DNA from: Planctomycetota bacterium
Lineage (GTDB): Bacteria; Planctomycetota; UBA8108; UBA1146
Direction: 5' to 3'
Assembly: GCA_016776905.1 (NCBI GenBank)
Contig: JADHSM010000001.1
Span: 180,455 to 244,454, forward strand
Length of the DNA stretch: 64,000 nt
The notes under the pieces are model-generated. The model did no database searches and had not been told where the DNA came from. It saw nothing but the letters and a program-made list of their open reading frames with translations. The translations under genes and the position numbers were made by a program. How positions within the stretch are numbered: the stretch's first letter is position 1; the number at the start of each line of letters is the position of its first letter. Positions 1-64,000 of the stretch are shown in pieces.

Positions 1-2
1 AA

Positions 3-212
3 GTGGTTGCCGGAACAGATAGAACCCGATTGGCCTATCTCCTGGCTCTCTTCCTGATTCGTAAGCGATCTCTCGTCTGGGAGGATCATGCAGGAGAGGC
101 CTTGTTGGTCCGGGAAAAAAACTCAGAAGAAATCTATCAGATTCCTGTGCCAGATCTGGATCGAGAGACCCTTGAGACGGCAGTGGGGGAGATTGAAGCT
201 CTCTTTAGTTAG
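3..212 (+). CDS. C-terminal fragment of a hypothetical protein (gene starts upstream of window)
   Basis: Open frame running in from the window edge to a TAG at 210-212. No recognisable motif. Confidence 0.3.
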   Translation: MVAGTDRTRLAYLLALFLIRKRSLVWEDHAGEALLVREKNSEEIYQIPVPDLDRETLETAVGEIEALFS

Positions 213-228
213 GGTTTCAGGCGCATTC

Positions 229-273
229 TTGAGCGCATCCGCTGAGGCTTGGGCTTGAGCGCATCCGCTGAGG
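229..273. repeat. Direct repeat 2 x 19 bp (ttgagcgcatccgctgagg) separated by 7 bp
   Basis: Identical copies seen at 229-247 and 255-273, just downstream of the stop of the partial ORF. Confidence 0.6.
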
Positions 274-776
274 ATTCAGCGATCTCCTGCTGAAGAACTC
301 TTCCTCGAAATATCGTCGCGCCCTTCTTCGTTGAGAGATGAATCCGGGAATTCTCTGCGATCCGTTCGATCTCTTTCTGGGATCTTTGGAAAGAGGGGCT
401 CTCGGTGTCGAGTCCTTCCCCCTCTCATTACATGATTCATTACATGATCGAGGGCTCCCTTCGATCCCCACTTTCCTCCACAAGTTGGATTATCGATGGG
501 CTCTCTCGTGGAGCTTCTCAGCTTTTACGGAGCCCTGGAATAGCCTTATCTTTGTGAGTATTGCGAGTATTTAGGTAATTGAAGGCGATTTCAGCTTCTG
601 AGACCGTCTTTGAAATTTATTTTGAGCCCTCCAAAAAAAATATCTTCAGGCAGGCCCCAAATATGGTGGGGGTCGATGAAGCCACCCGTAGATGTTGTGG
701 AGGGCTGGTCGTAAGTCCATATTTAACAACACTATGTGAAAACTAGTGCCTTGCGGGGGCGAATGATGCCCATAAA

Positions 777-802
777 GTGGGGCCAAGTGGGAACAAGGGG
801 AG
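777..802 (+). promoter_or_regulatory. Putative MraZ operator: three direct repeats GTGGGG / GTGGGA / GGGGA with 10-bp periodicity
   Basis: aaGTGGGGccaaGTGGGAacaaGGGGAg lies about 80 bp upstream of mraZ. MraZ is known (E. coli) to bind direct TGGGN repeats spaced 10 bp apart upstream of its own promoter. Confidence 0.45.
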
Positions 803-884
803 CATGGTTCCACGTTGAGGGGGCAGACGAGTGAGCTCTTTGTTCAGTGAGTTTGTTTTTTAATCCAGAGATTTGGAGTGGCCT

Positions 885-1388
885 GTGGCAGCGCATTTCA
901 AGGGACAGTTTGAACTGACCCTCGACGATAAGGGGAGAGTGATCATCCCTTCTCGTCTGCGTGCCAAGATCGATCCTCGTTGCGACGGTGAGGGATTTGT
1001 TGCCACCGCCGGAACGGCTCCATGTCTCTGGATCTATACGACCGCCGAATGGGATCGGATCTCAGAAGAGACGCGAAAGTACGCCCGAGGATCTGCGGAA
1101 CTGCATGAACTTCAGCGTTATCTCTTCGGAATGGCAGAAGACTTGAACCCGGATCGACAGGGACGGGTGTTGATAGGGAATCGTCTTCGCAACTGGGCCC
1201 AGCTCGATAAGGAAGTGGTCTTCGTCGGTTGCTTCGACAGGATCGAGATCTGGGATGCTGCCGTATGGAATGAACGTAATGAAGATCGCGAGGCTTACCA
1301 AAATCGATTGGATGCCTTCCGTGACGAACACGGTGACTACGCAAGAAGAATGGATCAGTACTTCGGTGGAACTTCCACCGACGTTTGA
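885..1388 (+). CDS. mraZ: Transcriptional regulator MraZ
   Basis: N-terminus AAHFKGQFELTLDDKGRVIIP matches the MraZ hallmark (FxGxxxxxLDxKGRxxxP). First gene of a dcw-type cluster. The ORF track starts at TTG 873; a GTG at 885 gives the canonical N-terminus. Confidence 0.8.
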   Translation: MAAHFKGQFELTLDDKGRVIIPSRLRAKIDPRCDGEGFVATAGTAPCLWIYTTAEWDRISEETRKYARGSAELHELQRYLFGMAEDLNPDRQGRVLIGNRLRNWAQLDKEVVFVGCFDRIEIWDAAVWNERNEDREAYQNRLDAFRDEHGDYARRMDQYFGGTSTDV

Positions 1389-1446
1389 CTGGGGAAGGGT
1401 TGACGAGGGGGAATCGTCAACCAAGGAAAAAAGATGGGGGACAGAG

Positions 1447-1710
1447 ATGATTTCGTTGTTAGATCAACATGTAGATTCGAATCAGAGACAATCGCAGGCC
1501 GTGAGTAGAATCAGGGACTTCCTTTTATCGGGACAGTACCTCGACGAAGCTCCTGATTCCGTATTACGGGATTTAGATCTGCTCTGGGAGCGTATTCAGC
1601 ACGCTCGTGATAATGGTGCAGACGGTGTCCGTCTGTCGAAGAATTTGCACAGGGCAGCCCGTGCACGTGCACTCGGAAAGTTCATCGCACCGACCCTCGA
1701 TCACGTTTGA
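1447..1710 (+). CDS. Small hypothetical protein (87 aa) inserted between mraZ and rsmH
   Basis: ATG at 1447 (MISLLDQHVD...) with a G-rich stretch upstream. The frame exactly fills the mraZ-rsmH gap (stop 1710, rsmH ATG 1724). No recognisable motif. The 5' part of the track ORF 1255-1710 overlaps mraZ and is discounted. Confidence 0.3.
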   Translation: MISLLDQHVDSNQRQSQAVSRIRDFLLSGQYLDEAPDSVLRDLDLLWERIQHARDNGADGVRLSKNLHRAARARALGKFIAPTLDHV

Positions 1711-1723
1711 ATCGTTCGGTCAT

Positions 1724-2614
1724 ATGGCGGGACACGTTCCAGTACTCCTAGAGGAGGTCTTGCAAGGCTTGGCCCCTCTACCCGGAGAAAACTTACTCGA
1801 TCTCACCCTGGGCAGGGGTGGGCACGCACTGGAGATTCTGAAGCTTACCGCTCCTCAGGGTCAATTAGTGGGTGTCGATCGTGATCCCGTTGCATTGGAA
1901 GAGACTGCCACTCGGCTTCCTGCCGAGAGAGTCTTGTTGATTCAAGGTGACTTTGGGCGAATTCCACAGTTGCGAGAGAAGATGGGTTCGGGGACATGGG
2001 ATCTCGTCCTCGCTGATTTGGGAGTCTCTTCACCTCAGATAGACGTGGGTGAAAGAGGATTTTCATTTCGATACGACGGCCCTCTCGATATGAGGATGGA
2101 CCCCACTGAAGGGGAAACAGCAGCGGAATATATTGCAAGGATCGACGAGGCAGGACTTGCCAAAATCATCCACGAATATGGAGAAGATCGTCATTCTCGC
2201 CGTATTGCTTCAGCCATCGTTCAAGAGAGACGTCGTGGAGCGATAGAGACGACAGCTCACCTGGCGAAAATAATTGAAGACCACATGCCGCGATCTCGAG
2301 ATCAGCATCTACATCCCGCGACGCGTACCTTTCAGGCGTTACGTATCGAAGTCAATCGTGAAATGACAGCGCTTCAGCACTTACTTGATCGGACTGGAAA
2401 TCTGCTCTCTCCGGGAGGGCGAATGGCGGTGTTGAGTTACCACTCTCTGGAAGATCGAAAAGTGAAGCAGGTATTCAAGGATCTTATCAAAGAGGGAGAC
2501 CATGAATTAGTGACGACGCGACCTGTTCGCCCAGGTGACGGCGAGTTGCGGAAGAATCCTCGATCTCGATCTGCACGACTCAGGATATTACGCAGGAAAG
2601 GGTCGTCAGAATGA
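1724..2614 (+). CDS. rsmH: 16S rRNA (cytosine1402-N4)-methyltransferase RsmH
   Basis: MAGHVPVLLEEVL...DLTLGRGGHA is the typical RsmH N-terminus and SAM motif. Follows mraZ. Real ATG at 1724 inside the longer track ORF. Confidence 0.9.
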   Translation: MAGHVPVLLEEVLQGLAPLPGENLLDLTLGRGGHALEILKLTAPQGQLVGVDRDPVALEETATRLPAERVLLIQGDFGRIPQLREKMGSGTWDLVLADLGVSSPQIDVGERGFSFRYDGPLDMRMDPTEGETAAEYIARIDEAGLAKIIHEYGEDRHSRRIASAIVQERRRGAIETTAHLAKIIEDHMPRSRDQHLHPATRTFQALRIEVNREMTALQHLLDRTGNLLSPGGRMAVLSYHSLEDRKVKQVFKDLIKEGDHELVTTRPVRPGDGELRKNPRSRSARLRILRRKGSSE

Positions 2615-2892
2615 CAATGAAACGATGGATCCTGATTCTGCTGTTGTTGACGACGGGTACCTTTGCGCTGGTTTGGTGTAAGTCAGATCAGCGAAGGCTG
2701 AAAAGCGAGATTTATAAGAACCAAGCTCTTCTTGTAAGTCTCGATGTGGAGCTCCAAGATTTGCAAATTTTGCAGCAGGGCGAAATCTCTTCACATGTAC
2801 AAAACGGAGCAGAATTGTACGAAAGGCTCGTGGACTTGAAAAATCATGGATTGATAGAGTTCAGTCCCATATTTGCGAATTGGGAAAAATAG
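2611..2892 (+). CDS. ftsL: FtsL-like septum formation protein (bitopic, coiled-coil)
   Basis: 93 aa with an N-terminal transmembrane helix (WILILLLLTTGTFALVW) followed by a coiled-coil-like region. ATGA overlap with the rsmH stop. Sits in the canonical ftsL position between rsmH and ftsI. Confidence 0.5.
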   Translation: MTMKRWILILLLLTTGTFALVWCKSDQRRLKSEIYKNQALLVSLDVELQDLQILQQGEISSHVQNGAELYERLVDLKNHGLIEFSPIFANWEK

Positions 2893-2939
2893 GAGAAGGC
2901 GCACGTCTGGCCCTGAAGTTGCATACCCAGCTGTTGTGA

Positions 2940-5219
2940 ATGAGCACAGCAAAGAGATCTGAAAGCGGTAACACATCCATGACACGAGTTCGTCGTTCTC
3001 CCGCCCAAAAAAAATCGAGCAAACGCCCCTCCAAAATTTCGGACTTCTCTTTGATTCGTGATAATAGAAATATTGTCGGATCCGCGATGTTCATCTGTAT
3101 CCTGCTGGGGTTATGCATCGTCGGTCTTCGTGTGGGGCAAATGCAATTATTGGAACGGGGGATCTGGGAGACTCGTATGGCAAAAGCTCAGAGTCGAAAG
3201 TCCACCGGGAATGAAACTCGCGGAAGCATTTCTGATCGCAATGGAAATTTTCTGGCAGTGGATGTGCCGTTTTTTATTGTCGGCATCGATCCCCTTGGGC
3301 TCTCCAAGAATTGCGCGTCAGATTTCGAAGTGAATCCATTGCTCGTCAAAAAGGAATCTAAGAGAGCCGTGTCTTCCGACGAGTTTTCGAAAGAAATCGC
3401 CATCGACGAGTTTCTAGATATGTTATTGGATTGTGGTCTCCAGCTCGATAATTCTTTGGAGGATACTCTCCTCTCTCTCAAAGCGAGTCTCAAATATAAT
3501 CGCAAATTGAGTCGAGATGCGGGAATCGAAACGGATTCCAAAACGGATTCCAAAACGGATTCCAAAACGGATTCCAAAACGGATTCTAAAACGGATTCTA
3601 AAACGGATTCCGAAACGGATTCCGAAACAAAGACTAGTCCTATTCAATATTTACGTTTGGGAATACTGAGGAGCGTCGCAGAGAAGAATCGATTCGAAGC
3701 ACTCGAGAGGGCACTGACAAAAGATTTTTTGAAGCGGAATGTTTTCCCGAGGTTTGTCACACGATTCGAACGGCTATATCCATATGAAGATTCCCTTCAA
3801 CTACTCTTAGGTGAGATGAGAGGGAAGACAAATGATGGAAATACGGGACTAGAGAATGACAATAATGCAGTATTGAAAAGTCAGAAGACACTTTCAAAGC
3901 AACGCACTGATAGTCGCGGACGTCCGTTAGAAGATCCCACGACGTTGATCCCAGGCTATTCAGGCCAGGACCTTATTCTTTCCATCGACATCTTGTTACA
4001 GAAGGAAGTCGAGCACCTTTGTCTCCAGAATATGCGGAGAACTTCCGCCAAAAGTGTGAGTGCCTTGGTTCTGGATCCATTCACTGGAGAAATCTTTTCT
4101 TGGGTCACTGTTCCAGCACTCGCGAGAGGTGAGAGAACGAGAATCCGCAACACGTTCGAGGAGGCTGAAGCGGATCGTCGGATTCGTGAAAAGAGTTCCC
4201 GTTTAGAGCGATTGCCGAAGGCCCCCGGTTCGGTGGTAAAACCATTGATCATGGCCAAAGCCTTGAGCATGGGTCTTCCTCTCACCTTGGCTCTCGATGT
4301 GAAGAGTAAAGATCAATTTATCGCCAATGAAAATAGTAGCCGAGGCCGCGGCCGAATATTTAGGGACAGTTCTCTTTTGAGAGATAAAACCTTGGCCGGC
4401 GCCGTGATCTATTCGAGCAATATCGGGATGGCTGATCTGGGGTTGCATCACATGTCCAAGAAGCAACTGGCTGAAGGCTTGGAGATGTTTGGTCTGGGGC
4501 AAAGAACTGGGATCGAGCTGTTCGGTGAAGATCTGGGTTTGCTCAAGCCTGTCGAAGATTGGGATTGGTACACCCGAGGATCCGCATGTTTCGGATACGA
4601 GATGCGGGTGACTCCCATCCAGGTGGCCCGGGCATATATGGCGATTGCAAATGGCGGTTATCTTCTCAATCCCACTTTTATGAAAGACAAAGAAGCGAAC
4701 TCAGTCCCTTTTCTGAATGAAGAGGTGGCTCGTAAAACTCGAACTGTTCTGCGGAGAGTCGTGACGGAAGGAACAGGGAGGCATGTGATTCAGCATGTCG
4801 GCCCCGAATTGGTCGATATCATTCGATCCGGTCGATTGGAAATGGCCGGGAAAACCGGCACTATCAAACTGTTGAATGAAAACAAAGAGTTCTCCACAGA
4901 ACTCTATTCCTCCAGTTTTGTGGGGTTTGCTCCCGTGGAAAATGCTCAATTTCTGACCGTTGTCATGGTGGAAGAACCGACAACGGAGGACCGAATGTAC
5001 TATGCCTCGAAGTCTGCAGCCCCGCTGGGAGCACAGATCTTGGCCTCGGCCATGAATCTGTCCGGTTTTGATCCCTATCAAGTGCGGGTGGAGAAGAAGG
5101 AAGAATCCGAGGCTGGGAACTTGGAGGTGAGCCATGAGGCCGGTAATGTGGCCTTGCGGGAAACCTCGACTGGGAGAGTCGTCGTCGAGGAGCAGGAGGG
5201 GGAACCGGAACAGTGGTAG
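2940..5219 (+). CDS. ftsI: Class B penicillin-binding protein (FtsI/PBP3-type transpeptidase) with an internal KTDS repeat insertion
   Basis: N-terminal transmembrane helix. SxxK motif (GSVVKPLIMAKAL), SxN motif (YSSNIGMA) and KTG motif (AGKTGTIK). Sits in the ftsI position of the dcw cluster. Confidence 0.85.
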   Translation: MSTAKRSESGNTSMTRVRRSPAQKKSSKRPSKISDFSLIRDNRNIVGSAMFICILLGLCIVGLRVGQMQLLERGIWETRMAKAQSRKSTGNETRGSISDRNGNFLAVDVPFFIVGIDPLGLSKNCASDFEVNPLLVKKESKRAVSSDEFSKEIAIDEFLDMLLDCGLQLDNSLEDTLLSLKASLKYNRKLSRDAGIETDSKTDSKTDSKTDSKTDSKTDSKTDSETDSETKTSPIQYLRLGILRSVAEKNRFEALERALTKDFLKRNVFPRFVTRFERLYPYEDSLQLLLGEMRGKTNDGNTGLENDNNAVLKSQKTLSKQRTDSRGRPLEDPTTLIPGYSGQDLILSIDILLQKEVEHLCLQNMRRTSAKSVSALVLDPFTGEIFSWVTVPALARGERTRIRNTFEEAEADRRIREKSSRLERLPKAPGSVVKPLIMAKALSMGLPLTLALDVKSKDQFIANENSSRGRGRIFRDSSLLRDKTLAGAVIYSSNIGMADLGLHHMSKKQLAEGLEMFGLGQRTGIELFGEDLGLLKPVEDWDWYTRGSACFGYEMRVTPIQVARAYMAIANGGYLLNPTFMKDKEANSVPFLNEEVARKTRTVLRRVVTEGTGRHVIQHVGPELVDIIRSGRLEMAGKTGTIKLLNENKEFSTELYSSSFVGFAPVENAQFLTVVMVEEPTTEDRMYYASKSAAPLGAQILASAMNLSGFDPYQVRVEKKEESEAGNLEVSHEAGNVALRETSTGRVVVEEQEGEPEQW
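3528..3623 (+). repeat. Perfect tandem repeat, 8 x 12 bp (g/aaaacggattcc), encoding (KTDS)8 in frame inside ftsI
   Basis: Directly visible in the sequence; only wobble variants (c/t) occur between units. Confidence 0.95.
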
Positions 5220-6676
5220 CAACACAAGGGATACCGTTGCCATCATTGAGCAACGAGGATCTGAATCAGATCCTCGGCGTATCTGTGTTGTCGTGTTCTC
5301 AAAAGTTCCGATTCAAGTCTATGGCATGGGACAGTCGTCAATCCGCTGGCGATCTGTTTGTTGCGATTAATGGCATCTCCTTTGACGGTCATCAGCTGAT
5401 CAAAGAGAAGATAGCAGCGGGTGCTCAAGGCATCGTCGCAGAGATTGAACCTCCGCAGGATCTTCCAAAGAATATCAGTTGGTGGCACGTTCAGGATTCT
5501 CGAAAAGAACTGGCTCATTTATCCCATGAGGCTTATGGATCTCCTGCGAGCAAACTTCAGGTCTATGGCGTCACGGGAACGAATGGCAAAAGTAGCACCG
5601 TGCGTTGGCTTGCATCTATTCTTCAATCTGCTGGATTGAAAACCGGGTGGATGACAACCGTGGATCGATGTGTCGCTTCAGAAATCTCGCAGAGTTCTTG
5701 CACCACCGCTCCGGCGACAGAGTTAGCAGAAGCTTTGAATCGTCATCACAAATCGGGGGGGCAAGCGATGGTCTTGGAGGTCTCTTCTCACGCGATTCAT
5801 CAGAGTCGCGTCGCAGGGATCTCATGGGAGGCGGCTGGCGTCACCCAGTTGGGGCGAGATCATCTCGACTATCACAAAACTGTGGACGCTTACCATCGGG
5901 TCAAACTGGGGCTGCAATCCAGTTGTAAGACAGATGGGGCTTTCCTTGTTCCTGTTGAAGGAGAAAGTGATTCTTATGAATCCGCTTTTGAGGACAGACT
6001 CGGAAATAACAGATGGACAGCTCAGGTCGAGGAACGAAACCTGAAGGTGACTCATGCTGTTCTGTCGGGCCCCGGCGTTTCATTGAAAGTGGCACTTCCT
6101 CGACCCGGAAAACACGATCTTTCAAATGCACTTTGCGCTGCCGCCATGGCCTATTCTTCGGGGATTTCAAAGGAAGCGATTCAGAAAGGGCTGGAAACAG
6201 GGGAGTTGGTAGAGGGGCGTATGGAGCAGATCTCTCCGGGGATTTTCGTAGATTACGCTCATACGCCAGATGCACTACAGGCGGTACTGACCACATGCCG
6301 TGATCTTTGCACCGGTTCCCTCAGAGTTGTTTTTGGTTGCGGAGGAGATAGGGATCGAGGCAAGAGGCCCGAGATGGGGCGCGTCGCTGATGAAGCGGCG
6401 GATGTCATCTATCTCACGGATGACAATCCCCGTTCTGAAAACCCATCGGCCATCATTGAGGACATCGTCTCTGGAGTCAGGGACAGAGATTCGATCCGAA
6501 TCAGTTCTGATCGAAGGTCTGCGATTGAAACCGCACTCTCTGATTATCGCCAGGGAGATATTCTGGTCATCGCAGGAAAAGGACATGAGAAAACTCAGGA
6601 AGTAGATGGAGTGTTCTCTCCCTTTAGTGATTCCGAGGTCATCTTAGAATGCCTCGGACAGGATGGTCTGGCATGA
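5213..6676 (+). CDS. murE: UDP-N-acetylmuramoyl-L-alanyl-D-glutamate--2,6-diaminopimelate ligase MurE
   Basis: P-loop GVTGTNGKSST. DNPR motif (LTDDNPRSENP), diagnostic of meso-DAP-adding MurE. GTG start overlaps the ftsI stop; an alternative ATG lies at 5321. Confidence 0.9.
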   Translation: MVATQGIPLPSLSNEDLNQILGVSVLSCSQKFRFKSMAWDSRQSAGDLFVAINGISFDGHQLIKEKIAAGAQGIVAEIEPPQDLPKNISWWHVQDSRKELAHLSHEAYGSPASKLQVYGVTGTNGKSSTVRWLASILQSAGLKTGWMTTVDRCVASEISQSSCTTAPATELAEALNRHHKSGGQAMVLEVSSHAIHQSRVAGISWEAAGVTQLGRDHLDYHKTVDAYHRVKLGLQSSCKTDGAFLVPVEGESDSYESAFEDRLGNNRWTAQVEERNLKVTHAVLSGPGVSLKVALPRPGKHDLSNALCAAAMAYSSGISKEAIQKGLETGELVEGRMEQISPGIFVDYAHTPDALQAVLTTCRDLCTGSLRVVFGCGGDRDRGKRPEMGRVADEAADVIYLTDDNPRSENPSAIIEDIVSGVRDRDSIRISSDRRSAIETALSDYRQGDILVIAGKGHEKTQEVDGVFSPFSDSEVILECLGQDGLA

Positions 6677-8133
6677 AAAAACGCTCTATTCAAGAAGTGC
6701 TGAGGCTCTTGTCGAAGCCGATAGAGATACGCCCCGGAGTGACTTCAAGAGTCGAATGTCAGCCGCTGCGTATCGTCGATGATTTCGCGGTGACCGGGGC
6801 AGCACTCGATAGCCGCCACATTCAGTCCGGGTTTATATTTGCTGCATTCCAAGGTGAGAACTGTCATGGACTGGATCATGTTGAAAGTGCATGGAAATCT
6901 GGAGCATCGGTGGTTCTGACAGAGATCGGAGCTGGAGCCCGAGTGAAAGGGCCCACTCTAGAGGTTCCAAATGTAAAAGAGGCACTGGTTCATCTCGCCA
7001 CGGCCGTGCGAAATGAAGATCGATCCTCAGCTTCCTCTGGATTAAAGACGGTGGCAGTGACGGGGAGTGTTGGAAAAACGACAACCTGTCATGTGGGTTC
7101 TCTTTTGTGTGACTCCCACTTTCAGGTCCATTCGCCTCGTAATTCCTTCAATAACTTGCTGGGTGTTCCGATCACAATTTTAGAGGCGGCAGAAAGTACG
7201 AATTGTCTTTGGTTAGAGATGGGAACCAACAGCCACGGCGAAATTGCTCAACTTGTTGATATCGGGCAACCCGATATAGGAGTAGTGACGGCAGTGGGTG
7301 CGACTCACCTCGAAGGACTGGGATCGGTGGAAGGTGTCTTCAGGGAAAAGTTTTCACTTTTCGACGTGGAGTCTCTTCAGTGGGGCATCGCTCCCGTCGA
7401 ATTTCGAGATGAACGTCTCGAAACCCTCAACGGCGCCCACAGCGGCACCGATTTTATTTGGACGGGGCCGGGAGGGGATCTTGAAATCCAAAACGATTCC
7501 TCCCACGAAATCACCGTCATTGATCGCAGATCAGATCAGAAATTCCCAATAGAAACTTCGATGACCGGATACGGATTCCTTCGCTGCCTAGAATCTTCCA
7601 TTGCGGTAGCTCTGCAACTGGGTATCTCTGCTTCAGACATTCAGCAAGTGGCATCGTCATTGACTCTCCCTCCTATGAGGGCAGAAGTTCACGACGTCAA
7701 AGGCATCCAATTAATTCTAGATTGTTATAACGCTTCACCTCCTTCAGTTCGTGGAGCGATTGGCGACTTGGCGCAATCGGTGGGCGGACGAAGAATCGCC
7801 GTATTGGGAACGATGGAAGAATTGGGTCCAGAGGAAAAACGATACCACCAAGAGATGGGGAGAGCGTGTGTCGAAGAAGGACTCGATTTCGTCGTGGCTT
7901 GGGGAAGAGCCGCGGATTGGATTACGGAGGGGGTGACCTCCGCTGGAGGCACCTGTGAGTCTCCTTCTGACCTAGAATCGGCTCTATCCTTCCTTTCCTC
8001 GGAGTTGAAGGTGGGAGACCGGGTACTGTTTAAAGCTTCCCGAAAAGAAAAACTGGAATTGATGGCTCAGCAGCTCAAAGCGAGATGGCTGACCGTGACC
8101 ACTGAATCAAGGTCGGGGGAGGCCCGTCAATGA
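6673..8133 (+). CDS. murF: UDP-N-acetylmuramoyl-tripeptide--D-alanyl-D-alanine ligase MurF
   Basis: P-loop VAVTGSVGKTTT and Mur ligase architecture. ATGA overlap with the murE stop at 6673-6676. The track ORF starts 24 nt upstream at 6649. Confidence 0.85.
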   Translation: MKKRSIQEVLRLLSKPIEIRPGVTSRVECQPLRIVDDFAVTGAALDSRHIQSGFIFAAFQGENCHGLDHVESAWKSGASVVLTEIGAGARVKGPTLEVPNVKEALVHLATAVRNEDRSSASSGLKTVAVTGSVGKTTTCHVGSLLCDSHFQVHSPRNSFNNLLGVPITILEAAESTNCLWLEMGTNSHGEIAQLVDIGQPDIGVVTAVGATHLEGLGSVEGVFREKFSLFDVESLQWGIAPVEFRDERLETLNGAHSGTDFIWTGPGGDLEIQNDSSHEITVIDRRSDQKFPIETSMTGYGFLRCLESSIAVALQLGISASDIQQVASSLTLPPMRAEVHDVKGIQLILDCYNASPPSVRGAIGDLAQSVGGRRIAVLGTMEELGPEEKRYHQEMGRACVEEGLDFVVAWGRAADWITEGVTSAGGTCESPSDLESALSFLSSELKVGDRVLFKASRKEKLELMAQQLKARWLTVTTESRSGEARQ

Positions 8134-9290
8134 CGACTCCTGTCGCCGAGATGTCCACCATGAGATTTGACCCTGCGGATCAGCAAAAAAAATTGCTCTT
8201 TACCCTCATCTCTTTGGTGCTCCTTGGAAGCATCACTTTGTTCAGTGCGACCAGTTATCGATCGGTCCTTGTCTCTCCTGACGATAACCCGTTGTGGATG
8301 TGGCAGGATCAGTTAAAGGGTTATGGTCTGGGGGCCTTGTTTTTCTGGGTGGGATATCAAGTTCGTCCTCGACGTTGGATCTCTAAAGGTCTGATTATTC
8401 CCGCGTTGTTTGCGCTGATTTTGTTTCTTTTGGCGACTAAATTTACGCCAATGGGTATTGGAATCAATGATGCCTATCGCTGGCTTCAATTCGGCCCCGT
8501 CCGTTTTCAGCCTTCTGAGTTAGCGAAAGTGATTGTGCCGGCTTTCATGATTTACGTGACGGGGACTTGGAAAATGAATTCTCGTTTGAGCCTCAAAAAA
8601 CTGCACTTCACAGGATTTGGACTGCTCTTGGTTGGGGGATTACTCCCTATGGGATTGATCTTCATCCAGCCTGATTGGGGCACCACTATTGTCGTTGGAG
8701 CATTGGCGACATTGACGGTGCCTCGCTGGCCTCGCATTTATGTATATGCCACGGTGGTGTTGATACCGGCTGCTTTGAGCTTGCTCTACCTGGGTAGAGG
8801 TCGTCTTCCCGAAATCAAGGAAAGACTGAGTGCCCCGTTTGATCCCGAGTCAGTTCCACAGGTTTGGACTTCTCTCCAAGCGGTGGGATCTGGAGGATTG
8901 ATGGGAAAAGGATTGGGAGAAGGAATGTCCAAAATGGGGCATCTTCCATCGTCCTACAATGATTTCATTTTTGCAGTGTATGCGGAAGAGACGGGATTCT
9001 TCGGTGTATGCCTTCTGTTGGGACTCTTTTCCTTATTGTTGCACGCAGGTTGGCGAGTGGCGAATTCCTTGGAAGATGAAGATCTCTCTTGCTTGGCTCT
9101 GGTTTTAACTTTCGCCATCACGGGTCAGGCACTGATCAATTTGGGTGTAAATGTCGCGCTGCTCCCTACAAAAGGAATCGCATTACCCTTCTTTTCCCAC
9201 GGATCGACCGGCTTGGCGGTATTCCTAGGTATGTGCGGGATTCTATTCTCTTTGACCCGTTGTCGGGGCAGGGAGGTATTGATCTCATGA
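8130..9290 (+). CDS. ftsW: SEDS-family peptidoglycan glycosyltransferase FtsW/RodA-like
   Basis: Polytopic membrane protein of about 10 transmembrane helices with typical SEDS sequence. ATGA overlap with the murF stop. Note that mraY and murD, which normally lie between murF and ftsW, are absent here. Confidence 0.8.
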   Translation: MTTPVAEMSTMRFDPADQQKKLLFTLISLVLLGSITLFSATSYRSVLVSPDDNPLWMWQDQLKGYGLGALFFWVGYQVRPRRWISKGLIIPALFALILFLLATKFTPMGIGINDAYRWLQFGPVRFQPSELAKVIVPAFMIYVTGTWKMNSRLSLKKLHFTGFGLLLVGGLLPMGLIFIQPDWGTTIVVGALATLTVPRWPRIYVYATVVLIPAALSLLYLGRGRLPEIKERLSAPFDPESVPQVWTSLQAVGSGGLMGKGLGEGMSKMGHLPSSYNDFIFAVYAEETGFFGVCLLLGLFSLLLHAGWRVANSLEDEDLSCLALVLTFAITGQALINLGVNVALLPTKGIALPFFSHGSTGLAVFLGMCGILFSLTRCRGREVLIS

Positions 9291-10411
9291 ATCGAAGAAT
9301 CCTATTTGTTGGAGGTCATACCGGAGGGCATCTTTTTCCAGCGGAAGCTCTCGCTCACTCTATTCTTGAAATGGGTGAAGGAACTCCCGTGCTTCTCGAC
9401 CATGGTCGGGATCAGGAAAAGAAAGTGTTCCAGAAGGCGGGAATGGAGAAAGTTCTCGCACCATGGAGAGGTAAAGGTCGCCTCTCTAGTGCGACAAAAG
9501 TCTTTGCAGCAAGGAAACTGTTACGCGAAGAAAAGATCGACGCCGTGATTTGTATGGGAGCATTTCCCTGTATCGCTCCGGGCTTAGCCGCCGCGACTCT
9601 AAGGAAACCTCTTTTTCTTCTGGAGCAAAACCGTGTGATGGGGAAAGCGAATCGTATTCTTTCTCTTTTCGCGTCGAAGATTTTTCTATCGATGCCCTTA
9701 TTGAAATCGAGTCGGTCTATCCGTGCTCGTTCTGCAATTCTGGGCTGCCCAGTCCGTGACGAATTTCAACCAGCAGGGCTTCCAGAAGAACCTCTTCGTC
9801 TTGTTGTGATGGGGGGGAGTCAAGGCGCTCGTGAAGTGAATCAAAAAGTATTAGAAATTTTTGGCCACGGCGTAGCTCCTCATGGAACTTCGTTGGACAT
9901 TCTTCATCAGATCGGTCCTAGAGAAGCATTGGAGCCCATCGTCGACTCCTGGGCGAAATTAGGGATTCCGGCAAGGGTTGTGCCGTTTATTCAGAATCCT
10001 GCCCGAGCGATGCGTGATGCACACTTTGTGATGGGAAGAGCGGGTGGTTCCACTTTGGCGGAACTGAACTCTGTTGGAAGACCATCGTTACTGTTCCCAT
10101 TGAGATCTCATTCTGATCAGCATCAGTTACACAATGCTCGTTATCTTGAAGATCACGGATCTGCACTGGTTTTTGATGGACAGAACGCGGCATTTCTAGC
10201 GGATCAACTGCGTCAGCTACTCGGTAGGCCGGACCGTTTGTGCTCCATGGTAAAAAGTGCACAGGCGTTGGGATCATCCGATGCGTCGAAGCGAATTGCG
10301 GAAATGATCGGAGTTCTTCTCCGTTGTCGTGAAACAGGGCGAATGAGAGTTCCTCATGTTTCTGGAGAAAATAGCATTCATCCAGCTCCTGGAAAAGTGA
10401 AGGAGGCCTGA
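9287..10411 (+). CDS. murG: UDP-GlcNAc--MurNAc-pentapeptide-undecaprenol GlcNAc transferase MurG
   Basis: N-terminal ILFVGGHTGGHLFPAEALA is the MurG G-loop, with GT-B C-terminal motifs. ATGA overlap with the ftsW stop. The track ORF is extended upstream in frame. Confidence 0.85.
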   Translation: MNRRILFVGGHTGGHLFPAEALAHSILEMGEGTPVLLDHGRDQEKKVFQKAGMEKVLAPWRGKGRLSSATKVFAARKLLREEKIDAVICMGAFPCIAPGLAAATLRKPLFLLEQNRVMGKANRILSLFASKIFLSMPLLKSSRSIRARSAILGCPVRDEFQPAGLPEEPLRLVVMGGSQGAREVNQKVLEIFGHGVAPHGTSLDILHQIGPREALEPIVDSWAKLGIPARVVPFIQNPARAMRDAHFVMGRAGGSTLAELNSVGRPSLLFPLRSHSDQHQLHNARYLEDHGSALVFDGQNAAFLADQLRQLLGRPDRLCSMVKSAQALGSSDASKRIAEMIGVLLRCRETGRMRVPHVSGENSIHPAPGKVKEA

Positions 10412-11109
10412 TGCATATGTTTCGCTGGGTCCTCTGCGTTTTCATCTTATTCGCGGGTGTTTTTTCATTTAATGGTTGGTGGGATTCTCGTGACGTCATC
10501 ACTTTTGAGCCTCAGGATGTTCTCGCTGTCTCCGAGGTTCAAATGGACTGGCATTCATTGTACTTGCCAAAAACAGACCCCTCAGGAGTGAATCCCCAAT
10601 TGAGAAGTAGTGGCAGAAATGCTGAGATATTGGAATCGGCTGAGAACCGAACGATACCCCAGAGAATCTCTGTTGAGACGGGGCTATCGGAAGAAGGGGG
10701 CAATTCGTCGAATCCCTCCTCCGAGTCTGCTATTCCGGAAACCTATACCATTCGATCAGGTGATACGTTAAGTGAAGTCGCGGAAAGATTTTTTGGCGCG
10801 TGGAGTCGGGGCCAAAAAGAGATTGAGCGATTGAACCCAAAAATTAATGTAAATCGTATCAAGGTCGGACAAGTTCTGATCTTGAGAGGATCTTCTCGAT
10901 TATCGAATCAGGAAGAGAATGAATCTTCCAATAAAATCTCCATAGATAATCAGTTATTAGTTCATCGTGTAAAGAATGGTGAAAGCTTAGCTGCTATTGC
11001 AGTCCGCTATTACGGAAATGAAAATTGGGAGAAGATTCATAAAGCGAACCTGAATATCTTACCTAACCCAAATCGACTGAAAGTCGGCATGGAACTTGTG
11101 ATTCCCTAA
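10411..11109 (+). CDS. Membrane-anchored protein with two LysM peptidoglycan-binding domains
   Basis: N-terminal transmembrane helix. Two LysM-like segments (YTIRSGDTLSEVAERFFG...IKVGQVLIL and HRVKNGESLAAIAVRYYG...LKVGMELVIP). AGGAGG ribosome-binding site at 10401-10406. Confidence 0.7.
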   Translation: MHMFRWVLCVFILFAGVFSFNGWWDSRDVITFEPQDVLAVSEVQMDWHSLYLPKTDPSGVNPQLRSSGRNAEILESAENRTIPQRISVETGLSEEGGNSSNPSSESAIPETYTIRSGDTLSEVAERFFGAWSRGQKEIERLNPKINVNRIKVGQVLILRGSSRLSNQEENESSNKISIDNQLLVHRVKNGESLAAIAVRYYGNENWEKIHKANLNILPNPNRLKVGMELVIP

Positions 11110-11137
11110 TGGTGATATCTAGAGAGTTGTTTCAGGA

Positions 11138-12544
11138 ATGGATCCTTTTTTGAGTGCTGTAAGTGGCGCAACGAATGATCACTCTGCAGTCCACATCGTG
11201 GGTATTGGAGGCAGTGCCACTCGTGGTATGGCAAGTCTGCTTCAATGTCAGGGGGTTCGAGTTTCTGGAAGTGACCAAGACGAGGCCATGAGGGAGTGGT
11301 TTAGTGAAAAAGGAATCGCTTTTCACTGTGATCATGACGCAGGAAATATTCCAGCTGAAGTGACCGCTGTCGTGCATTCGCGCGCGGTGGGTGAGGACAA
11401 TCCCGAAATCATTGAAGCTCAACGCCGAGGTATTCCTATTTATGCTTATAGTGAGTATTTGGGGCGCTTAGGAATCGGAAAGAACACGATAGCAGTATCC
11501 GGTACACATGGGAAAACATCGACAACCGCACTTTTACTGAGCGTTTTTCTTGAAGCGGATCAAGATCCCTCTCTCATCGCTGGCGGTGACATTCAGCAGT
11601 TAGAGGCTGGCTGGCGGCATGGAGAAGGAGATCACTTTCTCGTCGAGGCTTGTGAGTTCCAAAGAGCATTTCTCGATATCAAACCTGAAGCAGCCATCAT
11701 TACAAATATTGATCTCGATCATCCCGAAATTTACAGTAACAGATCCGAGGTTGTGGAAACATTCCGGGATTTCATCTCCGGATTCCCTCAGCAGTCGGTG
11801 GTGGTTTGTTCTCCCGAAATTCGTTCTGAATTGGGAGGAAGGGAAGATCTGCGTTGGGTGACATGTGGCCGAACTGAAGATTGTGATGTTCGAATCATTC
11901 ATGAGAGTGGTCAGGCGTATTCCACTGTTGAATGGAAACTTGAGAAGAGTGCCCAGCTCAAAGCGACACTTCAAGTCCCAGGGGATCACTCGGTAGAGAA
12001 TGCGACTAAAGTTGTCGCTCTCTGTCATGCTCTCGGAATTAGTCCTGAGCATATTCAGTCAGGATTGGAAAAATTCCAAGGTGTGGCCCGCAGGTTCGAA
12101 TCCAGAGAGGTTCTTCAAGGGACACATTGGATTGAGGATTACGCTCACCATCCTCAAGAGGTTGAGGCGACTCTTAGAACTGCTCAGTCCCTCTTCCGTG
12201 AAAATAAGATACATGCACTCTTTCAGCCTCATCAGGCAGGAAGACTCAGCGCATTCATGGATGGTTTTTCGAATTCCTTCCAGGGGATGGATGAAGTTTT
12301 CCTGTTACCGATTTATTCAGTCAGGGAGAACATTTCTGATTTCCCTGAGGATCTATTGGATCAATTACGAGCGAAAATTGAAGAGCAGGGTGTTCACTGT
12401 AAGATTCTTGACTTTGATACTGCTCCTGGTTTTCTTGCTGAAACATTGAGTGAAGGCGACGTTCTCGTTTCCTTAGGGGCGGGAAACGTAGATCAAATTG
12501 GAACTCGCACTCGTGAGATCGCGAGAGGGGTGATCCCATCTTGA
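11138..12544 (+). CDS. murC: UDP-N-acetylmuramate--L-alanine ligase MurC
   Basis: N-terminal IHIVGIGGSATRGMA and P-loop VSGTHGKTSTTALL. Position after murG. Confidence 0.9.
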   Translation: MDPFLSAVSGATNDHSAVHIVGIGGSATRGMASLLQCQGVRVSGSDQDEAMREWFSEKGIAFHCDHDAGNIPAEVTAVVHSRAVGEDNPEIIEAQRRGIPIYAYSEYLGRLGIGKNTIAVSGTHGKTSTTALLLSVFLEADQDPSLIAGGDIQQLEAGWRHGEGDHFLVEACEFQRAFLDIKPEAAIITNIDLDHPEIYSNRSEVVETFRDFISGFPQQSVVVCSPEIRSELGGREDLRWVTCGRTEDCDVRIIHESGQAYSTVEWKLEKSAQLKATLQVPGDHSVENATKVVALCHALGISPEHIQSGLEKFQGVARRFESREVLQGTHWIEDYAHHPQEVEATLRTAQSLFRENKIHALFQPHQAGRLSAFMDGFSNSFQGMDEVFLLPIYSVRENISDFPEDLLDQLRAKIEEQGVHCKILDFDTAPGFLAETLSEGDVLVSLGAGNVDQIGTRTREIARGVIPS

Positions 12545-12576
12545 AGCGACCCGAGGGAATAAAAACTGACATAGAG

Positions 12577-13452
12577 ATGAAGCAATACTCTTGGTTCAGA
12601 AGTGGGGGGCTGTCTCGATATTTTTCGAGACCCAAATCGATCGCAGAAATGATCGATGTGATTCGATGGGCACGATCGGAATCGCATGAGATTTCCCTAT
12701 TGGGTCTCGGTGCGAACATGTTGTTTCCCGACGAATATTTCGATGGTCTCGTTCTTCAAACAACCAAGCTCAAATCAACCATGCTCAAATCAAATGAGAA
12801 TTTCCAGTTTTTCAATGAATCTGAAATTGATGTTTCCGCAGGAGTTCAACTGGAGCGATTAGTGAACAGTTTAAATTCTCAGGGTTTAGCAGGATTGGAG
12901 AATCTTGCTGGAATCCCTGGGACAATTGGGGGATCTGTTTGGGGGAATGCCGGAGCAGGTCATGGTTCGATCTCGGAACAAGTGGTCGCAGTTCAGTGTA
13001 TCGACTCTAACTGTGAACTCCGTTGGATTTCGGCAGATGAGTTTGAATGGAGTTACAGGTACTCAGGTATCGGTGACCACATTATTTGTGCAGTTCGATT
13101 CCGTGTTGAACCGAACTCAGACCCCGTGAGATTGCAGGAAAGTAGTCGAGACCTGAAGGCATACAAGGAGAGTGTTCAGCCTTATGAGCAAAAATCGACA
13201 GGCTGTATTTTCCGAAACCCTGAATCGGGACCTGGAGCGGGTCAATTGATCGATAACGCAGGTCTTAAGGGTTGGACTGTTGGAGGAGCGAAAATCTCAG
13301 AGCTCCATGGGAATTTCATCGTCAATGAATCGAATGCGACCACAGCAGATGTTCTGGAACTTGTTCATACCATCGAAGAGAAGATTTTTTCGCAAACAGG
13401 TATCCGATTAGATCGTGAAGTCATTTTGGCATGCCAGGAGAAGTCGCGATGA
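12577..13452 (+). CDS. murB: UDP-N-acetylenolpyruvoylglucosamine reductase MurB
   Basis: FAD-binding-type N-terminus (FRSGGLSRYF...LGLGANMLF) and MurB C-terminal domain. The track ORF begins at TTG 12541, overlapping the murC stop; ATG 12577 gives the usual length. Confidence 0.85.
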   Translation: MKQYSWFRSGGLSRYFSRPKSIAEMIDVIRWARSESHEISLLGLGANMLFPDEYFDGLVLQTTKLKSTMLKSNENFQFFNESEIDVSAGVQLERLVNSLNSQGLAGLENLAGIPGTIGGSVWGNAGAGHGSISEQVVAVQCIDSNCELRWISADEFEWSYRYSGIGDHIICAVRFRVEPNSDPVRLQESSRDLKAYKESVQPYEQKSTGCIFRNPESGPGAGQLIDNAGLKGWTVGGAKISELHGNFIVNESNATTADVLELVHTIEEKIFSQTGIRLDREVILACQEKSR

Positions 13453-14288
13453 ACCAGCACTCAGAGGTCTCTCCCCCCTGGTTTCGATTCTTGTTTGCGA
13501 TCTTCCTGTTTGTGGGGGCGGGATTATTCATTTCTCACGCCAAGAATACTATCGATGACCAACAATTGAGAGCTCGGGGTGATTGGCAAATCGATCAAAA
13601 GAGTTTTCCAAGTTGGCTTCCTGAAAGTAAAACGCCGCAGTTCCGGGATCTGAATTTGATTCCTTCAAGAATCCAGCATGATAGTGTTCGTTGGAAAGAT
13701 CAGGTTCAGCAAGAGTTGCTCGGCAACCCTTGGATAGTGGCGGTCGATTCGATATCTCGCACGGGAACCCAAATTAGTTTTCATGCAAAAATTCAGAGAC
13801 CTTTAGTCGGTGTGGTCATTCCGGGAGGGCATCTCCTTGTGAATTCCAATGGCGGAGTGATTGAGTTTATCCGTGGTGATTTTCTGGATTCGAACTGGGG
13901 AATCCCTGAATTCATGCCATCTCGGGTTGGGGTGTTATCGGAAGAGTCGACGGAACTTCCGGAAGAATCTGAGTATCAACAATTACGATTACTCCTCCAG
14001 ACTCTTGAAAAAGGCGAAATCCTGAGGAGGTTTCCCCAATTTATTCGAGATATCCAACGCTTGCCTATGGAAGGTGGGGATCTATGGATTCTTGTTTGTA
14101 CAGGTGGGTTAAGGCTTCTCTGGGGACGTGTTCCCACTGCTGAGGTGGTGATGGCGTCCTCTCTGGGGGATAAATTGGCGGCTCTGGAGTACGTGATTGG
14201 GAAATCTCAGGAACTGATCGAGATCTCCCCAGGCATCGAGCGCATCAGCCTCTGTGAGGGCCCGGTTCCCTTTATTAAGATGCGCTGA
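13449..14288 (+). CDS. FtsQ/DivIB-like bitopic protein (candidate)
   Basis: Short cytoplasmic N-terminus, a single transmembrane helix (WFRFLFAIFLFVGAGLFI) and a roughly 230-aa extracytoplasmic domain. ATGA overlap with the murB stop. It occupies the ftsQ position; similarity to POTRA is assumed from position and topology only. Confidence 0.4.
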   Translation: MNQHSEVSPPWFRFLFAIFLFVGAGLFISHAKNTIDDQQLRARGDWQIDQKSFPSWLPESKTPQFRDLNLIPSRIQHDSVRWKDQVQQELLGNPWIVAVDSISRTGTQISFHAKIQRPLVGVVIPGGHLLVNSNGGVIEFIRGDFLDSNWGIPEFMPSRVGVLSEESTELPEESEYQQLRLLLQTLEKGEILRRFPQFIRDIQRLPMEGGDLWILVCTGGLRLLWGRVPTAEVVMASSLGDKLAALEYVIGKSQELIEISPGIERISLCEGPVPFIKMR

Positions 14289-14365
14289 GCCTAAATCTCA
14301 CCGTGATCCGTGACTTCGAGAGGTAGCGTATATCGGTCAGGAAGTTTATCCTGCTCAATTCATGG

Positions 14366-14704
14366 GTGGGTTGTCAGCAATCGAATGGATTTCTGAAACC
14401 CTCTCAGGATTTCAGCAACTCGACAGGAGTTAGGGTGGCCTCAAAGGATAGGTACCGGCGATTGATCGGAGAAGTGGCTCAGGAAATGGGTTTTGTGGAG
14501 GCAGATGCCATCCAGGAAGCGCTTTCACTGCAAAACCAACTTCGTTCAGAGGGCCGTAAGGTTCCATTGCTGGGACAGCTTCTGGTGGAGTTGAACCATC
14601 TCACTACGGATCAATTGCAGCAATTGATCGAGATCATCTACCCCGTGGAGGATGCGGATTCTCCACCTTCGGCGGAGACCCCAGAGGCAAGTGAGGAAGA
14701 CTGA
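14366..14704 (+). CDS. Small protein with two MshEN-like (cyclic-di-GMP-binding-type) motifs
   Basis: RLIGEVAQEMGFVEADAIQEALSLQ and LLGQLLVELNHLTTDQLQQLIEI both resemble the RLGxx(L/V/I)(L/V/I)xxG(L/V/I)(L/V/I)xxxxLxxxLxxQ motif of the MshEN/T2SE N-terminal domain. The stop overlaps the start of the next gene (TGATG). Confidence 0.35.
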   Translation: MGCQQSNGFLKPSQDFSNSTGVRVASKDRYRRLIGEVAQEMGFVEADAIQEALSLQNQLRSEGRKVPLLGQLLVELNHLTTDQLQQLIEIIYPVEDADSPPSAETPEASEED

Positions 14705-16791
14705 TGTCAGATGAAGGAAAAAAGAAACGGCGAGTCCCGGCACCTCGAAAAAAAGGTGTGGCTCCAGAAGGGCAAGCCAAAAAGGTCCCCCCAAGGAGAA
14801 TAGCACCCGGAAAAGCATCCGGAGCAGATCCCGTAGCAGCAGGAAAAGCAGGAGCTTCCCAGAACCCCGTCACTCCTGAAGGCGGCTCTCCGCAAGCGGC
14901 AGCACAGCAAGCGGCAGCAGCACAGCAAGCGGCAGCACAGCAATCCGCGGCAAAGCAAGCGGCAGCAAAGCAAGCGGCAGCAAAGCAAGCGGCGGCAAAG
15001 CAAGCGGCGGCAAAGCAAGCGGCGGCACAGCAAGCGGCAGCACAGCAAGCGGCGGCAAAGCAAGCGGCGGCAAAGCAAGCGGCGGCACAGCAAGCGGCGG
15101 CAAAGCAAGCGGCATTACAGAAGGCTGCAGCGGTGCAACAGGCGGCAGCCAAGCAAGAGGCCCTAAAACGAGCGGCAGGTCAACAAGCGGCAGGTCAACA
15201 AGCGGCAGGTCAACAAGCCGCTCCGACCGGAAAAGCCACTGGCAGAGCACCCGGAAAAACACCCGGAAAAACACCCGCAAAAGCATCTGGGAAAGCACCA
15301 TCGCGAGCAACCCGATCAGGTCGAGCTCCTGCCAGAGGAGCTTCTTCAGATCGAACTCAGCCCCGAAAGATGGCGAAGACTGGAAGACGTCAACCGGTGA
15401 AGGGGCCCTTGGCAGATGGAGATGAAGACGTCGCCGAGCAGTCGAAATCATTGCCGCTCATATTAGGTGGAGTCGGAGTCGTTCTTGTCATCGCAGTCAT
15501 CGGATTCCTGATGAGTGGGGGCGATACTCCAGTGGAGCCTGTCGTCAAGAAGGTTGCGAAGGCGCCAGTAAAGAGTCAGAAGGAAATTCGTGAAGAGAGG
15601 GCTCGTAAAGCTCTGGACCGTGCCGAGAAAGAAAATGCTGCAGAGCCCGGCGAGAGATTTAGGTGTGCTGCAAGGTTGAGAAGTGTGGCCATGGAATACT
15701 CCAATACCACTGCAGGTGCAGAAGCTGGAGAATTGCGTTCGACTCTCCTGAATACATGGCGTACCGAAGTCGATGGCGCATGGAACTCTCTCAGATCCGA
15801 TGTATTGCTGGCATTCAGCGAGGCACGATTTGAACAGGCGAGTCGCCTTCTTGAAGAATTGCCGCCAGTATTCCTGGGGGCTTCTCAGGTGCTCGAGGGG
15901 AAATTTGAACAAGAAATCGTTCTGTTGAAGAAGGATGCCAAAGCTCAATTACTCTTCAAGAAACAGCTAGATGAACTCTCTACTAAAGCCGGATTCTATG
16001 CACGAAAAGGCTACGAGGATATCGCCTTGGCAGTCATCGAGGCTCTTCCTGAAAAGGTTCAGGAAGATGCTCCAGACGTATGGCGTCTCAAAGAGGAGTT
16101 GATCCAGAAAATCCAGCGAGAAGGGCTCACTCTTCTTATGGAGCAAGAGTCTGCACTCGAAGCAGAAATAGCCGAAGCAAGACGTCTGGAAAAGGAACGT
16201 AAAGCGGCTGAAAGAATTCGTCGCTGGCTGGATATGAGAGACTCTGTGGCGTGGAAACCTCTGTTGGGGAAATCCAATCTGTATAACTGGGTTGCCTCCA
16301 GTGACAGAATGAGAGACATGCAGGGAGAAAGAACCTTGTGGCGCGTGATGGAGAGAAATGGTGAGGGAGTCCTTCTGATCGATAACCGTTCAGGGAGCGA
16401 TTCATACACCGGTGTCTATAGCAATCACTGGGAAGATTACCTCCTAGAGTTTGAGTTGAATCTCAAGGTGGGGGCACTTCGTATCTCACCTCGAACTCAG
16501 GCGGATGCGCAACGGGGAGCGATCACTGATGGGACTTCTCCACCTTTGGAGTTGGGAGACGATTTCCCTAAAAACCGCTGGCTGAAAGTGACTCTCGAAG
16601 TCCATGGGAAATCGGTGACACTTCGCTATGGAGATGGGGGAGACAAAATTGAGCTCGACCCTGAAACCACGCGATTGCCCAGCAGTGGTGGATTTGTTTT
16701 CTACGCAGCAGATGGAACTCGCCTCGAGATCAGGGGTGTGCGAGTGAAGATTGTCAATGACACTCGCGAGGGTGGTATCTTCGCCAAGTAA
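14704..16791 (+). CDS. Bitopic membrane protein with an Ala/Gln/Lys-repeat basic cytoplasmic tail, coiled coil and a C-terminal beta-rich domain (function unknown)
   Basis: 695 aa. Basic N-terminus (KKKRRVPAPRKK), about 45 x (AAAKQ/AAAQQ) repeats, a transmembrane helix (LPLILGGVGVVLVIAVIGFLM), a coiled-coil region and a roughly 150-aa C-terminal domain. Last gene of the dcw block, followed by a strong terminator. Confidence 0.6.
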   Translation: MSDEGKKKRRVPAPRKKGVAPEGQAKKVPPRRIAPGKASGADPVAAGKAGASQNPVTPEGGSPQAAAQQAAAAQQAAAQQSAAKQAAAKQAAAKQAAAKQAAAKQAAAQQAAAQQAAAKQAAAKQAAAQQAAAKQAALQKAAAVQQAAAKQEALKRAAGQQAAGQQAAGQQAAPTGKATGRAPGKTPGKTPAKASGKAPSRATRSGRAPARGASSDRTQPRKMAKTGRRQPVKGPLADGDEDVAEQSKSLPLILGGVGVVLVIAVIGFLMSGGDTPVEPVVKKVAKAPVKSQKEIREERARKALDRAEKENAAEPGERFRCAARLRSVAMEYSNTTAGAEAGELRSTLLNTWRTEVDGAWNSLRSDVLLAFSEARFEQASRLLEELPPVFLGASQVLEGKFEQEIVLLKKDAKAQLLFKKQLDELSTKAGFYARKGYEDIALAVIEALPEKVQEDAPDVWRLKEELIQKIQREGLTLLMEQESALEAEIAEARRLEKERKAAERIRRWLDMRDSVAWKPLLGKSNLYNWVASSDRMRDMQGERTLWRVMERNGEGVLLIDNRSGSDSYTGVYSNHWEDYLLEFELNLKVGALRISPRTQADAQRGAITDGTSPPLELGDDFPKNRWLKVTLEVHGKSVTLRYGDGGDKIELDPETTRLPSSGGFVFYAADGTRLEIRGVRVKIVNDTREGGIFAK
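14893..15225 (+). repeat. 15-bp tandem repeat array (caagcggcagcaaag / ...cacag variants, then 3 x caagcggcaggtcaa) encoding (QAAAK/QAAAQ)n and (QAAGQ)3
   Basis: Directly visible; it produces spurious antisense ORFs in the six-frame track. Confidence 0.9.
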
Positions 16792-16817
16792 GAGGTCGTT
16801 TTTAGTTGGAATCAAAA

Positions 16818-16856
16818 AGGGACGAAAACCGGTTCAGGTTTTCGTCCCTTTTTATG
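16818..16856 (+). terminator. Rho-independent terminator (13-bp perfect stem agggacgaaaacc/ggttttcgtccct followed by TTTTTA)
   Basis: Seen directly, 27 bp after the stop at 16791. Confidence 0.85.
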
Positions 16857-17308
16857 TATCGGACTGTTGGCGGGATGGGGCTGTGTGGAATTGAAGTTTC
16901 CCGATGTCGATTCTCGTCAGCAAGTGTTCAACGGCTCCGAAAATAGAGAGACTCTTTCTATTCCCGGGGGAAGTCGGGTCCTGTCAGGGTGGCAGGGCCT
17001 CATGTTGCTGTTGGCAGGCCTTCTGTCACAGTGGCAGGGGGGTTCTGGCCAGAATCCGAAGGTTATTTCTTAAGTCATTATTTAGTAATAGTTTATGGGG
17101 TCGATTTAGCGACGTGATGGCCCGCTCTTTGCTATATGATTATGCCGGACAGTCTATGGGGCGTCGGCAGGGGGGCTTCCAACGTTCAGGAAGAGCCTCT
17201 TTTCACTGGTGTTTACGTGTTCGGGAATTTGTTGCCGATCACCCAAAAGTCAGTGAATAAGTAACACAATTACCAGATGAGAGACCCGAGAAAGAGGAGA
17301 GATCCCAC

Positions 17309-18943
17309 ATGGCCAAGGAATTGACATTCGAGGACTCCGCCAGGGAAAAGTTGCTCATGGGAGCAGAGAAAGTCGCCCGCGCAGTTAAGACGACTCTCGG
17401 TCCCCGAGGACGAAATGCGATTATCGATCGTTCCTGGGGTGGACCTAAAGTGACCAAAGATGGAGCGTCAGTCGCCGAAGAAATCGATCTTGAGGATCGC
17501 GTCGAGAACATTGGAGCTCGATTGATGCGTGAAGCGGGATCGTTAACCGCCCGTGAGGCGGGAGACGGAAGCACGACAGCAACCGTTCTTGCGAATGCGA
17601 TCTTTTCCCAAGGTATGCGTCAGGTTGCTGCGGGAGAAAATCCCGTTCTTTTACAGAGAAGCCTGCTGACTATCTCAGGAAAAATCGATGCCGCTCTTCG
17701 CGAGATGGCTGTTGAAGTCAAGAATAACGACGACGTCACAAACATTGCGACCATTGCCGCAAATAGTGATATTCAAATCGGTAAGATGATCGCCGAAGCC
17801 CTCGAAAGAGTGGGAGAAGACGGTGTCTGTAGTATCGAAGAGGGGAAAAGCCTAGATACAGCTCTCGAAGTTGTCGACGGCCTTCACTTCGATCGTGGAT
17901 ATCTCTCTCAGCAATTTGTAACGAATGCAGATTCTGCAGCGATCACCCTTGAGGATCCTTACGTCTTGATTATGGAAGAAAAGGTATCGAACATTTCCCA
18001 GATTCTTCCCGTACTTGAAAAAGTCGTAGAAAAAAGGAAACCGCTGCTTCTTATTGCAGAGGACGTCGATGGCGAAGCACTTTCAACTCTCGTTGTGAAT
18101 TGCAAAAAAGGTGCACTCGAAGTCGTGGCAGTGAAGGCTCCAGGATATGGAGACCGCAGGAAAGCGATACTCGAAGACATTGCAGTTGCTACCGGTGGTC
18201 GGGCTATTCTCAAGGACCTTGGGATTGAGCCTTCTGGAATCAAGATTTCTGATCTTGGTAAGGCCCGGAAAATTGATGTGAACTCTCAGACTACGACGGT
18301 TCTTCAAGGCGGCGGCAAGAAAAAAGATCTCGCCGAACGTACACGATTGATCCGTCTTGAAATCGATAATGCCAGCAGCGATTACGATCGTGAAAAACTC
18401 CAAGAGCGCCTTGCAAGGTTGATTGGTGGAGTGGCTGTGATCCGCGTCGGTGGAGCCACAGAAGGAGAAGTGAAGGAGCGTAAGAAGCGTTTTGATAACT
18501 CTCTCGCTGCTACAAGGTCTGCTATTGAAGCAGGCGTACTCCCCGGAGGTGGTATCGGATTGATTTTGGCGAGTGTGCACGTCTCGGAGATGAGGCTCAA
18601 AGGAGCGACCGAGAAACTTGCTGCTGTGATCATGAAAAAGGCACTCGAGGAGCCGTTCCGTCAGTTGGCGGCAAACGCGGACGTGGAACCTTCAAGTTTG
18701 TTGCGACACATCCTTGCTGAGGAAAGCGAAAGTTTCGGCTATGACTTCGCCAAGTTGGATTATTGCGACATGTACGAGAGTGGAATCATTGACTCCTGTA
18801 CCGTGATTTCCAATGCTCTGCAAAACGCCGTGAGTACGGCGACTATGCTTCTTACCTCCAATGCGGTGATCACGGATATCCCGAAGGAGACTGAAGAAGA
18901 AGATCACCATCACCATGACCACGAAGGCGTCGGCGCATTCTAG
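17309..18943 (+). CDS. groEL: Chaperonin GroEL (Cpn60) paralog 1 with a histidine-rich C-terminal tail
   Basis: MAKELTFEDSAREKL...GPRGRNAIID...AGDGSTTATVLANA canonical motifs. The C-terminus is ...EEEDHHHHDHEGVGAF rather than a GGM repeat. AGGAGAG ribosome-binding site upstream. Confidence 0.95.
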   Translation: MAKELTFEDSAREKLLMGAEKVARAVKTTLGPRGRNAIIDRSWGGPKVTKDGASVAEEIDLEDRVENIGARLMREAGSLTAREAGDGSTTATVLANAIFSQGMRQVAAGENPVLLQRSLLTISGKIDAALREMAVEVKNNDDVTNIATIAANSDIQIGKMIAEALERVGEDGVCSIEEGKSLDTALEVVDGLHFDRGYLSQQFVTNADSAAITLEDPYVLIMEEKVSNISQILPVLEKVVEKRKPLLLIAEDVDGEALSTLVVNCKKGALEVVAVKAPGYGDRRKAILEDIAVATGGRAILKDLGIEPSGIKISDLGKARKIDVNSQTTTVLQGGGKKKDLAERTRLIRLEIDNASSDYDREKLQERLARLIGGVAVIRVGGATEGEVKERKKRFDNSLAATRSAIEAGVLPGGGIGLILASVHVSEMRLKGATEKLAAVIMKKALEEPFRQLAANADVEPSSLLRHILAEESESFGYDFAKLDYCDMYESGIIDSCTVISNALQNAVSTATMLLTSNAVITDIPKETEEEDHHHHDHEGVGAF

Positions 18944-18963
18944 AAAATTGAGGGAGAACTCTA

Positions 18964-20568
18964 ATGACGAAGCAAATTCTTTTTGATGAAGAATCCCGCC
19001 GCCAGTTGCGGAACGGAATCAGAACCCTGGCCCGCGCCGTAAAGGTGACCTATGGGCCTTCTGGTAGAAACGTACTTCTCGGAAAAAGCATGGGGAAGTT
19101 AGAGATGACCAAAGATGGTCAAACCGTTTCTAAGGAAATCGAAGTGGCTCAGCCCTTCGAGAATATGGGGGCTCGACTTCTGAACGAAGTGGCGAGTAAA
19201 ACTAATAAAGAGGTAGGGGATGGAACAACTTCTTCCATCATTCTTGCCGAAGCGATGATCGAAAAAGGAAGTCGCTATGCACTGACAGGTGTCAGTCCAG
19301 TGGAACTTCGGAATGGTATCGAAAAAGCGGTTGCGACTGCTGTGAAAGAGCTGGGGTCGCTGGCTTCTCCGGTTGAAAAGAAACAAGAGATTATCCACGT
19401 TGGAACCATTGCCGCGAATGAGCCGGAACTCGGTAAACTTTTCGGCGAAGCCATTCACAAGGTGGGCGAAAAAGGTGTAGTCACCGTTGAAGAAAACGAT
19501 GGTGTCGGCACTCACTTGGATCTCGTCGAGGGGCTTGAAATCGATAAGGGTTGGATTTCACCCTACTTTGTGACGGATCGCATGAGTGCGATGTGCCAAT
19601 TTGAGAAGCCATTCATTCTTTTCACTGATTACAAGATCAGTAATTTGCAAGATCTTCTTCCTGTCCTCGAAATTGTAGTACCTACTCGCAGACCTCTCGT
19701 GATTATCGCGGAGGATGTTGAAGGGGAAGCACTGGCAGGACTACTTCTCAACAAGTTGAGAGGCGTCATGGATGTTGTCGCCATCAAAGCCCCAGGGTTC
19801 GGAGATCGCCGAAAGGCTCTTCTTGAGGACTTGGCCATCGTGACTGGTGGTCAAATGATCTCGAAGGACTCCGGTACGACGTGGGATCAGGTGACAAAAG
19901 ATCAGTTGGGTACTGTGAAGAAGATCGAAGTGAGTAAAGATCGCACTATCTTCTTCAGAGGAACCGCGAATAAAGAATCTATCGCTGATAGGTGTGCTCA
20001 GATCGAAGCTCAAATCGAGCAAACCAACTCCAACTATGACCGCGAAAAACTGGAAGAACGTCTTGCTCGTATCCAGGGAAAAATCGCAGTGATTCGTGTG
20101 GGTGGAATGACTGAAGCAGAAATCATCGAGAGAAAAGCTCGTGCCACTGATGCCTTGAGTGCTACCCGCGCGGCGATGGCAGAAGGCATTGTTCCTGGTG
20201 CTGGAACTGCATTCCTCAGAATCGCAGAAAAAGTGTCGGCAACCAGAGCCAGTGGAGACGCTCGTTTTGGAGTGGAAGTTGTGGTGAGCGCATTGAATGC
20301 GCCCACAGCCCAGTTGGCGAGGAATGCAGGCTTTGACGGGCCTGCTATCGTTTCCGAAGTGTTGGAATACGAAGACTTCGAAATGGGCTTCGATGCCAAG
20401 AATGGCAAAGTTACAGATCTTCTTTCTTGTGGAGTCATCGATCCTGTCAAAGTCTTGCGAGTGGCTCTTCAAAACGCAGCCAGTGTCGCGGCTCTGTATC
20501 TGACATCTGACACTACAATTACAGAATTGAATAAGGACGAGGACGCCATACAGGGCGCACTGGTCTAA
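18964..20568 (+). CDS. groEL: Chaperonin GroEL (Cpn60) paralog 2
   Basis: [15 protein letters not shown]...GPSGRNVLL...[14 protein letters not shown]. Lies 20 bp after paralog 1, with no groES between or upstream. The C-terminus lacks a GGM tail. Confidence 0.95.
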
Positions 20569-20576
20569 GGGAATCC

Positions 20577-21692
20577 ATGGCAGTTAGAGATTACTACGAG
20601 GTTCTCGGAGTCACTCGCGATGCGAGCGACTCCGAGATCAAGAAGGCCTATAGAAAAATGGCTCTCAAGTATCACCCGGACAAAAATCCGGGCGATGAAG
20701 CGGCTGAACGTCATTTCAAGGAAGCCGCCGAAGCCTTTGAAGTTCTCAGCGATGACGATAAGAGAAAAATCTACGACGCCCATGGGCACGAAGGCCTCAG
20801 TGGTATGGGCGGTGGTGGAGGATTCTCCAACATCGAAGATATCTTCAGGAACTTCGGTGACATCTTTGGTGGCGGTGGAGTTTTCGGAGACATCTTCGGA
20901 GGTGGGCAGGCACAGCAGCGCAGAGGTGAGAGCCTCAGGGCTCATGTCACGATCCCATTAGAAGATGCTGCAGCAGGAACTCGCCGAACGATCACTCTTC
21001 GTCGAAAAGTGCATTGCCAACCCTGTAGTGGTTCGGGGGCTGCGGCGGGAAGTCGCCCCACCTCCTGTGGAACCTGCTCGGGTACGGGGCAAGTCTTAAG
21101 AAGCCAAGGCTTCTTCAGTGTCCGTACTCACTGCCCGAACTGTCAAGGGCAAGGCGAAATCATCGAAAATCCTTGCGGCTCATGCCGAGGTGTTGGGCTG
21201 ACACAAAAAAATGAAGAGATCGAGATCGAGATTCCCGCAGGTATAGAAGAGGGCATGATTCTTCGTGTCAGTGGTCGGGGGAATGAGGGTGCTCGTGGAG
21301 TCGCTGCTGGAGATCTCCAGGTGGTGATTGGTTATGAGAGTCACGCCTTTTTTCAAAGACGCGATAATCACGTGGGGTTTGAACTTCCCGTGTCATATTC
21401 TCAAGCCGTTTTGGGATCAGAAGTGGAAGTACCCACTCTTGAAGGCAAGGCTCTCTTGACTGTTCCTGCTGGGACACAGAGTGGAGAAGTCTTAAGAATG
21501 AGGGGCATGGGTTTCCATTCAGTGCATTCTCGCCGTAAGGGAGATCAACTCGTCGAGGTGACCGTTGAAGTCCCCCAAAATATCAGTGAGGAGCAGGAAG
21601 AGCTTCTTCGCCAACTCGCTGAGATAGAGGAGACGGAAGTTGGATCACGAAGAAGGGGATTCCTTGACAGATTCAAGGAATACTTCGGGTAG
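20577..21692 (+). CDS. dnaJ: Chaperone DnaJ (type I Hsp40)
   Basis: J-domain with HPDKNP, a Gly/Phe-rich linker, and four CxxCxGxG zinc-finger repeats ([32 protein letters not shown]). Confidence 0.9.
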
Positions 21693-21702
21693 GAGCCAGA
21701 AT

Positions 21703-22353
21703 ATGGAATCTAATCAACAAGAAACGTCTGAGGATCACGAGAATAACCAAAAGGGTTCTCTCGATAAAGAAGCACTAAATCCAGACGAAATGAGCTCTGA
21801 ACAGTCCGACTCTGAGTCTCCGGAATCTTTCTCAAGCGAGAATGAAGTAACGGATGAGACTGTGGAATTGACACCGGAAGAAGAGAAAGCTTTCCTTCTC
21901 GATCAATTGCAGAGAGCTCATGCCGAACTTGCGAATTTTCGGCGTCGTACTCTTGAAGACAGAGCTTCCCAGAGAAAGAGAACGACCGTGGATGTTGTTC
22001 GATCTTTTCTTCCAGTACTCGATGGATTAGATGCGGCCATCAAAGCCGTCAACGAGGCTGGCGAAGACTCGAGCATTCGACAGGGTCTCGAGATGATAGC
22101 TGAGCGGGTTAATGGGGTTTTGATCGATCTCAAAGTCGAACAAATCGTAACTTCAGGTAAAGATTTCGATCCGGAAATCCATGAAGCGATGATGCAAATC
22201 GATAATCCGAATGCTCGCCAGGGAGAAATCGTAGATGAGGTAGAGAAGGGATATCGCTGCGGCGATCTTCTGATCAGAGCCTCGCGAGTGATCGTTGCTC
22301 GGGGTGGAGACTCCTCCGACGAATCGGAAGGAGGCGAAGATGCCAACGTATGA
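21703..22353 (+). CDS. grpE: Nucleotide exchange factor GrpE
   Basis: Acidic N-terminus, then LANFRRRTLEDRASQRKR...FLPVLDGLD, typical of GrpE. ATG at 21703; the track ORF extends upstream and overlaps dnaJ. Confidence 0.85.
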   Translation: MESNQQETSEDHENNQKGSLDKEALNPDEMSSEQSDSESPESFSSENEVTDETVELTPEEEKAFLLDQLQRAHAELANFRRRTLEDRASQRKRTTVDVVRSFLPVLDGLDAAIKAVNEAGEDSSIRQGLEMIAERVNGVLIDLKVEQIVTSGKDFDPEIHEAMMQIDNPNARQGEIVDEVEKGYRCGDLLIRASRVIVARGGDSSDESEGGEDANV

Positions 22354-22630
22354 TTATGTGTGCGATGCATGCGAGCACGCCTTCGAAGAATTCCAAAGGA
22401 TTGACGAAGACGTTTTAAAGAAGTGTCCGGAGTGTAAGAAAATCAAACTCCGTAGACTTTTTGGCGCAGGAAGTGGGTTACTCTTTAAGGGTAGCGGTTT
22501 CTATGAGACTGATTACCGTAGTGAGAGTTACAAAAAACGGCAGAGTGAAGACAAGAAATCTCCGGGCAAAGGAGATTCTTCCTCGAGTGGTGGGAAGAAT
22601 AAGGCCTCTTCAGAAAAGACCGGTGGATGA
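22340..22630 (+). CDS. FmdB-family zinc-ribbon protein
   Basis: MPTYDYVCDACEHAFEEFQ...CPECKK matches the FmdB putative-regulatory zinc-ribbon pattern (MPxYxYxCxxC...CPxC). Overlaps the grpE 3' end. Confidence 0.6.
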   Translation: MPTYDYVCDACEHAFEEFQRIDEDVLKKCPECKKIKLRRLFGAGSGLLFKGSGFYETDYRSESYKKRQSEDKKSPGKGDSSSSGGKNKASSEKTGG

Positions 22631-22833
22631 GTTCTTCGGTCAAATGTCCCGTCTGTAGGGAATACCTCGCTGAGACCTCCGCAGGTGCCACCAAATCTTA
22701 TCATCCATTCTGTAGTTCCTCGTGTCGAGACAGAGATCTCGGGGGTTGGTTGCAGAACCAGTACCGTATGGGATCTCGTCCGATAGAATCCGATGACGTC
22801 GAGGATTATTCTGCGGATTCGAATTCGGAGTAG
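22627..22833 (+). CDS. yacG: DNA gyrase inhibitor YacG-like zinc-binding protein
   Basis: KCPVCREY...HPFCSSSCRDRDLGGWL matches the YacG signature (CPxC...PFCSxRCxxxDLGxW). Confidence 0.6.
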   Translation: MSSSVKCPVCREYLAETSAGATKSYHPFCSSSCRDRDLGGWLQNQYRMGSRPIESDDVEDYSADSNSE

Positions 22834-22850
22834 TGTTTTTCTAAGAGCAT

Positions 22851-22890
22851 AAAAAAAAGAGGCACGGGAAATTCCCGTGCCTCTTTTTGT
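22851..22890. terminator. Bidirectional rho-independent terminator (A-tract, stem gaggcacggg/cccgtgcctc, T-tract)
   Basis: Sits between convergent genes: yacG (+, ends 22833) and the DUF1559 gene (-, ends 22912). Confidence 0.8.
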
Positions 22891-22911
22891 GCAACTGTGC
22901 GTGAACTCTGA

Positions 22912-23532
22912 CTATTCGCCGCCGGTTTGGTCGACCAGTCGCTTGGGAAGAGATCTTCCCTCTGGGATTTCTTCTGCAGCCATCTTTCTTACGTCTCCAC
23001 CTGCGTAAACAACCATGAGGAATCCTTCATGGTTTTCATCGATTTCCTCTTCTTTGTTAGCAACGGAGTCGTCACTACCAAGAGCAGTATCGGCGGAGGT
23101 CGAAGATTTTGTGCGTTTGCCGAGCCATGCATAGGAGCATGAATCTTCATCTAGGATGAAATTGCTATCCGCATCTTTTTCTGCGGGGACCTCCAAGGAA
23201 GAGGGGCAGATAAAGACGTCAGGACTCAGGTCTGATCCTGCACCGGAGTTCACGAGGACATTGAGAGACTCGTATGCCGGAGGATTTTTACCTTCCGCGA
23301 CTGGGAAGAAACGCTTCTCGAGGGAGTATGCAATCGCTGCTTGTCCCATGTTTCTCAGATTATTGGTGCAACTGACCTCGTCACCTTTCCTCAAAGCACT
23401 CAAGATGTTGCCGGAGAAAAGAGCAGCGAGAGTTCCAATGATGGCGATAACCACCAGTAGCTCGACCAAGGTGAATCCCTCGGTTCCAATGCGAAATGGG
23501 CTCTTCAGCTCGTGGGTCCCTTTAATTTTCAT
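22912..23532 (-). CDS. Prepilin-type N-terminal cleavage/methylation domain protein, DUF1559 family (planctomycete-specific pseudopilin-like)
   Basis: GFTLVELLVVIAIIGTLAALF class-III signal peptide motif after a short leader. ATG at 23532 preceded by GGAG. The body resembles the abundant planctomycete DUF1559 proteins. Confidence 0.7.
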   Translation of the reverse strand: MKIKGTHELKSPFRIGTEGFTLVELLVVIAIIGTLAALFSGNILSALRKGDEVSCTNNLRNMGQAAIAYSLEKRFFPVAEGKNPPAYESLNVLVNSGAGSDLSPDVFICPSSLEVPAEKDADSNFILDEDSCSYAWLGKRTKSSTSADTALGSDDSVANKEEEIDENHEGFLMVVYAGGDVRKMAAEEIPEGRSLPKRLVDQTGGE

Positions 23533-24173
23533 GAAGTCTCCTTCCAGGAGTCTTTTTCTGGGAGTCTGTGAGATGATCAAGATTCAGGTACTGGAGCATG
23601 GGGGAATGACAGTACTCCCAGAGCCCAATAATCTTCCTTTGTCCTGATTACTGTTGTACTTGTGAAGGATCGACGAGGGGTTTCTTTCCGGTCCCCTACG
23701 GCGAGTCCACGTCAGGTCGGGTATCATAAGCCGACAGAATAACGATTACCACCCCACGGGGGACGTTGACACCCTAGATGTTGGGTTGCTATGATTTTCG
23801 CTTCATCTTGGTCCGGTTTGAGATCCTCGACCCCTTTCTTGCCCTGGCAGGAATCTGGGGAGGGTTTGACCCCGAAAAAAGGTGGAATCGGAAGAAATGT
23901 GGTTTGGGGATGATACGTTGCCTGAGATCGGGATGAGTCCCGGTTCCGGGCGCAGTTTTGCCTGAGGTCTTGAGGAATCGTGAAATGCCTTTCCAGTGTC
24001 GGTTCTCCTTTGGGAGTTTCCGGGAGTCATCGGATAGGGCAGTCCTTCTTTGGAGGACTGCTGCAGGTGACAGGGCAACTCTTCTGATTCAGAGCAGGGT
24101 GCGACTTTTCGCTTTGAATCCCGTTTGTTGAAAACCGGAATCGAAACCAGATTCGAAATCAGGGATTCCCAAA

Positions 24174-24965
24174 TTGGAATCCGCTAGCAACACAGGAGAA
24201 ATGCCCATGTCAAAAACGCCGCTGTCAATAACACAGGTATCTCGAGTTAGAAACAATGGTACGTTCAGTCGTTGGACGACAATGATCTTGTTGATGGTAA
24301 CGATCCTCGTTCCAGCAGGGTTCCTTGATTGTTCAGTATTCGCACAAGATGCAGATGATCCCGGGATCGCAAGGCTTGAACTCAAGTTTGAACGTCCTCG
24401 ACAAATCACAGTTTTCGGGGGGAAAGGTTACGACCTTCGTCCGGACGGAGTCCCGGAGTCGGGAAGAACATATTGGTATCTTCGATACACGGTTGAGAAC
24501 AAGAGTGGCATCGATGGAACCTTCTACGTAGGGATCAAAGCACGTTCCGACAAGAATCGTCGTTACGCAAACATTGCACTGCCTTGGGTTGAAGATGCCA
24601 TCGAGCGCAAAGAGGGCAAAATGCTCTTTTCGCGTGGAGATCTTCTGGCGACGAACGGAGCCGGAGACTTGGGACTGAAGGTCAATGCTGGTGAGAAGAA
24701 GGAGTGTGTGGCTATCTTCAACGCCATCGACCCGGAAGCCGACAATATTACGGTTGATTTCCACGGTTTGGTCGACGATATCGAGGTTGAAGAGACAGCT
24801 GGCGGGAATCTTAAATTGACGGAGAGAGTTCTTCGTTTGGATTTCCACCGTCCTGGAGATGAGTTTTACACCTCAATGGATCTGTTCCGATTCAAGAAGA
24901 AGTCTTGGATTCGTAACACACTGGAGTTTTCGGGCCCTGATCTGACACCTGTTAAACAGGACTGA
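24174..24965 (+). CDS. Hypothetical secreted protein
   Basis: Hydrophobic signal-like segment (MILLMVTILVPAGFLDCSVFAQ). The likely true start is the internal ATG around 24282. No recognisable domain. Confidence 0.4.
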   Translation: MESASNTGEMPMSKTPLSITQVSRVRNNGTFSRWTTMILLMVTILVPAGFLDCSVFAQDADDPGIARLELKFERPRQITVFGGKGYDLRPDGVPESGRTYWYLRYTVENKSGIDGTFYVGIKARSDKNRRYANIALPWVEDAIERKEGKMLFSRGDLLATNGAGDLGLKVNAGEKKECVAIFNAIDPEADNITVDFHGLVDDIEVEETAGGNLKLTERVLRLDFHRPGDEFYTSMDLFRFKKKSWIRNTLEFSGPDLTPVKQD

Positions 24966-24967
24966 TC

Positions 24968-25252
24968 ATGTCTCAAAACAGGGGAGGGGTGTCGGAGATG
25001 ACCGCAGAGCATGAGGACTTTGTGAGTCGTCTGCCGGACAAAGACAAAACTTTGCTGATTCTTCGAGATCAACTCTACGAAGGATCGTGGCAAGAGATGG
25101 TGATGGATCTGGACGGACGCCTCAATAATGGCTTCCAGGTCTTTGAACTCACGGAATTGATTGAAGCAGATTTAGCAAGGATCGAAGTCCTCGCTGATTA
25201 CGAAAATAAACATGACATCAATCTTGGGGACTTCCTCGAGGATGAGAATTAA
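24968..25252 (+). CDS. Hypothetical acidic protein (94 aa)
   Basis: ORF starts 3 bp after the previous stop. No recognisable motif. Confidence 0.3.
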   Translation: MSQNRGGVSEMTAEHEDFVSRLPDKDKTLLILRDQLYEGSWQEMVMDLDGRLNNGFQVFELTELIEADLARIEVLADYENKHDINLGDFLEDEN

Positions 25253-25331
25253 ATTTAGTCAGGTTCAATGAACACCAATTCGTGAACGCGATTTGGAGTA
25301 TCACCCTGACCAAGAGTGGAGAACCGAGCCC

Positions 25332-26546
25332 ATGATCTCGCGCATTTCACAGAGTCTTTTTGCCCTACTGTTGTTGGTCTCGATGCTGTCCGGATGTTCC
25401 GGAGGGGGAGAGACCCGCAACGAAGAAGCCAAGCCGATGAGTAAGAACGAAGTCCGGACGATTCGATCCGCAGCAAATGCTGACGGTATTGGATTCACCA
25501 AGGAGGACGTTGCTTCGATGGGTTTAGATGTCGGTTGGCAGTATCGTCATTCTGCTCCTGTGATCCAAACCTTCGTTGAGAACGACAATATCTACATCGT
25601 TTCTTCAACCAGTGATTATCCTTATGTCTTGATCAAGATAGACGGACAAACGGGCTTGCCTCGTTGGACATATCCTTTGAAGGCTCGATTGGAGTTCGCT
25701 CCTTCGGTCTACGTCTACCCCGAAGAAATTCGGAGTCAGAACGCTGACGAGCTCTACATTGTTGAGCTGGGTTCCATCTACTGCATCGACGATCAGTATG
25801 GAGCTCCTAACTTCACCATTAAGTGTGACTTTCCCATATCTACAGGAGTCTCTCCAGGACAGGATTCATTGATCCTGGGTGGATTTGATATGAGAGCATA
25901 CGGTGTTTCCAAGGAAGATCGTTTCGTCAGTTGGACCTTCCTCACTGGCGGTGGAGTCACTGCAGATGCTGTGAATTTCGCCAATGCTTCATTCGTGGGA
26001 AGTGAAGACGGCAACGTCTACAAGTTGATCCAATCTGCAGGATTTATCCGAAGTGACTGCTGGAGTTACGAAACGATGGGATCCATCGAGCATTCTCCTA
26101 CGGTTTTTGGAGACAGGATATATGTCAGTTCTAGAGATACAAAGATTCACTGCCTTTCCGATGCAGGTGAGGAGAGTTTCCTTCATTGGTCTACACCGAC
26201 AGGGAAGCCTGTGGTCTCCAGTCCAGTCGTGACAGCCGCTTCTGTTTACGCGATTCTGAGAGATGACCGTTACTCTGCTCCTGTGACTGAGTTGGTCAGC
26301 CTAGATACCGCTGACGGTAGTGAACGTTGGAGAAAAGCTGGAGTGACGGATGTCCTTCACACCTCTTCCAGAATGATTTCGTTCTTGGACGCTTCCGGGA
26401 AAATCGTCAGTTGCTCTGCAAGTGATGGCGAAGAGAAGTGGTCATTAGATACAGCAGATTGCGACGAGGTTCTCTCCTTGTCTTCCGCATTTGTGTTGGT
26501 CTACGATGCTGAAGGTTTGATCCAAAAAATCACCGTACGTCGCTGA
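25332..26546 (+). CDS. Lipoprotein with PQQ-like beta-propeller repeats (BamB-like fold)
   Basis: Lipobox LLLLVSMLSGCSG. Repeated 'D-G-x-x-W-x-x' blade-like segments (IKIDGQTGLPRWTY, LDTADGSERWRKA, SCSASDGEEKWSL). Confidence 0.55.
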   Translation: MISRISQSLFALLLLVSMLSGCSGGGETRNEEAKPMSKNEVRTIRSAANADGIGFTKEDVASMGLDVGWQYRHSAPVIQTFVENDNIYIVSSTSDYPYVLIKIDGQTGLPRWTYPLKARLEFAPSVYVYPEEIRSQNADELYIVELGSIYCIDDQYGAPNFTIKCDFPISTGVSPGQDSLILGGFDMRAYGVSKEDRFVSWTFLTGGGVTADAVNFANASFVGSEDGNVYKLIQSAGFIRSDCWSYETMGSIEHSPTVFGDRIYVSSRDTKIHCLSDAGEESFLHWSTPTGKPVVSSPVVTAASVYAILRDDRYSAPVTELVSLDTADGSERWRKAGVTDVLHTSSRMISFLDASGKIVSCSASDGEEKWSLDTADCDEVLSLSSAFVLVYDAEGLIQKITVRR

Positions 26547-26588
26547 TGGGTATCGCCCATCGTTGACTGAGATAACCGGAATTTCTTC

Positions 26589-28130
26589 TTATGAAGGAGT
26601 TCCGGTTTTTTCGTCAGTGAATGGGTTGTCGTTCATGTGATGCATATAGTTTTGGATTCTTAAAAGATGGAAGGCCAATTCCGTGATCTCGCTCGAATCG
26701 GTTCTCTCGATCTGAACCTGGGGGCAGGGAACTCCTGATGAGGTCACCAGTGCTGAAGTCACCAGTGCTGAAGTCACCAGTGCTGAAGTCACCAGTGCTG
26801 AAGTCACTCCAGGGGATCCGAGAATATTTCCGTCTCCGTCGACGAAAACCGGCCAGAAGCGTCGTAGATGCTTGGGAATCCCCAGTTGCCGTAGGCTCTC
26901 CTCCGTTCTGGTTTTCCTTCCCGGCCAGCGGTCTTCCGGCTTCAGTGGACGTAGAGTGACTTTAAAGTCAAAGGAGGCATGTTCAGAGGAGGCATGTTCA
27001 GAGGAGGCATGTTCAGAGGAGGCATGGAAAGTCCACTTCAGGCCTAGGTGCTGGAAGGGGCGATTCGGTTCTGGTGTGATCGCACGCCAAGCAGTGAGGT
27101 CTTGCTGGGGAATGGGTCCTAGGTGGATCCAGTGACCACAACGATGTGCCGTTCTTCCCGCCGGAAGGTCGAGGCGGGGTGATCGAGACTTTGAGGTTGC
27201 AAGCTGTTCAAGATGTTCTAAATGTTCTCTCGAGAGTTGGCCCTCATAGTCGGCAGCAATGATGAGAGCTTCTCTGATCACGTCTGAAATCTCTGGGCCT
27301 TGCAGATGGTCGAGTGAACCCGGTGGCAATGAGATGAATGGGCGCAGGCAATACGCCTGATCCAAACAGGTTTGCATACGGGTTTGTAGTGATTGCCACC
27401 GAAGGCGAGATTCCTGCGCTAACTGGTTGAGATGAACGAGGATTTCTGGATTTTCTTTTTCCAACTGGGGCAACAATTCGTGACGGAGTCTGTTTCTTCG
27501 ATGGTCCATAGAATCATTAGAGGAGTCGAAGATCCCTTTGGTATTTTCAGATTGGAGGAAACGCTCAATCTGATCTCGCGAACAGATGAGGAATGGCCTC
27601 AGAATTTTTATTTCTGACCCGGTCATATGTGTCACGGGATCCATGCCCCGAAGCCCCCGGAGTCCACACCCTCGAAGAATATTTCCAAGAACCGTCTCAG
27701 CCTGGTCGGAAGTGTGATGGCCTAACAGAACCCATTGGCAATCTCTGGCTTTGGCGACCTTCGCGAAATGCTCACGTCTTTTATGACGACAGAGAGTTTC
27801 CAAGGATGGTTGCCCTGGACCCAGTTGGCGATCCAGAGGTTCGTATACAACGTGGAGGGGGATTTCCCATTGGCGGCAGATGAGCAGGCAATGTCGTGCG
27901 TCTCTATCCGCTTCTTCTCCGCGAAGCCCATGGTGCATGTGGAATGCTTCCACTTGGACCTTTCTCTTCGAACGTTTGGCCCATTGTGCCGTTGCGATCA
28001 ATAGAGCGACAGAATCGACTCCTCCGGAAAGAGAGATCAAGAGTCGAGGATCCTCGGGCTGGATTTCAGCATCAATTTCCTGATCGAGAAGTCTTGCGAT
28101 CGCCTCGGGGATGGTGGGCAAGCTGCTCAT
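26589..28130 (-). CDS. tilS: tRNA(Ile)-lysidine synthetase TilS
   Basis: PP-loop SLSGGVDSVALL near the N-terminus and TilS-like architecture. Contains two in-frame 15-bp tandem repeats that encode (VTSAL)4-5 and (SSEHA)3. Confidence 0.8.
   Translation of the reverse strand: MSSLPTIPEAIARLLDQEIDAEIQPEDPRLLISLSGGVDSVALLIATAQWAKRSKRKVQVEAFHMHHGLRGEEADRDARHCLLICRQWEIPLHVVYEPLDRQLGPGQPSLETLCRHKRREHFAKVAKARDCQWVLLGHHTSDQAETVLGNILRGCGLRGLRGMDPVTHMTGSEIKILRPFLICSRDQIERFLQSENTKGIFDSSNDSMDHRRNRLRHELLPQLEKENPEILVHLNQLAQESRLRWQSLQTRMQTCLDQAYCLRPFISLPPGSLDHLQGPEISDVIREALIIAADYEGQLSREHLEHLEQLATSKSRSPRLDLPAGRTAHRCGHWIHLGPIPQQDLTAWRAITPEPNRPFQHLGLKWTFHASSEHASSEHASSEHASFDFKVTLRPLKPEDRWPGRKTRTEESLRQLGIPKHLRRFWPVFVDGDGNILGSPGVTSALVTSALVTSALVTSALVTSSGVPCPQVQIERTDSSEITELAFHLLRIQNYMHHMNDNPFTDEKTGTPS
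26743..26811. repeat. 15-bp tandem repeat (gtcaccagtgctgaa x 4.5) inside tilS
   Basis: Directly visible. On the minus coding strand it encodes VTSAL repeats. Confidence 0.9.
26972..27026. repeat. 15-bp tandem repeat (aggaggcatgttcag x 3.5) inside tilS
   Basis: Directly visible. On the minus coding strand it encodes SSEHA repeats. Confidence 0.9.
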
Positions 28131-28993
28131 TCGAGGCTCTGTACTCGAAGTTGGATCTTGAGGGGAGTCTCGACGCCTTCAGGGGCACTCGTCATGGGGT
28201 TCAAATTTGCGATGGCGTCACGAATGGCGAAAGCATCGATCTGGACGCCGGGTGCAGGTTTGAGTGCTAGGTCATAGATCCAGCCATCGGAGTCAATCCA
28301 AAATGAGATCAGAAATTGACCGTCGCCTTCGGCATCTGTAATGGAGGTGCCATTCCCTAGCAGTGTTGCCAAGCTGGTTCGAATCGGTTCACGAACTTCA
28401 AGGATGAGCCATCGATCTCGCTCTTTATCAGAGGAAACTTTCTCAATGGTGTCGTCGAGCAAAGATTGGATTCGGGTGATTTCTTCTTCTGTTGAAGAAA
28501 GTTTATCCAAGGGTGGGCTATCCAGATTTTGAGGAGCCACTGGTTGGGGAGAAGCTTGAGGAGGTAGAAAGTCTTCAGCCTCTAGAGGAGGCTCTAGTTC
28601 TTCCTGTGGAATCTCGGCTTCTTCTTCGGGCTCTGCCATTACGGGAGAGACCTCTTCAGCGGGGATCATTTCCGTTGGAGGAGGGGTTGGAGGTGGCGTC
28701 GAAAAAGCGACCGCTATACGAACGGAATTGGGCGGAAGAGTTTCGCTGGCCCCGGGAACCGGGACGAGGAAGAAAATACTCAAATGCATGAGACTGGAAA
28801 TCAGAGCAGCGCTCTTTATCCATGCATCTCCCTGATCATTCTGCATATTGTCCTGTGGGGTACTCAGGAAAGAAAATCGAGATCGGAGAGGCTTCACGAA
28901 TGCGCTGGAGCGGGTCACCGTAAGGTTCCAAAGACGGGAGATACCCTTCAGCCATGAGAATAGATTCTGGCGATCAGGCATCTTGGTCTTCAC
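28127..28993 (-). CDS. TonB-like protein (transmembrane anchor, Pro/Glu-rich spacer, C-terminal domain)
   Basis: Transmembrane helix (LISSLMHLSIFFLVPVP), then a proline-rich segment (PPPTPPPTEMIPAEE...PQASPQPVAPQ), then a roughly 100-aa C-terminal domain. Overlaps the tilS start by 4 nt (operon). Confidence 0.4.
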   Translation of the reverse strand: MKTKMPDRQNLFSWLKGISRLWNLTVTRSSAFVKPLRSRFSFLSTPQDNMQNDQGDAWIKSAALISSLMHLSIFFLVPVPGASETLPPNSVRIAVAFSTPPPTPPPTEMIPAEEVSPVMAEPEEEAEIPQEELEPPLEAEDFLPPQASPQPVAPQNLDSPPLDKLSSTEEEITRIQSLLDDTIEKVSSDKERDRWLILEVREPIRTSLATLLGNGTSITDAEGDGQFLISFWIDSDGWIYDLALKPAPGVQIDAFAIRDAIANLNPMTSAPEGVETPLKIQLRVQSLE

Positions 28994-30675
28994 TCCCTTC
29001 GGGTTTGTAAATCTCCGATCCAGCGTTGCTGGAGTTGGTGCAAGGTATCGATCTCTGTGGTGCTCCTCAAGAAGGGCTCCAAACCTTCATCACGAATTTG
29101 TTGAAGATAGAGAGGAAGCAGGGCTGTCGGCGTCGTTCCTAGGAGGTGATCCACGAGTGATCCACAAGCGGCCCTGAGGAGCTCATTTTCGAAGCAGGTA
29201 TCTTTTTCGAGTAAGGACTGCACCGAGGGGAGATGTCCCTTCCTGAGTGCGTCTTCGAGCAACCAGAGATCCCTAGAGCGCGCTAAGGGGCCTCTCGACA
29301 TCGAACACAGACCCTCTTCTAACCAAGGGGGGCACCGAGGGACTCCCAATAAGGAATCGATGAGGCTTCTGAACAGTTCTCTCGGAATCCCGTTCTGGTC
29401 GATAAAAGGTTCGGAGGGGACGACATGGAGCACAGATTTCTGAAAAGATCCATATTCCTGAACGGTTTCCAGCCTTGCTGGACCACAGGAAGATCCCAAG
29501 TGAGTCTCCAATTCCTCGAGGGAGGAATATTCTAGAATCTCAGGGATTGCGGGGGGGCGGCCGGGGAATCCAAATTTGGACCAGAAGTGATCGAGCCATT
29601 GACGGCAAAGGACATCTATTCCCTCTATTGGGACATGTTGTCCATGCAACTCAAGCCACGCTTTTGATCGGAGCTGAGATTTTATTTGAGTGACGTCGAT
29701 CTCTGCGCCCACAAGGTTTTGAACCGATTCCAAATGCATTCTCATGTCGAGTGGAGAATTGATCTTCGAAGCCCGATTCGCCAATGCCAGATGAAGAGCC
29801 GGTGAGAGTGGCGAAATCGTGAGCGCATCTTCCATAGATATTCCGTGACCCATAGTCGAAGCATAAACGAGGGCATGTCGCACTTTTTCCCACTGTCCTG
29901 GATCTCTTGTGATCAATTGATTTATTCTCTGGGAGAGGAGTGGGTAATCCTCAGAAGACATCGCCTCTGTTGCAGAGATGAGAGTTTGTTCACGGATGGT
30001 CGAACTCCATAAGCTTTCTTCAGTGGGAAACTCTTCCAGAAGAATGTGGATGGCTTCGAGAGCATGATTGGGTTGGCACATCTCCACAGCTTGATAGATG
30101 TTGAATTCCAAATCACGCAATCGATCTTTTTTCTGAATGACCAATGCTCTGAGTTCTTCAAAATCGGGGTGCTGACCCGGTAGGGCACACAGTTCTGTCC
30201 AGAGGGGGAGCGCTTCTCCAGGTGCCTTTTCGTGAATGATTCTCCGTGTTTCTCCGACGAGACAATTGCGATACAGAACAAGAAGTTCCTGATCACCGGG
30301 TTGTCGACGATATTCACGTCTCAAGTAGGGGAGAGCGGAACCTGGAAATCCGCCTTCTAGTCTTCGTTGGCACTCTGCCAGCATCGAATCGCGTGCCGGA
30401 ATTCTGACCAAATGATCGATGAGGGATCTCCTCAACGTCAACTTTCCTTCTGGGACCTCCAGAATGAGTTGTTGAGAATCGAGAGAGAGAATCTTTCCGG
30501 TCAACTGATGACCATTTTTGAGCCACACCTCGTCTCCATAGAGAACCCCTCCTGAAGCCAACAGAGCCAATATGAGGCCCATGCAGACTCTGATGAGGGA
30601 GTCAGACGGAAAAGCGGTCCACACCCATGAAAGGGGGACTCTTTTGCGGGAGGAGTTGACGCAGGGAGTCAGCAC
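28990..30675 (-). CDS. Hypothetical secreted protein with an N-terminal 'LKNGH' module
   Basis: Signal peptide (MGLILALLASGGVLYG; possible start at 30582), then DEVWLKNGHQLTGKILSLDSQQLILEV. The remainder is alpha-helical with no recognisable motif. 4-nt overlap with the downstream TonB-like gene. Confidence 0.4.
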   Translation of the reverse strand: MLTPCVNSSRKRVPLSWVWTAFPSDSLIRVCMGLILALLASGGVLYGDEVWLKNGHQLTGKILSLDSQQLILEVPEGKLTLRRSLIDHLVRIPARDSMLAECQRRLEGGFPGSALPYLRREYRRQPGDQELLVLYRNCLVGETRRIIHEKAPGEALPLWTELCALPGQHPDFEELRALVIQKKDRLRDLEFNIYQAVEMCQPNHALEAIHILLEEFPTEESLWSSTIREQTLISATEAMSSEDYPLLSQRINQLITRDPGQWEKVRHALVYASTMGHGISMEDALTISPLSPALHLALANRASKINSPLDMRMHLESVQNLVGAEIDVTQIKSQLRSKAWLELHGQHVPIEGIDVLCRQWLDHFWSKFGFPGRPPAIPEILEYSSLEELETHLGSSCGPARLETVQEYGSFQKSVLHVVPSEPFIDQNGIPRELFRSLIDSLLGVPRCPPWLEEGLCSMSRGPLARSRDLWLLEDALRKGHLPSVQSLLEKDTCFENELLRAACGSLVDHLLGTTPTALLPLYLQQIRDEGLEPFLRSTTEIDTLHQLQQRWIGDLQTRRE

Positions 30676-30807
30676 CAGTGATGATCCTTTCTTCGGGGAA
30701 TGCCCCGAGTCGTCTCTTCAGAGAGGCGACATCGTTGTATCGGCATCGTTTATCCCGATCTGTAGTAAATTTCGGGAGATTGAGGGATCTGAGAGTGAGG
30801 AATTTCG

Positions 30808-32226
30808 GTGTCTGAAGAGCTCTACATCGACCCCGTGGCCCAAAGATATGCATCCACGGAAATGCAAAAGTTGTTTTCCCCCCTAGAGAGAGCACGAACT
30901 TGGCGGGATGTCTGGATTGCACTCGCAAGGGTGGAACAGAGAGCAGGTCTGCCTGTTACCACCGAACAGGTCCAAGCGCTCGAAAATGCCAGAGATCAAA
31001 TCGATCTAAAAAGTGTCGCTCGCATTGAAAAAGAAACCCGGCATGACGTGATGGCTCATATCCATCATTATGGAGAAATGGCGCCAGAGGCTGCCGGAAT
31101 TATTCATCTGGGAGTCACTTCATGCTTCGTTACTGATAATGCAGATCTGATTCTCTTTAGGAAAGCGATGGAACTGACGGAAGATCGTCTTCTCAGAGCG
31201 ATTCATTCGCTCGCTGATTTTTGTCGTAATTTCGCAGATGCTCCAACGTTGGGATTGACCCATCTTCAACCCGCACAGTTAACCACCGTCGGGAAGAGAG
31301 CTTCGCTTTGGCTTCAGGATATGGTGGACGCATACAGAGACATCGTGGATCTCCGTACTCGATTACCATTGAGGGGACTCAAGGGAACGACAGGAACTCA
31401 AGCTACATTTTTACACCTCTGTGGTGGCGATGGAGACAAGGTCGACCATCTCGAAAATGATCTGGCAAATGAACTTGGATTTGAAAAAGTCTTCGATCTT
31501 TGTGGACAGACATATCCTCGTTCATGGGATCACAGACTTTCGAGTCGTCTCGCGGATGTCGCCATAGCGATCCACAAGGCGGCAACAGATATTCGACTTC
31601 TCCAGTCATGGGGTGAAGTTGAAGAGCCTTACGAAAGCACTCAAGTCGGTTCGTCTGCGATGCCTTACAAAAGAAATCCGATGAGATCAGAGAGGCTTTG
31701 TTCACTCTGTCGACATGTCATGACTTTGGCTCCTGGATTGGGACAGCTGGCTGCCAATCAATGGATGGAGAGAACTCTCGACGATAGTGCGCAAAGAAGG
31801 GTACAGATTCCTGGTTTGTTCCTCGCACTGGATGCGATTCTGTTGATTTCCAGAAATGTCTTTTCGGGACTTGTTGTTCATGAAGATATTCGGAAGAAAC
31901 GAATCGATGAACATCTACCATTCATGGCAGCAGAAGAATTATTGATGGAAGGCGTCTCCAGAGGTGGAGATCGTCAACAATTACATGAGCAAATCCGTAC
32001 TCATGCCTGGGCGGCTCGTGAAGCAGTCGTTCGAGGCGAATCTAATCCCCTTCGGAAACTGATCGAGGGAGATGAAATCTTGGCTCCGGTCGCTGCGGCC
32101 TTGCCATCATGGGACGCCCAACGATTCACGGGAAGAGCGGCTGAGCAAACCACCCGTTATCTGGATCAAGTCATCAGTCAACTTCCTCAACCCCGTGAGG
32201 ATCACCTCACGGATCTTAAAGTTTAG
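30808..32226 (+). CDS. purB: Adenylosuccinate lyase PurB
   Basis: Fumarate-lyase signature GSSAMPYKRNP. N-terminus QRYASTEMQKLFSP..W matches the Bacillus-type PurB. GTG start at 30808. Confidence 0.85.
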   Translation: MSEELYIDPVAQRYASTEMQKLFSPLERARTWRDVWIALARVEQRAGLPVTTEQVQALENARDQIDLKSVARIEKETRHDVMAHIHHYGEMAPEAAGIIHLGVTSCFVTDNADLILFRKAMELTEDRLLRAIHSLADFCRNFADAPTLGLTHLQPAQLTTVGKRASLWLQDMVDAYRDIVDLRTRLPLRGLKGTTGTQATFLHLCGGDGDKVDHLENDLANELGFEKVFDLCGQTYPRSWDHRLSSRLADVAIAIHKAATDIRLLQSWGEVEEPYESTQVGSSAMPYKRNPMRSERLCSLCRHVMTLAPGLGQLAANQWMERTLDDSAQRRVQIPGLFLALDAILLISRNVFSGLVVHEDIRKKRIDEHLPFMAAEELLMEGVSRGGDRQQLHEQIRTHAWAAREAVVRGESNPLRKLIEGDEILAPVAAALPSWDAQRFTGRAAEQTTRYLDQVISQLPQPREDHLTDLKV

Positions 32227-32233
32227 GACAAGG

Positions 32234-33154
32234 ATGCGGGGGCAGGTTATTTTTCGATCGAGTCGCGAAGTGAAAGTGATCAGCGAGGGGCAGGTCTTTC
32301 GGTGTGATCTTGCGGGACGATTGAGAAAAGAGGGTAAGAACCCGGTGGTTGTTGGAGACTGGGTCGAGTTCGAGAGAAATGAGAACGCAGATAGAAATTC
32401 CGATGGCCGAGTACTCTCCGTTGAGGAGAGAAAGGTCTGGCTCTCTCGACGGAGAGACGTCGGTAGGGCTCGTGAACTGATTCTTGCTGCGAATGTTGAT
32501 CAAGTCGCAGGAGTGTTTTCTGTACAAAAACCAAATATCAAATTTGGAGCTCTTGATCGTCTTTTGATGGCGAGTGCATGCATGGGCTTACCCGCAATCG
32601 TAGTCATCAATAAAGTCGACCTAGGAATCCCTGATGAAGTCGAAGATCGTCTCCGGGTTTATCCCACTCTGGGCTATCAGCTCATACGCACTTCGGCTGA
32701 GACAGGGGAAGGACTTGATGATCTTGAGGAGAATCTACGAGGGAAAGCCACTGTTCTCTCTGGACCGAGTGGAGCTGGAAAGTCATCTCTGATTTCTAAA
32801 GTGCTCGGTATCGATCTCAAGACACAAGAAGTGAGTGATCATAACGATAAGGGACGGCACACAACGACTGCCGTGACCTGGCATCCTGGAGAAGAAGAGG
32901 GATCTGCCATCGTTGATACTCCGGGATTCAGGGACTGGGCTCTGTGGGGATTAGAACCCAGAGAACTGAGCCATTGGATGCCGGATTTGGCCGCACATGT
33001 TGGAGATTGTCGATTCAATGATTGTATGCATTTGAAGGAACCGGGTTGTGCTGTACTTGGCGCAGTCGAATCGGGTGAAATCGAGGCTAGGCGCTACCGC
33101 TCATATGTCGGTATTCTGGAATCGGTGATTGAAAGACAGGATCGAGATCGTTGA
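32234..33154 (+). CDS. rsgA: Ribosome small-subunit-dependent GTPase A (RsgA/YjeQ)
   Basis: OB-fold N-terminus. GTPase motifs (VINKVDL, GPSGAGKSSLI, DTPGF). Zinc-finger C-terminus (CRFNDCMHLKEPGCAV). ATG 32234 inside the longer track ORF. Confidence 0.85.
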   Translation: MRGQVIFRSSREVKVISEGQVFRCDLAGRLRKEGKNPVVVGDWVEFERNENADRNSDGRVLSVEERKVWLSRRRDVGRARELILAANVDQVAGVFSVQKPNIKFGALDRLLMASACMGLPAIVVINKVDLGIPDEVEDRLRVYPTLGYQLIRTSAETGEGLDDLEENLRGKATVLSGPSGAGKSSLISKVLGIDLKTQEVSDHNDKGRHTTTAVTWHPGEEEGSAIVDTPGFRDWALWGLEPRELSHWMPDLAAHVGDCRFNDCMHLKEPGCAVLGAVESGEIEARRYRSYVGILESVIERQDRDR

Positions 33155-33220
33155 AAATACGAGGGATTCCTTGGTTTTCTTCGTCCTCTTTTATAGAGAG
33201 AATCAGATTTCAGGAGGCTC

Positions 33221-33808
33221 TTGGATATTCTTGATCCAAATGAACTAATCTCTCTCGTCAAGGAAGCCCGGCTGGGCAACCGAAATGCGTTCCACCGACT
33301 CGTGACATATCATCAGAGAGTCGCAGGGGGGGTGGCATACGGAATACTGGGCGACATACACCTTTCGGCAGATGCTGTTCAAGAAGCCTTCGTTAAAGCT
33401 TGGCAAAGTATAAGTATGCTGAAAGAAGACGAACGATTCAGTGCTTGGTTTCTCTCGATCGTTCGAAGCAAGGCTCTGGATCTGTTGCGTCAGAGGAAAA
33501 GAAAAGCTCCGGAATACGCCCAAGTCGACTCTGAAAGAGATGTCAGTCCCGATCTCGGTCCTCTTGAGAAATTGGAAAGTTCGGAAAAGGCCCAAAGGAT
33601 CAGGAAGTTGATCGAGGGTTTACCTCCTGAATATAGGGAGATTTTATTGCTCAAGCATCAACTGGATAAATCCTATCTCGAGATCGCTCGTATTCTTGGT
33701 TCGACCCCAAAAGCAGTGGAGTCAAAGTTAGCCAGAGCCAGGAAGTTGTTGGCAGAACGATGGAATCTTCAGGAAGATAATTCCAAGAGAGGTGGCGAAA
33801 ATGCATGA
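33221..33808 (+). CDS. ECF-family RNA polymerase sigma-70 factor
   Basis: Region 2 (LVKEARLGNRNAFHRLVTYHQ...AWF) and region 4 HTH (YREILLLKHQLDKSYLEIARILGSTPKAVESKLARARKLL). AGGAGG upstream. TTG start. Confidence 0.8.
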   Translation: MDILDPNELISLVKEARLGNRNAFHRLVTYHQRVAGGVAYGILGDIHLSADAVQEAFVKAWQSISMLKEDERFSAWFLSIVRSKALDLLRQRKRKAPEYAQVDSERDVSPDLGPLEKLESSEKAQRIRKLIEGLPPEYREILLLKHQLDKSYLEIARILGSTPKAVESKLARARKLLAERWNLQEDNSKRGGENA

Positions 33809-34841
33809 CCGGTCATGTGAAACAGTCAGGGATCTGATCTCCCTTGAAATGGATGGGGAGATTTCTGCTGATCAGCAGCAGTTTTTGGAGTCTCACCTCG
33901 ATACCTGTTCTGATTGTCGTCAATGGTCTGCGTCGCTTCACGATGGAGTTCACTCATTGAAATCCGATGTCGGTGAATTGAGTGGAGAACTCGATTCTCT
34001 GATTCGTGATTCACTCAATGCTGAAGATCTATTGGGGGCTGACTCTGATCTTCAAAGAAATCAGGCGTCAGAGAAGGCGGCTCCAGTATTAGCTCTCAGT
34101 GCATTTGCCATATTAGTATTGATCGCTGTGACTTCGACTCTGTTGTTTGATTTTGGTAGTCCCAACGGAACTCCTGTCGGAGTCGTCAGTGGATTTGGAG
34201 AAATCACGAGAGCGGATGGATTGCTGATCGAATCCAATGGTGTTGATTTCAACGGAACTATGAAGCTCATGCGTGGGGATACCATCGTTGCTACAGAAGG
34301 TGGTGTACGTGTTCGCGAGTTTTTGGGAGAGATCGTTGATTTAGATGAAGGAACCATTCTTCGGTATCAAAGCCCTCGATTTTTCGAGGTTGTGCAGGGT
34401 AAGGCCGAATTTTCTGTTCCTTCAGGAGGCTCTCGTTTTGTTGTGAAGACTCCGGAACTCTCAGTAGAAGTTGTAGGGACAAAATTCAGTGTGCAGCGTT
34501 GGAGTTCAAAGCAACAAAGTGAAGTGCGAGTTCAAGAGGGGCAAGTCATGATTCAGTGGGGGAAACGAATCCCGTTGCCCGTCGTCGATGGAGAATGGGT
34601 TGAGGTCAATTCCTCGGGCTTCATGTTTCATTCTGTCCCAAGATCTATTGAGCGCGATGACCAAGAGAATATTCAAAGGCCGGCCGCAAGAATCGGGAAA
34701 CCCATAAAGTTGTTTGATGAGGAATCTCAAAAGACTCCAAGGCAACTCAGACGTGAAAAAGGAAGAGCTCTAGATCTTCCTTCGGGAGCCTTTAAAGGTA
34801 GCTCTGAAGACGAAGAAGAGGACACCGACGAGAACGAATGA
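33801..34841 (+). CDS. Putative zinc-finger anti-sigma factor (bitopic, periplasmic FecR-like domain)
   Basis: N-terminal HxxxCxxC-type motif (LESHLDTCSDCRQW) and a central transmembrane helix (VLALSAFAILVLIAVTSTLLF). 8-nt overlap with the ECF sigma gene. Confidence 0.55.
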   Translation: MHDRSCETVRDLISLEMDGEISADQQQFLESHLDTCSDCRQWSASLHDGVHSLKSDVGELSGELDSLIRDSLNAEDLLGADSDLQRNQASEKAAPVLALSAFAILVLIAVTSTLLFDFGSPNGTPVGVVSGFGEITRADGLLIESNGVDFNGTMKLMRGDTIVATEGGVRVREFLGEIVDLDEGTILRYQSPRFFEVVQGKAEFSVPSGGSRFVVKTPELSVEVVGTKFSVQRWSSKQQSEVRVQEGQVMIQWGKRIPLPVVDGEWVEVNSSGFMFHSVPRSIERDDQENIQRPAARIGKPIKLFDEESQKTPRQLRREKGRALDLPSGAFKGSSEDEEEDTDENE

Positions 34842-34885
34842 TCGACCCTGCTCGTTCATATTGAGTGGGTCGAAGGTGAGTGCGC

Positions 34886-35815
34886 TTATCGCTGGGTCTC
34901 GATGTGCAATCCGAAAACCCGACCATCGATCATTCGCACGGACTTGTCTTTGTAGGACCAATCTTCCAGTAAATGATTTTCAAAGCGAATCCATTCCACA
35001 TCTCTGGGATCTCCCCATGCAAGACGAACTTGCTTACGACGGGTTCCCTGCCTGATATCTGAACTATTAGGTTCTCGTCTCGATACATTGATCAACTGGG
35101 CAAGATCGGCATGAGCTAACTTTGACAGTTCTACTCGGGCGATGGGAAGAATATTGTCGCCGACTCTCATCAGCCCCGAAAATTCCAAGAAGTCTTGTTC
35201 AGATATCCATTGCTGGCCATAGGGGTAGAGATCTGATTTCAGAGCCATTTTCGCCAGTCCGAATTTATCAATAGTTTCTTTCAGGACTGTTTTTCCGGAA
35301 AAGAAATTTGATCCTAATTTGAGCCAAGCCAGCTTGGCGACATGATCTTCAGGCTGAAATGAAATCCATAGTTTTGGCTGGTCTTGAACCGGGCTTTCCC
35401 TGAGAAGGAATTTTTCGAGGAGATGTGTCAGTGAGGAATCGTCGCTCTTTAAAATCGAATTTCTGCGTTCTTGAACCGCTTCTAAGACAAGAGCGCTTTT
35501 CAGCAGGCCGTGGAAATGGAATATTGTCCAACCGCTCTCTGATTTTCTGAGATCGAGTTCTAAAAATGGAGAATCCAGATTTCTATCCAAAAGAGGCAAG
35601 GTCACTTGATCCAGGATTCCCAAAGATTCGGAATGCCCAGAGATCTCAATCTGTTGTCCGACTCTGTCTTGGAGACGGGCATGGATTTTGACAACGTTCG
35701 AGGTGGTCAAATGGAGCTCATCTGGAGTCAGTGTGGATTGTGGAGTTGCCGCAATGAGTGATCCCAAAATGAGAAAAATACTAGAAATCATTTTACTTGC
35801 TCCTCGATGTCGCAA
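34886..35815 (-). CDS. Hypothetical secreted protein
   Basis: Signal peptide MISSIFLILGSLIAA. Overlaps the 3' end of the upstream DUF4388 gene (operon on the minus strand). Confidence 0.35.
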   Translation of the reverse strand: MRHRGASKMISSIFLILGSLIAATPQSTLTPDELHLTTSNVVKIHARLQDRVGQQIEISGHSESLGILDQVTLPLLDRNLDSPFLELDLRKSESGWTIFHFHGLLKSALVLEAVQERRNSILKSDDSSLTHLLEKFLLRESPVQDQPKLWISFQPEDHVAKLAWLKLGSNFFSGKTVLKETIDKFGLAKMALKSDLYPYGQQWISEQDFLEFSGLMRVGDNILPIARVELSKLAHADLAQLINVSRREPNSSDIRQGTRRKQVRLAWGDPRDVEWIRFENHLLEDWSYKDKSVRMIDGRVFGLHIETQR

Positions 35816-38718
35816 AGAGTTCCGTCGCTGAGAGTCACCATGATATGACCCGATCCAGCATGAGAGAGATCCAGTGCTGCTGCTCCGAGGGACACTTCGC
35901 TATATACAGTTTCGCCGGGTCCCATCAATCTTAAGATTCCATCTCCACCAGCGAGCCAGGCTAATTCCTGGTTCGAAGAATGCCTCAATGGTGGGCATGT
36001 ACTCGGAATGGGGGATTTGTGTTCTTCAGCAACGCCATTCTGTAAACAAGCCCAGCCATTCTTTGTTGAGTAAAGCTGAGTATTTCCGAGAAGGCTAATC
36101 TCGGACAGGGGAGGAGGTGCAAAGCGGGTTTGATCACGACTCCAAATTTCTCCAGAAGTGAGGAGTAGAGTTCCATCTTCAAGAACTGAATGTGGTTCTC
36201 CTGGAATAGTCATCGCTTCCTGAACGATTTCTCCCGAAGAGTGAACAGTATGAAGGCGACGAATCGCATCGATGACGATGAGATTCCCTGAGGCATCGGT
36301 TCCAATGTGTTCAATAGGTGCACCCATATGGACAAACCAAGCCTTGTCGCCAGAGACATTCAGACTCGTTAATCCCCCTGCGCCATCCCCGAGTATCCAG
36401 TGCTCGCCAAATTGGATTCCACATTTCCAGGGTGTATGGGTGATCTGACCTAAGGTCTTGATCTCACCTTCTTTTGATATCGAAAGAGGACGCCCTTCTC
36501 TCGGTAGAGCCAGAATGGAGTTGCTTCCTTGAATGAGAATGGGTGCTGGGTGTCCGATGATCCCTACCGAATGTTCGGAGATGAGTCTGAGATCGCCCAA
36601 GTCCACAACTCGGATTTTTCCATCGCGTCCTGAGAGGACGACTCTTTCTCCTAAGCTCAAGGACTCCAAACAGGGTTCTGTCAGAATGCTGCTTCTGAGA
36701 GGACTCCTGACAAGAGAAATGAGCATTCTTGGGGGGGATTCCCCACTGAGGTTCAGGAATCTAGGGCGACAGCCCTTTTTCTCAAGGTAGATTTCTAGCT
36801 GTTCTTCTTTTTTCAATGACACAGTTAATGGGCTGACGCCGATCAGTGAACGGTCTCGTCCTAGAATCTTCGCTCCAGATGGAACACTATCTATCAGGAC
36901 GGGGTATCGAATCGAGGCACGCTCTCGCATAGGTAAGGTCTCGAGTGCAGAGGGCGTCAAAGTATCAAGTAAGACTCTCGCTTCATGGGCTGAGCCTTCT
37001 TCTATAAGTGCCTCGGCCCTGATCAATGCATCTTTGACATCTACCTTTTTTCGATTTCGTTCGGCACGTGCGTTATTTCGCGTCTGAGTGATGAGATCTT
37101 TCTCAGCTGCAACTTCAATTTGAATCAGTTTTCGAATCCTTGACCCTGCAGTATCGCTATTTCCTGCCGCAAAGGTCCATGGGTGAAGAAGACTCACTCT
37201 TTCGTAGGCTTCTGCAGCTGTGATTTTAGATGAGATTTGGTCTGAGTTTTTTTCAATTTCTTTTGCAGCGGATAACATTCCCTGAGCACGCCATTCAGTA
37301 GAGATCTGTATTATGGCGAACAAGAACAAAAGAAATACTGAACCGAATTTAATATATCTGGCTTGTAACTTTTTATTGTCAATTTCGATTTGTCGGGAGA
37401 GTAACTCTTCAAGAGACTTTTCATCCATGCCGTGATCTGGCGACATGGTGCGTAGACTTCTCTCTGCTCGGAGTGCAATCTCCGGAGATTTTTTTCCTGA
37501 GAGGGCTATCGCATTTTCAAGGCAGGATTTCGCTTCTGGATCTTTGAATCTCAGCAGGGTTTCTCCCAGCTGTAGCCAGTAAGATCCTTCTTCTCCTTTG
37601 AGATATTCAGCTTCACGAAGAATTGTGATCAGTTTTTTGTATTCACCCTGTCTGCGAAGTGCTTTGCAAAGGTCATCAAATATCTGAGCGTTTTTCCGGG
37701 AAGGAATGAAATCTCGCATTTCCCAGCAATCGAGCAAATCCTCTAGGTGACCCGATGAGAGTATCAGGAGGCGCTGTAGTCGTTTCCATGCGGCTTCCTG
37801 ATCACCGTGCTCTCTCAAGTGTCGAACGGACATACGTAGGAAAACCGCCTGAGTTTCGGTGTCTGCATGCCCTGCGCAGTCTGCTGCTTCATCTAGGAGT
37901 GCGATATGGTTTTCGACTTCTCCCGAGTCAATCAGAGCTTCATAGATAGCGAGAGCCTCCGCAGGTATTTCTGCAGAACGATCTCTTGCTCTCCTCAGCA
38001 TTTCGTCATGAGTGGCTTCTCTGATCCATCCTTCTTCAAGAAAACGATAGAGAACTGTGCATGCATCAAATCGCGTGAGAGTGGACTCAGATAAAACTTC
38101 TTCAATCGTGCGAGAACCATCGTTGAGTTTGAACAATGAATTGTTCTCAGCAGGTTCTTCTGAGTTTTTTACAGGAACCAGAATCCAACGCTGGTCTTGA
38201 ATCCTCTGTCGGATCACATTCCACTCATCTGCTTGGCGCAATCCTTCAAGGACGATGGTCATGGGATCTACTTGAATACGCGTAACATGATAGATGTCAT
38301 CTTCGTGAGTCGACTTCAGTTGCTCTGGGAAAAATTCGAATGAACCTCGAGTCCACAGAAAGAGATCAAAAAGTTCTTCTTCGATTTTTGTTCTTAGAGC
38401 TTTTTCAAGTTCGGTCTCGGCGATCGCTCCGCGTTCGATCAGAGCTCTCCCTAACAAGATTCCAGTATCTTCATGATCTTTACTGGCTTGTTCGAGATCT
38501 TCGTGAGAGACGACACCCTGTCGCAGCAGGATGCTGCGTAGGCGAAGTTGTTGGGTGGTGGACGAACGAACAAGGGTGATGCGACCTGTCTCGAACACGA
38601 TCGAGACTTTTTCCCCATCTCGATTGATTTCGAGAGTTCCTGACCGCGCCCCTTGCGAGAGGGTCTGCAGTAACTCCTGTAATCCAAAGTGTTCTAGGTG
38701 TCCTTTTAAGATACTCAT
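35788..38718 (-). CDS. Large DUF4388-domain membrane protein with MshEN-like motif, TPR-like helical region, transmembrane helix and C-terminal beta-propeller-like domain
   Basis: N-terminus GHLEHFGLQELLQTLSQGARSGTLEI...GRITLV is DUF4388-like. LLGRALIERGAIAETELEKALRTK is an MshEN-type motif. A transmembrane helix (FGSVFLLFLFAIIQI) lies near residue 470. The C-terminal half is beta-rich. Confidence 0.6.
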   Translation of the reverse strand: MSILKGHLEHFGLQELLQTLSQGARSGTLEINRDGEKVSIVFETGRITLVRSSTTQQLRLRSILLRQGVVSHEDLEQASKDHEDTGILLGRALIERGAIAETELEKALRTKIEEELFDLFLWTRGSFEFFPEQLKSTHEDDIYHVTRIQVDPMTIVLEGLRQADEWNVIRQRIQDQRWILVPVKNSEEPAENNSLFKLNDGSRTIEEVLSESTLTRFDACTVLYRFLEEGWIREATHDEMLRRARDRSAEIPAEALAIYEALIDSGEVENHIALLDEAADCAGHADTETQAVFLRMSVRHLREHGDQEAAWKRLQRLLILSSGHLEDLLDCWEMRDFIPSRKNAQIFDDLCKALRRQGEYKKLITILREAEYLKGEEGSYWLQLGETLLRFKDPEAKSCLENAIALSGKKSPEIALRAERSLRTMSPDHGMDEKSLEELLSRQIEIDNKKLQARYIKFGSVFLLFLFAIIQISTEWRAQGMLSAAKEIEKNSDQISSKITAAEAYERVSLLHPWTFAAGNSDTAGSRIRKLIQIEVAAEKDLITQTRNNARAERNRKKVDVKDALIRAEALIEEGSAHEARVLLDTLTPSALETLPMRERASIRYPVLIDSVPSGAKILGRDRSLIGVSPLTVSLKKEEQLEIYLEKKGCRPRFLNLSGESPPRMLISLVRSPLRSSILTEPCLESLSLGERVVLSGRDGKIRVVDLGDLRLISEHSVGIIGHPAPILIQGSNSILALPREGRPLSISKEGEIKTLGQITHTPWKCGIQFGEHWILGDGAGGLTSLNVSGDKAWFVHMGAPIEHIGTDASGNLIVIDAIRRLHTVHSSGEIVQEAMTIPGEPHSVLEDGTLLLTSGEIWSRDQTRFAPPPLSEISLLGNTQLYSTKNGWACLQNGVAEEHKSPIPSTCPPLRHSSNQELAWLAGGDGILRLMGPGETVYSEVSLGAAALDLSHAGSGHIMVTLSDGTLCDIEEQVK

Positions 38719-38879
38719 CCTTCAACTCCCGCTCGTGTGCCGAAAACGGACGGCGATCACCGGAGATCGAAAGCAGCAGATGCCCCCAGGTTCATGAGGG
38801 GGTAGGATCCGCTGATAGACCTCGAATAAGGATACAAAATCATTTCGATATCAACCAATCGGGGTCTGGAGCGGGATTC

Positions 38880-40046
38880 ATGAAAGTCAAACCTGAGGGC
38901 TCTCCGGGGCTATATGTTCACGTCCCGTTCTGTCGAAGCCGATGCACATATTGTGACTTCCATGTGGCAGCCCTTCGTCCGGGGGTCGTCACCGATTATG
39001 TTTCCGCCCTGATTTTGGAGATCCAGCACCATGCCGATGCCGGATTCTCTCCCGAAACTATTTTTATCGGCGGAGGGACTCCTAGCGCTCTTTCCGTGGA
39101 AGACTGGACTCGCCTTCTTAAATGTTTGTCCGAGTCTTTTCAGTCTGGTCTCAAAGAGTGGACGATCGAGGCGAATCCTGAATCCATCGATGAGCAAAAA
39201 ATAGAGATAGCGTTGTCATTAGGAGTTGATCGTTTGAGTACAGGAGCGCAAACGTTTGTAGAGACAGGGCTCGCTTTACTGGGCCGGAGGCACGACGCTC
39301 AAAGGGTGCACGAGGTTCATGATCTGTTTCAGAAGTTAGGTGTACCTCGAACAAGCTTAGATCTCATTGTGGGATGGCCTGGGCAAGCCATCGACTCCGT
39401 AAATACTGACCTTGCGGCGGTCAAAGAGATCGATCCTGATCATATCAGTCTCTATCACCTGAGTTATGAACAAGGAACTTGGCTTCATTCGATGCGTGAG
39501 CGTGGCGGACTCAAACCAATAATGGACGACACCTGTATCGAACTCTCAAGAGCATTTCTCCAAGGGCTTCAAGAGCAAGGTTTTGAGCGATATGAAGTTT
39601 CAAATTTGTATGCAAGAGGTGGAGCCTCTCTTCACAATCTCAACTATTGGGAGCGGGGTGAATACCTCGGAGTTGGCAGCGGTGCTGCTTCGTTTATGGA
39701 GGGGTTGAGATGGAAAAATAAGCCGGACGTTCAAAAATATATCTCGGCGGGTGGTTCTCCTGAAAAGGTCTCCATTGAAACTCCAGAACTCTTGGAAGTG
39801 GTCACTGAACTGATCATGCTCGAACTGAGATTGACTCGGGGTATGAATCTGAACCGGTTCAAAACCGAGACAGGGTTGGATTTTCATGAGATTTGTGGTG
39901 AGAGTTTGCACAGTTTTGAAAAACGGGGTTTGCTCATACAGGGGGAGAATGCCATTCGGGCTTCCTCCGAAGGATTCGAGGTCCTCGATTCCGTGATCGT
40001 CAAATTTGTAGAAGACGCTGAGGAGAGGCTCAATGAGGGAACGTGA
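38880..40046 (+). CDS. hemW: Radical SAM heme chaperone HemW (coproporphyrinogen-III-oxidase-like)
   Basis: CxxxCxxC motif (FCRSRCTYCDFH) at the N-terminus and HemN-like C-terminal domain. GGAG ribosome-binding site. Confidence 0.75.
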   Translation: MKVKPEGSPGLYVHVPFCRSRCTYCDFHVAALRPGVVTDYVSALILEIQHHADAGFSPETIFIGGGTPSALSVEDWTRLLKCLSESFQSGLKEWTIEANPESIDEQKIEIALSLGVDRLSTGAQTFVETGLALLGRRHDAQRVHEVHDLFQKLGVPRTSLDLIVGWPGQAIDSVNTDLAAVKEIDPDHISLYHLSYEQGTWLHSMRERGGLKPIMDDTCIELSRAFLQGLQEQGFERYEVSNLYARGGASLHNLNYWERGEYLGVGSGAASFMEGLRWKNKPDVQKYISAGGSPEKVSIETPELLEVVTELIMLELRLTRGMNLNRFKTETGLDFHEICGESLHSFEKRGLLIQGENAIRASSEGFEVLDSVIVKFVEDAEERLNEGT

Positions 40047-40617
40047 CATTCCACAGTTGGAAGTGAGCTTGGCAATTCGGCTCCTCAGGCATCGGGGCTG
40101 GGTCTCCATTGAGATTCTTGCAGACGTCCTCAAAGAAATGGGCCCTCAAGCCGGTTTGGGCGGATTTCTAGATCTACTTCAGGTGGGATCGCCATTGCCC
40201 TTAAGTGCTGAGAGAAGCGCTCTTTTGGTGGATAGAGTTCGAAACCAAATGAGAAGTTTACTTTCTCATGGCCCGGATTCCAGAATCGACGACGGTAGAC
40301 TCGGACGGCTCGCTCTCGGTAAGGGCTGGATATCCTCTCCAATGCTGGAGTCTGCGCTTTTAGAACAAGCAAGACTTCGTCGTATGGGTTTGAGGTTTCG
40401 TTTGGGAGAAGTTTTTGTTCGCCTTGATCATTTGACGAAACGACAGGTTGAGACACTCCTGGAAGAGCAGGGGGCTTTGATCAAAACCTGTAAGAGTTGC
40501 CGAAGAGTGGAGAAATTCTCGGCCCAAACCTGTGAATGCGGAAAACCTCTATTTCCGGGTCCTACCCTAGGACCGGTCGTTACAGACCGTTATCTGATCG
40601 CTCAGACTTATTCCTGA
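40033..40617 (+). CDS. Protein with tandem MshEN-like motifs and a C-terminal zinc ribbon
   Basis: RLGRLALGKGWISSPMLESALLEQ and RLGEVFVRLDHLTKRQVETLLEEQ are two consecutive 24-aa motifs of the MshEN type (tandem RLGxxLLxxGLIxxxxLxxxLxxQ). C-terminus CKSCRRV...CECGKPL. Overlaps the hemW 3' end. Confidence 0.4.
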   Translation: MRERDIPQLEVSLAIRLLRHRGWVSIEILADVLKEMGPQAGLGGFLDLLQVGSPLPLSAERSALLVDRVRNQMRSLLSHGPDSRIDDGRLGRLALGKGWISSPMLESALLEQARLRRMGLRFRLGEVFVRLDHLTKRQVETLLEEQGALIKTCKSCRRVEKFSAQTCECGKPLFPGPTLGPVVTDRYLIAQTYS

Positions 40618-40717
40618 GAGAAGCCATTTGCCAGCTTTCGTGTTCCCATCCTAGTCTTCTATGACGCTTCATGGCCACCCTTAGGTCTGGAGTCAAAGTC
40701 ACAGGTAGGGGAAAAAG

Positions 40718-41332
40718 ATGAAGGACGACGATTTGCAGTCCAATCAAAATGAATCCTCTGGGGATACTGGAGCCAAGAGCTCTACCCCAGAGAGAGATTT
40801 GCCAGAAGTTGAAGCATTGCCCATAGACGACGCGGCAGCAGTGTCCGGTCTAGGCGAGGAGTTCAATGATGACGATGTCATTGTTTATCTCGATGACGTC
40901 GCTGAGATTTCTTCTGATGTGAGTGATTCCGATCTACTTTCTCACCGACCCGGTGAAGAAGACGTTCTCACTGAGTTCGAAAGATTGCCTGAAGTTCAAG
41001 TTCAATTGGTGGAGGGTCTTCCTGAAGTCTTCGATGTCGAAGAGATCACAGATCTGGTGACCGAAGAGGTTGAAGGAAACTGGACAGACATATTCTCTGA
41101 CAGAGAAGCATTGTTTGACCGGTGCAAGACGGTGGTCCTTGAAAACCAGAAAATCTTCGCAAGTGTTGCCGCGGTGTTTGTTATTGCAGCCGTAGCGCTT
41201 TGGATGCCAGGTGAGGCTTCTTCAGAGTCGGCATTGGTGAATCCTAATAGTGTCGTGTCTTCGGCTGAATCATTTGACCATTGGGTAGGTGGGGTGATTT
41301 CCGATCATCTCACTGAGATCGGAGGGGAATGA
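40718..41332 (+). CDS. Acidic hypothetical protein with a C-terminal transmembrane segment
   Basis: Asp/Glu-rich, with a transmembrane helix (IFASVAAVFVIAAVALWM). ATGA overlap with the next gene. Confidence 0.35.
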   Translation: MKDDDLQSNQNESSGDTGAKSSTPERDLPEVEALPIDDAAAVSGLGEEFNDDDVIVYLDDVAEISSDVSDSDLLSHRPGEEDVLTEFERLPEVQVQLVEGLPEVFDVEEITDLVTEEVEGNWTDIFSDREALFDRCKTVVLENQKIFASVAAVFVIAAVALWMPGEASSESALVNPNSVVSSAESFDHWVGGVISDHLTEIGGE

Positions 41333-42204
41333 TGAATAAGTTATTTCTTTGCCTACTAGCGTTCCTGTTTTTATTGACCCCTAGATTCCTATTCGCAGGA
41401 ACCATCGTTCTTAAGAACGGGCACGTTATCAATGGCAAGATCATTGCCAGTGACGAAGAGAAAGTCATCATGACTTGGGGTAATGGGCGGACGACGATCT
41501 ACCATCGTTTTATTGAGTCTGTCGTACTCAGCAAAGATGAAGAGCAGTACATTCTTCAGTACAGAAGTCCTAAAAACATTCAGGCTTCAAATGCACTGAC
41601 TGAAGAAATACAACTTCCGGATTTCGAAGAATTGCATGGAGAACCCGTTACCGATTTAGTTGAGGTTGATCAGGAACCCAGCGATTTAGTTCCAACGGAA
41701 CTCGCAGTCGATCCCGTATTGGACGACTCGAGTATTGTTTCGTCCGTGAAAAAGTTCCCAAATTTTGAACAACGAGTTTTTGCGCACCTCAGTTTTTCCA
41801 TGGAAGTTCCAGAGAATTGGTCAGTCAGCGATTCCGAGAACTCCATAAAAGTTCAATCTCCCAATGGGGGAGTGTTGATTTCTCTCGATCGATATTCTGG
41901 AGGAGAGCTCGCGGTTGATCGGGCTGCTGCGGGTTTATTGGGGAAGCTTGAGGAACATGGTTTTAAGGAAAAGCGAAATGGTTTTATTTCGCTCGTCGAT
42001 CATTTGGGCAGTGTGTGGTCGAGAGAGACTACAACGCTAAATGGTTCGCATGACTGTGTTCATGCCCTGATTCTGCCCGATTCCGATAATTCCCAAATGC
42101 TCATTTCTGTCTACAGAGACAATGGATCTGAAGAAATCAGCGAGGGATTGTTGACGACTGTGTTGTCGTCGTTGGTTCCGATTCAGGTCTCCGCGCAGAG
42201 ATAA
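41329..42204 (+). CDS. Hypothetical secreted protein with an N-terminal 'LKNGH' module
   Basis: Signal peptide, then GTIVLKNGHVINGKIIASDEEKVIMTW. This is a paralog of the N-terminal module of the 28990-30675 protein. Confidence 0.4.
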   Translation: MMNKLFLCLLAFLFLLTPRFLFAGTIVLKNGHVINGKIIASDEEKVIMTWGNGRTTIYHRFIESVVLSKDEEQYILQYRSPKNIQASNALTEEIQLPDFEELHGEPVTDLVEVDQEPSDLVPTELAVDPVLDDSSIVSSVKKFPNFEQRVFAHLSFSMEVPENWSVSDSENSIKVQSPNGGVLISLDRYSGGELAVDRAAAGLLGKLEEHGFKEKRNGFISLVDHLGSVWSRETTTLNGSHDCVHALILPDSDNSQMLISVYRDNGSEEISEGLLTTVLSSLVPIQVSAQR

Positions 42205-42229
42205 TTGAGACAAAAAAATGTAGTTTTCG

Positions 42230-42265
42230 TCGCAGGTGGCCTTTGCCGCCTGCGATTTTTTTTTG
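42230..42265 (+). terminator. Rho-independent terminator (stem tcgcaggtggc/gccgcctgcga followed by T9)
   Basis: Seen directly, 26 bp after the stop at 42204. Confidence 0.8.
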
Positions 42266-42887
42266 TCTGGAGAGAAAAAAAATGTTGAACTTCATTAAAT
42301 TTTCTCGTTAACATACTTACAGAACGAGAGAGGAACCATTTCGGAAGGGGAAATCCGGAGGTGCCTTGAACACAGAAATGAAGTCGTGGGGGAAATCTTT
42401 AGCTCACCTTTTCTTTGGGTGAGACTGTGAGTGCCCTCCGATTTTATTTTGCGAGATCTCTTTTGGTCATTTCTTCATCGACCAGCCCAGGGGAAGGGTT
42501 GTCTCGACTCCCTCATTTATTGCCCTCATCCTTTCGGCTATTCCAATTCTGGAATGGTAAGAGGAAACTTTCACCTTACCGGGCCGTGAATCGTGATCAT
42601 CCACTCTGGAAATTGAGTGCCACCCAGGTGGCGGGCAGATGATTTCATAAAATTCCATTCCAGTTTTCGAGGTAACAGTTTTCCATCCGTACACCGCGGA
42701 TGATCTAACTGCCATGGAACTTTCAAGTTGTGTCTTGCATCTATAGTCTTTTTTCACGCATACTCTTGGAGATTTCTATCGGCGAGCGGCAGGGCAGTGG
42801 TTGCCCCACTCCGTTCACCGGGCGTCCCCTCGGAGGGGGGCGGGAGCATCAGGATTGAGGGGCATGTCCCCCGATAGGAGTTGGCTC

Positions 42888-43250
42888 ATGGCCAAGAAAA
42901 AGGTAGCGCGTAAGAAAGCAGCCAAGAAAAAGGTTGCTAAGAAAAAGGTAGCTAAGAAAAAGACTGCCAAGAAGAAGGTAGCCAAGAAGAAAGTTGCCAA
43001 GAAGAAGGTAGCTAAGAAGAAGGTTGCCAAGAAGAAGGTAGCTAAGAAGAAAGTTGCCAAGAAGAAGACTGCCAAGAAGAAGGTAGCCAAGAAGAAGGTC
43101 GCCAAGAAGAAGACTGCCAAGAAGAAGGTAGCCAAGAAGAAGGTCGCCAAGAAGAAGGTCGCCAAGAAGAAGGTCGCCAAGAAGAAGACCGCCAAGAAGA
43201 AGGTCGCTAAGAAGGCAGCCAAGAGAAAGACCACGCTTAGAAAAAAGTAA
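42888..43250 (+). CDS. Histone H1-like lysine/alanine-rich basic protein (Hc1/AlgP-type repeat protein)
   Basis: [30 protein letters not shown]..., built almost entirely of (KKVAK)n and encoded by 15-bp tandem repeats. ATG 42888 with AGGAG 8 nt upstream. The track ORF is extended upstream. Confidence 0.6.
42895..43215 (+). repeat. 15-bp tandem repeat array (gccaagaagaaggta and variants, about 21 units) encoding ([10 protein letters not shown])n
   Basis: Directly visible; it creates the antisense artefact ORF 42815-43234. Confidence 0.9.
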
Positions 43251-43435
43251 GTTCGCCTTCAGGTCAAGCGAGGCCCTGGCGAAAGAGGGCTTCTCTTTCT
43301 AAGCAGAAACCTGACACCAGTCCTAAGTACAGTTATTGGGATTGATCAGTTGAACGTTTAGAAAGACGAAGTTTACAGGAGAACACCTGAAGGCGGTTAG
43401 CGTCGCCTACGTATTCTCCGGGGCTCATACGCGGA

Positions 43436-43471
43436 GGTACGGGATTCATCCCGTACCTTCGCGTTTTTTTG
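43436..43471 (+). terminator. Rho-independent terminator (stem ggtacgggat/atcccgtacc followed by a T-tract)
   Basis: Seen directly, downstream of the histone-like gene. Confidence 0.75.
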
Positions 43472-43545
43472 TGCACAGTTTCTTTATGCACAGTTTTTTA
43501 TGCACAATTTTTAAAACACAATTTTTCAAACACAGTCAAAAGCAT
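43468..43545 (+). repeat. Degenerate tandem repeats (about 14 bp, consensus RCACARTTTTTWAW, 4-5 copies) upstream of the sirtuin gene
   Basis: gtgcacagtttctttatgcacagttttttatgcacaatttttaaaacacaatttttcaaacacagtc, seen directly. Confidence 0.7.
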
Positions 43546-43665
43546 TAAAGAGAAGTGAACTGGTTTTGAGATATGTGAACGGATGTCCGTTCTTCACTCT
43601 CGAAGTTCTCATACTCTCGACATTCTTCTCTTGCCGTACCGCATTTATGAGAGGCATATCCAGTC

Positions 43666-44373
43666 ATGAACCTGATACGAGAACAGCAATTGATACTTCA
43701 ATCTGAAAAGGTCGTTGTTTTTACAGGAGCTGGAATGAGTGCCGAAAGTGGAGTGCCCACATTCCGAGGGAAGGATGGTCTGTGGCGAGGTCGGCGCGCC
43801 GAGGAGATTGCCACACCAGAGTTCTTCGCTTCTTCGCCAGAAGAGGTTTTGGAATTCTACCGCTGGCGAAGGGAATTATTGAAGCACGTCGAATTGCATC
43901 CTGGTCATGTCGCCTTGGGTGAATGGACAAAAAAAAGAGGTTCAGCGGTGAGCGTGGTGACTCAGAATGTGGATGGGCTTCATCAGAAAAGTGGTTGTCC
44001 TGAAGTGATTGAGTTGCATGGTTCTATTTGGAGTGAGCATTGTCAGCGCTGTCAAGAAACTGTTGAGGAGACTGACGCTGGTTTGTGTTCTTGTGGTGGG
44101 AGGTTTCGTCCGTCGGTGGTTTGGTTTGGGGAGTCACTCCCAGAGAAAGGGTGGTCTCGCGCCACCGATCTCATGAGCAATGCTGACCTTATACTCGTGA
44201 TTGGAACTTCAGCGGTCGTCTATCCTGCTGCGGGTCTTGTCTCTCTGGCTCTGAAGAATGGGGCCCACGTGTTGGAAGTGAACCCTGAACCCGTTTTGGA
44301 AGATTCGGCTCAAACGATTTGTGGAACAGCGGCGACGGTTCTTCCTGAACTATTGAGATCTCCACAAGCCTGA
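43666..44373 (+). CDS. cobB: NAD-dependent protein deacetylase, Sir2/CobB family
   Basis: GAGMSAESGVPTFRG NAD-binding motif, VTQNVDGLH, and a Cys4 zinc site (CQRCQE...CSCGG). Confidence 0.85.
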   Translation: MNLIREQQLILQSEKVVVFTGAGMSAESGVPTFRGKDGLWRGRRAEEIATPEFFASSPEEVLEFYRWRRELLKHVELHPGHVALGEWTKKRGSAVSVVTQNVDGLHQKSGCPEVIELHGSIWSEHCQRCQETVEETDAGLCSCGGRFRPSVVWFGESLPEKGWSRATDLMSNADLILVIGTSAVVYPAAGLVSLALKNGAHVLEVNPEPVLEDSAQTICGTAATVLPELLRSPQA

Positions 44374-44440
44374 AGGGTCCGCTCGAAGGAATGTTTCATT
44401 CGAAGTGCAGAGGCTTCAGCCACACGGTGATGTTTTCAAC

Positions 44441-44481
44441 ACAGTCATGTACTCAATACAGTCATGTACTCAATACAGTAG
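44441..44481. repeat. Tandem repeat 2.4 x 17 bp (acagtcatgtactcaat)
   Basis: Seen directly in the cobB-tRNA intergenic region. Confidence 0.8.
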
Positions 44482-44592
44482 ATATCCCATTTGAAAGTCA
44501 GTGAATACAGACGGATCGACGTGTTGGAAAGTCTCAGGAAAAAAATGAGAGAACTCTCACTAGCCGATAGATTTCAACTGCAGTGAGGAAGA

Positions 44593-44645
44593 GGCATTAT
44601 TCTGAACGGGCATTATTCTGAATAGGCTTTGTTTTGAACGGGCGA
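44593..44645. repeat. Tandem repeat 2 x 16 bp (gggcattattctgaa) plus a degenerate third copy
   Basis: Seen directly. Confidence 0.7.
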
Positions 44646-44715
44646 GTCTTTTGTTCCGAAACGAGGAAACACTTTTCCCCGAGATAGAAATAGGGGAGCT
44701 GGTTGCCCCGAAAAA

Positions 44716-44815
44716 CAGAAGTCGTTTACCCAGATATAGAAGCCGTTTACCCAGATATAGAAGCCGTTTACCCAGATATTAAGGGGTGCCGTTTACCCAG
44801 ATATTAAGGGGTAAG
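44716..44815. repeat. Four copies of CCGTTTACCCAGATAT at 21- to 26-bp spacing, ending 12 bp from the tRNA 3' end
   Basis: agaagYcgtttacccagatat x 3, then taaggggtgccgtttacccagatat. Seen directly. Confidence 0.85.
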
Positions 44816-44826
44816 GAGTTAAAGAG

Positions 44827-44910
44827 TGCCGAGGGGGGGACTCGAACCCCCATGAGCCTAAGCTCATCAGATCCTTAGTCTGACGCGTCTGCCAGTTCCG
44901 CCACCTCGGC
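44827..44910 (-). tRNA. tRNA-Leu (type II, long variable arm); anticodon read by hand as AAG
   Basis: The reverse complement GCCGAGGTGGCGGAACTGGCAGACGCGTCAGACTAAGGATCTGATGAGCTTAGGCTCATGGGGGTTCGAGTCCCCCCCTCGGCA folds as a 7-bp acceptor stem, a D-arm resembling E. coli tRNA-Leu (GCGGAAtTGGtAGACGCG), an anticodon stem TCAGA/TCTGA with loop CTAAGGA, a 15-nt variable arm, and a T-arm GGGGG-TTCGAGT-CCCCC. No encoded CCA. Confidence 0.75.
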
Positions 44911-45001
44911 CAAGATCGGAAACAGGAAGTTTAGGCGTCGAGATCCATATGTCAAGTTTGACGAGGATATTGCCACCAGAACTTCCCATAATATCCGATT
45001 T

Positions 45002-45919
45002 CTACGGCTCTGCGCCTTGGTCGATCCAGTCCTGAATCAGTTGTATTTCTGCTGTACTGAGGCAACAGAACCCTCCGATAGGCATTTGGCTTCCTGCGGC
45101 AGCAGTGGAGCAGCCTGCCGCTGTCGCGGCCTCGATATGTGTCCCTACGATCTTCCGGAAAAGCCAACTGGCCTGAGAATCAAAGGGTTCTACGAAGTCG
45201 TAGGATCCACATTCGTCGGAAGGCTGATTCACGATGGTGGCATATGAATCGTTTGTTGTTGTGTCAGCGAGATTCAATCCTCCAAAGTTGGATGGAGGAG
45301 CATGGCATACCGTGCACTGGGTATCGATGATTTGAGTGTAAATGTCTGCTGAGTAAGAAAGTGCAATCGCGCAGTTGGGAGCTGCAGAGCAGTCGCTGTC
45401 TTCACAATCAATCAGATTATCTGCATCGTTATCGATACCATCGTTGCAATTGAGCGATTCGTCACAGCTGGGATCACTGAGCAGGCAGTCTTCGTCTTCA
45501 CAATCGATGAGGCTGTCTCCGTCATCGTCGAGGCCATTCCCACAAATTTCAGGAGTTGAAGCGCAACCATTGCTGGTTGTTGGACAATCGAGCCCGTCTG
45601 CGGTGGCATCGGGTCCGCAATCGTTCGGCGCTGGGGGAGGACCTCCCGATCCAAAGAGATTGCCCAAAAGGAAGATGGGGTCACTGATATCGCTTCCACC
45701 ATCATCGTTGATATCGCAGGCATCTGGGCAGAGAGCCGGCCCGGCTCCTGAGAACAGAATGGCTAATCCGATCACGGCATCTGCAATATTTACCTGATCA
45801 TCGAGGTTGCAATCTCCTCGAGTGAAATTTTCCTGCGCCTCTAATGGGCTGACGAGGAGGGTGAAAATCAGCAATATGAAGGCTAAACGCCCTTGTAAAT
45901 GTGTTTTTGGCATCACCAA
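45002..45919 (-). CDS. Secreted protein with dockerin-like N-terminal repeat, Cys/Asp-rich repeats and a planctomycete-type cytochrome c (CxxCH) C-terminal domain
   Basis: Signal peptide. DCNLDDQVNIADAVIGL is a dockerin-type Ca-binding repeat. CGNGLDDDGDSLIDCEDEDC and CNDGIDNDADNLIDCEDSDC repeats. The C-terminal segment CTVCHAPPSNFGGLNLADTT...SQASWLFRKIVG matches the planctomycete cytochrome C domain. Confidence 0.5.
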   Translation of the reverse strand: MVMPKTHLQGRLAFILLIFTLLVSPLEAQENFTRGDCNLDDQVNIADAVIGLAILFSGAGPALCPDACDINDDGGSDISDPIFLLGNLFGSGGPPPAPNDCGPDATADGLDCPTTSNGCASTPEICGNGLDDDGDSLIDCEDEDCLLSDPSCDESLNCNDGIDNDADNLIDCEDSDCSAAPNCAIALSYSADIYTQIIDTQCTVCHAPPSNFGGLNLADTTTNDSYATIVNQPSDECGSYDFVEPFDSQASWLFRKIVGTHIEAATAAGCSTAAAGSQMPIGGFCCLSTAEIQLIQDWIDQGAEP

Positions 45920-46134
45920 AATCTTTCAATTGCGGGAATTCCTGTGTGGATTCGGCGAGATATCGCTCACCAGGCTCAACTGCACTATCCCTTATTTTAG
46001 CCATTTAAGGCGGGCTCGCAACTTTGCCCTTCTTTACTGTTGTAAACCCGTTCACCTCGCCTCGACGTCCGGACAGGGCTAAGATCCCGATTGTCCGGCA
46101 GGAAAAATAGCCGTGAATGTCAGGAGTGAAAGCC

Positions 46135-47316
46135 ATGATCAGCCAGAGAGTCCGCACCATCACACCGTCTGCAACCTTGTCGCTGAATGCGCGCCTTCAA
46201 GAATTGAGGGCGAAAGGGTCGGAGATCATCAATCTCAGTGTCGGCGAACCTGATTTCGAAACCCCGAAATTTATTCGTGAAGTGGCCCACGAAGCGATGG
46301 ATTCCGGTTGGACTCGATACACCGCGACGTCTGGACATCCTGAAGCGAGGGAAGCCGTTTGTGAACATGTTCAACGAACCCGAAATGTCACCGTTGATCC
46401 GGATCAAGTCGTCTTGTCTTCAGGTGTCAAGCATTCGCTCTCACAGGCATTGTTGTCTTTAGTGAATCCGGGTGATGAAGTTTTGATGGGTGCACCTTAT
46501 TGGGTGTCCTATCCGGAGTTGGTTCGACTTGCGGATGGAATACCGGTGGCCGTCGAAACTCGTATCGAAGATGGCTTCCGTCTGACACGAGAATCGTTAG
46601 AAAAAAAACTCACTCCTCGGACGATGGGAATCATTCTTAATGAACCTGGAAATCCTACTGGAATAGTGAGTAGTGCTTCAGAAGTTTTAGAGTTGGTTGA
46701 GTTTGCACGTGATAATGATCTGTGGATCTTGAGCGATGAAATTTATGAGGCACTGATTCATGAAGGACAACTGAATAGTCCCTTTAGCATTGATCCCGAA
46801 AGAGTGAGTTACATTTCAGGTCTTTCCAAATCGTTTGCCATGACCGGTTGGCGATTGGGCTGGAGTGTTAGTGAACCCAAACGAGCCGCTGCCATAGGAC
46901 GGTTACAGAGTCATAACGCTGCCAATCCCTGCAGTATCTCTCAGGCTTGCGTGTCGACGGCACTCTCCAAAATGGATCATCCTGAACTTCAGTCGATGTA
47001 TTCCGCTTTTAAAGCGAGACGTGAAATCGTTGTCGATCGATTGGATAAGATGCCGGGAGTGAATTTTGTTTCACCGAAGGGCGCTTTTTATATTTTCGTC
47101 GACCTTCGTACCCATCTGGGGGAGGGGAAAATAGCAGCGGATTCCAATGAGTTTTGCCTTGGATTATTAGAAGAGTTTGGCGTTGCCGCGGTTCCCGGAG
47201 ATGCATTTGGGACCCCCGGGTGCATCCGTCTCTCCTACGCTCGCCCTGTCGAAGAGATCGAAGACGCACTGGATAGGCTTTCGAAATTCCTTGAAACAGG
47301 GGCAAAGGACTCCTGA
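46135..47316 (+). CDS. aspC: Aspartate/aromatic aminotransferase (class I PLP-dependent)
   Basis: INLSVGEPDFETP N-terminal motif and the PLP-lysine motif SGLSKSFAMTGWRLGW. AGGAG ribosome-binding site upstream of ATG 46135. Confidence 0.85.
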   Translation: MISQRVRTITPSATLSLNARLQELRAKGSEIINLSVGEPDFETPKFIREVAHEAMDSGWTRYTATSGHPEAREAVCEHVQRTRNVTVDPDQVVLSSGVKHSLSQALLSLVNPGDEVLMGAPYWVSYPELVRLADGIPVAVETRIEDGFRLTRESLEKKLTPRTMGIILNEPGNPTGIVSSASEVLELVEFARDNDLWILSDEIYEALIHEGQLNSPFSIDPERVSYISGLSKSFAMTGWRLGWSVSEPKRAAAIGRLQSHNAANPCSISQACVSTALSKMDHPELQSMYSAFKARREIVVDRLDKMPGVNFVSPKGAFYIFVDLRTHLGEGKIAADSNEFCLGLLEEFGVAAVPGDAFGTPGCIRLSYARPVEEIEDALDRLSKFLETGAKDS

Positions 47317-47541
47317 ACAGGGGTAGATTTGCTAAAAGTCCATAAGGACTTCGCTTCGGGTCGTTGATATCCCACCCTTCCTGGGTCTAAAATCTATGAA
47401 CGACGATGAGTGCTCAAGGGGGAGAAAGACGACGGCGTCTTTTTCAGGTACTCGTCGGAAGTTCTGGGGGAACTTTTCGCTCACATGATTCGACCGATCA
47501 TCCACCTCCAGCAAAATCAGATAGACCGGAAGGGACTTGTT

Positions 47542-49554
47542 ATGACCCACGCCAAGACTATCGGAGCAGCGCTGCTGTTTTTGATGTTCTCATTCAGTTC
47601 AGGATTGTTTGCCATGCCGGAATCGAATCCGACATTTGAGCAGATAGACGATGATCTTGAAAAACTCCAAGAAGAGTTCTCCAAAGAGATGGAGCAACTG
47701 CAGAAGGAATTCTCAGATCGACTTCAAAGTCAACGTACAGAATTTCGATCTCGTCTCGAGGCCGCTCGTGATCGTTTAAAAGAGATTGAATCCGATTCTC
47801 GTGAACAGTTGGAGCAAGCTCGAGTTCGCATGAAAGAGATGGCCGCTCAACTTCAGCGGCTGGAGTTAGAAAACGAAAAGTTGCAGAAGGAACTGATGAC
47901 TTATCAGTTATCAGGATCGTCAGGCACTCAGGCTCCCGGAAAGCTCGGTCTTTCGATCGTCCCTGCTGACGATTCAGTCTCAGAGTGGGTGGGTGTTTCG
48001 GCAGCAGATCTATCTGTTGTCAGTAGCATCGAGCCCGCTGGAACTGCCGCTCAAATGGGATTGAAAACTGGAGATGTCCTCGTTGAGGTTGAGGGTGTTC
48101 CAGCATCTTCCGAGGCATTGATTCGTATTCTCGGAGAGCAAAAATTTGCAGGAGATGGAATCGTGATGAAGTGGGCCCGTAAGGGACCCGATGGAGTGAT
48201 GCAAATTCAAGGTAGAGGAAGACTTCAATCTGCCGATGAAGAGATTCGCTCTGTCGAGACTACTGATGCTCCAGTGGTCACGGATGAAGAAGAGAGCTCA
48301 AAGCCCGGAGTATCGATGGGCATCAGCGTCCTTCAGCAAGACGACTTTGGCATTGAGGTGACTGAAGTGGAGTCTGGATCTAACGCCGCCGCCGCTGGTT
48401 TGATAGCGGGTGACGTGATGACCGCTGTGGGCGATGCCCGCATCCGTACGGTGGCTGGACTTCGCGACATTCTGCAAAGAACTCAGCCCGGTTCCCAGAT
48501 CGAGATCGCTTTTCGTCGTGAAGGGCTTGCCTGGATCTCAACGGTGAAGCTGGGATCCGAAAAAGCGGAGGCGGAAGGCCTTTCTCTCGAGAGAGCTTCA
48601 ACCGTCGCAGGATTCCTCGGAATCGTTCCTACCGTTGAAGAGGGTGGATTACTGATAGAAGAGGTGATCACCGGATCCTGTGCCGAATCGATGGGTCTTC
48701 GATCTGGCGATCGTCTCATTGCCGTCAATGGGAGAACGATTTCAGATATCGGTTCATTAAGGACGATTTTGACGGATCTCAGAGCTGGCGACAGCATCAT
48801 GATCAATTACTCCCGTGGTGCAGGCGAGCGGCTGGAGGCAAAGGGGGTTTTGGGAGTATTCCCAGCAGAAGACCCTCAATCCAAAGTGATCCCTGAAAAT
48901 AAACCGTCAGTCGCATTGAAAACCTCGGTTGTGACTTCAAAGGCTTCCCCTGAAGTCTTGGTCGTCGAATCTGAGCGTGTGTCCCGTCGGGACCCTCTGG
49001 GTGTCGTTGTGGTTTGGACCGAGGCGGGTGTGATCGTCGAGAGGGTTCTCTCAGGCAGTCTCGCCGAGGAAGCCGGAATCGAAGTGGGTGATCGATTGAT
49101 TCGAATCGAAGAGTCCTCTATCGATTCGCTGATGGCCATTTCTGAAGCCTTGTCGGATCGCGATAACTTTGGAGTCACAGTAGAAGTTGAGCGGGGATTG
49201 AATCGGGTTCAGTTGATGACTCGTCCCATGCCTGCTGTGGCCTCTATTTCAGAATTCTCTGCACCTGTTCCGTCTTCTATGGCATTGAGTGCTCCTGAAG
49301 ATCTATTTCTGGGACTGGACGTCGAAGAGAACGCGGTAGGTATTCTCGTTACGGGCATCGTCGAAGGGTTCTCCGCCTCTGAGGGCGGGCTCGAGCCGGG
49401 AGACTGGATTATCAGGATCTGTGGATCCGAGGTGAGGACGATCGAGGATCTGAAAACTATTTTTCAATACCAGGGACTGGATTCCATCGAGTTCACTGTC
49501 CGTCGTGGTTTGGAAACTTTGGAGTTAACGATTCCTCTGGTTCTTCCTGAATAA
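47542..49554 (+). CDS. Periplasmic multi-PDZ-domain protein with an N-terminal coiled coil (no protease domain detected)
   Basis: Signal peptide (MTHAKTIGAALLFLMFSFSSGLFA), a coiled-coil segment, then five PDZ-like G-[LI]-x-x-G-D-x-[LI] cores (GLKTGDVLVEV, GLIAGDVMTAV, GLRSGDRLIAV, GIEVGDRLIRI, GLEPGDWIIRI). No GDSGGP serine-protease motif. Confidence 0.6.
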   Translation: MTHAKTIGAALLFLMFSFSSGLFAMPESNPTFEQIDDDLEKLQEEFSKEMEQLQKEFSDRLQSQRTEFRSRLEAARDRLKEIESDSREQLEQARVRMKEMAAQLQRLELENEKLQKELMTYQLSGSSGTQAPGKLGLSIVPADDSVSEWVGVSAADLSVVSSIEPAGTAAQMGLKTGDVLVEVEGVPASSEALIRILGEQKFAGDGIVMKWARKGPDGVMQIQGRGRLQSADEEIRSVETTDAPVVTDEEESSKPGVSMGISVLQQDDFGIEVTEVESGSNAAAAGLIAGDVMTAVGDARIRTVAGLRDILQRTQPGSQIEIAFRREGLAWISTVKLGSEKAEAEGLSLERASTVAGFLGIVPTVEEGGLLIEEVITGSCAESMGLRSGDRLIAVNGRTISDIGSLRTILTDLRAGDSIMINYSRGAGERLEAKGVLGVFPAEDPQSKVIPENKPSVALKTSVVTSKASPEVLVVESERVSRRDPLGVVVVWTEAGVIVERVLSGSLAEEAGIEVGDRLIRIEESSIDSLMAISEALSDRDNFGVTVEVERGLNRVQLMTRPMPAVASISEFSAPVPSSMALSAPEDLFLGLDVEENAVGILVTGIVEGFSASEGGLEPGDWIIRICGSEVRTIEDLKTIFQYQGLDSIEFTVRRGLETLELTIPLVLPE

Positions 49555-49573
49555 TTTATGAGACAGGAGCCCC

Positions 49574-50086
49574 TTGGCTCGAATCGCTTTGATTGGCCTC
49601 CCGGGAAGCGGAAAGAGTACGGTGGGACCCCTTCTAGGGGCTGCTCTCGAATGCTCTGCTTTCGACACGGATGGATTACTCGAGTCTCACTCCGGCTGGT
49701 CCCCGTCTCGTTGGATATCTGAACTGGGTTGGTCGACTTTTCGTTCAGCAGAATCAGTCGTTCTTTCCAGTATCCATCGTCAGTATTCTCAGATTCCCAT
49801 GATCTTGTCTTGCGGAGGCGGAATCGCCGAACTCGAAGAGAACAGAACCCTATTGGAATCTTGGAAGTGTATCTGGTTGGATGCCTCCGATGACGTTCTG
49901 ATCGCAAGGACGAGAGGTACAGATAGGCCAGTATTGGAAGGTCTTTCTCCAGAAGATCTCATGATCCAATTACGAGAACAGCGTGTCGGAAAGTACCGTT
50001 CTCTAGCGGGCACTCCCATCGACACTTCTCTACGAAGCCCCGAAGATGTGGTTTTGGAAATCATTGATCGAATGGAGTCCGAGTAA
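49574..50086 (+). CDS. aroK: Shikimate kinase AroK
   Basis: P-loop IALIGLPGSGKSTVG, about 170 aa. TTG start preceded by AGGAG. Confidence 0.8.
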   Translation: MARIALIGLPGSGKSTVGPLLGAALECSAFDTDGLLESHSGWSPSRWISELGWSTFRSAESVVLSSIHRQYSQIPMILSCGGGIAELEENRTLLESWKCIWLDASDDVLIARTRGTDRPVLEGLSPEDLMIQLREQRVGKYRSLAGTPIDTSLRSPEDVVLEIIDRMESE

Positions 50087-50088
50087 AG

Positions 50089-51165
50089 ATGACAGAATTT
50101 TTCCTGGCGGGTGTGGACCCCGAACCGCTAGCTTTGATTTTGCAAATCTTTGCGGTTCTCGTCGGAGCGTCTGTGGGTTCGTTTTTGAATGTCTGTATCT
50201 ATCGAATTCCTATCGAGGGACTTGGAGTCAGTTCTCCGAGTGGTTCTTTTTGTCCCGGTTGCAAAAAACCTCTGCGCTGGTTTGAAAATATTCCAATCTT
50301 GGCGTGGCTGGGGCTCAAAGGGCGTTGCAGCGGTTGCAAGATGAGGATTTCATTCCGATATCCCTTTGTGGAGGGTCTGACGGCCCTGTTTTTCTTATGG
50401 GCGATGCTGAGAATAGGTGGAGAGCCGTTTTTTGTTGATCCACTGGGGGAGAGTGGAGCCCTGTTATTGGGCTCCTGGATATGGATTTCTCTGGTCATCG
50501 TTGTCAGTGGCATCGATTTTGATCATCGCATCATTCCAGACGGACTCTCTGTATCTGCGACCGCTTTGATGCTTTTGCTGGCACCTTGGAATTCTCTCTT
50601 ACCTGGAACTGCGACTATCGATACTTCTCAAGGTCTTTTCTGGGGAGCGGCTTTGATCGGTGGCGCACTCTTTGGAATCGTATTTCAGCGTTTCGTACCG
50701 AGTTGGTCAGGTCAGCGGCGGACTTTGGCAGAAAGCTATCTGGCCTATGTTGTGGGTGCTCTTTCCGGTTATTTTGCCGCAGGGTTTATTTTCGGGAGTT
50801 TGGATCTGAACGAACTTCTGGCGTATCGATCCGTGGAGTCACTGCTCGGAGCAGCCGCAGGGGCGGGGCTGATTTGGGGGATTGGTCTCATCGGGAGTTG
50901 GGTTTTCCGAAAGCCGGCGATGGGCTTTGGTGACGTCAAATGGATGGGAATGCTGGGAGCAACTATAGGAGTTTTTCCAGTGGTGATATCTTTCTTTCTT
51001 GCCTGCATTCTGGGATCCATGATCGGGGTATACCTGAGAATCAAGAAGGGTCAGGCTTATATTCCGTTTGGGCCCTTTCTGTCCGGCGGGGCTCTTTTGT
51101 GGATATTGGCTCGTCCCGAACTGACAGATCTCTGGCACTGGTACATTGGGCTTCTAAGCCGTTGA
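50089..51165 (+). CDS. pilD: Type IV prepilin peptidase PilD (A24A family)
   Basis: N-terminal tetracysteine (CPGCKK...CSGCK) and the catalytic-Asp region GFGDVKWMGMLGA. About 8 transmembrane helices. Confidence 0.85.
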   Translation: MTEFFLAGVDPEPLALILQIFAVLVGASVGSFLNVCIYRIPIEGLGVSSPSGSFCPGCKKPLRWFENIPILAWLGLKGRCSGCKMRISFRYPFVEGLTALFFLWAMLRIGGEPFFVDPLGESGALLLGSWIWISLVIVVSGIDFDHRIIPDGLSVSATALMLLLAPWNSLLPGTATIDTSQGLFWGAALIGGALFGIVFQRFVPSWSGQRRTLAESYLAYVVGALSGYFAAGFIFGSLDLNELLAYRSVESLLGAAAGAGLIWGIGLIGSWVFRKPAMGFGDVKWMGMLGATIGVFPVVISFFLACILGSMIGVYLRIKKGQAYIPFGPFLSGGALLWILARPELTDLWHWYIGLLSR

Positions 51166-51417
51166 CAGGAGCGGATCCTCGGTGGGAGTCGCAGGCGGGG
51201 GAACTTAGGAAGAGACCGTTCCTCCGCTCTCCAAGGCAGGGTATCCTTTGGATTGAATAAAGCGGGGGGAAAGAGACAGAGGAGCCTTTCTGGTGAACTT
51301 CTGTCGATGCAAGGGCCGATATTTCGACCTTGACCATCAGTTTCCTCTTTGGCATGAGTGAAGTGAAATTAGCCGGTGCTCTGGATCACCATGAACACTT
51401 GAAAGGGGATCGCTGAA

Positions 51418-52155
51418 ATGAATGTCGTTACCAAGGTGTCCTTGATTCTTGGATTGCTCGTACTTGTTTCCGGTTGTCAATCGACCAGCTTCGAGAGGCA
51501 ACTGAGTTATAACAAAAGTAAAATGGTCGAATTGGAGCAAGAGCGTGACCGACTTGAATTCCAGTTGGCCACCTGTGAAGGAGCGCAGAGTGCTGCAACA
51601 AAAGAGCTCGTGTCATTGCAGGGACGATTCGCAAATGTGAGTGCCAAAAATGCTTCACTTGAATCCGAAATCAGTGCACTCATGTCTCGACCCGAACCGG
51701 CCTCAGCCATCATTGAAGAATTGCAGATCCCTGATCTCGAATCCTTCGAAGGCATCGAAGGATTGACAGCGACCTCTGACGAATCCGGAATCCGTTTAAC
51801 GATTGATCAGTCAGTTCTCTTTAGTTCCGGAAGCGCAGATGTAACCCGTAAAGGACAAGAGACTCTCAAGAAAATGGCCGGCATTTTAAAGAGAGAATAC
51901 TCCGGAAGAAATGTTCGAGTGGAAGGACATACAGACTCCACTCCCATCGTGAAAACAAAAAGTCGCTGGGGTAGTAACTGGGAACTGAGTTCCTTCAGAG
52001 CTTGTGCGGTTCTTCGAAAACTTCTTTCTGAAGGAGCGATGAAGCCGACGAAAGTCTCTGCCGTTGGATTTGGCGAGCAGCGTCCTGTTGCGGACAATAA
52101 AACTAAAGCAGGTCGTCGACTCAATCGTAGAGTTGAAGTGATCGTCGAAAACTGA
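51418..52155 (+). CDS. OmpA/MotB-domain lipoprotein with coiled-coil linker
   Basis: Lipobox LLVLVSGCQS. C-terminal OmpA-like peptidoglycan-binding domain (VEGHTDSTP...NWELSSFRACAV...NRRVEV). Confidence 0.75.
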   Translation: MNVVTKVSLILGLLVLVSGCQSTSFERQLSYNKSKMVELEQERDRLEFQLATCEGAQSAATKELVSLQGRFANVSAKNASLESEISALMSRPEPASAIIEELQIPDLESFEGIEGLTATSDESGIRLTIDQSVLFSSGSADVTRKGQETLKKMAGILKREYSGRNVRVEGHTDSTPIVKTKSRWGSNWELSSFRACAVLRKLLSEGAMKPTKVSAVGFGEQRPVADNKTKAGRRLNRRVEVIVEN

Positions 52156-52179
52156 TCGCCTCGATCGTATCTGAGTTTA

Positions 52180-52220
52180 AAACTGGCGTGACAACGATCG
52201 TTGTCACGCCAGTTTTTTTA
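52180..52220 (+). terminator. Rho-independent terminator (palindrome ctggcgtgacaacg-at-cgttgtcacgccag followed by T7)
   Basis: Seen directly, 25 bp after the stop of the OmpA-like gene. Confidence 0.85.
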
Positions 52221-52504
52221 TGTTGACCCCGTCCCTCGCCGTCCACGATGTGTGCATTATTTCTCAATGAGATCTCTCTCCGCCCTATTTCGTCTCCTTT
52301 GTCCCTAGAAGGCACGCAACAAGGCAGCAGCGACTACCGAGAAGAATCGTATGAAGTTCTGAAGTATTGCCAAACTGCCGCTCTTGGCCCGATTGCACCT
52401 ATCGATGCTACTCTTCCACGTGGAGAAATTTCTTCAATTCGAGGCTCATGGAGTCTCGTGAATTAAGAGGGACGATCAGCGTTCCATTGATAAGGAGTCG
52501 GGGC

Positions 52505-53569
52505 ATGACCATAGAAGACCTCGTTCAACAACTCGTTGAGAGAGAAGGTTCGGACCTCCATTTGGGGGCGGGTACATCGCCGATGATTCGTATCCACGGA
52601 AGACTGGTCGCTGTTGGCGACTCAGCCATGGATGCAGAGGACGTTAGAAAGATCGTTTATTCCATTCTTGATAACGAGCAGATTCGGAACTTTGAAAAAG
52701 ATCAAGAATTGGATATGGCCTTCGGCATCTCAGGACTTGGGCGATTCAGAACCAATGTGTTCTATCAACGAGGATCTATTGGAGCCATTCTCAGGGTGAT
52801 TCCAACTCAGGTTCCAGAACTGAGTACGCTTGGCCTTCCCGAGGATGTCTGTGAAGGCTTGGCGATGAAGAAGAAGGGACTCGTTCTGGTAACGGGTGCA
52901 ACAGGGAGCGGTAAATCCACTTCCTTGGCTTCGATGGTGGACTTTATCAATAAAGGTCGTAACGACCACATCGTGACCATCGAAGATCCCATTGAATTTG
53001 TGCATCGTAATCAGAATTGCAGAGTGACTCAGCGTGAAGTGGGAACAGATACTCCTTCTTTTGCGAGTGCACTCAGGAGAGTACTTCGCCAGGATCCTGA
53101 CGTGATCATGGTGGGGGAACTCAGAGATTTGGAAAGCATTGGCTCTGCATTGACCTGTGCAGAGACAGGACACCTCACTTTTGGAACGCTTCATACGAAT
53201 GATGCGGTGCAAACACTCAACAGATTGATTGATGTTTTCCCTGCCCACCAGCAACAGCAGGTCAGAACTCAGCTCTCCTTTGTCCTTGAGGGGATTGTAT
53301 GCCAACAATTGGTCACCCGATCCGATGGACGCGGAAGAGTTCTCGCCAGTGAGGTTCTTTTGGCGACTCCAGCTGTTCGCGCTCTGATTAGGGATGACAA
53401 AGCCCATCAAATTCCTTCGGCGATTCAAACGGGAGGAAAATTGGGAATGAGAACGATGAACCAGTCTCTCTACGAGTTGTACAGGACTCGTCAGATTACC
53501 TATGAAGAGGCTCTTTCTAGGTCCACAGACGTCGAAGAACTCAAAAGAATCTTCCAGAGGCAGAGTTAA
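52505..53569 (+). CDS. pilT: Twitching motility ATPase PilT
   Basis: Walker A GATGSGKSTSLASM, Asp box, and the His box TLHTNDA. About 354 aa. ATG 52505 with an AGGAG ribosome-binding site; the track ORF is extended upstream. Confidence 0.9.
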   Translation: MTIEDLVQQLVEREGSDLHLGAGTSPMIRIHGRLVAVGDSAMDAEDVRKIVYSILDNEQIRNFEKDQELDMAFGISGLGRFRTNVFYQRGSIGAILRVIPTQVPELSTLGLPEDVCEGLAMKKKGLVLVTGATGSGKSTSLASMVDFINKGRNDHIVTIEDPIEFVHRNQNCRVTQREVGTDTPSFASALRRVLRQDPDVIMVGELRDLESIGSALTCAETGHLTFGTLHTNDAVQTLNRLIDVFPAHQQQQVRTQLSFVLEGIVCQQLVTRSDGRGRVLASEVLLATPAVRALIRDDKAHQIPSAIQTGGKLGMRTMNQSLYELYRTRQITYEEALSRSTDVEELKRIFQRQS

Positions 53570-53571
53570 AT

Positions 53572-55290
53572 ATGTCACAGGCCATCGCACGCTTTAATCG
53601 AAGACTTGGGAAAATCCTTGCTCGCCACAGGTTGGTCGAGGATCAAGCAATCGATGAAGCGATTCAACGTTCAGGAGAAGGGGGATCTGTCATGCGGATC
53701 CTCATCGAAGAGGGACAGGTTGCCGAGGACGAGTTTCTTGGAATCCTAGCGATGGAAACCGGAGTCGCTCCTATTGATCTGGGACGACTGTCGATGGATG
53801 AGAATCCTTATGAAGAATTGAAAGAAAAGATCGCCCGTTCTTGCAAAGTCTTACCCGTTGCGCATGCCGCGGGTGTCTTGACAGTCGCGATTGCTGATCC
53901 TCACGACATTCTTCTGCTCGACGAAATCAGAAATATGACACGGTGCCAAGTTCAGCCTGTCCTTGCTTGTGATTTTCGGATCGAAGAAGCGATTGATCGA
54001 CTCTATGGAGACGGTCGTAAAGAAATTGAAGAAGTCCTCGAGGATTATGGCCACTTAGACCTAGAACTCCGCGAAGGACACGATGAAGTAGACGAGGCGA
54101 TACAGGAGCTCTCTTTCGAAGGAGATGAGTCTCCAGTCGTCAAAATCGTCAATCATATTATCTACCAGGCACTGAGAGAGCGTGCTTCGGATATCCACGT
54201 CGAACCTCAAGAGAGGTCGATTCGAGTACGTTACAGATCTGATGGAGTATTGAGCGAAGCTCAACAACCTCCTGCACAGCTTCGTGCATCCATTGTTAGT
54301 CGTCTAAAGATCATGGCCGGACTGGATATCGCGGAGAGACGTATTCCACAAGATGGAAAGTTTCAACTTCGAATAGAAGGCCGCCAAGTTGATTTCAGAG
54401 TCTCTACTTTACCGACAGTGCACGGTGAAAAAGTGGTACTGAGGATTCTTGATTCCTCAAACCTGGCATTAAATCTGGAAAGTTTGGGTTTTGAAGAGAA
54501 GGCATTAAGAGATATCCGAAGTGCCATTTCTAGCTCATACGGAATGCTTTTGGTCACTGGGCCAACAGGCTCTGGTAAATCAACGACTCTTTACTCATGT
54601 GTGAATGAGGTTCTGTCTCCGACAGAAAATATCACAACAGTGGAAGACCCTGTTGAGTATCAGATTGAGGGAGTCGTTCAGGTTCCCGTCAACGCGAAGA
54701 GAGGCCTGACCTTTTCTAGGGCACTTCGTTCTATTCTTCGCCAGGACCCTGACACCGTCATGATCGGTGAGATCAGAGATCTTGAAACTGCGGAAATCGC
54801 CGTCAAGGCTGCCCTCACAGGGCATCGTGTTTTCTCAACCTTGCATACAAATGATGCACCTTCGACAGTGACGCGAATGGTCGATATGGGTATCGATCCT
54901 TTCCTTGTTGCTTCTTCGACCCAATGCATTGCTGCTCAAAGGCTTTGCAGGCGTCTCTGTGAAGACTGCAAGCAAGACGCAGGAGAATTGCCTTCAGAGA
55001 GACTTGTCGCGCTGGGATTCACGCCTGAAGAAGCGGAAGGGGCTCAGCTGTTTGAACCCCATGGGTGCGCCCGTTGTCAGGGTGGATACAGGGGAAGGTT
55101 TGCGTTGTTAGAAACGATGCCCCTCGACGAAGCTGTTCGACGAGTCGTTGTCGCTGGTGGTTCAGCGCTCGAAATCCGTGACGTAGCCATGGCCAATGGA
55201 ATGCAAACCCTCAGGAGGGTTGGAATCCTTAATTCGCTTAGAGGGAAAACTTCACTTGAGGAAGTACTCCGAGTGACACAGGGCGATTAG
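53572..55290 (+). CDS. pilB: Type IV pilus assembly ATPase PilB (GspE family) with N-terminal MshEN/T2SE_Nter-like motif
   Basis: Walker A GPTGSGKSTTLYS. Tetracysteine (CEDCKQ...CARCQGGYRGR). N-terminal RLGKILARHRLVEDQAIDEAIQ. Confidence 0.9.
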   Translation: MSQAIARFNRRLGKILARHRLVEDQAIDEAIQRSGEGGSVMRILIEEGQVAEDEFLGILAMETGVAPIDLGRLSMDENPYEELKEKIARSCKVLPVAHAAGVLTVAIADPHDILLLDEIRNMTRCQVQPVLACDFRIEEAIDRLYGDGRKEIEEVLEDYGHLDLELREGHDEVDEAIQELSFEGDESPVVKIVNHIIYQALRERASDIHVEPQERSIRVRYRSDGVLSEAQQPPAQLRASIVSRLKIMAGLDIAERRIPQDGKFQLRIEGRQVDFRVSTLPTVHGEKVVLRILDSSNLALNLESLGFEEKALRDIRSAISSSYGMLLVTGPTGSGKSTTLYSCVNEVLSPTENITTVEDPVEYQIEGVVQVPVNAKRGLTFSRALRSILRQDPDTVMIGEIRDLETAEIAVKAALTGHRVFSTLHTNDAPSTVTRMVDMGIDPFLVASSTQCIAAQRLCRRLCEDCKQDAGELPSERLVALGFTPEEAEGAQLFEPHGCARCQGGYRGRFALLETMPLDEAVRRVVVAGGSALEIRDVAMANGMQTLRRVGILNSLRGKTSLEEVLRVTQGD

Positions 55291-55308
55291 AAAAACAGGA
55301 GACATGGA

Positions 55309-56550
55309 ATGAAAAATTACGATTACAAATCCCGAAACCCACAGGGGAAATCAGTCACTGGCGTGATCGAGGCTGAAACTGAATCAGAAGCGATTCAGGA
55401 GTTGCGTCGACGTGGTCTCACTGTGACTTCTATTCAGGGAAACAAGAGCTTTAAGAAGAAAGGGAAACTTTCCTTTTCGCTGCCGAATTTTTCGACATCT
55501 GTGAACTCTTTGAGCAAACGAATTCCACGGAAGGAAATCGTACCTGTGGCACGTCAGTTGGCCACCATGTTTGAATCAGGAATCCCGCTCGTCGAGTCTC
55601 TCGAAGTTATCGAAGAGCAGTGTGACAATGAAAATCTTAAATCTGTTCTGGGAGATATCGCTTCCGAGGTGAGACAGGGAAAAGACTTCTCTCATGCACT
55701 CTCTCGCCATCCGAAGGTGTTTGATAACATCTTCATCAATATGATTAAAGCGGGAGAAGCGAGTGGACAACTCGATGACGTTCTCGATCGACTCGCGACT
55801 CATATGGAAGAATCAGAAGAGCTCAAAGGCGAGATTAAATCTGCGATGACATATCCAGTCGTCAGCCTTGTGATGATTTGTTGCATCAGCCTAGGACTGC
55901 TCGTTTTCGTTCTTCCCCAGTTTCGAGATATTTTCGATAGCCTCAAGCAAGACATGCCAATATTGACGGAGGCGGTCATGAACTTGAGTGACCTTGCTCA
56001 ATCAAACTTTGGACTGATCTTGTTTTCGGTTCTGGGTTCCATCCTTGGAACCAGAATGTTGATCAATACTCATCGGGGTAGAAGAGTCTGGGACGCATTG
56101 ATTCTACGGATACCCATCTTTGGCCCACTGATGCAGAAGACTATTGTGAGTCGATTCAGCGGTACTTTTGCTACGCTCATCAGGAGTGGAGTACCGATTT
56201 TAGGTGCGTTGGAAATCGTAAGTAAAACAACAGGAAATGTTCATTATTCAGAAGCGATTGAGAAATCAGCCGAGGCTGTTCGCCAGGGTGAAAATCTTGG
56301 TAATCCTCTCAGCAGAACAAAAAGATTCCCTCCCATGGTTTGCAGAATGATCGCTATCGGAGAGAGATCTGGATCACTAGAGCAATTACTTGAAAAGGTC
56401 TCGCAGTTTTACGACTCAGAAGTTCGTTCCACAGTGAAACAATTGACCTCACTGATCGAACCATTCCTGATTCTCATTATGGGTGGAGTGGTGGGAACCA
56501 TGGTTCTCGCGATGTTCCTTCCTTTGTTGCAGATGATCGGAAACATGTAA
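55309..56550 (+). CDS. pilC: Type IV pilus inner-membrane platform protein PilC (GspF family)
   Basis: Two GspF-type repeats and 3-4 transmembrane helices. N-terminus MKNYDYKSRNPQGK...EAIQELRRRGL is typical of PilC. AGGAG ribosome-binding site. Confidence 0.85.
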   Translation: MKNYDYKSRNPQGKSVTGVIEAETESEAIQELRRRGLTVTSIQGNKSFKKKGKLSFSLPNFSTSVNSLSKRIPRKEIVPVARQLATMFESGIPLVESLEVIEEQCDNENLKSVLGDIASEVRQGKDFSHALSRHPKVFDNIFINMIKAGEASGQLDDVLDRLATHMEESEELKGEIKSAMTYPVVSLVMICCISLGLLVFVLPQFRDIFDSLKQDMPILTEAVMNLSDLAQSNFGLILFSVLGSILGTRMLINTHRGRRVWDALILRIPIFGPLMQKTIVSRFSGTFATLIRSGVPILGALEIVSKTTGNVHYSEAIEKSAEAVRQGENLGNPLSRTKRFPPMVCRMIAIGERSGSLEQLLEKVSQFYDSEVRSTVKQLTSLIEPFLILIMGGVVGTMVLAMFLPLLQMIGNM

Positions 56551-56572
56551 TCAGACTGGGGGCTGTTTCGAA

Positions 56573-58102
56573 ATGGGAGTGATGACTCAGGATACAATGA
56601 CGAGATTAGCAACGAGAATCAGTATGCCGATGGTAGGTTTTTGCCTCCTTGGTTTACTGACGGATGATGCTGTGTCTTCTTCTGTTCTGATTATCTTGTC
56701 GACTTGGACCGGCTTGACGATGGGCACCTTGCTCAGTCCTGGCCTCCGTCGATCCCGAGATACTATTGATCTGGTGGGATCTCTCATTTTGACGTGTTCG
56801 ACAGGTTTCTTTGCATCTCCATTTGTACCGGTTTTATTGTTGGTCGTTGCCCTTTCTGGGTTTCGATATGGAGCAAGAAGAGCACTTCGACAAGCGTTTG
56901 TCACCACCGTTGTGATCGCTATGGCTTTCATGATGACGGCCTCCGAATCCGTATCCGTTTCCCATTTCTTGGGAAGTATATTAGCGCTATCTCTCGCATT
57001 GCATGGATTGGCTCTTCTGGGAGGTCGACTGGCTGGAAGATGGCATGACCTTGAAGAGCAACATGATCAAATCCTCTGGGCTTTGGAGGAAGGGATCGTT
57101 GTCACTGATCGTTCTGGGTTTGTGATAGAAGCGAATCCAGCGGCCAAATCATTCCTTAGATTCCCAACAGTGAAATCTTGGGAGGGTGTCGCACTCAATG
57201 TGTTGTTGCGCCGAAACTCTGATAGAGAGTTCATGGAAGCGTTGACTCAGCCAGCAGACACGCAAAGAGACGTCCAGTGGAATGGTCGAGACGGTATAGA
57301 AAGATCATTTAGGATTCGAACTACTTTACTTGAATCAGGTCTTCTACTCTCCGTTTTCACCGACCGGACTGCTGAGCGCAGGGCATTCGAGGCTGAAGCG
57401 CGACTGACACATCTACAGGAGTTAGATGAACTGTCATTAGGACTTGCTCATGAAATCAGAAATCCTCTGGCTTCGCTCAGAGGAGCTGCAGAAGAACTTT
57501 CCGCCGGACGACTCAGCGAAGTCCAGACCGAGAGAATGACTCGAATCATTACCCGGGAATCAGATCGTTTGGATCGTACGGTTAATAATTTCCTCGATTA
57601 TTCAGCAAGAAGGAAAACTCAGAAGAGTCAAAAAGTTGAAGCCTCGAAGGGTGTTAATGAAGTTATTGAGACGATTCGAGAGAGAACCGATTGCTCAGAT
57701 ATGTCCATCTGCTCAGAGATCGAATCTGGATTGTTTATTCAGAGTGATCGAGATGCATGGAACAGCATTGTCAGCAATCTAGCCATCAATGCGATCGAGG
57801 CTTGTTCTGGAGTTGGGGTCTTAAAGATCTCGTTGTCTCAGGAAGAGAAGATGATTCTTCTTCGTGTTTCCGACGACGGACCCGGCATGTCAGAAGCCGT
57901 AAAGAAAAAAGTCTTTCATCCATTTTTTACAACTAAGCCTCGAGAGGGGGGCCTTGGCCTCGCGATCGTAAGGAAAATTGTTGAAGAATCGGGTGGTTGG
58001 ATTGATCTCGAAACCGGGGTTGATTCTGGAACTGAATTCACAATAGGAATTCCAGGGATCTTTGAAGAAGAGATTTTTGAAATGAAGGCAGGTCAGAGTT
58101 GA
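56573..58102 (+). CDS. Sensor histidine kinase (PilS-like; polytopic N-terminus, PAS-like domain, HisKA, HATPase)
   Basis: Six N-terminal transmembrane helices. H-box LAHEIRNPLASLRGAAEEL. G-boxes DDGPGMS...GGLGLAI. Confidence 0.75.
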   Translation: MGVMTQDTMTRLATRISMPMVGFCLLGLLTDDAVSSSVLIILSTWTGLTMGTLLSPGLRRSRDTIDLVGSLILTCSTGFFASPFVPVLLLVVALSGFRYGARRALRQAFVTTVVIAMAFMMTASESVSVSHFLGSILALSLALHGLALLGGRLAGRWHDLEEQHDQILWALEEGIVVTDRSGFVIEANPAAKSFLRFPTVKSWEGVALNVLLRRNSDREFMEALTQPADTQRDVQWNGRDGIERSFRIRTTLLESGLLLSVFTDRTAERRAFEAEARLTHLQELDELSLGLAHEIRNPLASLRGAAEELSAGRLSEVQTERMTRIITRESDRLDRTVNNFLDYSARRKTQKSQKVEASKGVNEVIETIRERTDCSDMSICSEIESGLFIQSDRDAWNSIVSNLAINAIEACSGVGVLKISLSQEEKMILLRVSDDGPGMSEAVKKKVFHPFFTTKPREGGLGLAIVRKIVEESGGWIDLETGVDSGTEFTIGIPGIFEEEIFEMKAGQS

Positions 58103-59517
58103 AGAATACTGCACACGATATACTGATCGTGGATGACGAACTCAGCATGCGCGAGTTCTTGGAGATTATTCTCTCCAATGAGGGCTATTCGGTACGCTGT
58201 GCCGAATCTGGTGAAGAGGCTCTTCAGATTCTCGAAAATGAGGGTGCCCGTGTATTCATGCAAGATCTTCGCATGGGTGGTCTTGATGGTATGAACTTGC
58301 TGGACAAAGCACGTGAAGTTGCCCCGAATATGCCTGTCATAGTGATGACTGCATATTCCACTTCTGATGTTGCTGTCGAGGCGATGCGGCATGGAGGCTT
58401 CGATTTTCTTCGTAAGCCATTCCAAAACGAAGAGGTTAAGGGTGCCGTCAAACGAGCTCTTGATTCGACTCATCGTGGACAACAGCGTGTTCAGAATCTT
58501 CGTCAACGGATGGTTGGAAACACTCCTGTGATGAGAGATCTTTTTAGTATGGTCGAAAGAATCGCTCCCACAGATTCGACAGTATTTGTGACCGGCGAAA
58601 GCGGTTGTGGTAAAGAACTGATAGCCCGAGCTATCCATGATGGCTCTCAACGTAACAATTCTCAATTTGTAGCTGTGAACTGTTCTGCATTTACCGAAGG
58701 ACTGTTGGAGAGTGAACTCTTTGGTCACATCAAAGGCGCATTTACAGGTGCTGTAGAAGAACGTAAAGGTGTATTTTTGAGCGCCAATGGAGGAACACTG
58801 TTCCTCGACGAGGTCGCTGATATGAGTCTTTCTACACAAGTCCGAATCCTCCGAGCACTCGAAGACAGAAGAGTGGTACCTGTCGGTGGTGATGTCGAAA
58901 TCGAAACAGATGTTCGTATTATCGCAGCCACAAATAAGGATTTAGAGAAAGAGGTCCGGGAAGGGCGATTCCGTGAAGACCTGTACTACCGATTAAATGT
59001 AATACCGCTTCACCTCCCTCCATTGCGTGATCGTAAGGAAGATCTTCCACTTCTAGCGGGGCACTTCATTCGTCGTCATGCAGAGGCGATGGGGAAACCC
59101 GTAAAGGGGCTCTCTGAGACGGCATATTCGACTCTTGCTGGTCATGATTGGCCAGGGAATGTCAGAGAACTCGAAAATGTGATACAGCGTCATGTGGCAC
59201 TTTCAGAGGGTGATCAAATCGAGAATCTTGATATTCCTCGTACCTCGAATACCTTGTCGTCGGTGACGACTGACGAATCTGGTGCTGTTGAAGATTCATG
59301 CAAAACGATATCGACGTCGGAGGTGAATTTCCCTGATTCCGGATGCAATCTTGAAAAGCGGCTAGAGAGCTATGAGAAAGATCTCATTCTTCAGGCGCTC
59401 AAGAGATGTCAGGGAAATCAGACTAGAGCCGCGGACTTACTTCAAATCTCTTACCGACAGTTTCGATATCGTGCGGGTAAACTTGATCTTCAAATAAAAT
59501 CGACGGAGTTTGCTTAA
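58099..59517 (+). CDS. pilR: Sigma-54-dependent response regulator (PilR/NtrC family)
   Basis: REC domain (ILIVDDE...D54-like). AAA+ sigma54 activator domain (GESGCGKELIARAIH, GAFTGA, ESELFGH). C-terminal Fis-type HTH. Overlaps the kinase stop. Confidence 0.85.
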   Translation: MKNTAHDILIVDDELSMREFLEIILSNEGYSVRCAESGEEALQILENEGARVFMQDLRMGGLDGMNLLDKAREVAPNMPVIVMTAYSTSDVAVEAMRHGGFDFLRKPFQNEEVKGAVKRALDSTHRGQQRVQNLRQRMVGNTPVMRDLFSMVERIAPTDSTVFVTGESGCGKELIARAIHDGSQRNNSQFVAVNCSAFTEGLLESELFGHIKGAFTGAVEERKGVFLSANGGTLFLDEVADMSLSTQVRILRALEDRRVVPVGGDVEIETDVRIIAATNKDLEKEVREGRFREDLYYRLNVIPLHLPPLRDRKEDLPLLAGHFIRRHAEAMGKPVKGLSETAYSTLAGHDWPGNVRELENVIQRHVALSEGDQIENLDIPRTSNTLSSVTTDESGAVEDSCKTISTSEVNFPDSGCNLEKRLESYEKDLILQALKRCQGNQTRAADLLQISYRQFRYRAGKLDLQIKSTEFA

Positions 59518-61340
59518 TGGGTGACTCCCTCAGGTTTTTTCCCCATCGTCACGCGGGCCTAATGCTGGGATTTATTCTTTGCATGGGGCTACTGATTTGC
59601 CTGGAATCATCCGGAGATCCGGATGTCATTACCGGTGTATCGGAAGTGATGAATGAGGTGGGGATCTGGCCATTTGCAGAGGCGAGAGCGATCCATTTAG
59701 GAATCGAATCCGGAGTATCAAATTCTGGAAGCAAGCCTCTTTTGACTGCCTTGGCAGTCAGCACCTTTCATTTCTTTGGGCACGGGATCTCAACGCTACT
59801 GATTTTTTCAGCGATTCCATTCATGCTGTGTATTTTTACTGTGGCATATTATCTGTCATGGCGAAGAGGCAGTATTTATGGATTATTAGTCGCGGCTTGG
59901 ATGGCGCTGCAACCTAGTTTCGTCGCTTGGTCGAGTGTTCCATCTACGATTCCCCTTGCGGCCTTTATATGTTTGTTGCTTGTCCTGAATGCCGGTCGAG
60001 CCTACCGTTGGGCGCCATGGATTTCATTGCTGTTGGGCGGCGTAGCCACATGGGGTTTGAGTCCACTCGTGATGGTGGCATTACCTGCATGCTGGATAGA
60101 AGGCGTTCGAAGAGAACTTCCCGAGAAACTGAAAGTGGGAGGTTGGAGTCTTAGTCTAGCGTTTCTGTGCACCTTACTGGGTCTCTCATTTCTTGGCGGA
60201 GACCTTCAGACTCTTTGTCGAGGTATCTCCGGAGTCTCTGGAGAAATGGAAACAGGATCATTTGTTTCCTTCTTAGCGGTGGAACCCGGTTCGTTTCTTT
60301 TGCTACTTCTGGCATTGGTGGCTGGATTTCGAAAGACTGAGCCTGGATTAAGACCTTTGACGGCTATGATTGTCACAGGTTCCGTTCCGTGGTTGATCGC
60401 TGGAGAACTCCATCTGTTTCCTCTGATCGTATTATTCCCCTCAGCTTTATTATTGATCGTTGATACCTTCGCCGACCGAAGTCGGGTCAAGGTATTGGAG
60501 GTTTCCAATAGCGGTAAGGGAATGCGTGAAGCACTTTATGTCTTCATTTTTGCACTCTTATTGGGTGGTGGAGTGATGTCTAGCTTAGTCCATAGCCCGA
60601 AGATTGTTTGGTTCGGTTCTGTCCTTCTTGGTGCTTCAATAGTTGGATTATTGGTGGCCGTTAGGTCAGGATTTGATCGATCCACTGCAGCATGGGTCGG
60701 TCTCTTGACTCTTTTCTGCCTACTCTTGCCCGTCAATTTGAATCGTATCGCTCACACAACAGATCGTTGGGAAATCGCTCGAAATGAATTAGATCGTTTG
60801 ATTCCGCAAGGAGAACCCATCTCCGGGAAATATGCACACGCTCTCGTTTTGGATTCTGATCGGACGGCATTTAAGACTTCGAAGCATCTCAACTTAGAAG
60901 TTACGGATGAGAACTCGGCAAGGGGACTTCAACTAGAGACTTACCGGTTATTCGATAAATCGATTCTTCTTCAAAGGAGAGAAGGAGCCGCTCGAAGTCT
61001 GTTTGAAATAGCCGTTTTCCAACATCAAATGGGTGATCATTCAGAGTCGAGAAAAACACTGTCCGAGATATTGAAAAAAGATCCCAAATGTAGTCCTGCT
61101 TGGGAGCTCTTGGCGCTACTGCTTCAAGAAGGTGGAATCGAAGATATGGCTGCTGAATGTTATTTCTTTGCTCTTCAGGGTGATCCTTGGCGGGTACGAT
61201 CGCATCAGCAGTTAGCCCTGTTATATGCGGATCAAGGATTCTTTAGGGAAGCGCTCTATCACTTGTCCCGAAGCGAACATCAAAAGTATGTTCAGTTTCC
61301 TTTTGGAGAATCCATTTCTTCAACTCCAAATCGCCGGTAA
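59517..61340 (+). CDS. Polytopic membrane protein (GT-C/ArnT-PMT-like fold) with C-terminal TPR repeats; putative glycosyltransferase
   Basis: About 11 predicted transmembrane helices followed by a soluble TPR-like C-terminus (SPAWELLALLLQEGG...ALQGDPWRVRSHQQLALLYADQG). Follows pilR with a 1-nt overlap. Confidence 0.4.
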   Translation: MGDSLRFFPHRHAGLMLGFILCMGLLICLESSGDPDVITGVSEVMNEVGIWPFAEARAIHLGIESGVSNSGSKPLLTALAVSTFHFFGHGISTLLIFSAIPFMLCIFTVAYYLSWRRGSIYGLLVAAWMALQPSFVAWSSVPSTIPLAAFICLLLVLNAGRAYRWAPWISLLLGGVATWGLSPLVMVALPACWIEGVRRELPEKLKVGGWSLSLAFLCTLLGLSFLGGDLQTLCRGISGVSGEMETGSFVSFLAVEPGSFLLLLLALVAGFRKTEPGLRPLTAMIVTGSVPWLIAGELHLFPLIVLFPSALLLIVDTFADRSRVKVLEVSNSGKGMREALYVFIFALLLGGGVMSSLVHSPKIVWFGSVLLGASIVGLLVAVRSGFDRSTAAWVGLLTLFCLLLPVNLNRIAHTTDRWEIARNELDRLIPQGEPISGKYAHALVLDSDRTAFKTSKHLNLEVTDENSARGLQLETYRLFDKSILLQRREGAARSLFEIAVFQHQMGDHSESRKTLSEILKKDPKCSPAWELLALLLQEGGIEDMAAECYFFALQGDPWRVRSHQQLALLYADQGFFREALYHLSRSEHQKYVQFPFGESISSTPNRR

Positions 61341-61845
61341 ATCCACCGAGTGTTCCATTGGATGCCACAATCCTGTGACAAGGTATCCTGAGTGGGAATG
61401 GATTTTTTCCACAAGCGGATCCTACCGCTCGTACGGCTTTAGAATTCCCTGAGCGATCTGCAAGCTCCTTGTAACTCCAGTAATCTCCATGAGGGCACTG
61501 TTCTAGAATCTTCCAGATTCGTTGTTGGAATGCTGTTCCCGAATCCAGGTTTGGGAACCAGTCCCATTCAACAGGTTCACCATGAAGGGCCTGAATCAAT
61601 TGTTCTTCCAATATTGAAGGCAGAGATTTTTGAGTGAGTTGCCCAGGCATGGATTCAGGAAGAGATCTTTTCAATAACTGAGTTTTATCCGGGGAGAGAG
61701 TGATCGCCAGAAGGGTGTTCGGTTCACTCCAAATCACACCTAAGCCTGTTTGAAGGCGTCCTAGATCCACGATTTGGTGATTCCAATGAAGCTGATTCAA
61801 GTTTCCTCCACAGGAGCAGTCTCTCCGATAAGTCAATCGCAGCAA
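61243..61845 (-). CDS. ogt: Methylated-DNA--protein-cysteine methyltransferase (Ogt/MGMT)
   Basis: Active-site PCHRIV and the HTH region YKELADRSGNSKAVRAVGSACGKNP. The 3' end overlaps the convergent upstream gene by about 98 bp. Confidence 0.75.
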   Translation of the reverse strand: MLRLTYRRDCSCGGNLNQLHWNHQIVDLGRLQTGLGVIWSEPNTLLAITLSPDKTQLLKRSLPESMPGQLTQKSLPSILEEQLIQALHGEPVEWDWFPNLDSGTAFQQRIWKILEQCPHGDYWSYKELADRSGNSKAVRAVGSACGKNPFPLRIPCHRIVASNGTLGGFTGDLELKKWILQKETEHTFDVRFGTSDRALP

Positions 61846-61899
61846 AGTGTGAAGGTTTTAAACTGACGGGTTGATGGTTTCAGGTGAGGGTTTCAAGAT

Positions 61900-63150
61900 G
61901 TGGGGAGATGTCATGTTCTTGTCGTGGGAGGTCCTGAAGTGAAATTCTCTGAAGTGGTTCGAGATCCCGTGCATGGTCTTGTTCGCCTAGAAGAAGCGGA
62001 CATGGCTTTCGTCGATAGTATTCCATTTCAGCGATTGCGTCACATCTCCCAACTGGGGCTGACCAATCGGGTCTATCCCGGTGCATGTCACAGTCGATTT
62101 GAACATGCGCTAGGGACGATGGAGGTGACGACCCGATTACTGGAAGAAATGAAATCCAGATTGGGAATGGACGCGCTTCTCGGACTTCTGGCTCTTCCAG
62201 TTACTGAAGACGCTTACGAGGGGCTCCTTCGAGTCTCCCGACTTGTCGCTTTACTGCATGATCTCGGGCATCCACCATTTTCCCATGTGACGGAACATCT
62301 GTTACCCGGTGGGATGCATGAAGAACTATCTCTGGCGATTCTTGATCATCCTGATCTCCTTCGTGCTTTTGATGCCAGAGAAGACGATCTCTTGCCATCA
62401 GTACGAGAAGTGATGGACCCGGCGAGATCAGATCTTCTTCCTCATCTCAGGTTTATTAGATCGCTGGTGAGTGGTGAGTTTGGTTCTGATCGTATGGATT
62501 ATCTGCTGAGAGATGCTCATCACGTAGGTGTGGAATATGGAACGTTTGATTTACCTCGTATACAGCACACTCTTCTTCCTGTCGAAACAGAAGAGGGAGT
62601 GAAGTTAGGGATTGAAAGAGGGGGGCTACTGGCAGCGGAAGGTTTGCAGTGGGCACGCTTCTCTATGTTTACCCAAGTCTACTTTCATAGAACTCGTAGA
62701 ATCCTCGATCTACATCTCGTTGATTTTTTAACTCAGACTCTGGAAGGTCGAAGATATCCGGAAGAACCTGAGGAGTACCTTCGTTGGGATGATCTTCGTG
62801 TCCACCAGATGTTGATTGAAGCAGACATGGATACGGCCCATCCCGCTCATGGTTCTGCGCGAAAGATCATTCGTCGGCAGCAGCACAGGCCTCTCAAGGA
62901 GGTTATCGAAGGACATGATATTGAAGAGGTTGCAGAGCGACTCGCATTTAGGGTGAATGAGATCAGGGCGAATGAACCTGATAAGGACCCGATGGCTGAT
63001 GTTGTGAGTCCTCCTCCTGATTTATCTAAAGGCGGAGATCTTCCGGTCGTGATCGAGAATGGCGAAGTCCGTCGACTTTCGGAACTCAGTTCATTAGTGG
63101 GCCGATTACGAGTCAAGCCACATGGACGCATATACTGCGCGACCTGCTGA
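61900..63150 (+). CDS. HD-domain dNTP triphosphohydrolase-like protein (Dgt/SAMHD1 family)
   Basis: VRDPVHGLV...IPFQRLRHISQLG...YPGACHSRFEHALGT, HDLGHPPFSH, and DRMDYLLRDAHHVG are the family signatures. The true start may be a downstream GTG near 61948. Confidence 0.7.
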   Translation: MGRCHVLVVGGPEVKFSEVVRDPVHGLVRLEEADMAFVDSIPFQRLRHISQLGLTNRVYPGACHSRFEHALGTMEVTTRLLEEMKSRLGMDALLGLLALPVTEDAYEGLLRVSRLVALLHDLGHPPFSHVTEHLLPGGMHEELSLAILDHPDLLRAFDAREDDLLPSVREVMDPARSDLLPHLRFIRSLVSGEFGSDRMDYLLRDAHHVGVEYGTFDLPRIQHTLLPVETEEGVKLGIERGGLLAAEGLQWARFSMFTQVYFHRTRRILDLHLVDFLTQTLEGRRYPEEPEEYLRWDDLRVHQMLIEADMDTAHPAHGSARKIIRRQQHRPLKEVIEGHDIEEVAERLAFRVNEIRANEPDKDPMADVVSPPPDLSKGGDLPVVIENGEVRRLSELSSLVGRLRVKPHGRIYCATC

Positions 63151-63152
63151 GA

Positions 63153-63758
63153 TTAATTTTTGAGTTCCTGCTGCCAGTAAGCATCGCTCACAAATTTTTC
63201 CCAAGAAGACCAGATCGGGTGCGTGGGTATTCTTCGTATCTGTGACCAGCTTGGACGCTTTGGTGGGGTCAATAGTTTTACCGATGCTTCCTCTGGAGTG
63301 CGATTGGCTTTGCGTTTATTGCACGTCACGCAAGCGAGTACACAGTTCTCCCAACTCAATTCTCCACCACGACTTCTGGGCATGATGTGATCAATAGTGA
63401 GTTCTTTTGTTCCTGGGCGTACGCCGCAGTACTGGCAGGTGTTCTTGTCTCTTCGATAGAGATTCAATCTTGAGAAGGTCACCTGTTGATCTCCGACCCC
63501 GGAGTATCCGGTTAATACAATCACCTCAAGAGGAGCAAGGCAGAGAAGTTCGGACCGAATGAGGAGTGGGTTCTCTTCTGACCGAGAGAGTGATAGGTCA
63601 TGCCATGATTTGAGATTATGGGCTTCGTAGGTAGAAGGATCGATGATGCGTGCAGCGTCGCGAGCTACCAAGCATATGGCCATTTTGGCGGGCAGAGTGT
63701 GGGTAGGAGTCCAACTACGATTGAGTACTAATGTCGGCGTTTCGAGTAACGAGGACAT
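63153..63758 (-). CDS. HNH endonuclease-domain protein
   Basis: CQYCGVRPGTKELTIDHIMPRSRGGELSWENCVLACVTCNKRK carries the HNH CxxC...H...N...CxxC. It sits 2 bp from the convergent HD gene. Confidence 0.75.
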   Translation of the reverse strand: MSSLLETPTLVLNRSWTPTHTLPAKMAICLVARDAARIIDPSTYEAHNLKSWHDLSLSRSEENPLLIRSELLCLAPLEVIVLTGYSGVGDQQVTFSRLNLYRRDKNTCQYCGVRPGTKELTIDHIMPRSRGGELSWENCVLACVTCNKRKANRTPEEASVKLLTPPKRPSWSQIRRIPTHPIWSSWEKFVSDAYWQQELKN

Positions 63759-63838
63759 TTCTGACTCTCCTCACGATTGCCCTGATGAAGTCTCGATATA
63801 AGACTGCTCCTCAGATTAATACTCACCATGGACCGGAT

Positions 63839-63864
63839 CCAGTAAGGATTCAGTAAGGATTCAG
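63839..63864. repeat. Tandem repeat 2 x 11 bp (agtaaggattc)
   Basis: Seen directly in the 5' leader region of the HNH gene. Confidence 0.6.
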
Positions 63865-64000
63865 CGAGTCTTGGCAGTGGAGTGTGAGGTAGAAAAAAAA
63901 TAATGCCCCGGCTTCCGTCTGAGACGGGAAGCCATCCCTGTCCTCCCGCAACAGTGCGAGGAGCCGGGGCGATCGCGCATAATAGGTCGCGCGCTGGATA

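What the first reader, a model, noticed from the sequence alone, without database searches (positions are those of the whole stretch)
885..16856. FtsZ/FtsA-less, compacted dcw cluster lacking mraY, murD and ddl
The gene order is mraZ - small ORF - rsmH - ftsL-like - ftsI - murE - murF - ftsW - murG - LysM protein - murC - murB - FtsQ-like - MshEN-like - AQ-rich bitopic protein, followed by a strong terminator. Several junctions are ATGA or 4-nt overlaps, which suggests tight translational coupling. No mraY, murD, ddl, ftsA or ftsZ genes are present. A canonical cluster runs murF-mraY-murD-ftsW and ends ...ddl-ftsQ-ftsA-ftsZ. Planctomycetia are known to lack FtsZ, and their divisome is largely unknown. 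The three genes occupying the 'ftsQAZ slot' are therefore prime candidates for lineage-specific division factors.
Basis: partly seen in the sequence, partly recalled or inferred. Interest (0 to 1): 0.7.

Follow-up and report, generated by a model that had tools for sequence, protein, structure and literature searches.

The report
Planctomycete cell-wall cluster with unknown tail genes
This is the cell-wall/division gene cluster of an uncultured marine planctomycete. It ends in a real but very divergent FtsQ, followed by a conserved pair of uncharacterised genes that may act in the still-unknown FtsZ-free division of these bacteria.

Summary
HMM searches confirm the order mraZ, small ORF, rsmH, FtsL-like, ftsI, murE, murF, ftsW, murG, LysM gene, murC, murB, then three unassigned genes and a strong terminator. 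Eight gene junctions overlap by 1 or 4 nt. No mraY, murD, ddl, ftsA or ftsZ occurs in the cluster or in the other large ORFs scanned in the 64-kb window.

The same layout recurs in 15 distinct lineages of uncultured Planctomycetota.

- **Genes 2 and 3 are a separate pair.** Their stop and start codons overlap, and a 146-nt gap separates them from ftsQ. In deeper relatives an inserted SAM_HAT gene occupies that position.
- **Gene 2** is an 89-aa stand-alone MshEN_N-type module, the c-di-GMP-receptor fold, with degenerate binding motifs.
- **Gene 3** is a bitopic protein with a basic (AAKQA)n cytoplasmic tail, a periplasmic helical region and a weakly supported lectin-like DUF1080 domain.

The pair is linked to the downstream groEL-groEL-dnaJ-grpE block as tightly as to ftsQ, so a division role is only an inference from position. 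FtsZ loss and dcw erosion in planctomycetes are already published. The pair is new but is known only from uncultured genomes.

The parts
775..801 (+). Three direct repeats with a 10-bp period (AAGTGGG / AAGTGGG / AAGGGGA). They look like MraZ operator boxes and lie about 85-110 nt upstream of mraZ.
   Evidence: Read directly from the sequence. It matches the published MraZ box pattern of GTG(G/T) with a 6-nt spacer (PMC12957436). The repeat finder did not report it because it is too short. Binding was not tested.
885..1388 (+). mraZ
   Evidence: PF02381 97 bits; TIGR00242 117 bits, above its 98 cutoff. The start at GTG 885 has a GGAG about 8 nt upstream.
1447..1710 (+). 87-aa ORF of unknown function between mraZ and rsmH
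   Evidence: No Pfam or NCBIfam hit. Codon usage is gene-like in frame only. Conservation in relatives could not be tested.
1724..2614 (+). rsmH (mraW), 16S rRNA m4C1402 methyltransferase
   Evidence: PF01795 311 bits. With ATG 1724 the protein starts MAGHVPVLLEEVL. The N-terminal extension from 1607 is not coding-like.
2611..2892 (+). FtsL-like bitopic protein of 93 aa, with an N-terminal TM helix followed by a leucine-rich helix
   Evidence: It sits at the canonical ftsL position and has an ATGA overlap with rsmH. Topology is read from the sequence. It is 91% identical in L001 with dN/dS 0.16. No FtsL or DivIC family hit.
2940..5219 (+). ftsI (class B PBP transpeptidase)
   Evidence: PF00905 145 bits and PF03717.
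5213..6676 (+). murE
   Evidence: TIGR01085 413 bits; NF001126 416 bits, above its 373 cutoff.
6673..8133 (+). murF
   Evidence: TIGR01143 286 bits against a cutoff of 288.6. ATG 6673 forms an ATGA overlap with the murE stop.
8130..9290 (+). ftsW (SEDS glycosyltransferase), directly after murF with no mraY or murD between
   Evidence: PF01098 210 bits. TIGR02614 is the best hit at 224 bits, below its 337.5 cutoff. ATGA overlap.
9287..10411 (+). murG
   Evidence: PF03033 and PF04101 above their cutoffs. TIGR01133 is the best hit at 183 bits, below its 250 cutoff. ATGA overlap.
10411..11109 (+). Membrane-anchored protein with two LysM domains, inserted between murG and murC
   Evidence: PF01476 69 bits in 2 stretches. 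The N-terminal hydrophobic anchor is read from the sequence. A protein with a LysM Pfam hit (weak in several) sits at this position in all eight annotated relatives.
11138..12544 (+). murC
   Evidence: TIGR01082 366 bits, above its 335 cutoff.
12541..13452 (+). murB
   Evidence: NF010480 267 bits, above its 259 cutoff. TTGA overlap with murC.
13449..14288 (+). Divergent ftsQ (279 aa): N-terminal TM helix, then a periplasmic POTRA domain and beta domain
14435..14704 (+). 89-aa stand-alone MshEN_N-like protein: two tandem 24-residue helix-turn-helix motifs and an acidic tail
   Evidence: The family profile hits PilF 6f8l (E 1.8e-6) and the MshE N-domain 5htl (E 3e-4) across both motifs. NF053729 scores 26.9 bits, below its 38 cutoff. 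It is 42-67% identical across the clade, at least as conserved as MurB.
14704..16791 (+). 695-aa bitopic protein. The N-terminal ~248 aa form a basic and (AAKQA)n tail. The TM helix is at about residues 249-271 (nt 15448-15516). The periplasmic part has a helical-repeat region, a long helix and a C-terminal beta-sandwich.
   Evidence: Sequence. Start overlaps the stop of the MshEN-like gene by 1 nt. Homologues are 26-100% identical and found only in Planctomycetota MAGs. AF2 pLDDT is 66: the helical part is 80-90 and the beta domain 45-70. Foldseek gives DUF1080 / 3-keto-glycoside hydratase / CBM66 structures at E 0.015-0.1. PF06439 matches 6 of 21 members weakly.
14892..15113 (+). 15-nt tandem repeat, 14.6 copies, encoding the (AAKQA)n tract
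   Evidence: TRF score 326. A relative with an identical C-terminal 439 aa is 683 aa long rather than 695.
16813..16853 (+). Intrinsic terminator that closes the two-gene unit
   Evidence: Stem GGGACGAAAACC/GGTTTTCGTCCC followed by TTTTT. Folding energy -31.6 kcal/mol, z = -5.5.

Best explanation

**Unit 1 (885-14288).** This is one tightly packed run of genes: mraZ, orf87, rsmH, an FtsL-like gene, ftsI, murE, murF, ftsW, murG, a LysM gene, murC, murB and ftsQ. Stop and start codons overlap at seven junctions. The unit is probably auto-regulated by MraZ through GTGG boxes upstream.
- It supplies five cytoplasmic peptidoglycan-precursor steps (MurB, MurC, MurE, MurF, MurG).
- It also supplies the FtsQ/FtsL-like/FtsW/FtsI membrane synthase core and a peptidoglycan-binding LysM protein.
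- MurA, MurD, Ddl and MraY must be encoded elsewhere if peptidoglycan is made. That is an inference.
- The gene after murB is FtsQ itself, strongly diverged in sequence but with the FtsQ/DivIB fold. That is shown.

**Unit 2 (14435-16853).** This is a separate pair with overlapping stop and start codons, closed by a strong terminator.
- The first gene encodes an 89-aa cytoplasmic MshEN_N-type four-helix module.
- The second encodes a bitopic membrane protein. Its basic, histone-H1-like repeat tail faces the cytoplasm. Its helical spacer and lectin-like (DUF1080-type) domain face the periplasm.

**Most likely working model (inferred, not shown).** The small protein is a nucleotide- or partner-binding adaptor, with c-di-GMP the obvious candidate ligand. 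It docks through its acidic tail on the basic cytoplasmic tail of the bitopic protein. The bitopic protein reaches a glycan in the periplasm, either peptidoglycan or another envelope polysaccharide. The pair would then couple a cytoplasmic signal to envelope growth next to the FtsQLWI machinery. This is the architectural logic of FtsN/SPOR-type bitopic proteins, without homology to them.
For: - Gene identities.
- Overlapping junctions.
- MraZ-type boxes.
- FtsQ fold. Weak PF03799 hits in 8 of 17 relatives. A relative named FtsQ/DivIB by NCBI.
- MshEN_N homology: the profile matches 5htl and 6f8l over both motifs, with subthreshold NF053729. Motif I keeps 5 of 6 key positions and motif II keeps 4 of 6, judged against the rule in PMC5013675.
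- Bitopic architecture. Lectin-like C-terminus.
- The order ftsQ, (SAM_HAT), small gene, bitopic gene is kept in all 17 contigs long enough to show it, from 15 lineages. It holds down to 26-35% identity of FtsQ and MurB.
- The small protein stays 42-67% identical where MurB is 35-48% identical.
- Purifying selection on every gene.
- Terminator.
Against: - No experiment or expression data exist. All relatives are uncultured MAGs.
- The pair is separated from ftsQ by 146 nt, and by a whole SAM_HAT gene in deeper relatives. Co-transcription with the dcw operon is therefore unproven.
- The pair is equally syntenic with groEL-groEL-dnaJ-grpE. In one short contig (L027) the small gene sits next to a divergently oriented groEL with no ftsQ within 400 nt.
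- In both motifs the Arg of 'RLG' is Leu. The closing Gln of motif II is Ile or Leu. The spacer is 11 aa rather than 5. c-di-GMP binding may therefore be lost.
- The lectin-like assignment rests on a low-confidence part of the model and on weak scores (Foldseek E of at least 0.015; Pfam E of at least 0.03).
- The H1/HC2 hits are compositional and below cutoff (19.8 against 40 bits).
- In P. limnophila most dcw genes, including ftsQ, are dispensable (PMC10632474). Adjacency to dcw genes therefore says little about division.
Confidence: 0.6

Rival explanations
1. The MshEN-like/bitopic pair has nothing to do with division or peptidoglycan. It is an independent envelope, stress or nucleoid-anchoring unit that happens to lie between the dcw cluster and the groEL-groEL-dnaJ-grpE block. 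It may be functionally tied to the chaperone genes instead.
For: - The pair has its own intergenic gap of 146 nt and its own terminator.
- A SAM_HAT gene lies between ftsQ and the pair in L005, L007 and L008, with a remnant in L010.
- groEL follows the pair in every contig long enough to show it.
- In L027 the small gene lies next to a divergently oriented groEL with no ftsQ.
- The basic (AAKQA)n tail resembles histone-H1-like DNA binders: HC2 and NF038053, both below cutoff.
Against: - The strong terminator and about 450-520 nt of non-coding sequence separate the pair from groEL1.
- The pair keeps its position directly downstream of ftsQ in 15 lineages.
- A periplasmic lectin-like domain fits an envelope-glycan role better than a cytoplasmic chaperone role.
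Confidence: 0.3
2. One reading: all three terminal genes are lineage-specific division factors that replace FtsQ, FtsA and FtsZ.
For: - They occupy the position of ftsQAZ.
- They have no family hit above threshold.
- They are syntenic across the clade.
Against: - The first gene is FtsQ by fold and by weak family hits.
- Nothing in the other two resembles an actin-like or tubulin-like NTPase or any filament former.
- dcw genes are dispensable in P. limnophila.
Confidence: 0.07
3. The cluster is a decaying remnant, or an assembly or binning artefact.
For: - Planctomycete dcw clusters are described as eroded (PMC12673574).
- Some relatives carry conflicting phylum labels, Bacillota or Pseudomonadota.
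Against: - All ORFs are intact, and dN/dS is 0.13-0.46.
- The same order is seen in independent assemblies from NCBI, ENA, JGI and Logan covering 15 lineages.
Confidence: 0.03

Closest known systems
Canonical bacterial dcw cluster (mraZ-rsmH-ftsL-ftsI-murE-murF-mraY-murD-ftsW-murG-murC-(murB)-ddl-ftsQ-ftsA-ftsZ), and its eroded form described for Planctomycetota
   Same: The 5' end is the same (mraZ and rsmH, with MraZ-type boxes). The relative order of ftsI, murE, murF, ftsW, murG, murC, murB and ftsQ is the same. The loss of ftsA and ftsZ is as reported for all planctomycetes (PMC12673574, PMC8871954).
   Different: - mraY and murD are excised from between murF and ftsW.
- ddl is excised from between murB and ftsQ.
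- A LysM gene is inserted between murG and murC.
- An extra 87-aa ORF lies between mraZ and rsmH.
- The cluster is not fragmented here. It is compact and stable across 15 lineages.
FtsQ/DivIB (PF03799, PF08478; PDB 8bh1, 6h9n, 2alj)
   Different: Sequence identity to solved FtsQ and DivIB is 14-18%. The window protein has no Pfam hit, and a family profile finds no FtsQ in the PDB by sequence. The usual partner FtsB is reported as lost in all planctomycetes (PMC12673574).
MshEN / GSPII-type c-di-GMP-binding domain (V. cholerae MshE 5HTL; T. thermophilus PilF 6F8L; PF05157; NF053729)
   Same: Two tandem 24-residue motifs of the form hGxxhhxxGhhxxxxhxxxhxxQ, a predicted four-helix MshEN_N unit, and a basic patch at the N-terminus.
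   Different: - It is a stand-alone 89-aa protein, not the N-terminus of an ATPase, glycosyltransferase or kinase.
- The Arg of 'RLG' is Leu in both motifs.
- The closing Gln of motif II is Ile or Leu.
- The spacer is 11 aa, not 5.
- The score is below the NCBIfam cutoff.
- The window's own PilB (53572-55290) carries a canonical MshEN domain and is only marginally similar to it.
FtsN/SPOR-type and LysM-type bitopic divisome proteins (analogy only)
   Same: A cytoplasmic tail, one TM helix, a long periplasmic spacer and a C-terminal glycan-binding domain, encoded next to divisome genes.
   Different: There is no SPOR or LysM domain in the bitopic protein and no sequence or fold homology. The cytoplasmic tail is about 248 aa long and repeat-rich. 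The periplasmic domain is a ConA-like jelly roll (DUF1080 type), assigned only tentatively.

Membership tests
Canonical dcw cluster | mraZ-rsmH at the 5' end, followed by ftsL and ftsI | tested here: met
   MraZ, RsmH and FtsI are found by HMM. The FtsL-like gene is assigned by position and topology only.
Canonical dcw cluster | mraY and murD between murF and ftsW; ddl before ftsQ | tested here: not met
   murF/ftsW and murB/ftsQ overlap by 4 nt. No PF00953, MurD equivalog or Ddl family is present in the cluster, in the other large ORFs scanned in the window, or within 10 kb in eight annotated relatives.
Canonical dcw cluster | ftsA and ftsZ after ftsQ | tested here: not met
   ftsQ is followed by the MshEN-like gene, the bitopic gene, a terminator, groEL x2, dnaJ and grpE.
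FtsQ/DivIB | Single N-terminal TM helix, then a periplasmic POTRA domain and FtsQ beta domain | tested here: met
FtsQ/DivIB | Sequence match to PF03799 or PF08478 above the gathering score | tested here: not met
   The window protein has no hit. 8 of 17 family members match PF03799 weakly, best E 2e-4. A PDB profile search found no FtsQ.
FtsQ/DivIB | Complex formation with FtsL (and FtsB) and recruitment of FtsW/FtsI | not testable with these tools
   An FtsL-like gene, ftsW and ftsI are in the same operon. No FtsB was seen, and FtsB is reported as lost in the phylum (PMC12673574).
MshEN c-di-GMP receptor domain | Two tandem 24-residue motifs RLGxxhhxxGhhxxxxLxxxLxxQ joined by a 5-residue spacer (PMC5013675) | tested here: inconclusive
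   Both motifs are recognisable and align to MshE residues 6-56. However, Arg is replaced by Leu in both motifs, Gln by Ile or Leu in motif II, and the spacer is 11 aa.
MshEN c-di-GMP receptor domain | Score above the curated cutoff of NF053729 or PF05157 | tested here: not met
   NF053729 scores 26.9 bits against a cutoff of 38. No PF05157 hit.
MshEN c-di-GMP receptor domain | Binds c-di-GMP | not testable with these tools
   This needs ITC or DRaCALA with purified protein.
DUF1080 / 3-keto-disaccharide hydrolase (PF06439), ConA-like jelly roll | Sequence or fold match of the C-terminal ~190 aa of the bitopic protein | tested here: inconclusive
   PF06439 matches 6 of 21 members, best E 0.03. 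Foldseek's best hits are DUF1080 structures and CBM66 at E 0.015-0.1, prob 0.8-0.95, on a domain with pLDDT 45-70. A PDB profile search found nothing.
Histone H1-like / HC2 nucleoprotein | Score above the PF07382 or NF038053 cutoff | tested here: not met
   19.8 bits against 40, and 29.6 bits against 80. The match is to a low-complexity Ala/Lys/Gln repeat.

The most novel reading that the evidence does not exclude
The stand-alone MshEN_N protein and its bitopic partner form a second-messenger-controlled organiser of FtsZ-independent envelope growth or budding in this planctomycete clade. The small protein would sense c-di-GMP or a related signal. The partner's basic tail would act as a membrane-tethered cytoplasmic hub in place of FtsA or ZipA. 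Its periplasmic lectin-like domain would read the glycan state in place of FtsN. Together they would switch on the FtsQ/FtsL/FtsW/FtsI synthase encoded just upstream.
Probability: 0.15. Interest if true: 0.8.

Novelty: new variant of a known kind. Interest (0 to 1): 0.45.

Why it matters
How planctomycetes divide without FtsZ is unresolved. Reviews up to 2025 list no division machinery beyond FtsK.

This locus shows that one uncultured marine clade keeps a compact, selected FtsQ/FtsL-like/FtsW/FtsI-plus-Mur operon rather than an eroded one. It also shows that highly diverged FtsQ proteins are missed by standard HMMs. That matters for presence/absence tables of division genes in this phylum.

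The locus gives three concrete candidates for lineage-specific envelope or division functions: the intra-cluster LysM protein, the MshEN_N-like protein and the bitopic lectin-like protein.

The value is limited. The clade is uncultured. The family is narrow, with 19 FtsQ-like representatives among 1.84 billion proteins. And dcw genes are dispensable in the one planctomycete tested.

Tried and rejected
- **Word-indexed protein search, FtsQ-like protein.** It gave 1 hit with the single sequence and 2 with the profile, because of the candidate cap. The exhaustive HMMER search was needed.
- **Genome-contig scan with MurB.** I therefore could not search whole related genomes for mraY, murD, ddl, murA or ftsK, and I could not test cultured planctomycetes.
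- **Exact look-up of the 285-aa ORF.** It found nothing because the true start is 6 codons downstream.
- **Look-up with a locus-derived MurE.** Conservation of the 87-aa ORF and of the MraZ boxes is therefore untested.
- **PDB sequence searches.** Profiles of FtsQ and of the lectin-like domain found nothing significant.
- **CdgR.** The cyanobacterial c-di-GMP cell-size effector was considered as an analogue, but it is a different fold.
- **CIRCE operator upstream of groEL.** None found.
- **orf118 (16904-17260).** Rejected as a gene because its codon usage is not gene-like.
- **HC2/H1 identity of the tail.** Rejected as compositional.

Full report
**1. Observation**

ORF listing and HMM scans confirm the reported gene order on the + strand.
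- MraZ: TIGR00242, 117 bits.
- An unassigned small ORF.
- RsmH: PF01795, 311 bits.
- An unassigned 93-aa bitopic ORF at the ftsL position.
- A class-B PBP, FtsI.
- MurE: TIGR01085, 413 bits.
- MurF: TIGR01143, 286 bits, just under its 288.6 cutoff.
- FtsW: PF01098, 210 bits.
- MurG.
- A membrane-anchored protein with two LysM domains.
- MurC: TIGR01082, 366 bits.
- MurB: NF010480, 267 bits.
- Three ORFs with no family hit above threshold.

Inspection of in-frame starts, the gene calls in relatives and a codon-usage test refine several starts: rsmH at 1724, murF at 6673, murG at 9287, the FtsQ-like gene at 13449 (279 aa) and the MshEN-like gene at 14435 (89 aa).

With these starts there are five ATGA overlaps, one TTGA overlap and two 1-nt TGATG overlaps.

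The terminator at 16813-16853 has a 12-bp GC-rich stem followed by T5. Folding energy is -31.6 kcal/mol, z = -5.5.

The 87-aa ORF at 1447-1710 has gene-like codon usage in its own frame only. It has no homologue that I could test.

No MraY, MurD, Ddl, FtsA or FtsZ family was detected in the cluster ORFs or in the other non-overlapping ORFs of at least 150 aa that I scanned. One such ORF, 63153-63758 on the minus strand, was not scanned. Two groEL paralogues, dnaJ and grpE follow the terminator.

**2. Source and conservation**

The closest genome hit is an uncultured MAG contig (L001) with 91% MurB identity and an identical gene order.

Homologues of the third terminal gene occur only in marine MAGs. 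They are labelled Planctomycetia or Planctomycetota bacterium, with two probable mis-binnings.

I looked up contigs that carry those homologues, and contigs that carry distant FtsQ-like relatives. I also ran a metagenome scan with a profile of the small protein. This produced 24 loci belonging to the clade.
- All contigs long enough show ftsI, murE, murF, ftsW, murG, LysM, murC, murB, the FtsQ-like gene, the small gene, the bitopic gene, groEL, groEL, dnaJ and grpE, in that order.
- By FtsQ identity below 90%, these represent 15 lineages.
- The most distant have MurB at 35-40% and FtsQ-like at 26-30% identity to the window.
- In the deeper branches (L005, L007, L008, with a remnant in L010) a SAM_HAT gene lies between the FtsQ-like gene and the small gene.
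- Against L001, every gene has dN/dS of 0.13-0.46.

The arrangement is therefore real, selected and clade-wide.

**3. The FtsQ-like gene is FtsQ**

A single-sequence exhaustive HMMER search found only 19 relatives among 1.84 billion representatives, and no annotated FtsQ. Of 17 aligned family members, 8 weakly match PF03799 (FtsQ_DivIB_C), best E 2e-4.

An AlphaFold model built on that alignment is confident, with pLDDT 86.3 and pTM 0.76. It shows an N-terminal helix followed by two alpha/beta domains.

NCBI names a 40%-identical relative 'cell division protein FtsQ/DivIB'. The gene is a highly diverged FtsQ. It is not a replacement for FtsQ.

**4. The small protein**

Eight orthologues align without difficulty. 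They share DRYRR-x-FGEVA…G-x-V…EAL-x-x-Q and LLGQ-x-L-x-E…Q…YP.

The profile matches T. thermophilus PilF (E 1.8e-6) and the V. cholerae MshE N-terminal domain (E 3e-4). The MshE match covers residues 6-56, which is the 53-residue c-di-GMP-binding unit. NCBIfam NF053729 matches below its cutoff, 26.9 against 38 bits.

I compared it with the published motif RLGxxhhxxGhhxxxxLxxxLxxQ, present twice with a 5-residue spacer (PMC5013675).
- The hydrophobic and Gly positions are largely kept.
- The Arg is Leu in both motifs.
- The terminal Gln of motif II is Ile or Leu.
- The spacer is 11 residues.

That paper reports that hydrophobic positions matter more than Arg9 for affinity, so binding is possible but unproven.

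The same module occurs as the N-terminus of a PilB-type ATPase, a histidine kinase and a GAF protein in unrelated contigs. Here it stands alone with an acidic tail. It is the best-conserved of the three terminal proteins.

**5. The bitopic protein**

Its parts, from N- to C-terminus:
- Residues 1-35 form a conserved, very basic motif (KKRRVPxPRKK…RVPxRR).
- Residues of about 60-165 are (AAKQA)n, encoded by a 15-nt tandem repeat of 14.6 copies.
- More basic, Pro-rich sequence follows.
- The TM helix lies at about residues 249-271.

The positive-inside rule places the N-terminus in the cytoplasm. That is an inference.

The periplasmic part is modelled as follows:
- A helical-repeat region and a long helix, pLDDT 80-90.
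- A C-terminal beta domain, pLDDT 45-70.

**6. What belongs together**

Unit 1 runs from mraZ to ftsQ with no gap above about 60 nt, apart from the mraZ-rsmH region that holds orf87.

Upstream of mraZ are three 10-bp-spaced AAGTGGG-type repeats. They match the published MraZ box spacing.

Unit 2, the small gene plus the bitopic gene, starts 146 nt after ftsQ. It has a GGAG-type ribosome site, overlapping stop and start codons and its own terminator.

Its linkage to ftsQ is conserved but interruptible, as the SAM_HAT insertion shows. Its linkage to groEL is just as conserved. In the short contig L027 the small gene abuts a divergently oriented groEL. Position alone cannot assign the pair to division.

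**7. Relation to the literature**

The following are already published:
- Loss of ftsZ and ftsB in all planctomycetes, and of ftsA in most.
- Retention of the mur and fts genes mainly in Planctomycetales, Phycisphaerae and Brocadiia.
- Sources: PMC12673574; PMC12283558; PMC8871954.

In P. limnophila, ftsQ, ftsI, ftsW, mraY1 and mraY2, mraW and the mur genes are non-essential, and only ftsK is essential (PMC10632474).

My searches found no paper that describes the LysM insertion, the MshEN_N-like gene or the bitopic gene.

**8. Verdict**

The cluster is a new, stable variant of a known kind. One 'novel' gene is FtsQ. The remaining pair is a genuinely uncharacterised, conserved unit. A role in envelope growth or division is plausible, but it rests on position and domain architecture only.

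I give interest 0.45. I give about 0.15 to the strong reading, in which the pair is a second-messenger-controlled organiser of FtsZ-less division. That reading would merit about 0.8 if true.

Noticed in passing
window 775-801: Three 10-bp-spaced direct repeats (AAGTGGG, AAGTGGG, AAGGGGA) lie upstream of mraZ. They match the published GTG(G/T)+6-nt MraZ box pattern.
   Followed up: partly
window 14892-15113: A 15-nt tandem repeat (14.6 copies) encodes (AAKQA)n in the bitopic gene. A relative with an identical C-terminal 439 aa is 683 aa long rather than 695, which suggests repeat-number variation.
   Followed up: partly
window 17309-22353; L002, L003, L008: A conserved block of groEL, groEL (paralogues about 42% identical), dnaJ and grpE lies directly downstream. 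In relatives it continues with a Zn-ribbon gene and yacG. No CIRCE operator occurs anywhere in the window.
   Followed up: partly
window 16857-17308: The roughly 450-nt region between the terminator and groEL1 contains a 118-aa ORF whose codon usage is not gene-like. Part of it is still 77% identical at the protein level in L001. It may be a regulatory leader for groEL.
   Followed up: no
L005 10886-11707; L007 10894-11718; L008 10840-11664; L010 2534-2782: In deeper relatives a SAM hydroxide adenosyltransferase (SAM_HAT, DUF62) gene sits between ftsQ and the MshEN-like gene. L010 keeps only an 82-aa remnant, and the window lineage has lost it.
   Followed up: partly
window 50089-59517: A type IV pilus / T2SS-like cluster: prepilin peptidase, an OmpA-family protein, two T2SSE ATPases (one with a canonical MshEN domain, 53572-55290) and PilC. 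It is followed by a PAS histidine kinase and a sigma-54 response regulator.
   Followed up: no
window 35788-38718 (-): A 976-aa protein with an N-terminal DUF4388 domain. Seven of the eight MshEN-like small proteins also weakly match DUF4388 (best E 2e-4), which suggests a shared helical motif.
   Followed up: no
L027 1-845: In a short GC-rich metagenome contig, the MshEN-like gene lies next to a divergently oriented groEL with no ftsQ within 400 nt. This is the only locus found that breaks the ftsQ linkage.
   Followed up: partly
window 33221-34841: An ECF sigma factor followed by an anti-sigma protein with zf-HC2 and FecR domains.
   Followed up: no
protein clusters of P0024 and P0005: Near-identical members of the bitopic-protein clusters are labelled Bacillota or Pseudomonadota bacterium in NCBI MAGs. 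These are probably mis-binned planctomycete contigs.
   Followed up: no

Follow-up and report, generated by a model that had tools for sequence, protein, structure and literature searches.

A 12-bp in-frame tandem repeat of variable copy number in a planctomycete penicillin-binding protein gene at the ftsI position

A class B penicillin-binding protein gene and its tandem array

The window analysed here is a 64,000-nucleotide stretch of DNA from a Planctomycetota bacterium, its host lineage being one of uncultured, marine Planctomycetia MAGs. The window carries a dcw cluster in the order mraZ, rsmH, a 93-aa ORF, a class B penicillin-binding protein (bPBP) gene, murE, murF, ftsW and murG, which is the synteny of FtsI. 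The PBP gene (2940..5219, + strand) encodes 759 aa from its first ATG; public gene calls begin at M14 or M50, and at M293 where the array described below is gapped. The 93-aa ORF (2611..2892, +) occupies the ftsL position and had no family match, and ftsW (8130..9290, +), of the SEDS family, encodes the likely partner glycosyltransferase within the same cluster. The PBP has the make-up of a bPBP, with a transpeptidase domain holding the three motifs, a membrane anchor and a pedestal, and no glycosyltransferase domain. Pfam Transpeptidase (PF00905) spans aa 374-701 (E 3e-42) and PBP_dimer (PF03717) spans aa 93-331 (26.2 bits against a cutoff of 24.4). Hydrophobicity and bPBP topology suggest that the segment MFICILLGLCIVGLRVGQ (3087..3140, +), within a predicted helix at aa 37-70, is the membrane anchor. 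The active-site motif SxxK (S431-V-V-K434; 4230..4241, +), SxN (S492-S-N494; 4413..4421, +) and KTG (K638-T-G640; 4851..4859, +) were invariant or nearly so in a 27-sequence alignment. The first-pass annotation had named the gene ftsI, and its place in the cluster bears this out, but no NCBIfam model passed against the protein (NF011685 FtsI, 116 bits, cutoff 737; TIGR03423 MrdA, 138 bits, cutoff 455); synteny and fold are what point to ftsI as the probable identity.

Eight complete 12-bp units lie head to tail within this gene (3528..3623, +), reading GAAACGGATTCC, three copies of AAAACGGATTCC, two of AAAACGGATTCT, one of AAAACGGATTCC and a closing GAAACGGATTCC, and encoding ETDS-(KTDS)6-ETDS (aa 197-228). 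A partial ninth unit, GAAACA (3624..3629, +), adds ET and marks the 3' boundary of the array, so that the whole peptide reads ETDS-(KTDS)6-ETDS-ET (aa 197-230); this ninth unit corresponds to the second unit of the putative ancestral proto-repeat. The repeat, its unit and its extent are thus as first annotated, with the partial unit added, and all three catalytic motifs do lie downstream of it. It had also been described as perfect and as encoding (KTDS)8, neither of which holds: four substitutions were found, units 1 and 8 beginning with G (GAA, Glu), so that the outer two units code Glu and not Lys, and units 5 and 6 ending in T (TCT, synonymous). TRF placed the array at 3529-3628 (period 12, 8.3 copies, 96% matches, 0 indels) with a score of 172, well above the top score of 60 among 60 shuffles of the window, and a two-unit probe gave 7 matches where 0 were expected. 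High-identity copies therefore recur head to tail beyond chance, as in a VNTR. Folded as single-stranded DNA, the array showed no more structure than its shuffles (z = 0.23), so hairpin-promoted instability is unsupported, and an Rfam scan of the window returned one tRNA only, with no match at the array. Two minus-strand ORFs over the array (3188-3577 and 3423-3647) were rejected as genes, being by-products of the repeat; the conserved frame is that of the PBP. The window holds a second coding array (14892-15113), which differs by 4 units in a MAG that is 99.9% identical and which we took as a sign of a genome-wide habit.

An AF2 model of the PBP (pTM 0.70) had as its closest fold P. aeruginosa PBP3 (TM 0.81), whose head subdomain has been defined as residues 80-149 (PMC3025346). 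Its counterpart here is an enlarged head subdomain of the pedestal domain at aa ~112-274 (3273..3761, +), with aa 120-274 standing in place of PBP3 residues 88-149. This subdomain is about twice the usual length, the motif-to-motif distance being 183 aa against a median of 90. A helix (aa 173-193) precedes the (K/E)TDS loop and a beta strand (aa 238-243) follows it, and aa 195-231 have pLDDT below 50. The array is thus predicted to encode a disordered loop, set within the folded head of the pedestal (PBP_dimer) domain, and, given the anchor assigned from hydrophobicity and bPBP topology, would lie on the periplasmic side. The annotated "disordered linker" in the N-terminal region keeps its predicted disorder, but the stretch is a loop within the head subdomain and not an N-terminal linker.

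Copy number and assembly behaviour at near-identical loci

The array was compared across 30 public loci with flanks 99-100% identical and 0-1 mismatches over 1579 bp downstream. A scan of genome contigs yielded one of these loci and a scan of metagenome contigs three, most alleles coming from exact-protein look-ups of the genes neighbouring the PBP. Across the set, array lengths of 3, 5, 10, 11, at least 16 and at least 17 units were found. The 3-unit allele E-K-E was read in 15 contigs (MEGAHIT k127/k141, SPAdes and one long-read-style contig), a second 3-unit allele reads E-K-K, and a 5-unit allele (L032) reads E-K-K-E-E. Longer arrays have at least 5 units (L026), 10 units (L028) and 11 units (L025 and the long-read-style contig L030), the longest reaching at least 16 (L031) and at least 17 (L027). 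Close genomes, with 0-1 mismatches over the 1579 flanking bp, thus differ in copy number, another property of a VNTR. Both short and long arrays occur on each of the two flank haplotypes (WSRE+ and NRD), which argues for recurrent length change. Among the uninterrupted (ungapped) alleles only L030, at 2.8x coverage, is out of frame, owing to a 1-bp deletion; all others preserve the frame. The first-pass expectations that a 12-bp unit preserves the frame and that copy number varies between strains without breaking the ORF are thus borne out. The combination of one copy number everywhere and the same non-repetitive insert in relatives, which that annotation had set against its own proposal, was not what we found.

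Assemblies repeatedly broke at the array. Ten loci have an N gap in or at it, of exactly 100 N in nine and of 43 N in L027, and in two contigs the sequence stops inside it. Following the INSDC/AGP convention, the runs of 100 N are presumably gaps of unknown size; no usable source was found in the literature for the idea that SPAdes inserts 100 N where it fails to resolve a tandem repeat. The full-length PBP, taken from four start codons, had no exact match in a 15-billion-protein collection, in which only its C-terminal 467 aa are present. These truncated 467-aa public calls, named "hypothetical protein", arise because N gaps at the array force a start at M293, and not through mutations.

The intact long arrays have perfectly periodic runs of 58, 58, 59 and 82 bp, each being the smallest such value not below k=55 or k=77. 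The longest such stretch in the window is 58 bp, exactly the minimum expected of a k=55 de Bruijn assembler crossing an unresolved loop once, and a repeat count that has run up against the k-mer limit is right-censored (PMC6905556). Because of this match, the window's 8 units are most likely a minimum, their number having been collapsed in short-read assembly; they would be real if assembled from long reads or with k >= 67. The 3- and 5-unit alleles are not collapse products, since their periodic runs (<=40 bp) fall under every k used; they also hold unit junctions incompatible with the long alleles. The first-pass advice to check for assembly collapse was apt, with gaps and contig ends at the array and periodic runs that track k making collapse likely. 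Short-read metagenome assembly fails reproducibly at the array, as seen in N gaps, contig ends and k-dependent copy numbers, and copy numbers from such short-read assemblies, the window included, should be treated as lower bounds.

Origin of the array and variation around it

Relatives at 93-97% aa identity hold only a degenerate two-unit motif at this site (ETNS-NTDF, ETKS-ETNK or ETNS-ETNN), and those at 46% identity have nothing there. Just two positions vary across all units of all alleles, a homogeneity that indicates a recent origin. No peptide tandem repeat was found in the head subdomain of 150 bPBP representatives and 26 homologues (about 175 proteins), and the literature searched yielded no relevant report of tandem repeats within PBP genes. 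With lengths that differ on near-identical flanks and only a two-unit proto-repeat in more distant relatives, the array is, judged from sequence comparison, a young and fast-evolving in-frame VNTR.

Our preferred explanation, to which we give a probability of about 0.8, is that such a young in-frame VNTR changes length by slippage or unequal recombination in a tolerated disordered loop, nearly neutrally, and that the window's 8 units are probably a lower bound. A pre-existing degenerate two-unit motif (ETNS-NTDF / ETKS-ETNK) would have grown into the 12-bp minisatellite, whole units then being gained or lost, most likely through replication slippage or unequal recombination between units; slippage is deduced here from whole-unit differences only. 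With a unit length divisible by three, such changes would affect loop length alone and spare the transpeptidase. The (K/E)TDS loop is probably tolerated rather than functional, and its length polymorphism would for that reason be near neutral; the nonsynonymous to synonymous ratio beside the array (8:2, p=0.53 against the neutral expectation) and the dispensability of ftsI in the planctomycete Planctopirus limnophila (PMC6952346) are in line with this.

The sequence beside the array is itself unusually variable. Of the gene's 18 segregating sites, ten fall within ~98 non-repeat bp by the array, in a hypervariable patch (3461..3659, +), a SNP density 29-fold above that of the rest of the gene (odds ratio 29, p = 7e-10). 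Eight of the ten are nonsynonymous (E174D, D175N, L178H, K185E, Y186H, Y186C, T232I and S233R) and two synonymous. A 12-bp indel polymorphism lies 23 bp upstream of the array (3504..3505, +), where many alleles, though not the window, carry GTGGAGTCGCGA, an insertion that adds WSRE, itself a diverged copy of LSRD. The SNP density, together with the lack of a repeat in about 175 other bPBPs, could mean more than neutral drift.

Selection on this region is the alternative that survives best, although we consider it unlikely: loop length and the neighbouring helix residues would form an adaptive hypervariable patch under diversifying or balancing selection, which could tune the contact of the head subdomain with a divisome partner or evade a PBP-binding periplasmic antagonist. 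The clustering of mostly nonsynonymous sites, the nearby indel, the short and long arrays on both flank haplotypes and the lack of a comparable repeat in the other bPBPs scanned are all compatible with it, as is the FtsWIQBL structure, in which head-subdomain residues at the base of the head touch FtsL (PMC7614612). However, when the flanking patch was tested for positive selection, the nonsynonymous to synonymous ratio was 8:2, equal to the neutral expectation (p=0.53), and H178, E185 and H186 are states found in more distant relatives, which may have persisted from an ancestral polymorphism or have come in by recombination. The PaFtsI residues that contact FtsL, moreover, lie at the head edges (64, 72-78 and 151-156), whereas the array maps to the distal part; the loop, being periplasmic, is shielded from most external selective agents; and ftsI is dispensable in a model planctomycete, Planctopirus limnophila, the Planctomycetia being without FtsZ (PMC6952346). 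More specifically, the array, the helix at aa 174-186 and the 12-bp indel might together be a selected patch on the distal head that modulates or escapes a periplasmic partner in an FtsZ-less planctomycete; candidates for such a partner are a divisome regulator peculiar to the lineage and an antagonist, for instance a toxin or phage protein that targets PBPs. We hold this version to be quite improbable; if true, it would be a first example of a VNTR diversifying a core cell-wall synthase at the population level.

Far less probable is a contingency (phase-variation) locus, in which instability of the repeat would turn the PBP on and off. L030, a long-read-style contig at 2.8x coverage in which a 1-bp deletion in unit 3 splits the gene, could be read in this way, and P. 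limnophila does tolerate loss of ftsI (PMC6952346). Nevertheless, gain or loss of 12-bp units cannot shift the frame, every other uninterrupted allele is in frame, the L030 frameshift is one base lost in a GG run and most simply an error, and the 467-aa public calls stem from N gaps. The "contingency repeat" reading of the first-pass annotation is thus not sustained: in no allele does a change in unit number turn the gene on or off, and the product is a periplasmic peptidoglycan transpeptidase, not a surface structure. Since all but one of the ungapped alleles keep the frame, what remains is length variation without on/off switching.

That the array is a pure assembly artefact, or an ancient fixed linker with no real variation, is barely credible, for although N gaps and contig ends within it show assembler trouble and intact long-array lengths follow k-mer size, the repeat recurs in >30 independent assemblies from different assemblers, the 3- and 5-unit alleles lie below every k with junctions that the long alleles do not allow, and relatives lack the array.

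Relation to known repeats and to FtsI

Other in-frame coding VNTRs include the Staphylococcus aureus spa X-region and the clf SD repeats. Under the preferred reading of a young, near-neutral VNTR, a core peptidoglycan synthase can bear a rapidly changing disordered loop in the head subdomain of its pedestal. This would fit a relaxed role of FtsI in planctomycetes and mark the site of the KTDS loop as insertion-tolerant, and the locus is a possible strain marker for this marine lineage.

Compared with FtsI/PBP3 of P. aeruginosa and E. coli (PDB 4kqq and 8bh1), the planctomycete protein shares the anchor, the pedestal, the transpeptidase with its SxxK, SxN and KTG motifs and the overall fold (TM 0.81), its gene likewise being flanked by an ORF at the ftsL position and by murE, while ftsW lies close by. 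It differs in having only ~22% identity, in missing the FtsI model cutoff, in a head about twice as large and in the repeat loop. Contingency loci of Neisseria and Haemophilus also carry mutable tandem repeats in or beside a gene and generate population heterogeneity, but their units of 1-7 bp shift the frame or promoter spacing and turn surface structures on and off, whereas the 12-bp unit of this array changes only the length of a loop in a periplasmic enzyme. The closest likeness is with bacterial in-frame coding VNTRs such as the MLVA loci of Vibrio cholerae (PMC6905556), which have near-identical head-to-tail units of a multiple of three, a copy number that differs among near-identical strains, a low-complexity product, a preserved ORF and short-read counts censored at the k-mer limit. 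Theirs are hosted by a surface adhesin or serve as typing markers; in this uncultured marine planctomycete the array resides in a core cell-wall synthase, where it is inserted within a folded subdomain and not in a stalk or spacer. The array is thus an ordinary in-frame VNTR.

The 12-bp array and its host gene

The gene for a penicillin-binding protein (PBP) at 2940-5219 (plus strand, 759 aa from the first ATG) contains, at 3528-3623, eight complete 12-bp units followed by a partial unit GAAAC, detected by TRF at 3529-3628 with a period of 12, 8.3 copies, 96% matches, no indels and a score of 172. The first-pass annotation had reported a perfect array encoding (KTDS)8; its unit length, unit number and position stand, but the array is imperfect, with G at the first base of units 1 and 8 and T at the last base of units 5 and 6, and in the frame of the gene it reads ETDS-(KTDS)6-ETDS-ET (aa 197-230). 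A chance origin is excluded, since 60 shuffles of the window never scored above 60 in TRF and a two-unit probe gave seven matches against zero expected. No unusual DNA secondary structure of the array was found.

The protein matches Pfam Transpeptidase over aa 374-701, with an E value of 3e-42, and PBP_dimer over aa 93-331, where the score of 26.2 bits exceeds the cutoff of 24.4. Its SxxK (aa 431-434), SxN (aa 492-494) and KTG (aa 638-640) motifs are all present, invariant or nearly so in an alignment of 27 sequences, and lie downstream of the array, as had been annotated. The surrounding gene order at 873-13452 (mraZ, an 87-aa ORF, rsmH, a 93-aa ORF in the ftsL position, the PBP gene, murE, murF, ftsW, murG, a LysM protein gene, murC and murB) places the gene at the ftsI position in a dcw cluster. 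The name ftsI rests on synteny and fold, because neither the FtsI (116 vs 737 bits) nor the MrdA (138 vs 455 bits) NCBIfam model matched at its curated cutoff. Among the ORFs scanned in 873-13452, mraY, murD, ftsQ, ftsA and ftsZ were not recognised; a 285-aa ORF at 13431-14288 had no family match. The nearest database proteins come, by name, from Planctomycetota/Planctomycetia MAGs of marine metagenomes. The PBP belongs to an isolated family: among 1.84 billion library representatives, only four clusters exceeded 38% identity to it.

Placement of the repeat in the predicted protein

In the AlphaFold2 model (pLDDT 77.9, pTM 0.70) the pedestal and transpeptidase domains are confident, and pLDDT falls below 50 at aa 195-231, exactly the repeat segment, which is flanked by a helix (173-193) and a strand (238-243). 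The nearest structures found by Foldseek were Pseudomonas aeruginosa PBP3 (E 1e-37, TM 0.81) and FtsI of the FtsWIQBL complex. Sequence alignment paired residues 64-119 with PBP3 32-87 and residues 275-715 with PBP3 150-560, so that residues 120-274 stand in place of PBP3 88-149. Because PBP3 residues 80-149 form the head, a subdomain of the N-terminal module that shows flexibility in crystals (PMC3025346), the repeat is predicted to be a loop within the periplasmic head subdomain. In the divisome core structure, the FtsI residues contacted by FtsL (64, 72-78 and 151-156) lie at the head base (PMC7614612). The proposed N-terminal disordered linker thus keeps its predicted disorder but not its role as a linker, and a position beside the membrane anchor was rejected, since alignment and fold place the repeat inside the head.

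The head itself is about twice the usual size, the distance from GxIxDRxG to RxYP being 183 aa against a median of 90 aa in 66 other bPBP representatives. A scan of 150 bPBP representatives and another 26 homologues found no peptide tandem repeat between these motifs. For a bPBP the location is thus unusual, but elements of this kind are well known.

Length variation, assembly limits and variable flanks

We compared 30 public loci with flanks 99-100% identical to the window and 0-1 mismatches in 1579 bp downstream. With E for ETDS, K for KTDS and Kt for KTDS ending in a synonymous TCT, the alleles were E-K-E (3 units; read in 15 contigs, from MEGAHIT k127/k141, from SPAdes and in one case with a name in the long-read style), E-K-K (3 units), E-K-K-E-E (5 units; L032, MEGAHIT k119), E-K4 (at least 5 units; L026), E-K3-Kt-Kt-K-E-E-E (10 units; L028), E-K5-Kt-Kt-K-E-E (11 units; L025), 11 units with E and K interspersed (L030, a 2.8x long-read-style contig), at least 16 units (L031) and at least 17 units (L027, NCBI GCA_014382255.1). 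The suggestion that copy number could vary between strains is borne out by this range of 3 to at least 17 units, and the polymorphism itself is secure. Both main flank haplotypes, WSRE+ and NRD, carry short as well as long arrays, hence the change is recurrent.

Assembly collapse, which the first-pass annotation had advised checking, bears on the long alleles. Ten loci (L002-L008, L023, L027 and L031) show a run of N within or at the array, 43 N long in L027 and exactly 100 N in the other nine, and two contigs end inside it. At such gapped or broken arrays the public PBP call in most cases restarts at M293, giving 467-aa products (e.g. MBC8261170.1, 'hypothetical protein'), an annotation error caused by the repeat. 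A 12-bp unit forms a de Bruijn loop once the perfectly periodic stretch equals k+12, and a single pass emits k to k+11. The longest such stretch in intact long arrays was 58 bp in the window and L028, 59 bp in L026 and 82 bp in L025; stretches adjoining a gap or contig end were 55, 67 or 107 bp. The unit structure makes 58 and 59 the smallest values allowed for at least 55, 82 for at least 77 and 107 for at least 99. Given these k-sized stretches, and since VNTR counts in SPAdes assemblies are right-censored against Sanger sizing on reaching the units per k-mer (PMC6905556), the window's eight units are a probable lower bound. The 3- and 5-unit alleles, with periodic stretches of at most 40 bp, are therefore not collapse products.

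More distant relatives carry only two degenerate units at the site, ETKS-ETNK at 97% amino acid identity, ETNS-ETNN at 96% and ETNS-NTDF at 93%, and nothing comparable is present in homologues at 46% identity. Across all alleles, variation within the unit is confined to base 1 (A or G) and base 12 (C or T). It follows that the array arose recently, grew from a proto-repeat and changes far faster than point substitutions accrue.

Outside the array, the gene has 18 segregating sites among 29 near-identical loci plus the window, 10 of which fall in the roughly 98 non-repeat bases of 3461-3659 (E174D, D175N, L178H, K185E, Y186H, Y186C, T232I, S233R and two synonymous), a 29-fold excess relative to the remainder of the gene (Fisher p = 7e-10). 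A 12-bp indel, GTGGAGTCGCGA, at 3504-3505, 23 bp upstream of the array, adds WSRE, a diverged tandem copy of LSRD; it occurs in L002, L012 and other alleles and is lacking in the window, whose flank haplotype NRK-LSRD ... KTSP is absent from all 30 loci. The whole segment of about 200 bp is a hot spot, which may reflect relaxed constraint with repeat-associated mutation, recombination or selection; the data do not choose among these. Some variant flank residues match states present in more distant relatives, and the 8:2 nonsynonymous to synonymous ratio in the patch does not depart from neutral expectation (p = 0.53). We consider it improbable that selection has made the array and its flanks a hypervariable patch on the division PBP.

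Whole-unit change and comparison with known systems

The evidence best supports an in-frame VNTR, in which whole units would be gained or lost by slippage or unequal exchange, making a disordered, solvent-exposed loop, which the enzyme would tolerate, longer or shorter. This reading fits the intact catalytic domain, the deletion of ftsI without growth phenotype in Planctopirus limnophila (PMC6952346), the occurrence elsewhere in this genome of several in-frame arrays with units of 12 or 15 bp, and the array at 14892-15113, a second VNTR, which lacks four units (60 bp) in a MAG contig of 99.9% identity (L022, JACNKB010000028.1). The genome seems prone to tandem arrays within its genes.

Phase variation is unsupported: adding or removing 12-bp units leaves the reading frame as it was, as the first-pass annotation had pointed out, and its idea of a contingency repeat gains no support. 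The sole frameshifted allele, L030 (ena:ERZ26695902:ctg127919_2.80x_l), has a one-base deletion in unit 3 (AAAACG-ATTCC), owing to which the gene is called as two pieces of 209 and 467 aa, and may be a sequencing error or a real null allele, indistinguishable at 2.8x coverage.

Elsewhere in the window, the array at 14892-15113 (15 bp x 14.6, in frame, encoding QAAA[K/Q]) lies in a plus-strand ORF at 14704-16791, together with smaller AAGQQ and PGKT arrays (15167-15218 and 15227-15299); the 695-aa product has a weak histone-H1-like match. A further in-frame array at 42921-43214 (15 bp x 19.6) specifies the (AKKKV)n stretch of a small, lysine-rich product (ORF ~42747-43247, plus strand) with a weak, below-cutoff match to histone H1-like NF038053. 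Two 15-bp in-frame arrays (26739-26807 and 26968-27026; 4.6 and 3.9 copies, 97-98% matches) share a minus-strand ORF of the PP-loop ATPase family (26589-28130). Several intergenic direct repeats with periods not multiples of three (43465-43534 and 44436-44812) adjoin tRNA-Leu(aag) (44826-44910, minus strand), among them four copies of CCGTTTACCCAGATAT just past its 3' end and, following a terminator-like hairpin, a triplet of the TTTATGCACAG type.

The array in the PBP gene fails the defining test of contingency loci. It behaves like the bacterial coding VNTRs used in strain typing and like the repeat regions of surface proteins.

Follow-up and report, generated by a model that had tools for sequence, protein, structure and literature searches.

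Results

The locus and its conserved neighbors

The window analyzed here, the whole 64-kb stretch of Planctomycetota DNA, contains an open reading frame with an ATG start at 40033..40617 on the forward strand, which is listed as encoding a 194-aa protein (T194); the ORF agrees with the sequence-only reading of this DNA. The ORF is a real, conserved gene: orthologs at 36–53% identity were found by exhaustive search, and of the codon differences between T194 and its 97%-identical ortholog at locus L002, 20 are synonymous and 6 non-synonymous. A word-index search with T194 alone matched only a 99% identical copy. No transmembrane segment was predicted by TM scan in this cytoplasmic protein. The start of the gene overlaps by 14 nt the stop codon of hemW (38880..40046, +), encoding the radical-SAM heme chaperone (TIGR00539, 249.6 bits; cutoff, 205.4). 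Downstream lie orf204 (40718..41332, +), encoding a 204-aa protein with a very acidic N-terminus and one TM segment at ∼143–168, and orf291 (41329..42204, +), encoding a 291-aa exported protein with a signal-like N-terminus and a match to Lepto_7_Nterm (NF047433, 43.4 bits). A strong terminator-like hairpin of 12 pairs followed by a T-run (42229..42256, +) likely ends a hemW-T194-orf204-orf291 transcription unit. A search of the surroundings for a c-di-GMP riboswitch or other RNA gave a tRNA-Leu (44826–44910) and nothing else.

Divergently transcribed on the reverse strand is the gene for a 976-aa protein (35788..38718, −; PF14332, 97.2 bits), in which an MshEN_N unit, the alpha-clip (residues 62–110, nt 38389–38535), is inserted into a cytoplasmic PATAN/DUF4388 domain. 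The PF14332 model has 122 positions, and its match extends over 163 residues. The PATAN domain is accompanied by a TPR region and one TM segment at ∼454–476 detected by TM scan, and relatives of ∼1000 aa possess periplasmic PEGA and beta-propeller domains. The end of the 976-aa gene is overlapped by the gene for a 309-aa protein (34886..35815, −), and the two are therefore probably co-transcribed; the 309-aa protein has an N-terminal hydrophobic segment, is syntenically conserved, and has no family match in Pfam or NCBIfam. Also conserved, beyond the PATAN gene pair, are genes for an ECF sigma factor (33221–33808, +) and a FecR/zf-HC2 anti-sigma factor (33792–34841, +).

The T194 family gene is divergent from the PATAN gene, with a short intergenic region, at all of the 20 loci examined. 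The sequence-only reading placed the gene downstream of hemW, and hemW does directly precede it in the window lineage and at several other loci, but in L015, L016, L020, L021, and L022 no hemW separates the family gene from the PATAN gene. Since these five loci keep the PATAN neighbor, the position of hemW is incidental. Downstream, orf204 is conserved in the close lineage only, and in distant loci orf291 homologs are found at a greater distance downstream. The family gene of distant relatives is directly followed by a gene for a third MshEN_N protein, and five of these six proteins score above the curated cutoff of the NCBIfam motif model described below. Neither the 14366 ORF of the window nor orf204 exhibits significant BLAST similarity to this downstream MshEN-like protein, and we rejected both as its displaced ortholog.

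A tandem c-di-GMP motif with an extended spacer

The 53-position NCBIfam model NF053729 ('c-di-GMP_motif, MshE-related') aligns over its full length (positions 1–53 of 53) to T194 residues 89–146, with an E-value of 4.8e-8 and a score of 32.7 bits, short of the curated 38-bit cutoff. The NF053729 alignment defines half-motif 1, RLGRLALGKGWISSPMLESALLEQ (residues 89–112; 40297..40368, +), which aligns to 'LRLGELLLQKGWISREALEEALVEQ' of the Thermus PilF GSPII-B domain. No other stretch in the six-frame translation of the window satisfies the relaxed motif of Wang et al. 2016. Half-motif 2, RLGEVFVRLDHLTKRQVETLLEEQ (residues 123–146; 40399..40470, +), was delimited by the same alignment and by column profiles. 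The two 24-residue motifs that had been noticed from the sequence are present, but they are separated in the alignment columns by 10 residues (ARLRRMGLRF, residues 113–122; 40369..40398, +) rather than by about 8. This spacer is twice the canonical length of five residues (PMC5013675) and is conserved across the family as x-R-L-R-R-h-N/G-L-x-F.

Half-motif 2 retains Arg1, the following Leu, Gly3, Leu21, and Gln24, with Val at position 17, and fails the relaxed regular expression at position 10, where Asp132 replaces the canonical Gly, and at position 11, where His133 replaces a hydrophobic residue. Position 10 is Glu in L002 and Gly in most relatives; a Gly-10 substitution is not among the variants that we found in the supplement of Wang et al. 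(PMC5013675). The Gly-3 (G91/G125) and Gln-24 (Q112/Q146) residues of this C-domain are all intact, and it is free of the XpsE-type disabling substitutions that PMC5013675 lists. Of the 73 sampled family members, 61 retain Gly-3 in motif 1 and 59 in motif 2; for Gln-24 the numbers are 72 and 65. The expectation that Arg, Leu, Gly, and Gln positions would be conserved in orthologs was borne out for Gly, Leu, and Gln but not for the first Arg, which is found in only 7/73 (motif 1) and 37/73 (motif 2). Mutation of Gly-3 or Gln-24 in MshE cripples c-di-GMP binding, and MshEN_N of MshE suffices for c-di-GMP binding when isolated, with a KD of 0.35 μM (PMC5013675).

A search with PF05157, by which the MshEN assignment was to be checked, gave no match, and a Pfam scan of T194 returned no family at E≤10. 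This does not refute the assignment: in the PilB protein of the window, PF05157 covers residues 64–149, after the motif region at 11–60, and the model is therefore uninformative for proteins possessing only MshEN_N. Because PF05157 covers the post-motif region in PilB and does not match T194, T194 is, judged by these profiles, without an MshEN_C subdomain. There is also no match to the T2SSE ATPase domain (PF00437) in a protein of only 194 aa.

The sequence-only reading counted four proteins with this motif in the window, and all four do match NF053729 (T194, 32.7 bits; 14366 ORF, 26.9; the 976-aa DUF4388 protein at residues 62–110, 35.9; PilB, 17.2), but none reaches 38 bits and the PilB copy (E 0.0033) is degenerate. 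No GGDEF motif, and hence no visible diguanylate cyclase, was found in the 64-kb window, which is too small to be informative on this point. The same search picked up a number of short E[AV]LxR strings.

A degenerate second bundle, a four-cysteine ribbon, and an acidic tail

The tandem motif is not single, as had been supposed, since column profiles and hhalign identified a second, degenerate MshEN_N four-helix bundle at residues 8–80 (40054..40272, +). In hhalign, the degenerate clade aligned to the canonical N-domain clade of the family with a probability of 93.7% and an E-value of 1.9e-7, and the canonical N-domains match PilF 302–360 and PilB 20–69. The T194 N-bundle has Ile15 and Leu46 in place of the two Gly-3 residues and Met36 in place of Gln-24, and it contains an insertion of 2 aa. 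In MshE, the G11L/G40I changes abolished binding or reduced it 72-fold (PMC5013675 supplement).

The C-domain is followed by a putative zinc ribbon (residues 150–175; 40480..40557, +), recognized from Cys columns and predicted strands, with the arrangement C153-x2-C156, a 10-aa loop, and C167-x-C169. The CxxC…CxC pattern and its fusion to the tandem motif in place of a GspE ATPase are as originally described. The columns of C153, C156, and C169 are invariant, and 71 of 73 members keep the fourth Cys column; the fourth Cys is shifted in T194 and P0002, forming CxC, whereas the second knuckle of most members is CxxC. A CxC second knuckle is unusual for a Zn ribbon. T194 did not match any curated zinc-ribbon model in Pfam or NCBIfam, and the family profile matches generic Zn ribbons weakly (YebS, Trx2, LysW, RpoM; E 0.015–0.03), with further weak matches to TFE/RpoM-type ribbons. 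The idea that the ribbon stems from the tetracysteine region at the C-terminus of PilB was rejected, as alignment to PilB 458–481 gave a non-significant 0.2 bits. Alignment columns and charge analysis delimit the C-terminal tail, PGPTLGPVVTDRYLI (40558..40614, +), in which L179 and D185 are family-conserved; the family consensus is acidic, P-x-FLDxVxxD, and the tail is a candidate docking peptide.

An AF2 model built with the 73-sequence alignment (pLDDT 89.6, pTM 0.76) replaced a single-sequence run that was useless (pLDDT 39.7). It consists of two four-helix units and a three-stranded ribbon, with N-bundle helices at 9–21, 26–35, 42–52, and 59–78, short ribbon strands at 150–153, 159–161, and 172–175, and a tail helix at 185–193 of lower confidence. 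Foldseek comparison of the full model with the PDB returned nothing at E≤0.001; the relevant matches were weak, to the PilB N-terminus (7lkm_B) and generic Zn ribbons.

A Planctomycetota-wide family and its relation to known MshEN proteins

T194 belongs to a Planctomycetota-wide family of ∼180–240 aa proteins with the architecture MshEN_N (degenerate in T194), MshEN_N with the conserved 10-aa spacer, Zn ribbon, and acidic FLDxVxxD tail. NF053729 is matched by 73 of 73 sampled members, with a best E-value of 2.5e-23. Members are unnamed or "hypothetical", and some carry the JGI automatic name 'predicted Zn-ribbon and HTH transcriptional regulator', which derives only from generic ribbon similarity. 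The family profile matches PilF (E 6.8e-10), PilB (5zfr, 2.5e-5), and the c-di-GMP domain of MshE (5HTL residues 8–61, 2.4e-3), and together with the NF053729 match this upholds the proposed homology of the tandem to the MshEN_N c-di-GMP module.

Like MshEN_N of Vibrio cholerae MshE (PDB 5HTL; PMC5013675), T194 has two 24-residue half-motifs that follow the pattern RLGxxhhxxGhhxxxxLxxxLxxQ, the second only in part, in a predicted four-helix unit, with Gly-3, the Leu positions, and Gln-24 conserved. Unlike MshE, it has a Zn ribbon in place of MshEN_C (T2SSE_N1) and the ATPase, a spacer of 10 rather than 5, and Asp/His at motif 2 positions 10–11, and its c-di-GMP binding is putative. The best sequence matches of T194 in the PDB are to the c-di-GMP-binding GSPII-B domain of Thermus thermophilus PilF (PDB 8PFA, 8PDK, 6F8L; PMC11731258), where DLRLGELLLQKGWISREALEEALVEQ aligns with DGRLGRLALGKGWISSPMLESALLEQ. 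PilF possesses MshEN-type domains in tandem, some binding and some not, which parallels the intact and degenerate pair of T194, and its helix α2 is also C-terminally extended; the PilF domains, however, are full GSPII domains with N and C subdomains on a traffic ATPase, whereas T194 is composed of N-type bundles and a Zn ribbon. The cyanobacterial Cyanothece protein cce_1044 (Suppl. Table 4, PMC5013675) is likewise a small protein of two MshEN_N domains with no enzymatic domain, but it lacks the Zn ribbon and FLDxV tail. The same two-hairpin helical repeat forms the alpha-clip that is inserted into PATAN/DUF4388 domains (Makarova et al. 2006, cited in bioRxiv 10.1101/2021.06.11.447907); in PATAN proteins it sits within another domain, and in T194 it makes up the protein core. 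Non-ATPase proteins regulated through a C-terminal MshEN are exemplified by the E. coli NfrB-type glycosyltransferases (PMC8669469). Although the NfrB model is cross-matched by 21/73 family members and the related PRK15489 glycosyltransferase model by 43/73, the likeness is limited to the MshEN part, and T194 has no glycosyltransferase domain. The published MshEN_N architectures (PMC5013675) include no Zn-ribbon fusion, our literature searches found no pairing of 'MshEN' with 'zinc ribbon', and the DUF4388 literature yielded nothing on the T194 family.

Discussion

We propose, with about an even chance of being correct, that T194 is a soluble cytoplasmic c-di-GMP receptor or adaptor with a protein-interaction output. 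In the second bundle (89–146) the Gly and Gln residues that contact the ligand are preserved, as are most hydrophobic positions, and this bundle would bind one c-di-GMP across both half-motifs in the manner of MshE and PilF, each guanine being stacked on a Leu triangle and hydrogen-bonded by the Gly-3 backbone, with Gln-24 holding the phosphate/ribose. The first bundle, without the ligand-contacting Gly and Gln in this lineage, may serve as a structural or interaction module. Ligand binding would then change the presentation of the four-Cys ribbon and the C-terminal tail to a partner. The most likely partner, judged by gene neighborhood and analogy, would be the cytoplasmic PATAN/TPR part of the 976-aa protein, itself equipped with an MshEN_N insert. 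In Synechocystis, PATAN domains bind the alpha-clip-bearing N-terminal part of PilB1 (bioRxiv 10.1101/2021.06.11.447907). Features that speak against the receptor reading are the low NF053729 score, the long spacer, Asp132/His133, the variable Arg-1, the CxC knuckle, and the lack of a GGDEF match in the window.

The same PATAN–PilB1 interaction could also be mimicked without any ligand. Both bundles might be degenerate, like the N-terminus of XpsE/GspE, leaving T194 as a ligand-independent alpha-clip scaffold, for example one that binds PATAN by imitating the PilB N-terminus. The score below the NF053729 cutoff, the doubled spacer, Asp/His at motif 2 positions 10–11, the poorly conserved Arg-1, and the clear degeneracy of the N-domain would all fit such an adaptor, and many MshEN domains have lost binding (Wang et al., PMC5013675). 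We nevertheless consider it somewhat unlikely, because Gly-3, Leu-17/21, and Gln-24 of the C-domain are under strong purifying conservation, whereas the same N-domain positions have decayed in this clade, and because XpsE-type disabling changes are absent.

A Zn ribbon may also contact nucleic acid. NrdR combines a Zn ribbon with a nucleotide-sensing ATP cone, and by analogy T194 could be a c-di-GMP-responsive regulator whose ribbon binds DNA or RNA and controls the PATAN gene or the ECF sigma regulon. The divergent layout with a short intergenic region at all loci examined would suit such a regulator, as would the net charge of +4 in the T194 ribbon region, the weak TFE/RpoM-type profile matches, and the JGI names. 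Across the family, however, the ribbon is not consistently basic (median +1, range −9 to +4) and the tail is acidic, Pfam and NCBIfam scans of T194 detected no HTH or other DNA-binding domain, and the JGI names reflect generic ribbon similarity only, making this role improbable. Finally, it is highly improbable that T194 is a HemW accessory factor tied to heme chaperoning through translational coupling, since the 14-nt overlap and the adjacency to hemW in the window lineage and several loci are outweighed by the synteny, which largely refutes the link through the five loci that lack hemW at this position and always keep the PATAN neighbor, and the protein bears no sign of heme or radical-SAM chemistry.

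Beyond the receptor or adaptor role of T194 itself, the gene could be part of a conserved Planctomycetota-specific c-di-GMP hub locus, a new trans-envelope signaling device with up to three MshEN_N proteins, although we regard this broader proposal as unlikely. Such a hub would consist of the PATAN-TPR-TM-PEGA-beta-propeller protein, the (MshEN_N)2-Zn-ribbon protein and, in most lineages, the downstream MshEN-like protein, with ECF sigma/anti-sigma pairs on the flanks. In this scheme, occupancy of several alpha-clip modules by the second messenger would control assembly at the membrane and, through it, envelope or surface-structure functions.

Our literature searches found no paper on c-di-GMP signaling in Planctomycetota, where it appears to be little explored. 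The only widespread c-di-GMP receptor modules are PilZ and MshEN, now joined by ComFB (PMC12448109). The T194 family adds a domain architecture missing from the published list of MshEN_N fusions, its 10-residue spacer is a test of the tolerance of the 53-residue motif, and it holds a natural pair of intact and degenerate domains. Should binding fail, the family would be a useful negative control for motif-based censuses of c-di-GMP receptors. The PATAN-beta-propeller membrane protein, to which the family is invariably linked, is a concrete, testable partner, and the linkage may indicate a role for PATAN alpha-clip inserts outside the cyanobacteria.

A gene overlapping hemW encodes a protein with paired MshEN half-motifs and a Cys ribbon

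The sequence-only reading placed a tandem-motif protein at 40033-40617, and a + strand ORF of 194 amino acids with an ATG start is present there. Its start overlaps the upstream gene, hemW (TIGR00539, 249.6 bits; cutoff 205.4), by 14 nt, measured to the hemW stop codon. The ORF is a real gene, with copies that are 99% identical on a Logan contig and 97% identical in a MAG, both in the same gene order; the codon differences from the 97% copy are 20 synonymous and 6 non-synonymous. The annotated start is supported by the N-terminus MRERDIP, which occurs also in a 53%-identical homolog. Both expected 24-residue half-motifs are found, at residues 89-112 and 123-146, and the predicted ribbon pattern is C153xxC156...C167xC169, but 10 residues (ARLRRMGLRF), rather than about 8, separate the motifs. 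An AF2 model built with a 73-sequence alignment (mean pLDDT 89.6, pTM 0.76) predicts helices at 9-21, 26-35, 42-52, and 59-78 in the first unit and at 81-96, 102-117, 124-130, and 136-145 in the second, followed by strands at 150-153, 159-161, and 172-175, and a terminal helix at 185-193. A sequence scan found no TM or signal segment, which places the protein in the cytoplasm.

Relationship to the MshEN_N c-di-GMP module

The model suited to MshEN_N-only proteins is NF053729 (cyclic di-GMP-binding domain-containing protein, MshE-related), which aligns over its full length (positions 1-53 of 53) with residues 89-146 (E 4.8e-8; 32.7 bits, under its curated 38-bit cutoff). The best phmmer matches among PDB sequences are to the c-di-GMP-binding GSPII-B domain of Thermus PilF, with which motif 1 aligns strikingly. 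A profile of 73 family members matches PilF (E 6.8e-10), its two halves matching different GSPII domains, as well as PilB (5zfr; E 2.5e-5) and residues 8-61 of Vibrio cholerae MshE (5HTL; E 2.4e-3), the crystallographically defined c-di-GMP domain (PMC5013675). When the relaxed motif of Wang et al. was applied to the six-frame translation of the 64-kb window, motif 1 was the sole segment satisfying the pattern. The MshEN-like nature proposed for the motifs is borne out by these matches and, judged by profile comparison, both halves of the protein are homologous to MshEN_N. The sequence-only reading had named the absence of a PF05157 match as a result that would refute this; a Pfam scan gave no match at E≤10, but the test is uninformative because in the PilB of the window that model matches residues 64-149, past the motif region (11-60).

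Isolated MshEN_N of MshE binds c-di-GMP by itself with a KD of 0.35 μM; Gly-3 mutations were the most damaging (G11L, no detectable binding; G40I, 72-fold loss), and Q32A and Q61A each reduced binding c. 10-fold (PMC5013675). The corresponding positions in the C-domain of the 194-aa protein are unchanged (Gly-3, G91 and G125; Gln-24, Q112 and Q146), and it has none of the XpsE substitutions to which Wang et al. attributed lost binding. Its deviations from the canonical motif are the longer spacer, positions 10-11 of motif 2 (Asp132, where the 97%-identical ortholog has Glu and most relatives Gly, and His133), Val at motif 2 position 17, and an Arg-1 that is weakly conserved across the family. 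In the N-terminal unit of the protein and its clade, Ile15 and Leu46 replace both Gly-3 residues, Met36 replaces Gln-24, and there is a 2-residue insertion, yet its homology to the canonical N-domains that sister clades carry is still evident from hhalign (93.7% probability, E 1.9e-7, 70 columns). The protein therefore appears to pair a degenerate with an intact MshEN_N, ligand-contact residues being selectively kept in the second half. This recalls Thermus PilF, where not every GSPII domain binds c-di-GMP (PMC12002112). That the protein is a scaffold without c-di-GMP binding is a minority possibility, to be weighed between the degenerate first unit and the contacts kept in the second.

A planctomycetal family with a conserved ribbon

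An exhaustive phmmer search recovered 285 proteins at E≤1e-3, including a coherent set of ~180-240 aa, and a profile search added 62 family clusters (E 1e-41 to 1e-61). Members are unnamed, "hypothetical", or auto-named from generic Zn-ribbon similarity, and named sources are Planctomycetes/Planctomycetota MAGs. NF053729 matches 73/73 aligned members (best E 2.5e-23). The shared architecture begins with an MshEN_N unit, which most members have in canonical form (LFGRIAVxNGYLxxxQLxECLxxQ ... xIGEILLExGYLTxEQL). Next come a second MshEN_N, whose 10-residue spacer is conserved (Q-x-R-L-R-R-h-N-L-x-F), a CxxC-(13 to about 40)-CxxC ribbon, and an acidic P-x-FLDxVxxD tail. Within the 73-member sample, C-domain Gly-3 is retained in 61 (motif 1) and 59 (motif 2) members, Gln-24 in 72 and 65, and Leu-17 and Leu-21 likewise; conservation of the key positions thus holds for Gly, Leu, and Gln, and is weak for Arg. 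The four-Cys ribbon and tail are conserved by alignment. A Zn-ribbon regulator binding nucleic acid is improbable. Two features weaken this reading: across the family the net charge of the ribbon varies from -9 to +4 (median +1), so that a basic ribbon is no constant trait, and the tail is acidic.

The family gene is linked to a PATAN membrane protein

The window derives from a marine lineage of Planctomycetota that is related to UBA1146. Thirteen close or moderately related loci (L001-L013) share the order rsgA, ECF sigma, FecR anti-sigma, orf309, PATAN gene, hemW, family gene, orf204, and orf291, with orf309 and the PATAN gene on the opposite strand to the rest. In the seven distant loci (L016-L022, where L017 and L018 are two contigs with the same protein), the family gene again diverges from a gene for a 994-1003-aa protein, which has PatA_N and a beta-propeller, usually TPR-like repeats (matches faint in 4/7), and PEGA in all except L021. 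It adjoins a sigma/anti-sigma pair, except that the upstream genes of L022 have no family match on record. Only in L017/L018 and L019 of the distant loci does hemW lie between the two genes, and it is absent from that position in L015, L016, and L020-L022. The location downstream of hemW is therefore true of the window but incidental; the neighbor that is conserved is the PATAN gene. A role as accessory factor of HemW, which the overlapping genes might suggest and the loci without hemW at that position do not, is very improbable.

The linkage to the PATAN/MshEN_N membrane protein is invariant. In the window, this 976-aa PATAN/DUF4388 protein (35788-38718, - strand) has a PF14332 match over 163 residues (model, 122 positions). 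Nested in its PATAN domain is an MshEN_N unit (residues 62-110, nt 38389-38535; NF053729, 35.9 bits), an insertion known from PATAN domains as the "alpha-clip"; this copy is probably degenerate, since Arg replaces Gly-3 of motif 1. One TM, at about 454-476, separates the cytoplasmic part, with PATAN and TPR, from the periplasmic part.

The gene immediately 3′ of the family gene in distant loci encodes another MshEN_N protein, above the NF053729 cutoff in five of the six scanned (L016 7653-8423, L017 7628-8335, L019 7570-8277, L020 7660-8172, L021 7681-8193, L022 6686-7360), some with a T2SSE_N1-like part as well; those of L013 (6015-6686) and L015 (8258-9013) were assigned by eye from translations. 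The lineage of the window is without this gene and its adjacent ECF sigma/anti-sigma pair, so that orf204 (an acidic, single-TM protein) and orf291 (exported) adjoin the family gene. A strong terminator-like hairpin directly 3′ of orf291 (42229-42256, + strand; 12 pairs, 8 GC, T-run) probably closes a hemW-to-orf291 operon.

A lysine-rich 149-aa ORF (42801-43250, + strand) consists of repeats and has a histone-H1-like look; its N-terminus has partial matches at the same position in L001, L002, L006, L008, L010, and L011. The L008 contig (QNYK01000080.1) is titled "Bacillota bacterium MAG 7", yet has the Planctomycetota gene order and proteins 33-65% identical to those of the window, and is probably mislabelled or mis-binned.

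Other MshEN_N proteins in the window

All four proteins to which the sequence-only reading assigned the motif are matched by NF053729, the 14366 ORF at 26.9 and PilB at 17.2 bits (E 0.0033), although the N-terminal copy of PilB is clearly degenerate. The window is rich in the module, and the expanded effector family that the sequence-only reading suggested may exist in the organism; multiple MshEN copies are already known, e.g., the 22 in Myxococcus xanthus (PMC5013675). The family C-domain HMM matches only the 194-aa protein, and the canonical N-domain HMM independently finds the 14366 ORF (E 3.8e-7). The stop of this 112-aa MshEN_N-only ORF (14366-14704, + strand) overlaps the ATG of a 695-aa protein with AAKQ repeats and a single TM (14704-16791, + strand), suggesting translational coupling. 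The 112-aa ORF lies directly 3′ of a dcw cluster (PBP, two Mur ligases, ftsW, murG, a third Mur ligase, and a 285-aa ORF), a position occupied by ftsA/ftsZ in many bacteria. Two tandem Cpn60/GroEL paralogs and dnaJ are found at 17309-18943, 18964-20568, and 20577-21692 (+ strand). PilB is encoded in a block of type IV pilus and regulatory genes (50089-59517, + strand), together with a prepilin peptidase, a PAS histidine kinase, a sigma-54 response regulator, and a PilT-like ATPase and a PilC-like protein, the last two identified solely by inspecting the sequence. The weak N-terminal motif of PilB suggests that it may be c-di-GMP-unresponsive.

Proposed function and significance

We propose that the second bundle of the 194-aa protein would bind one c-di-GMP in the manner of MshE and PilF, that the ribbon would bind zinc, and that the output would be a protein-protein interaction. 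In Synechocystis, the N-terminal part of PilB1 is bound by PATAN domains, and the same paper notes that secretion-ATPase N1 domains begin with alpha-clip repeats, which are also found as PATAN inserts (bioRxiv 10.1101/2021.06.11.447907). Of the leads on the output, this one is the most specific, and a free-standing alpha-clip protein encoded beside a PATAN protein could plausibly act as a ligand-gated partner. Its acidic tail could, speculatively, dock on the TPR region.

As an established c-di-GMP module, MshEN_N is found fused to many domains. Among the MshEN_N-only architectures in print are (MshEN_N)2, REC-MshEN_N, (MshEN_N)2-CheX, and MshEN_N-AAA_31, but none with a Zn ribbon (PMC5013675), and the literature searched yielded no paper combining MshEN with a zinc ribbon. 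This uncharacterized family is therefore a new architecture, not a new principle, and a further MshEN_N fusion would be no surprise to the specialist. As far as literature searches showed, c-di-GMP biology is unstudied in Planctomycetota, where the family stands out for its phylum-wide occurrence, distinctive spacer, and conserved multi-MshEN_N locus.
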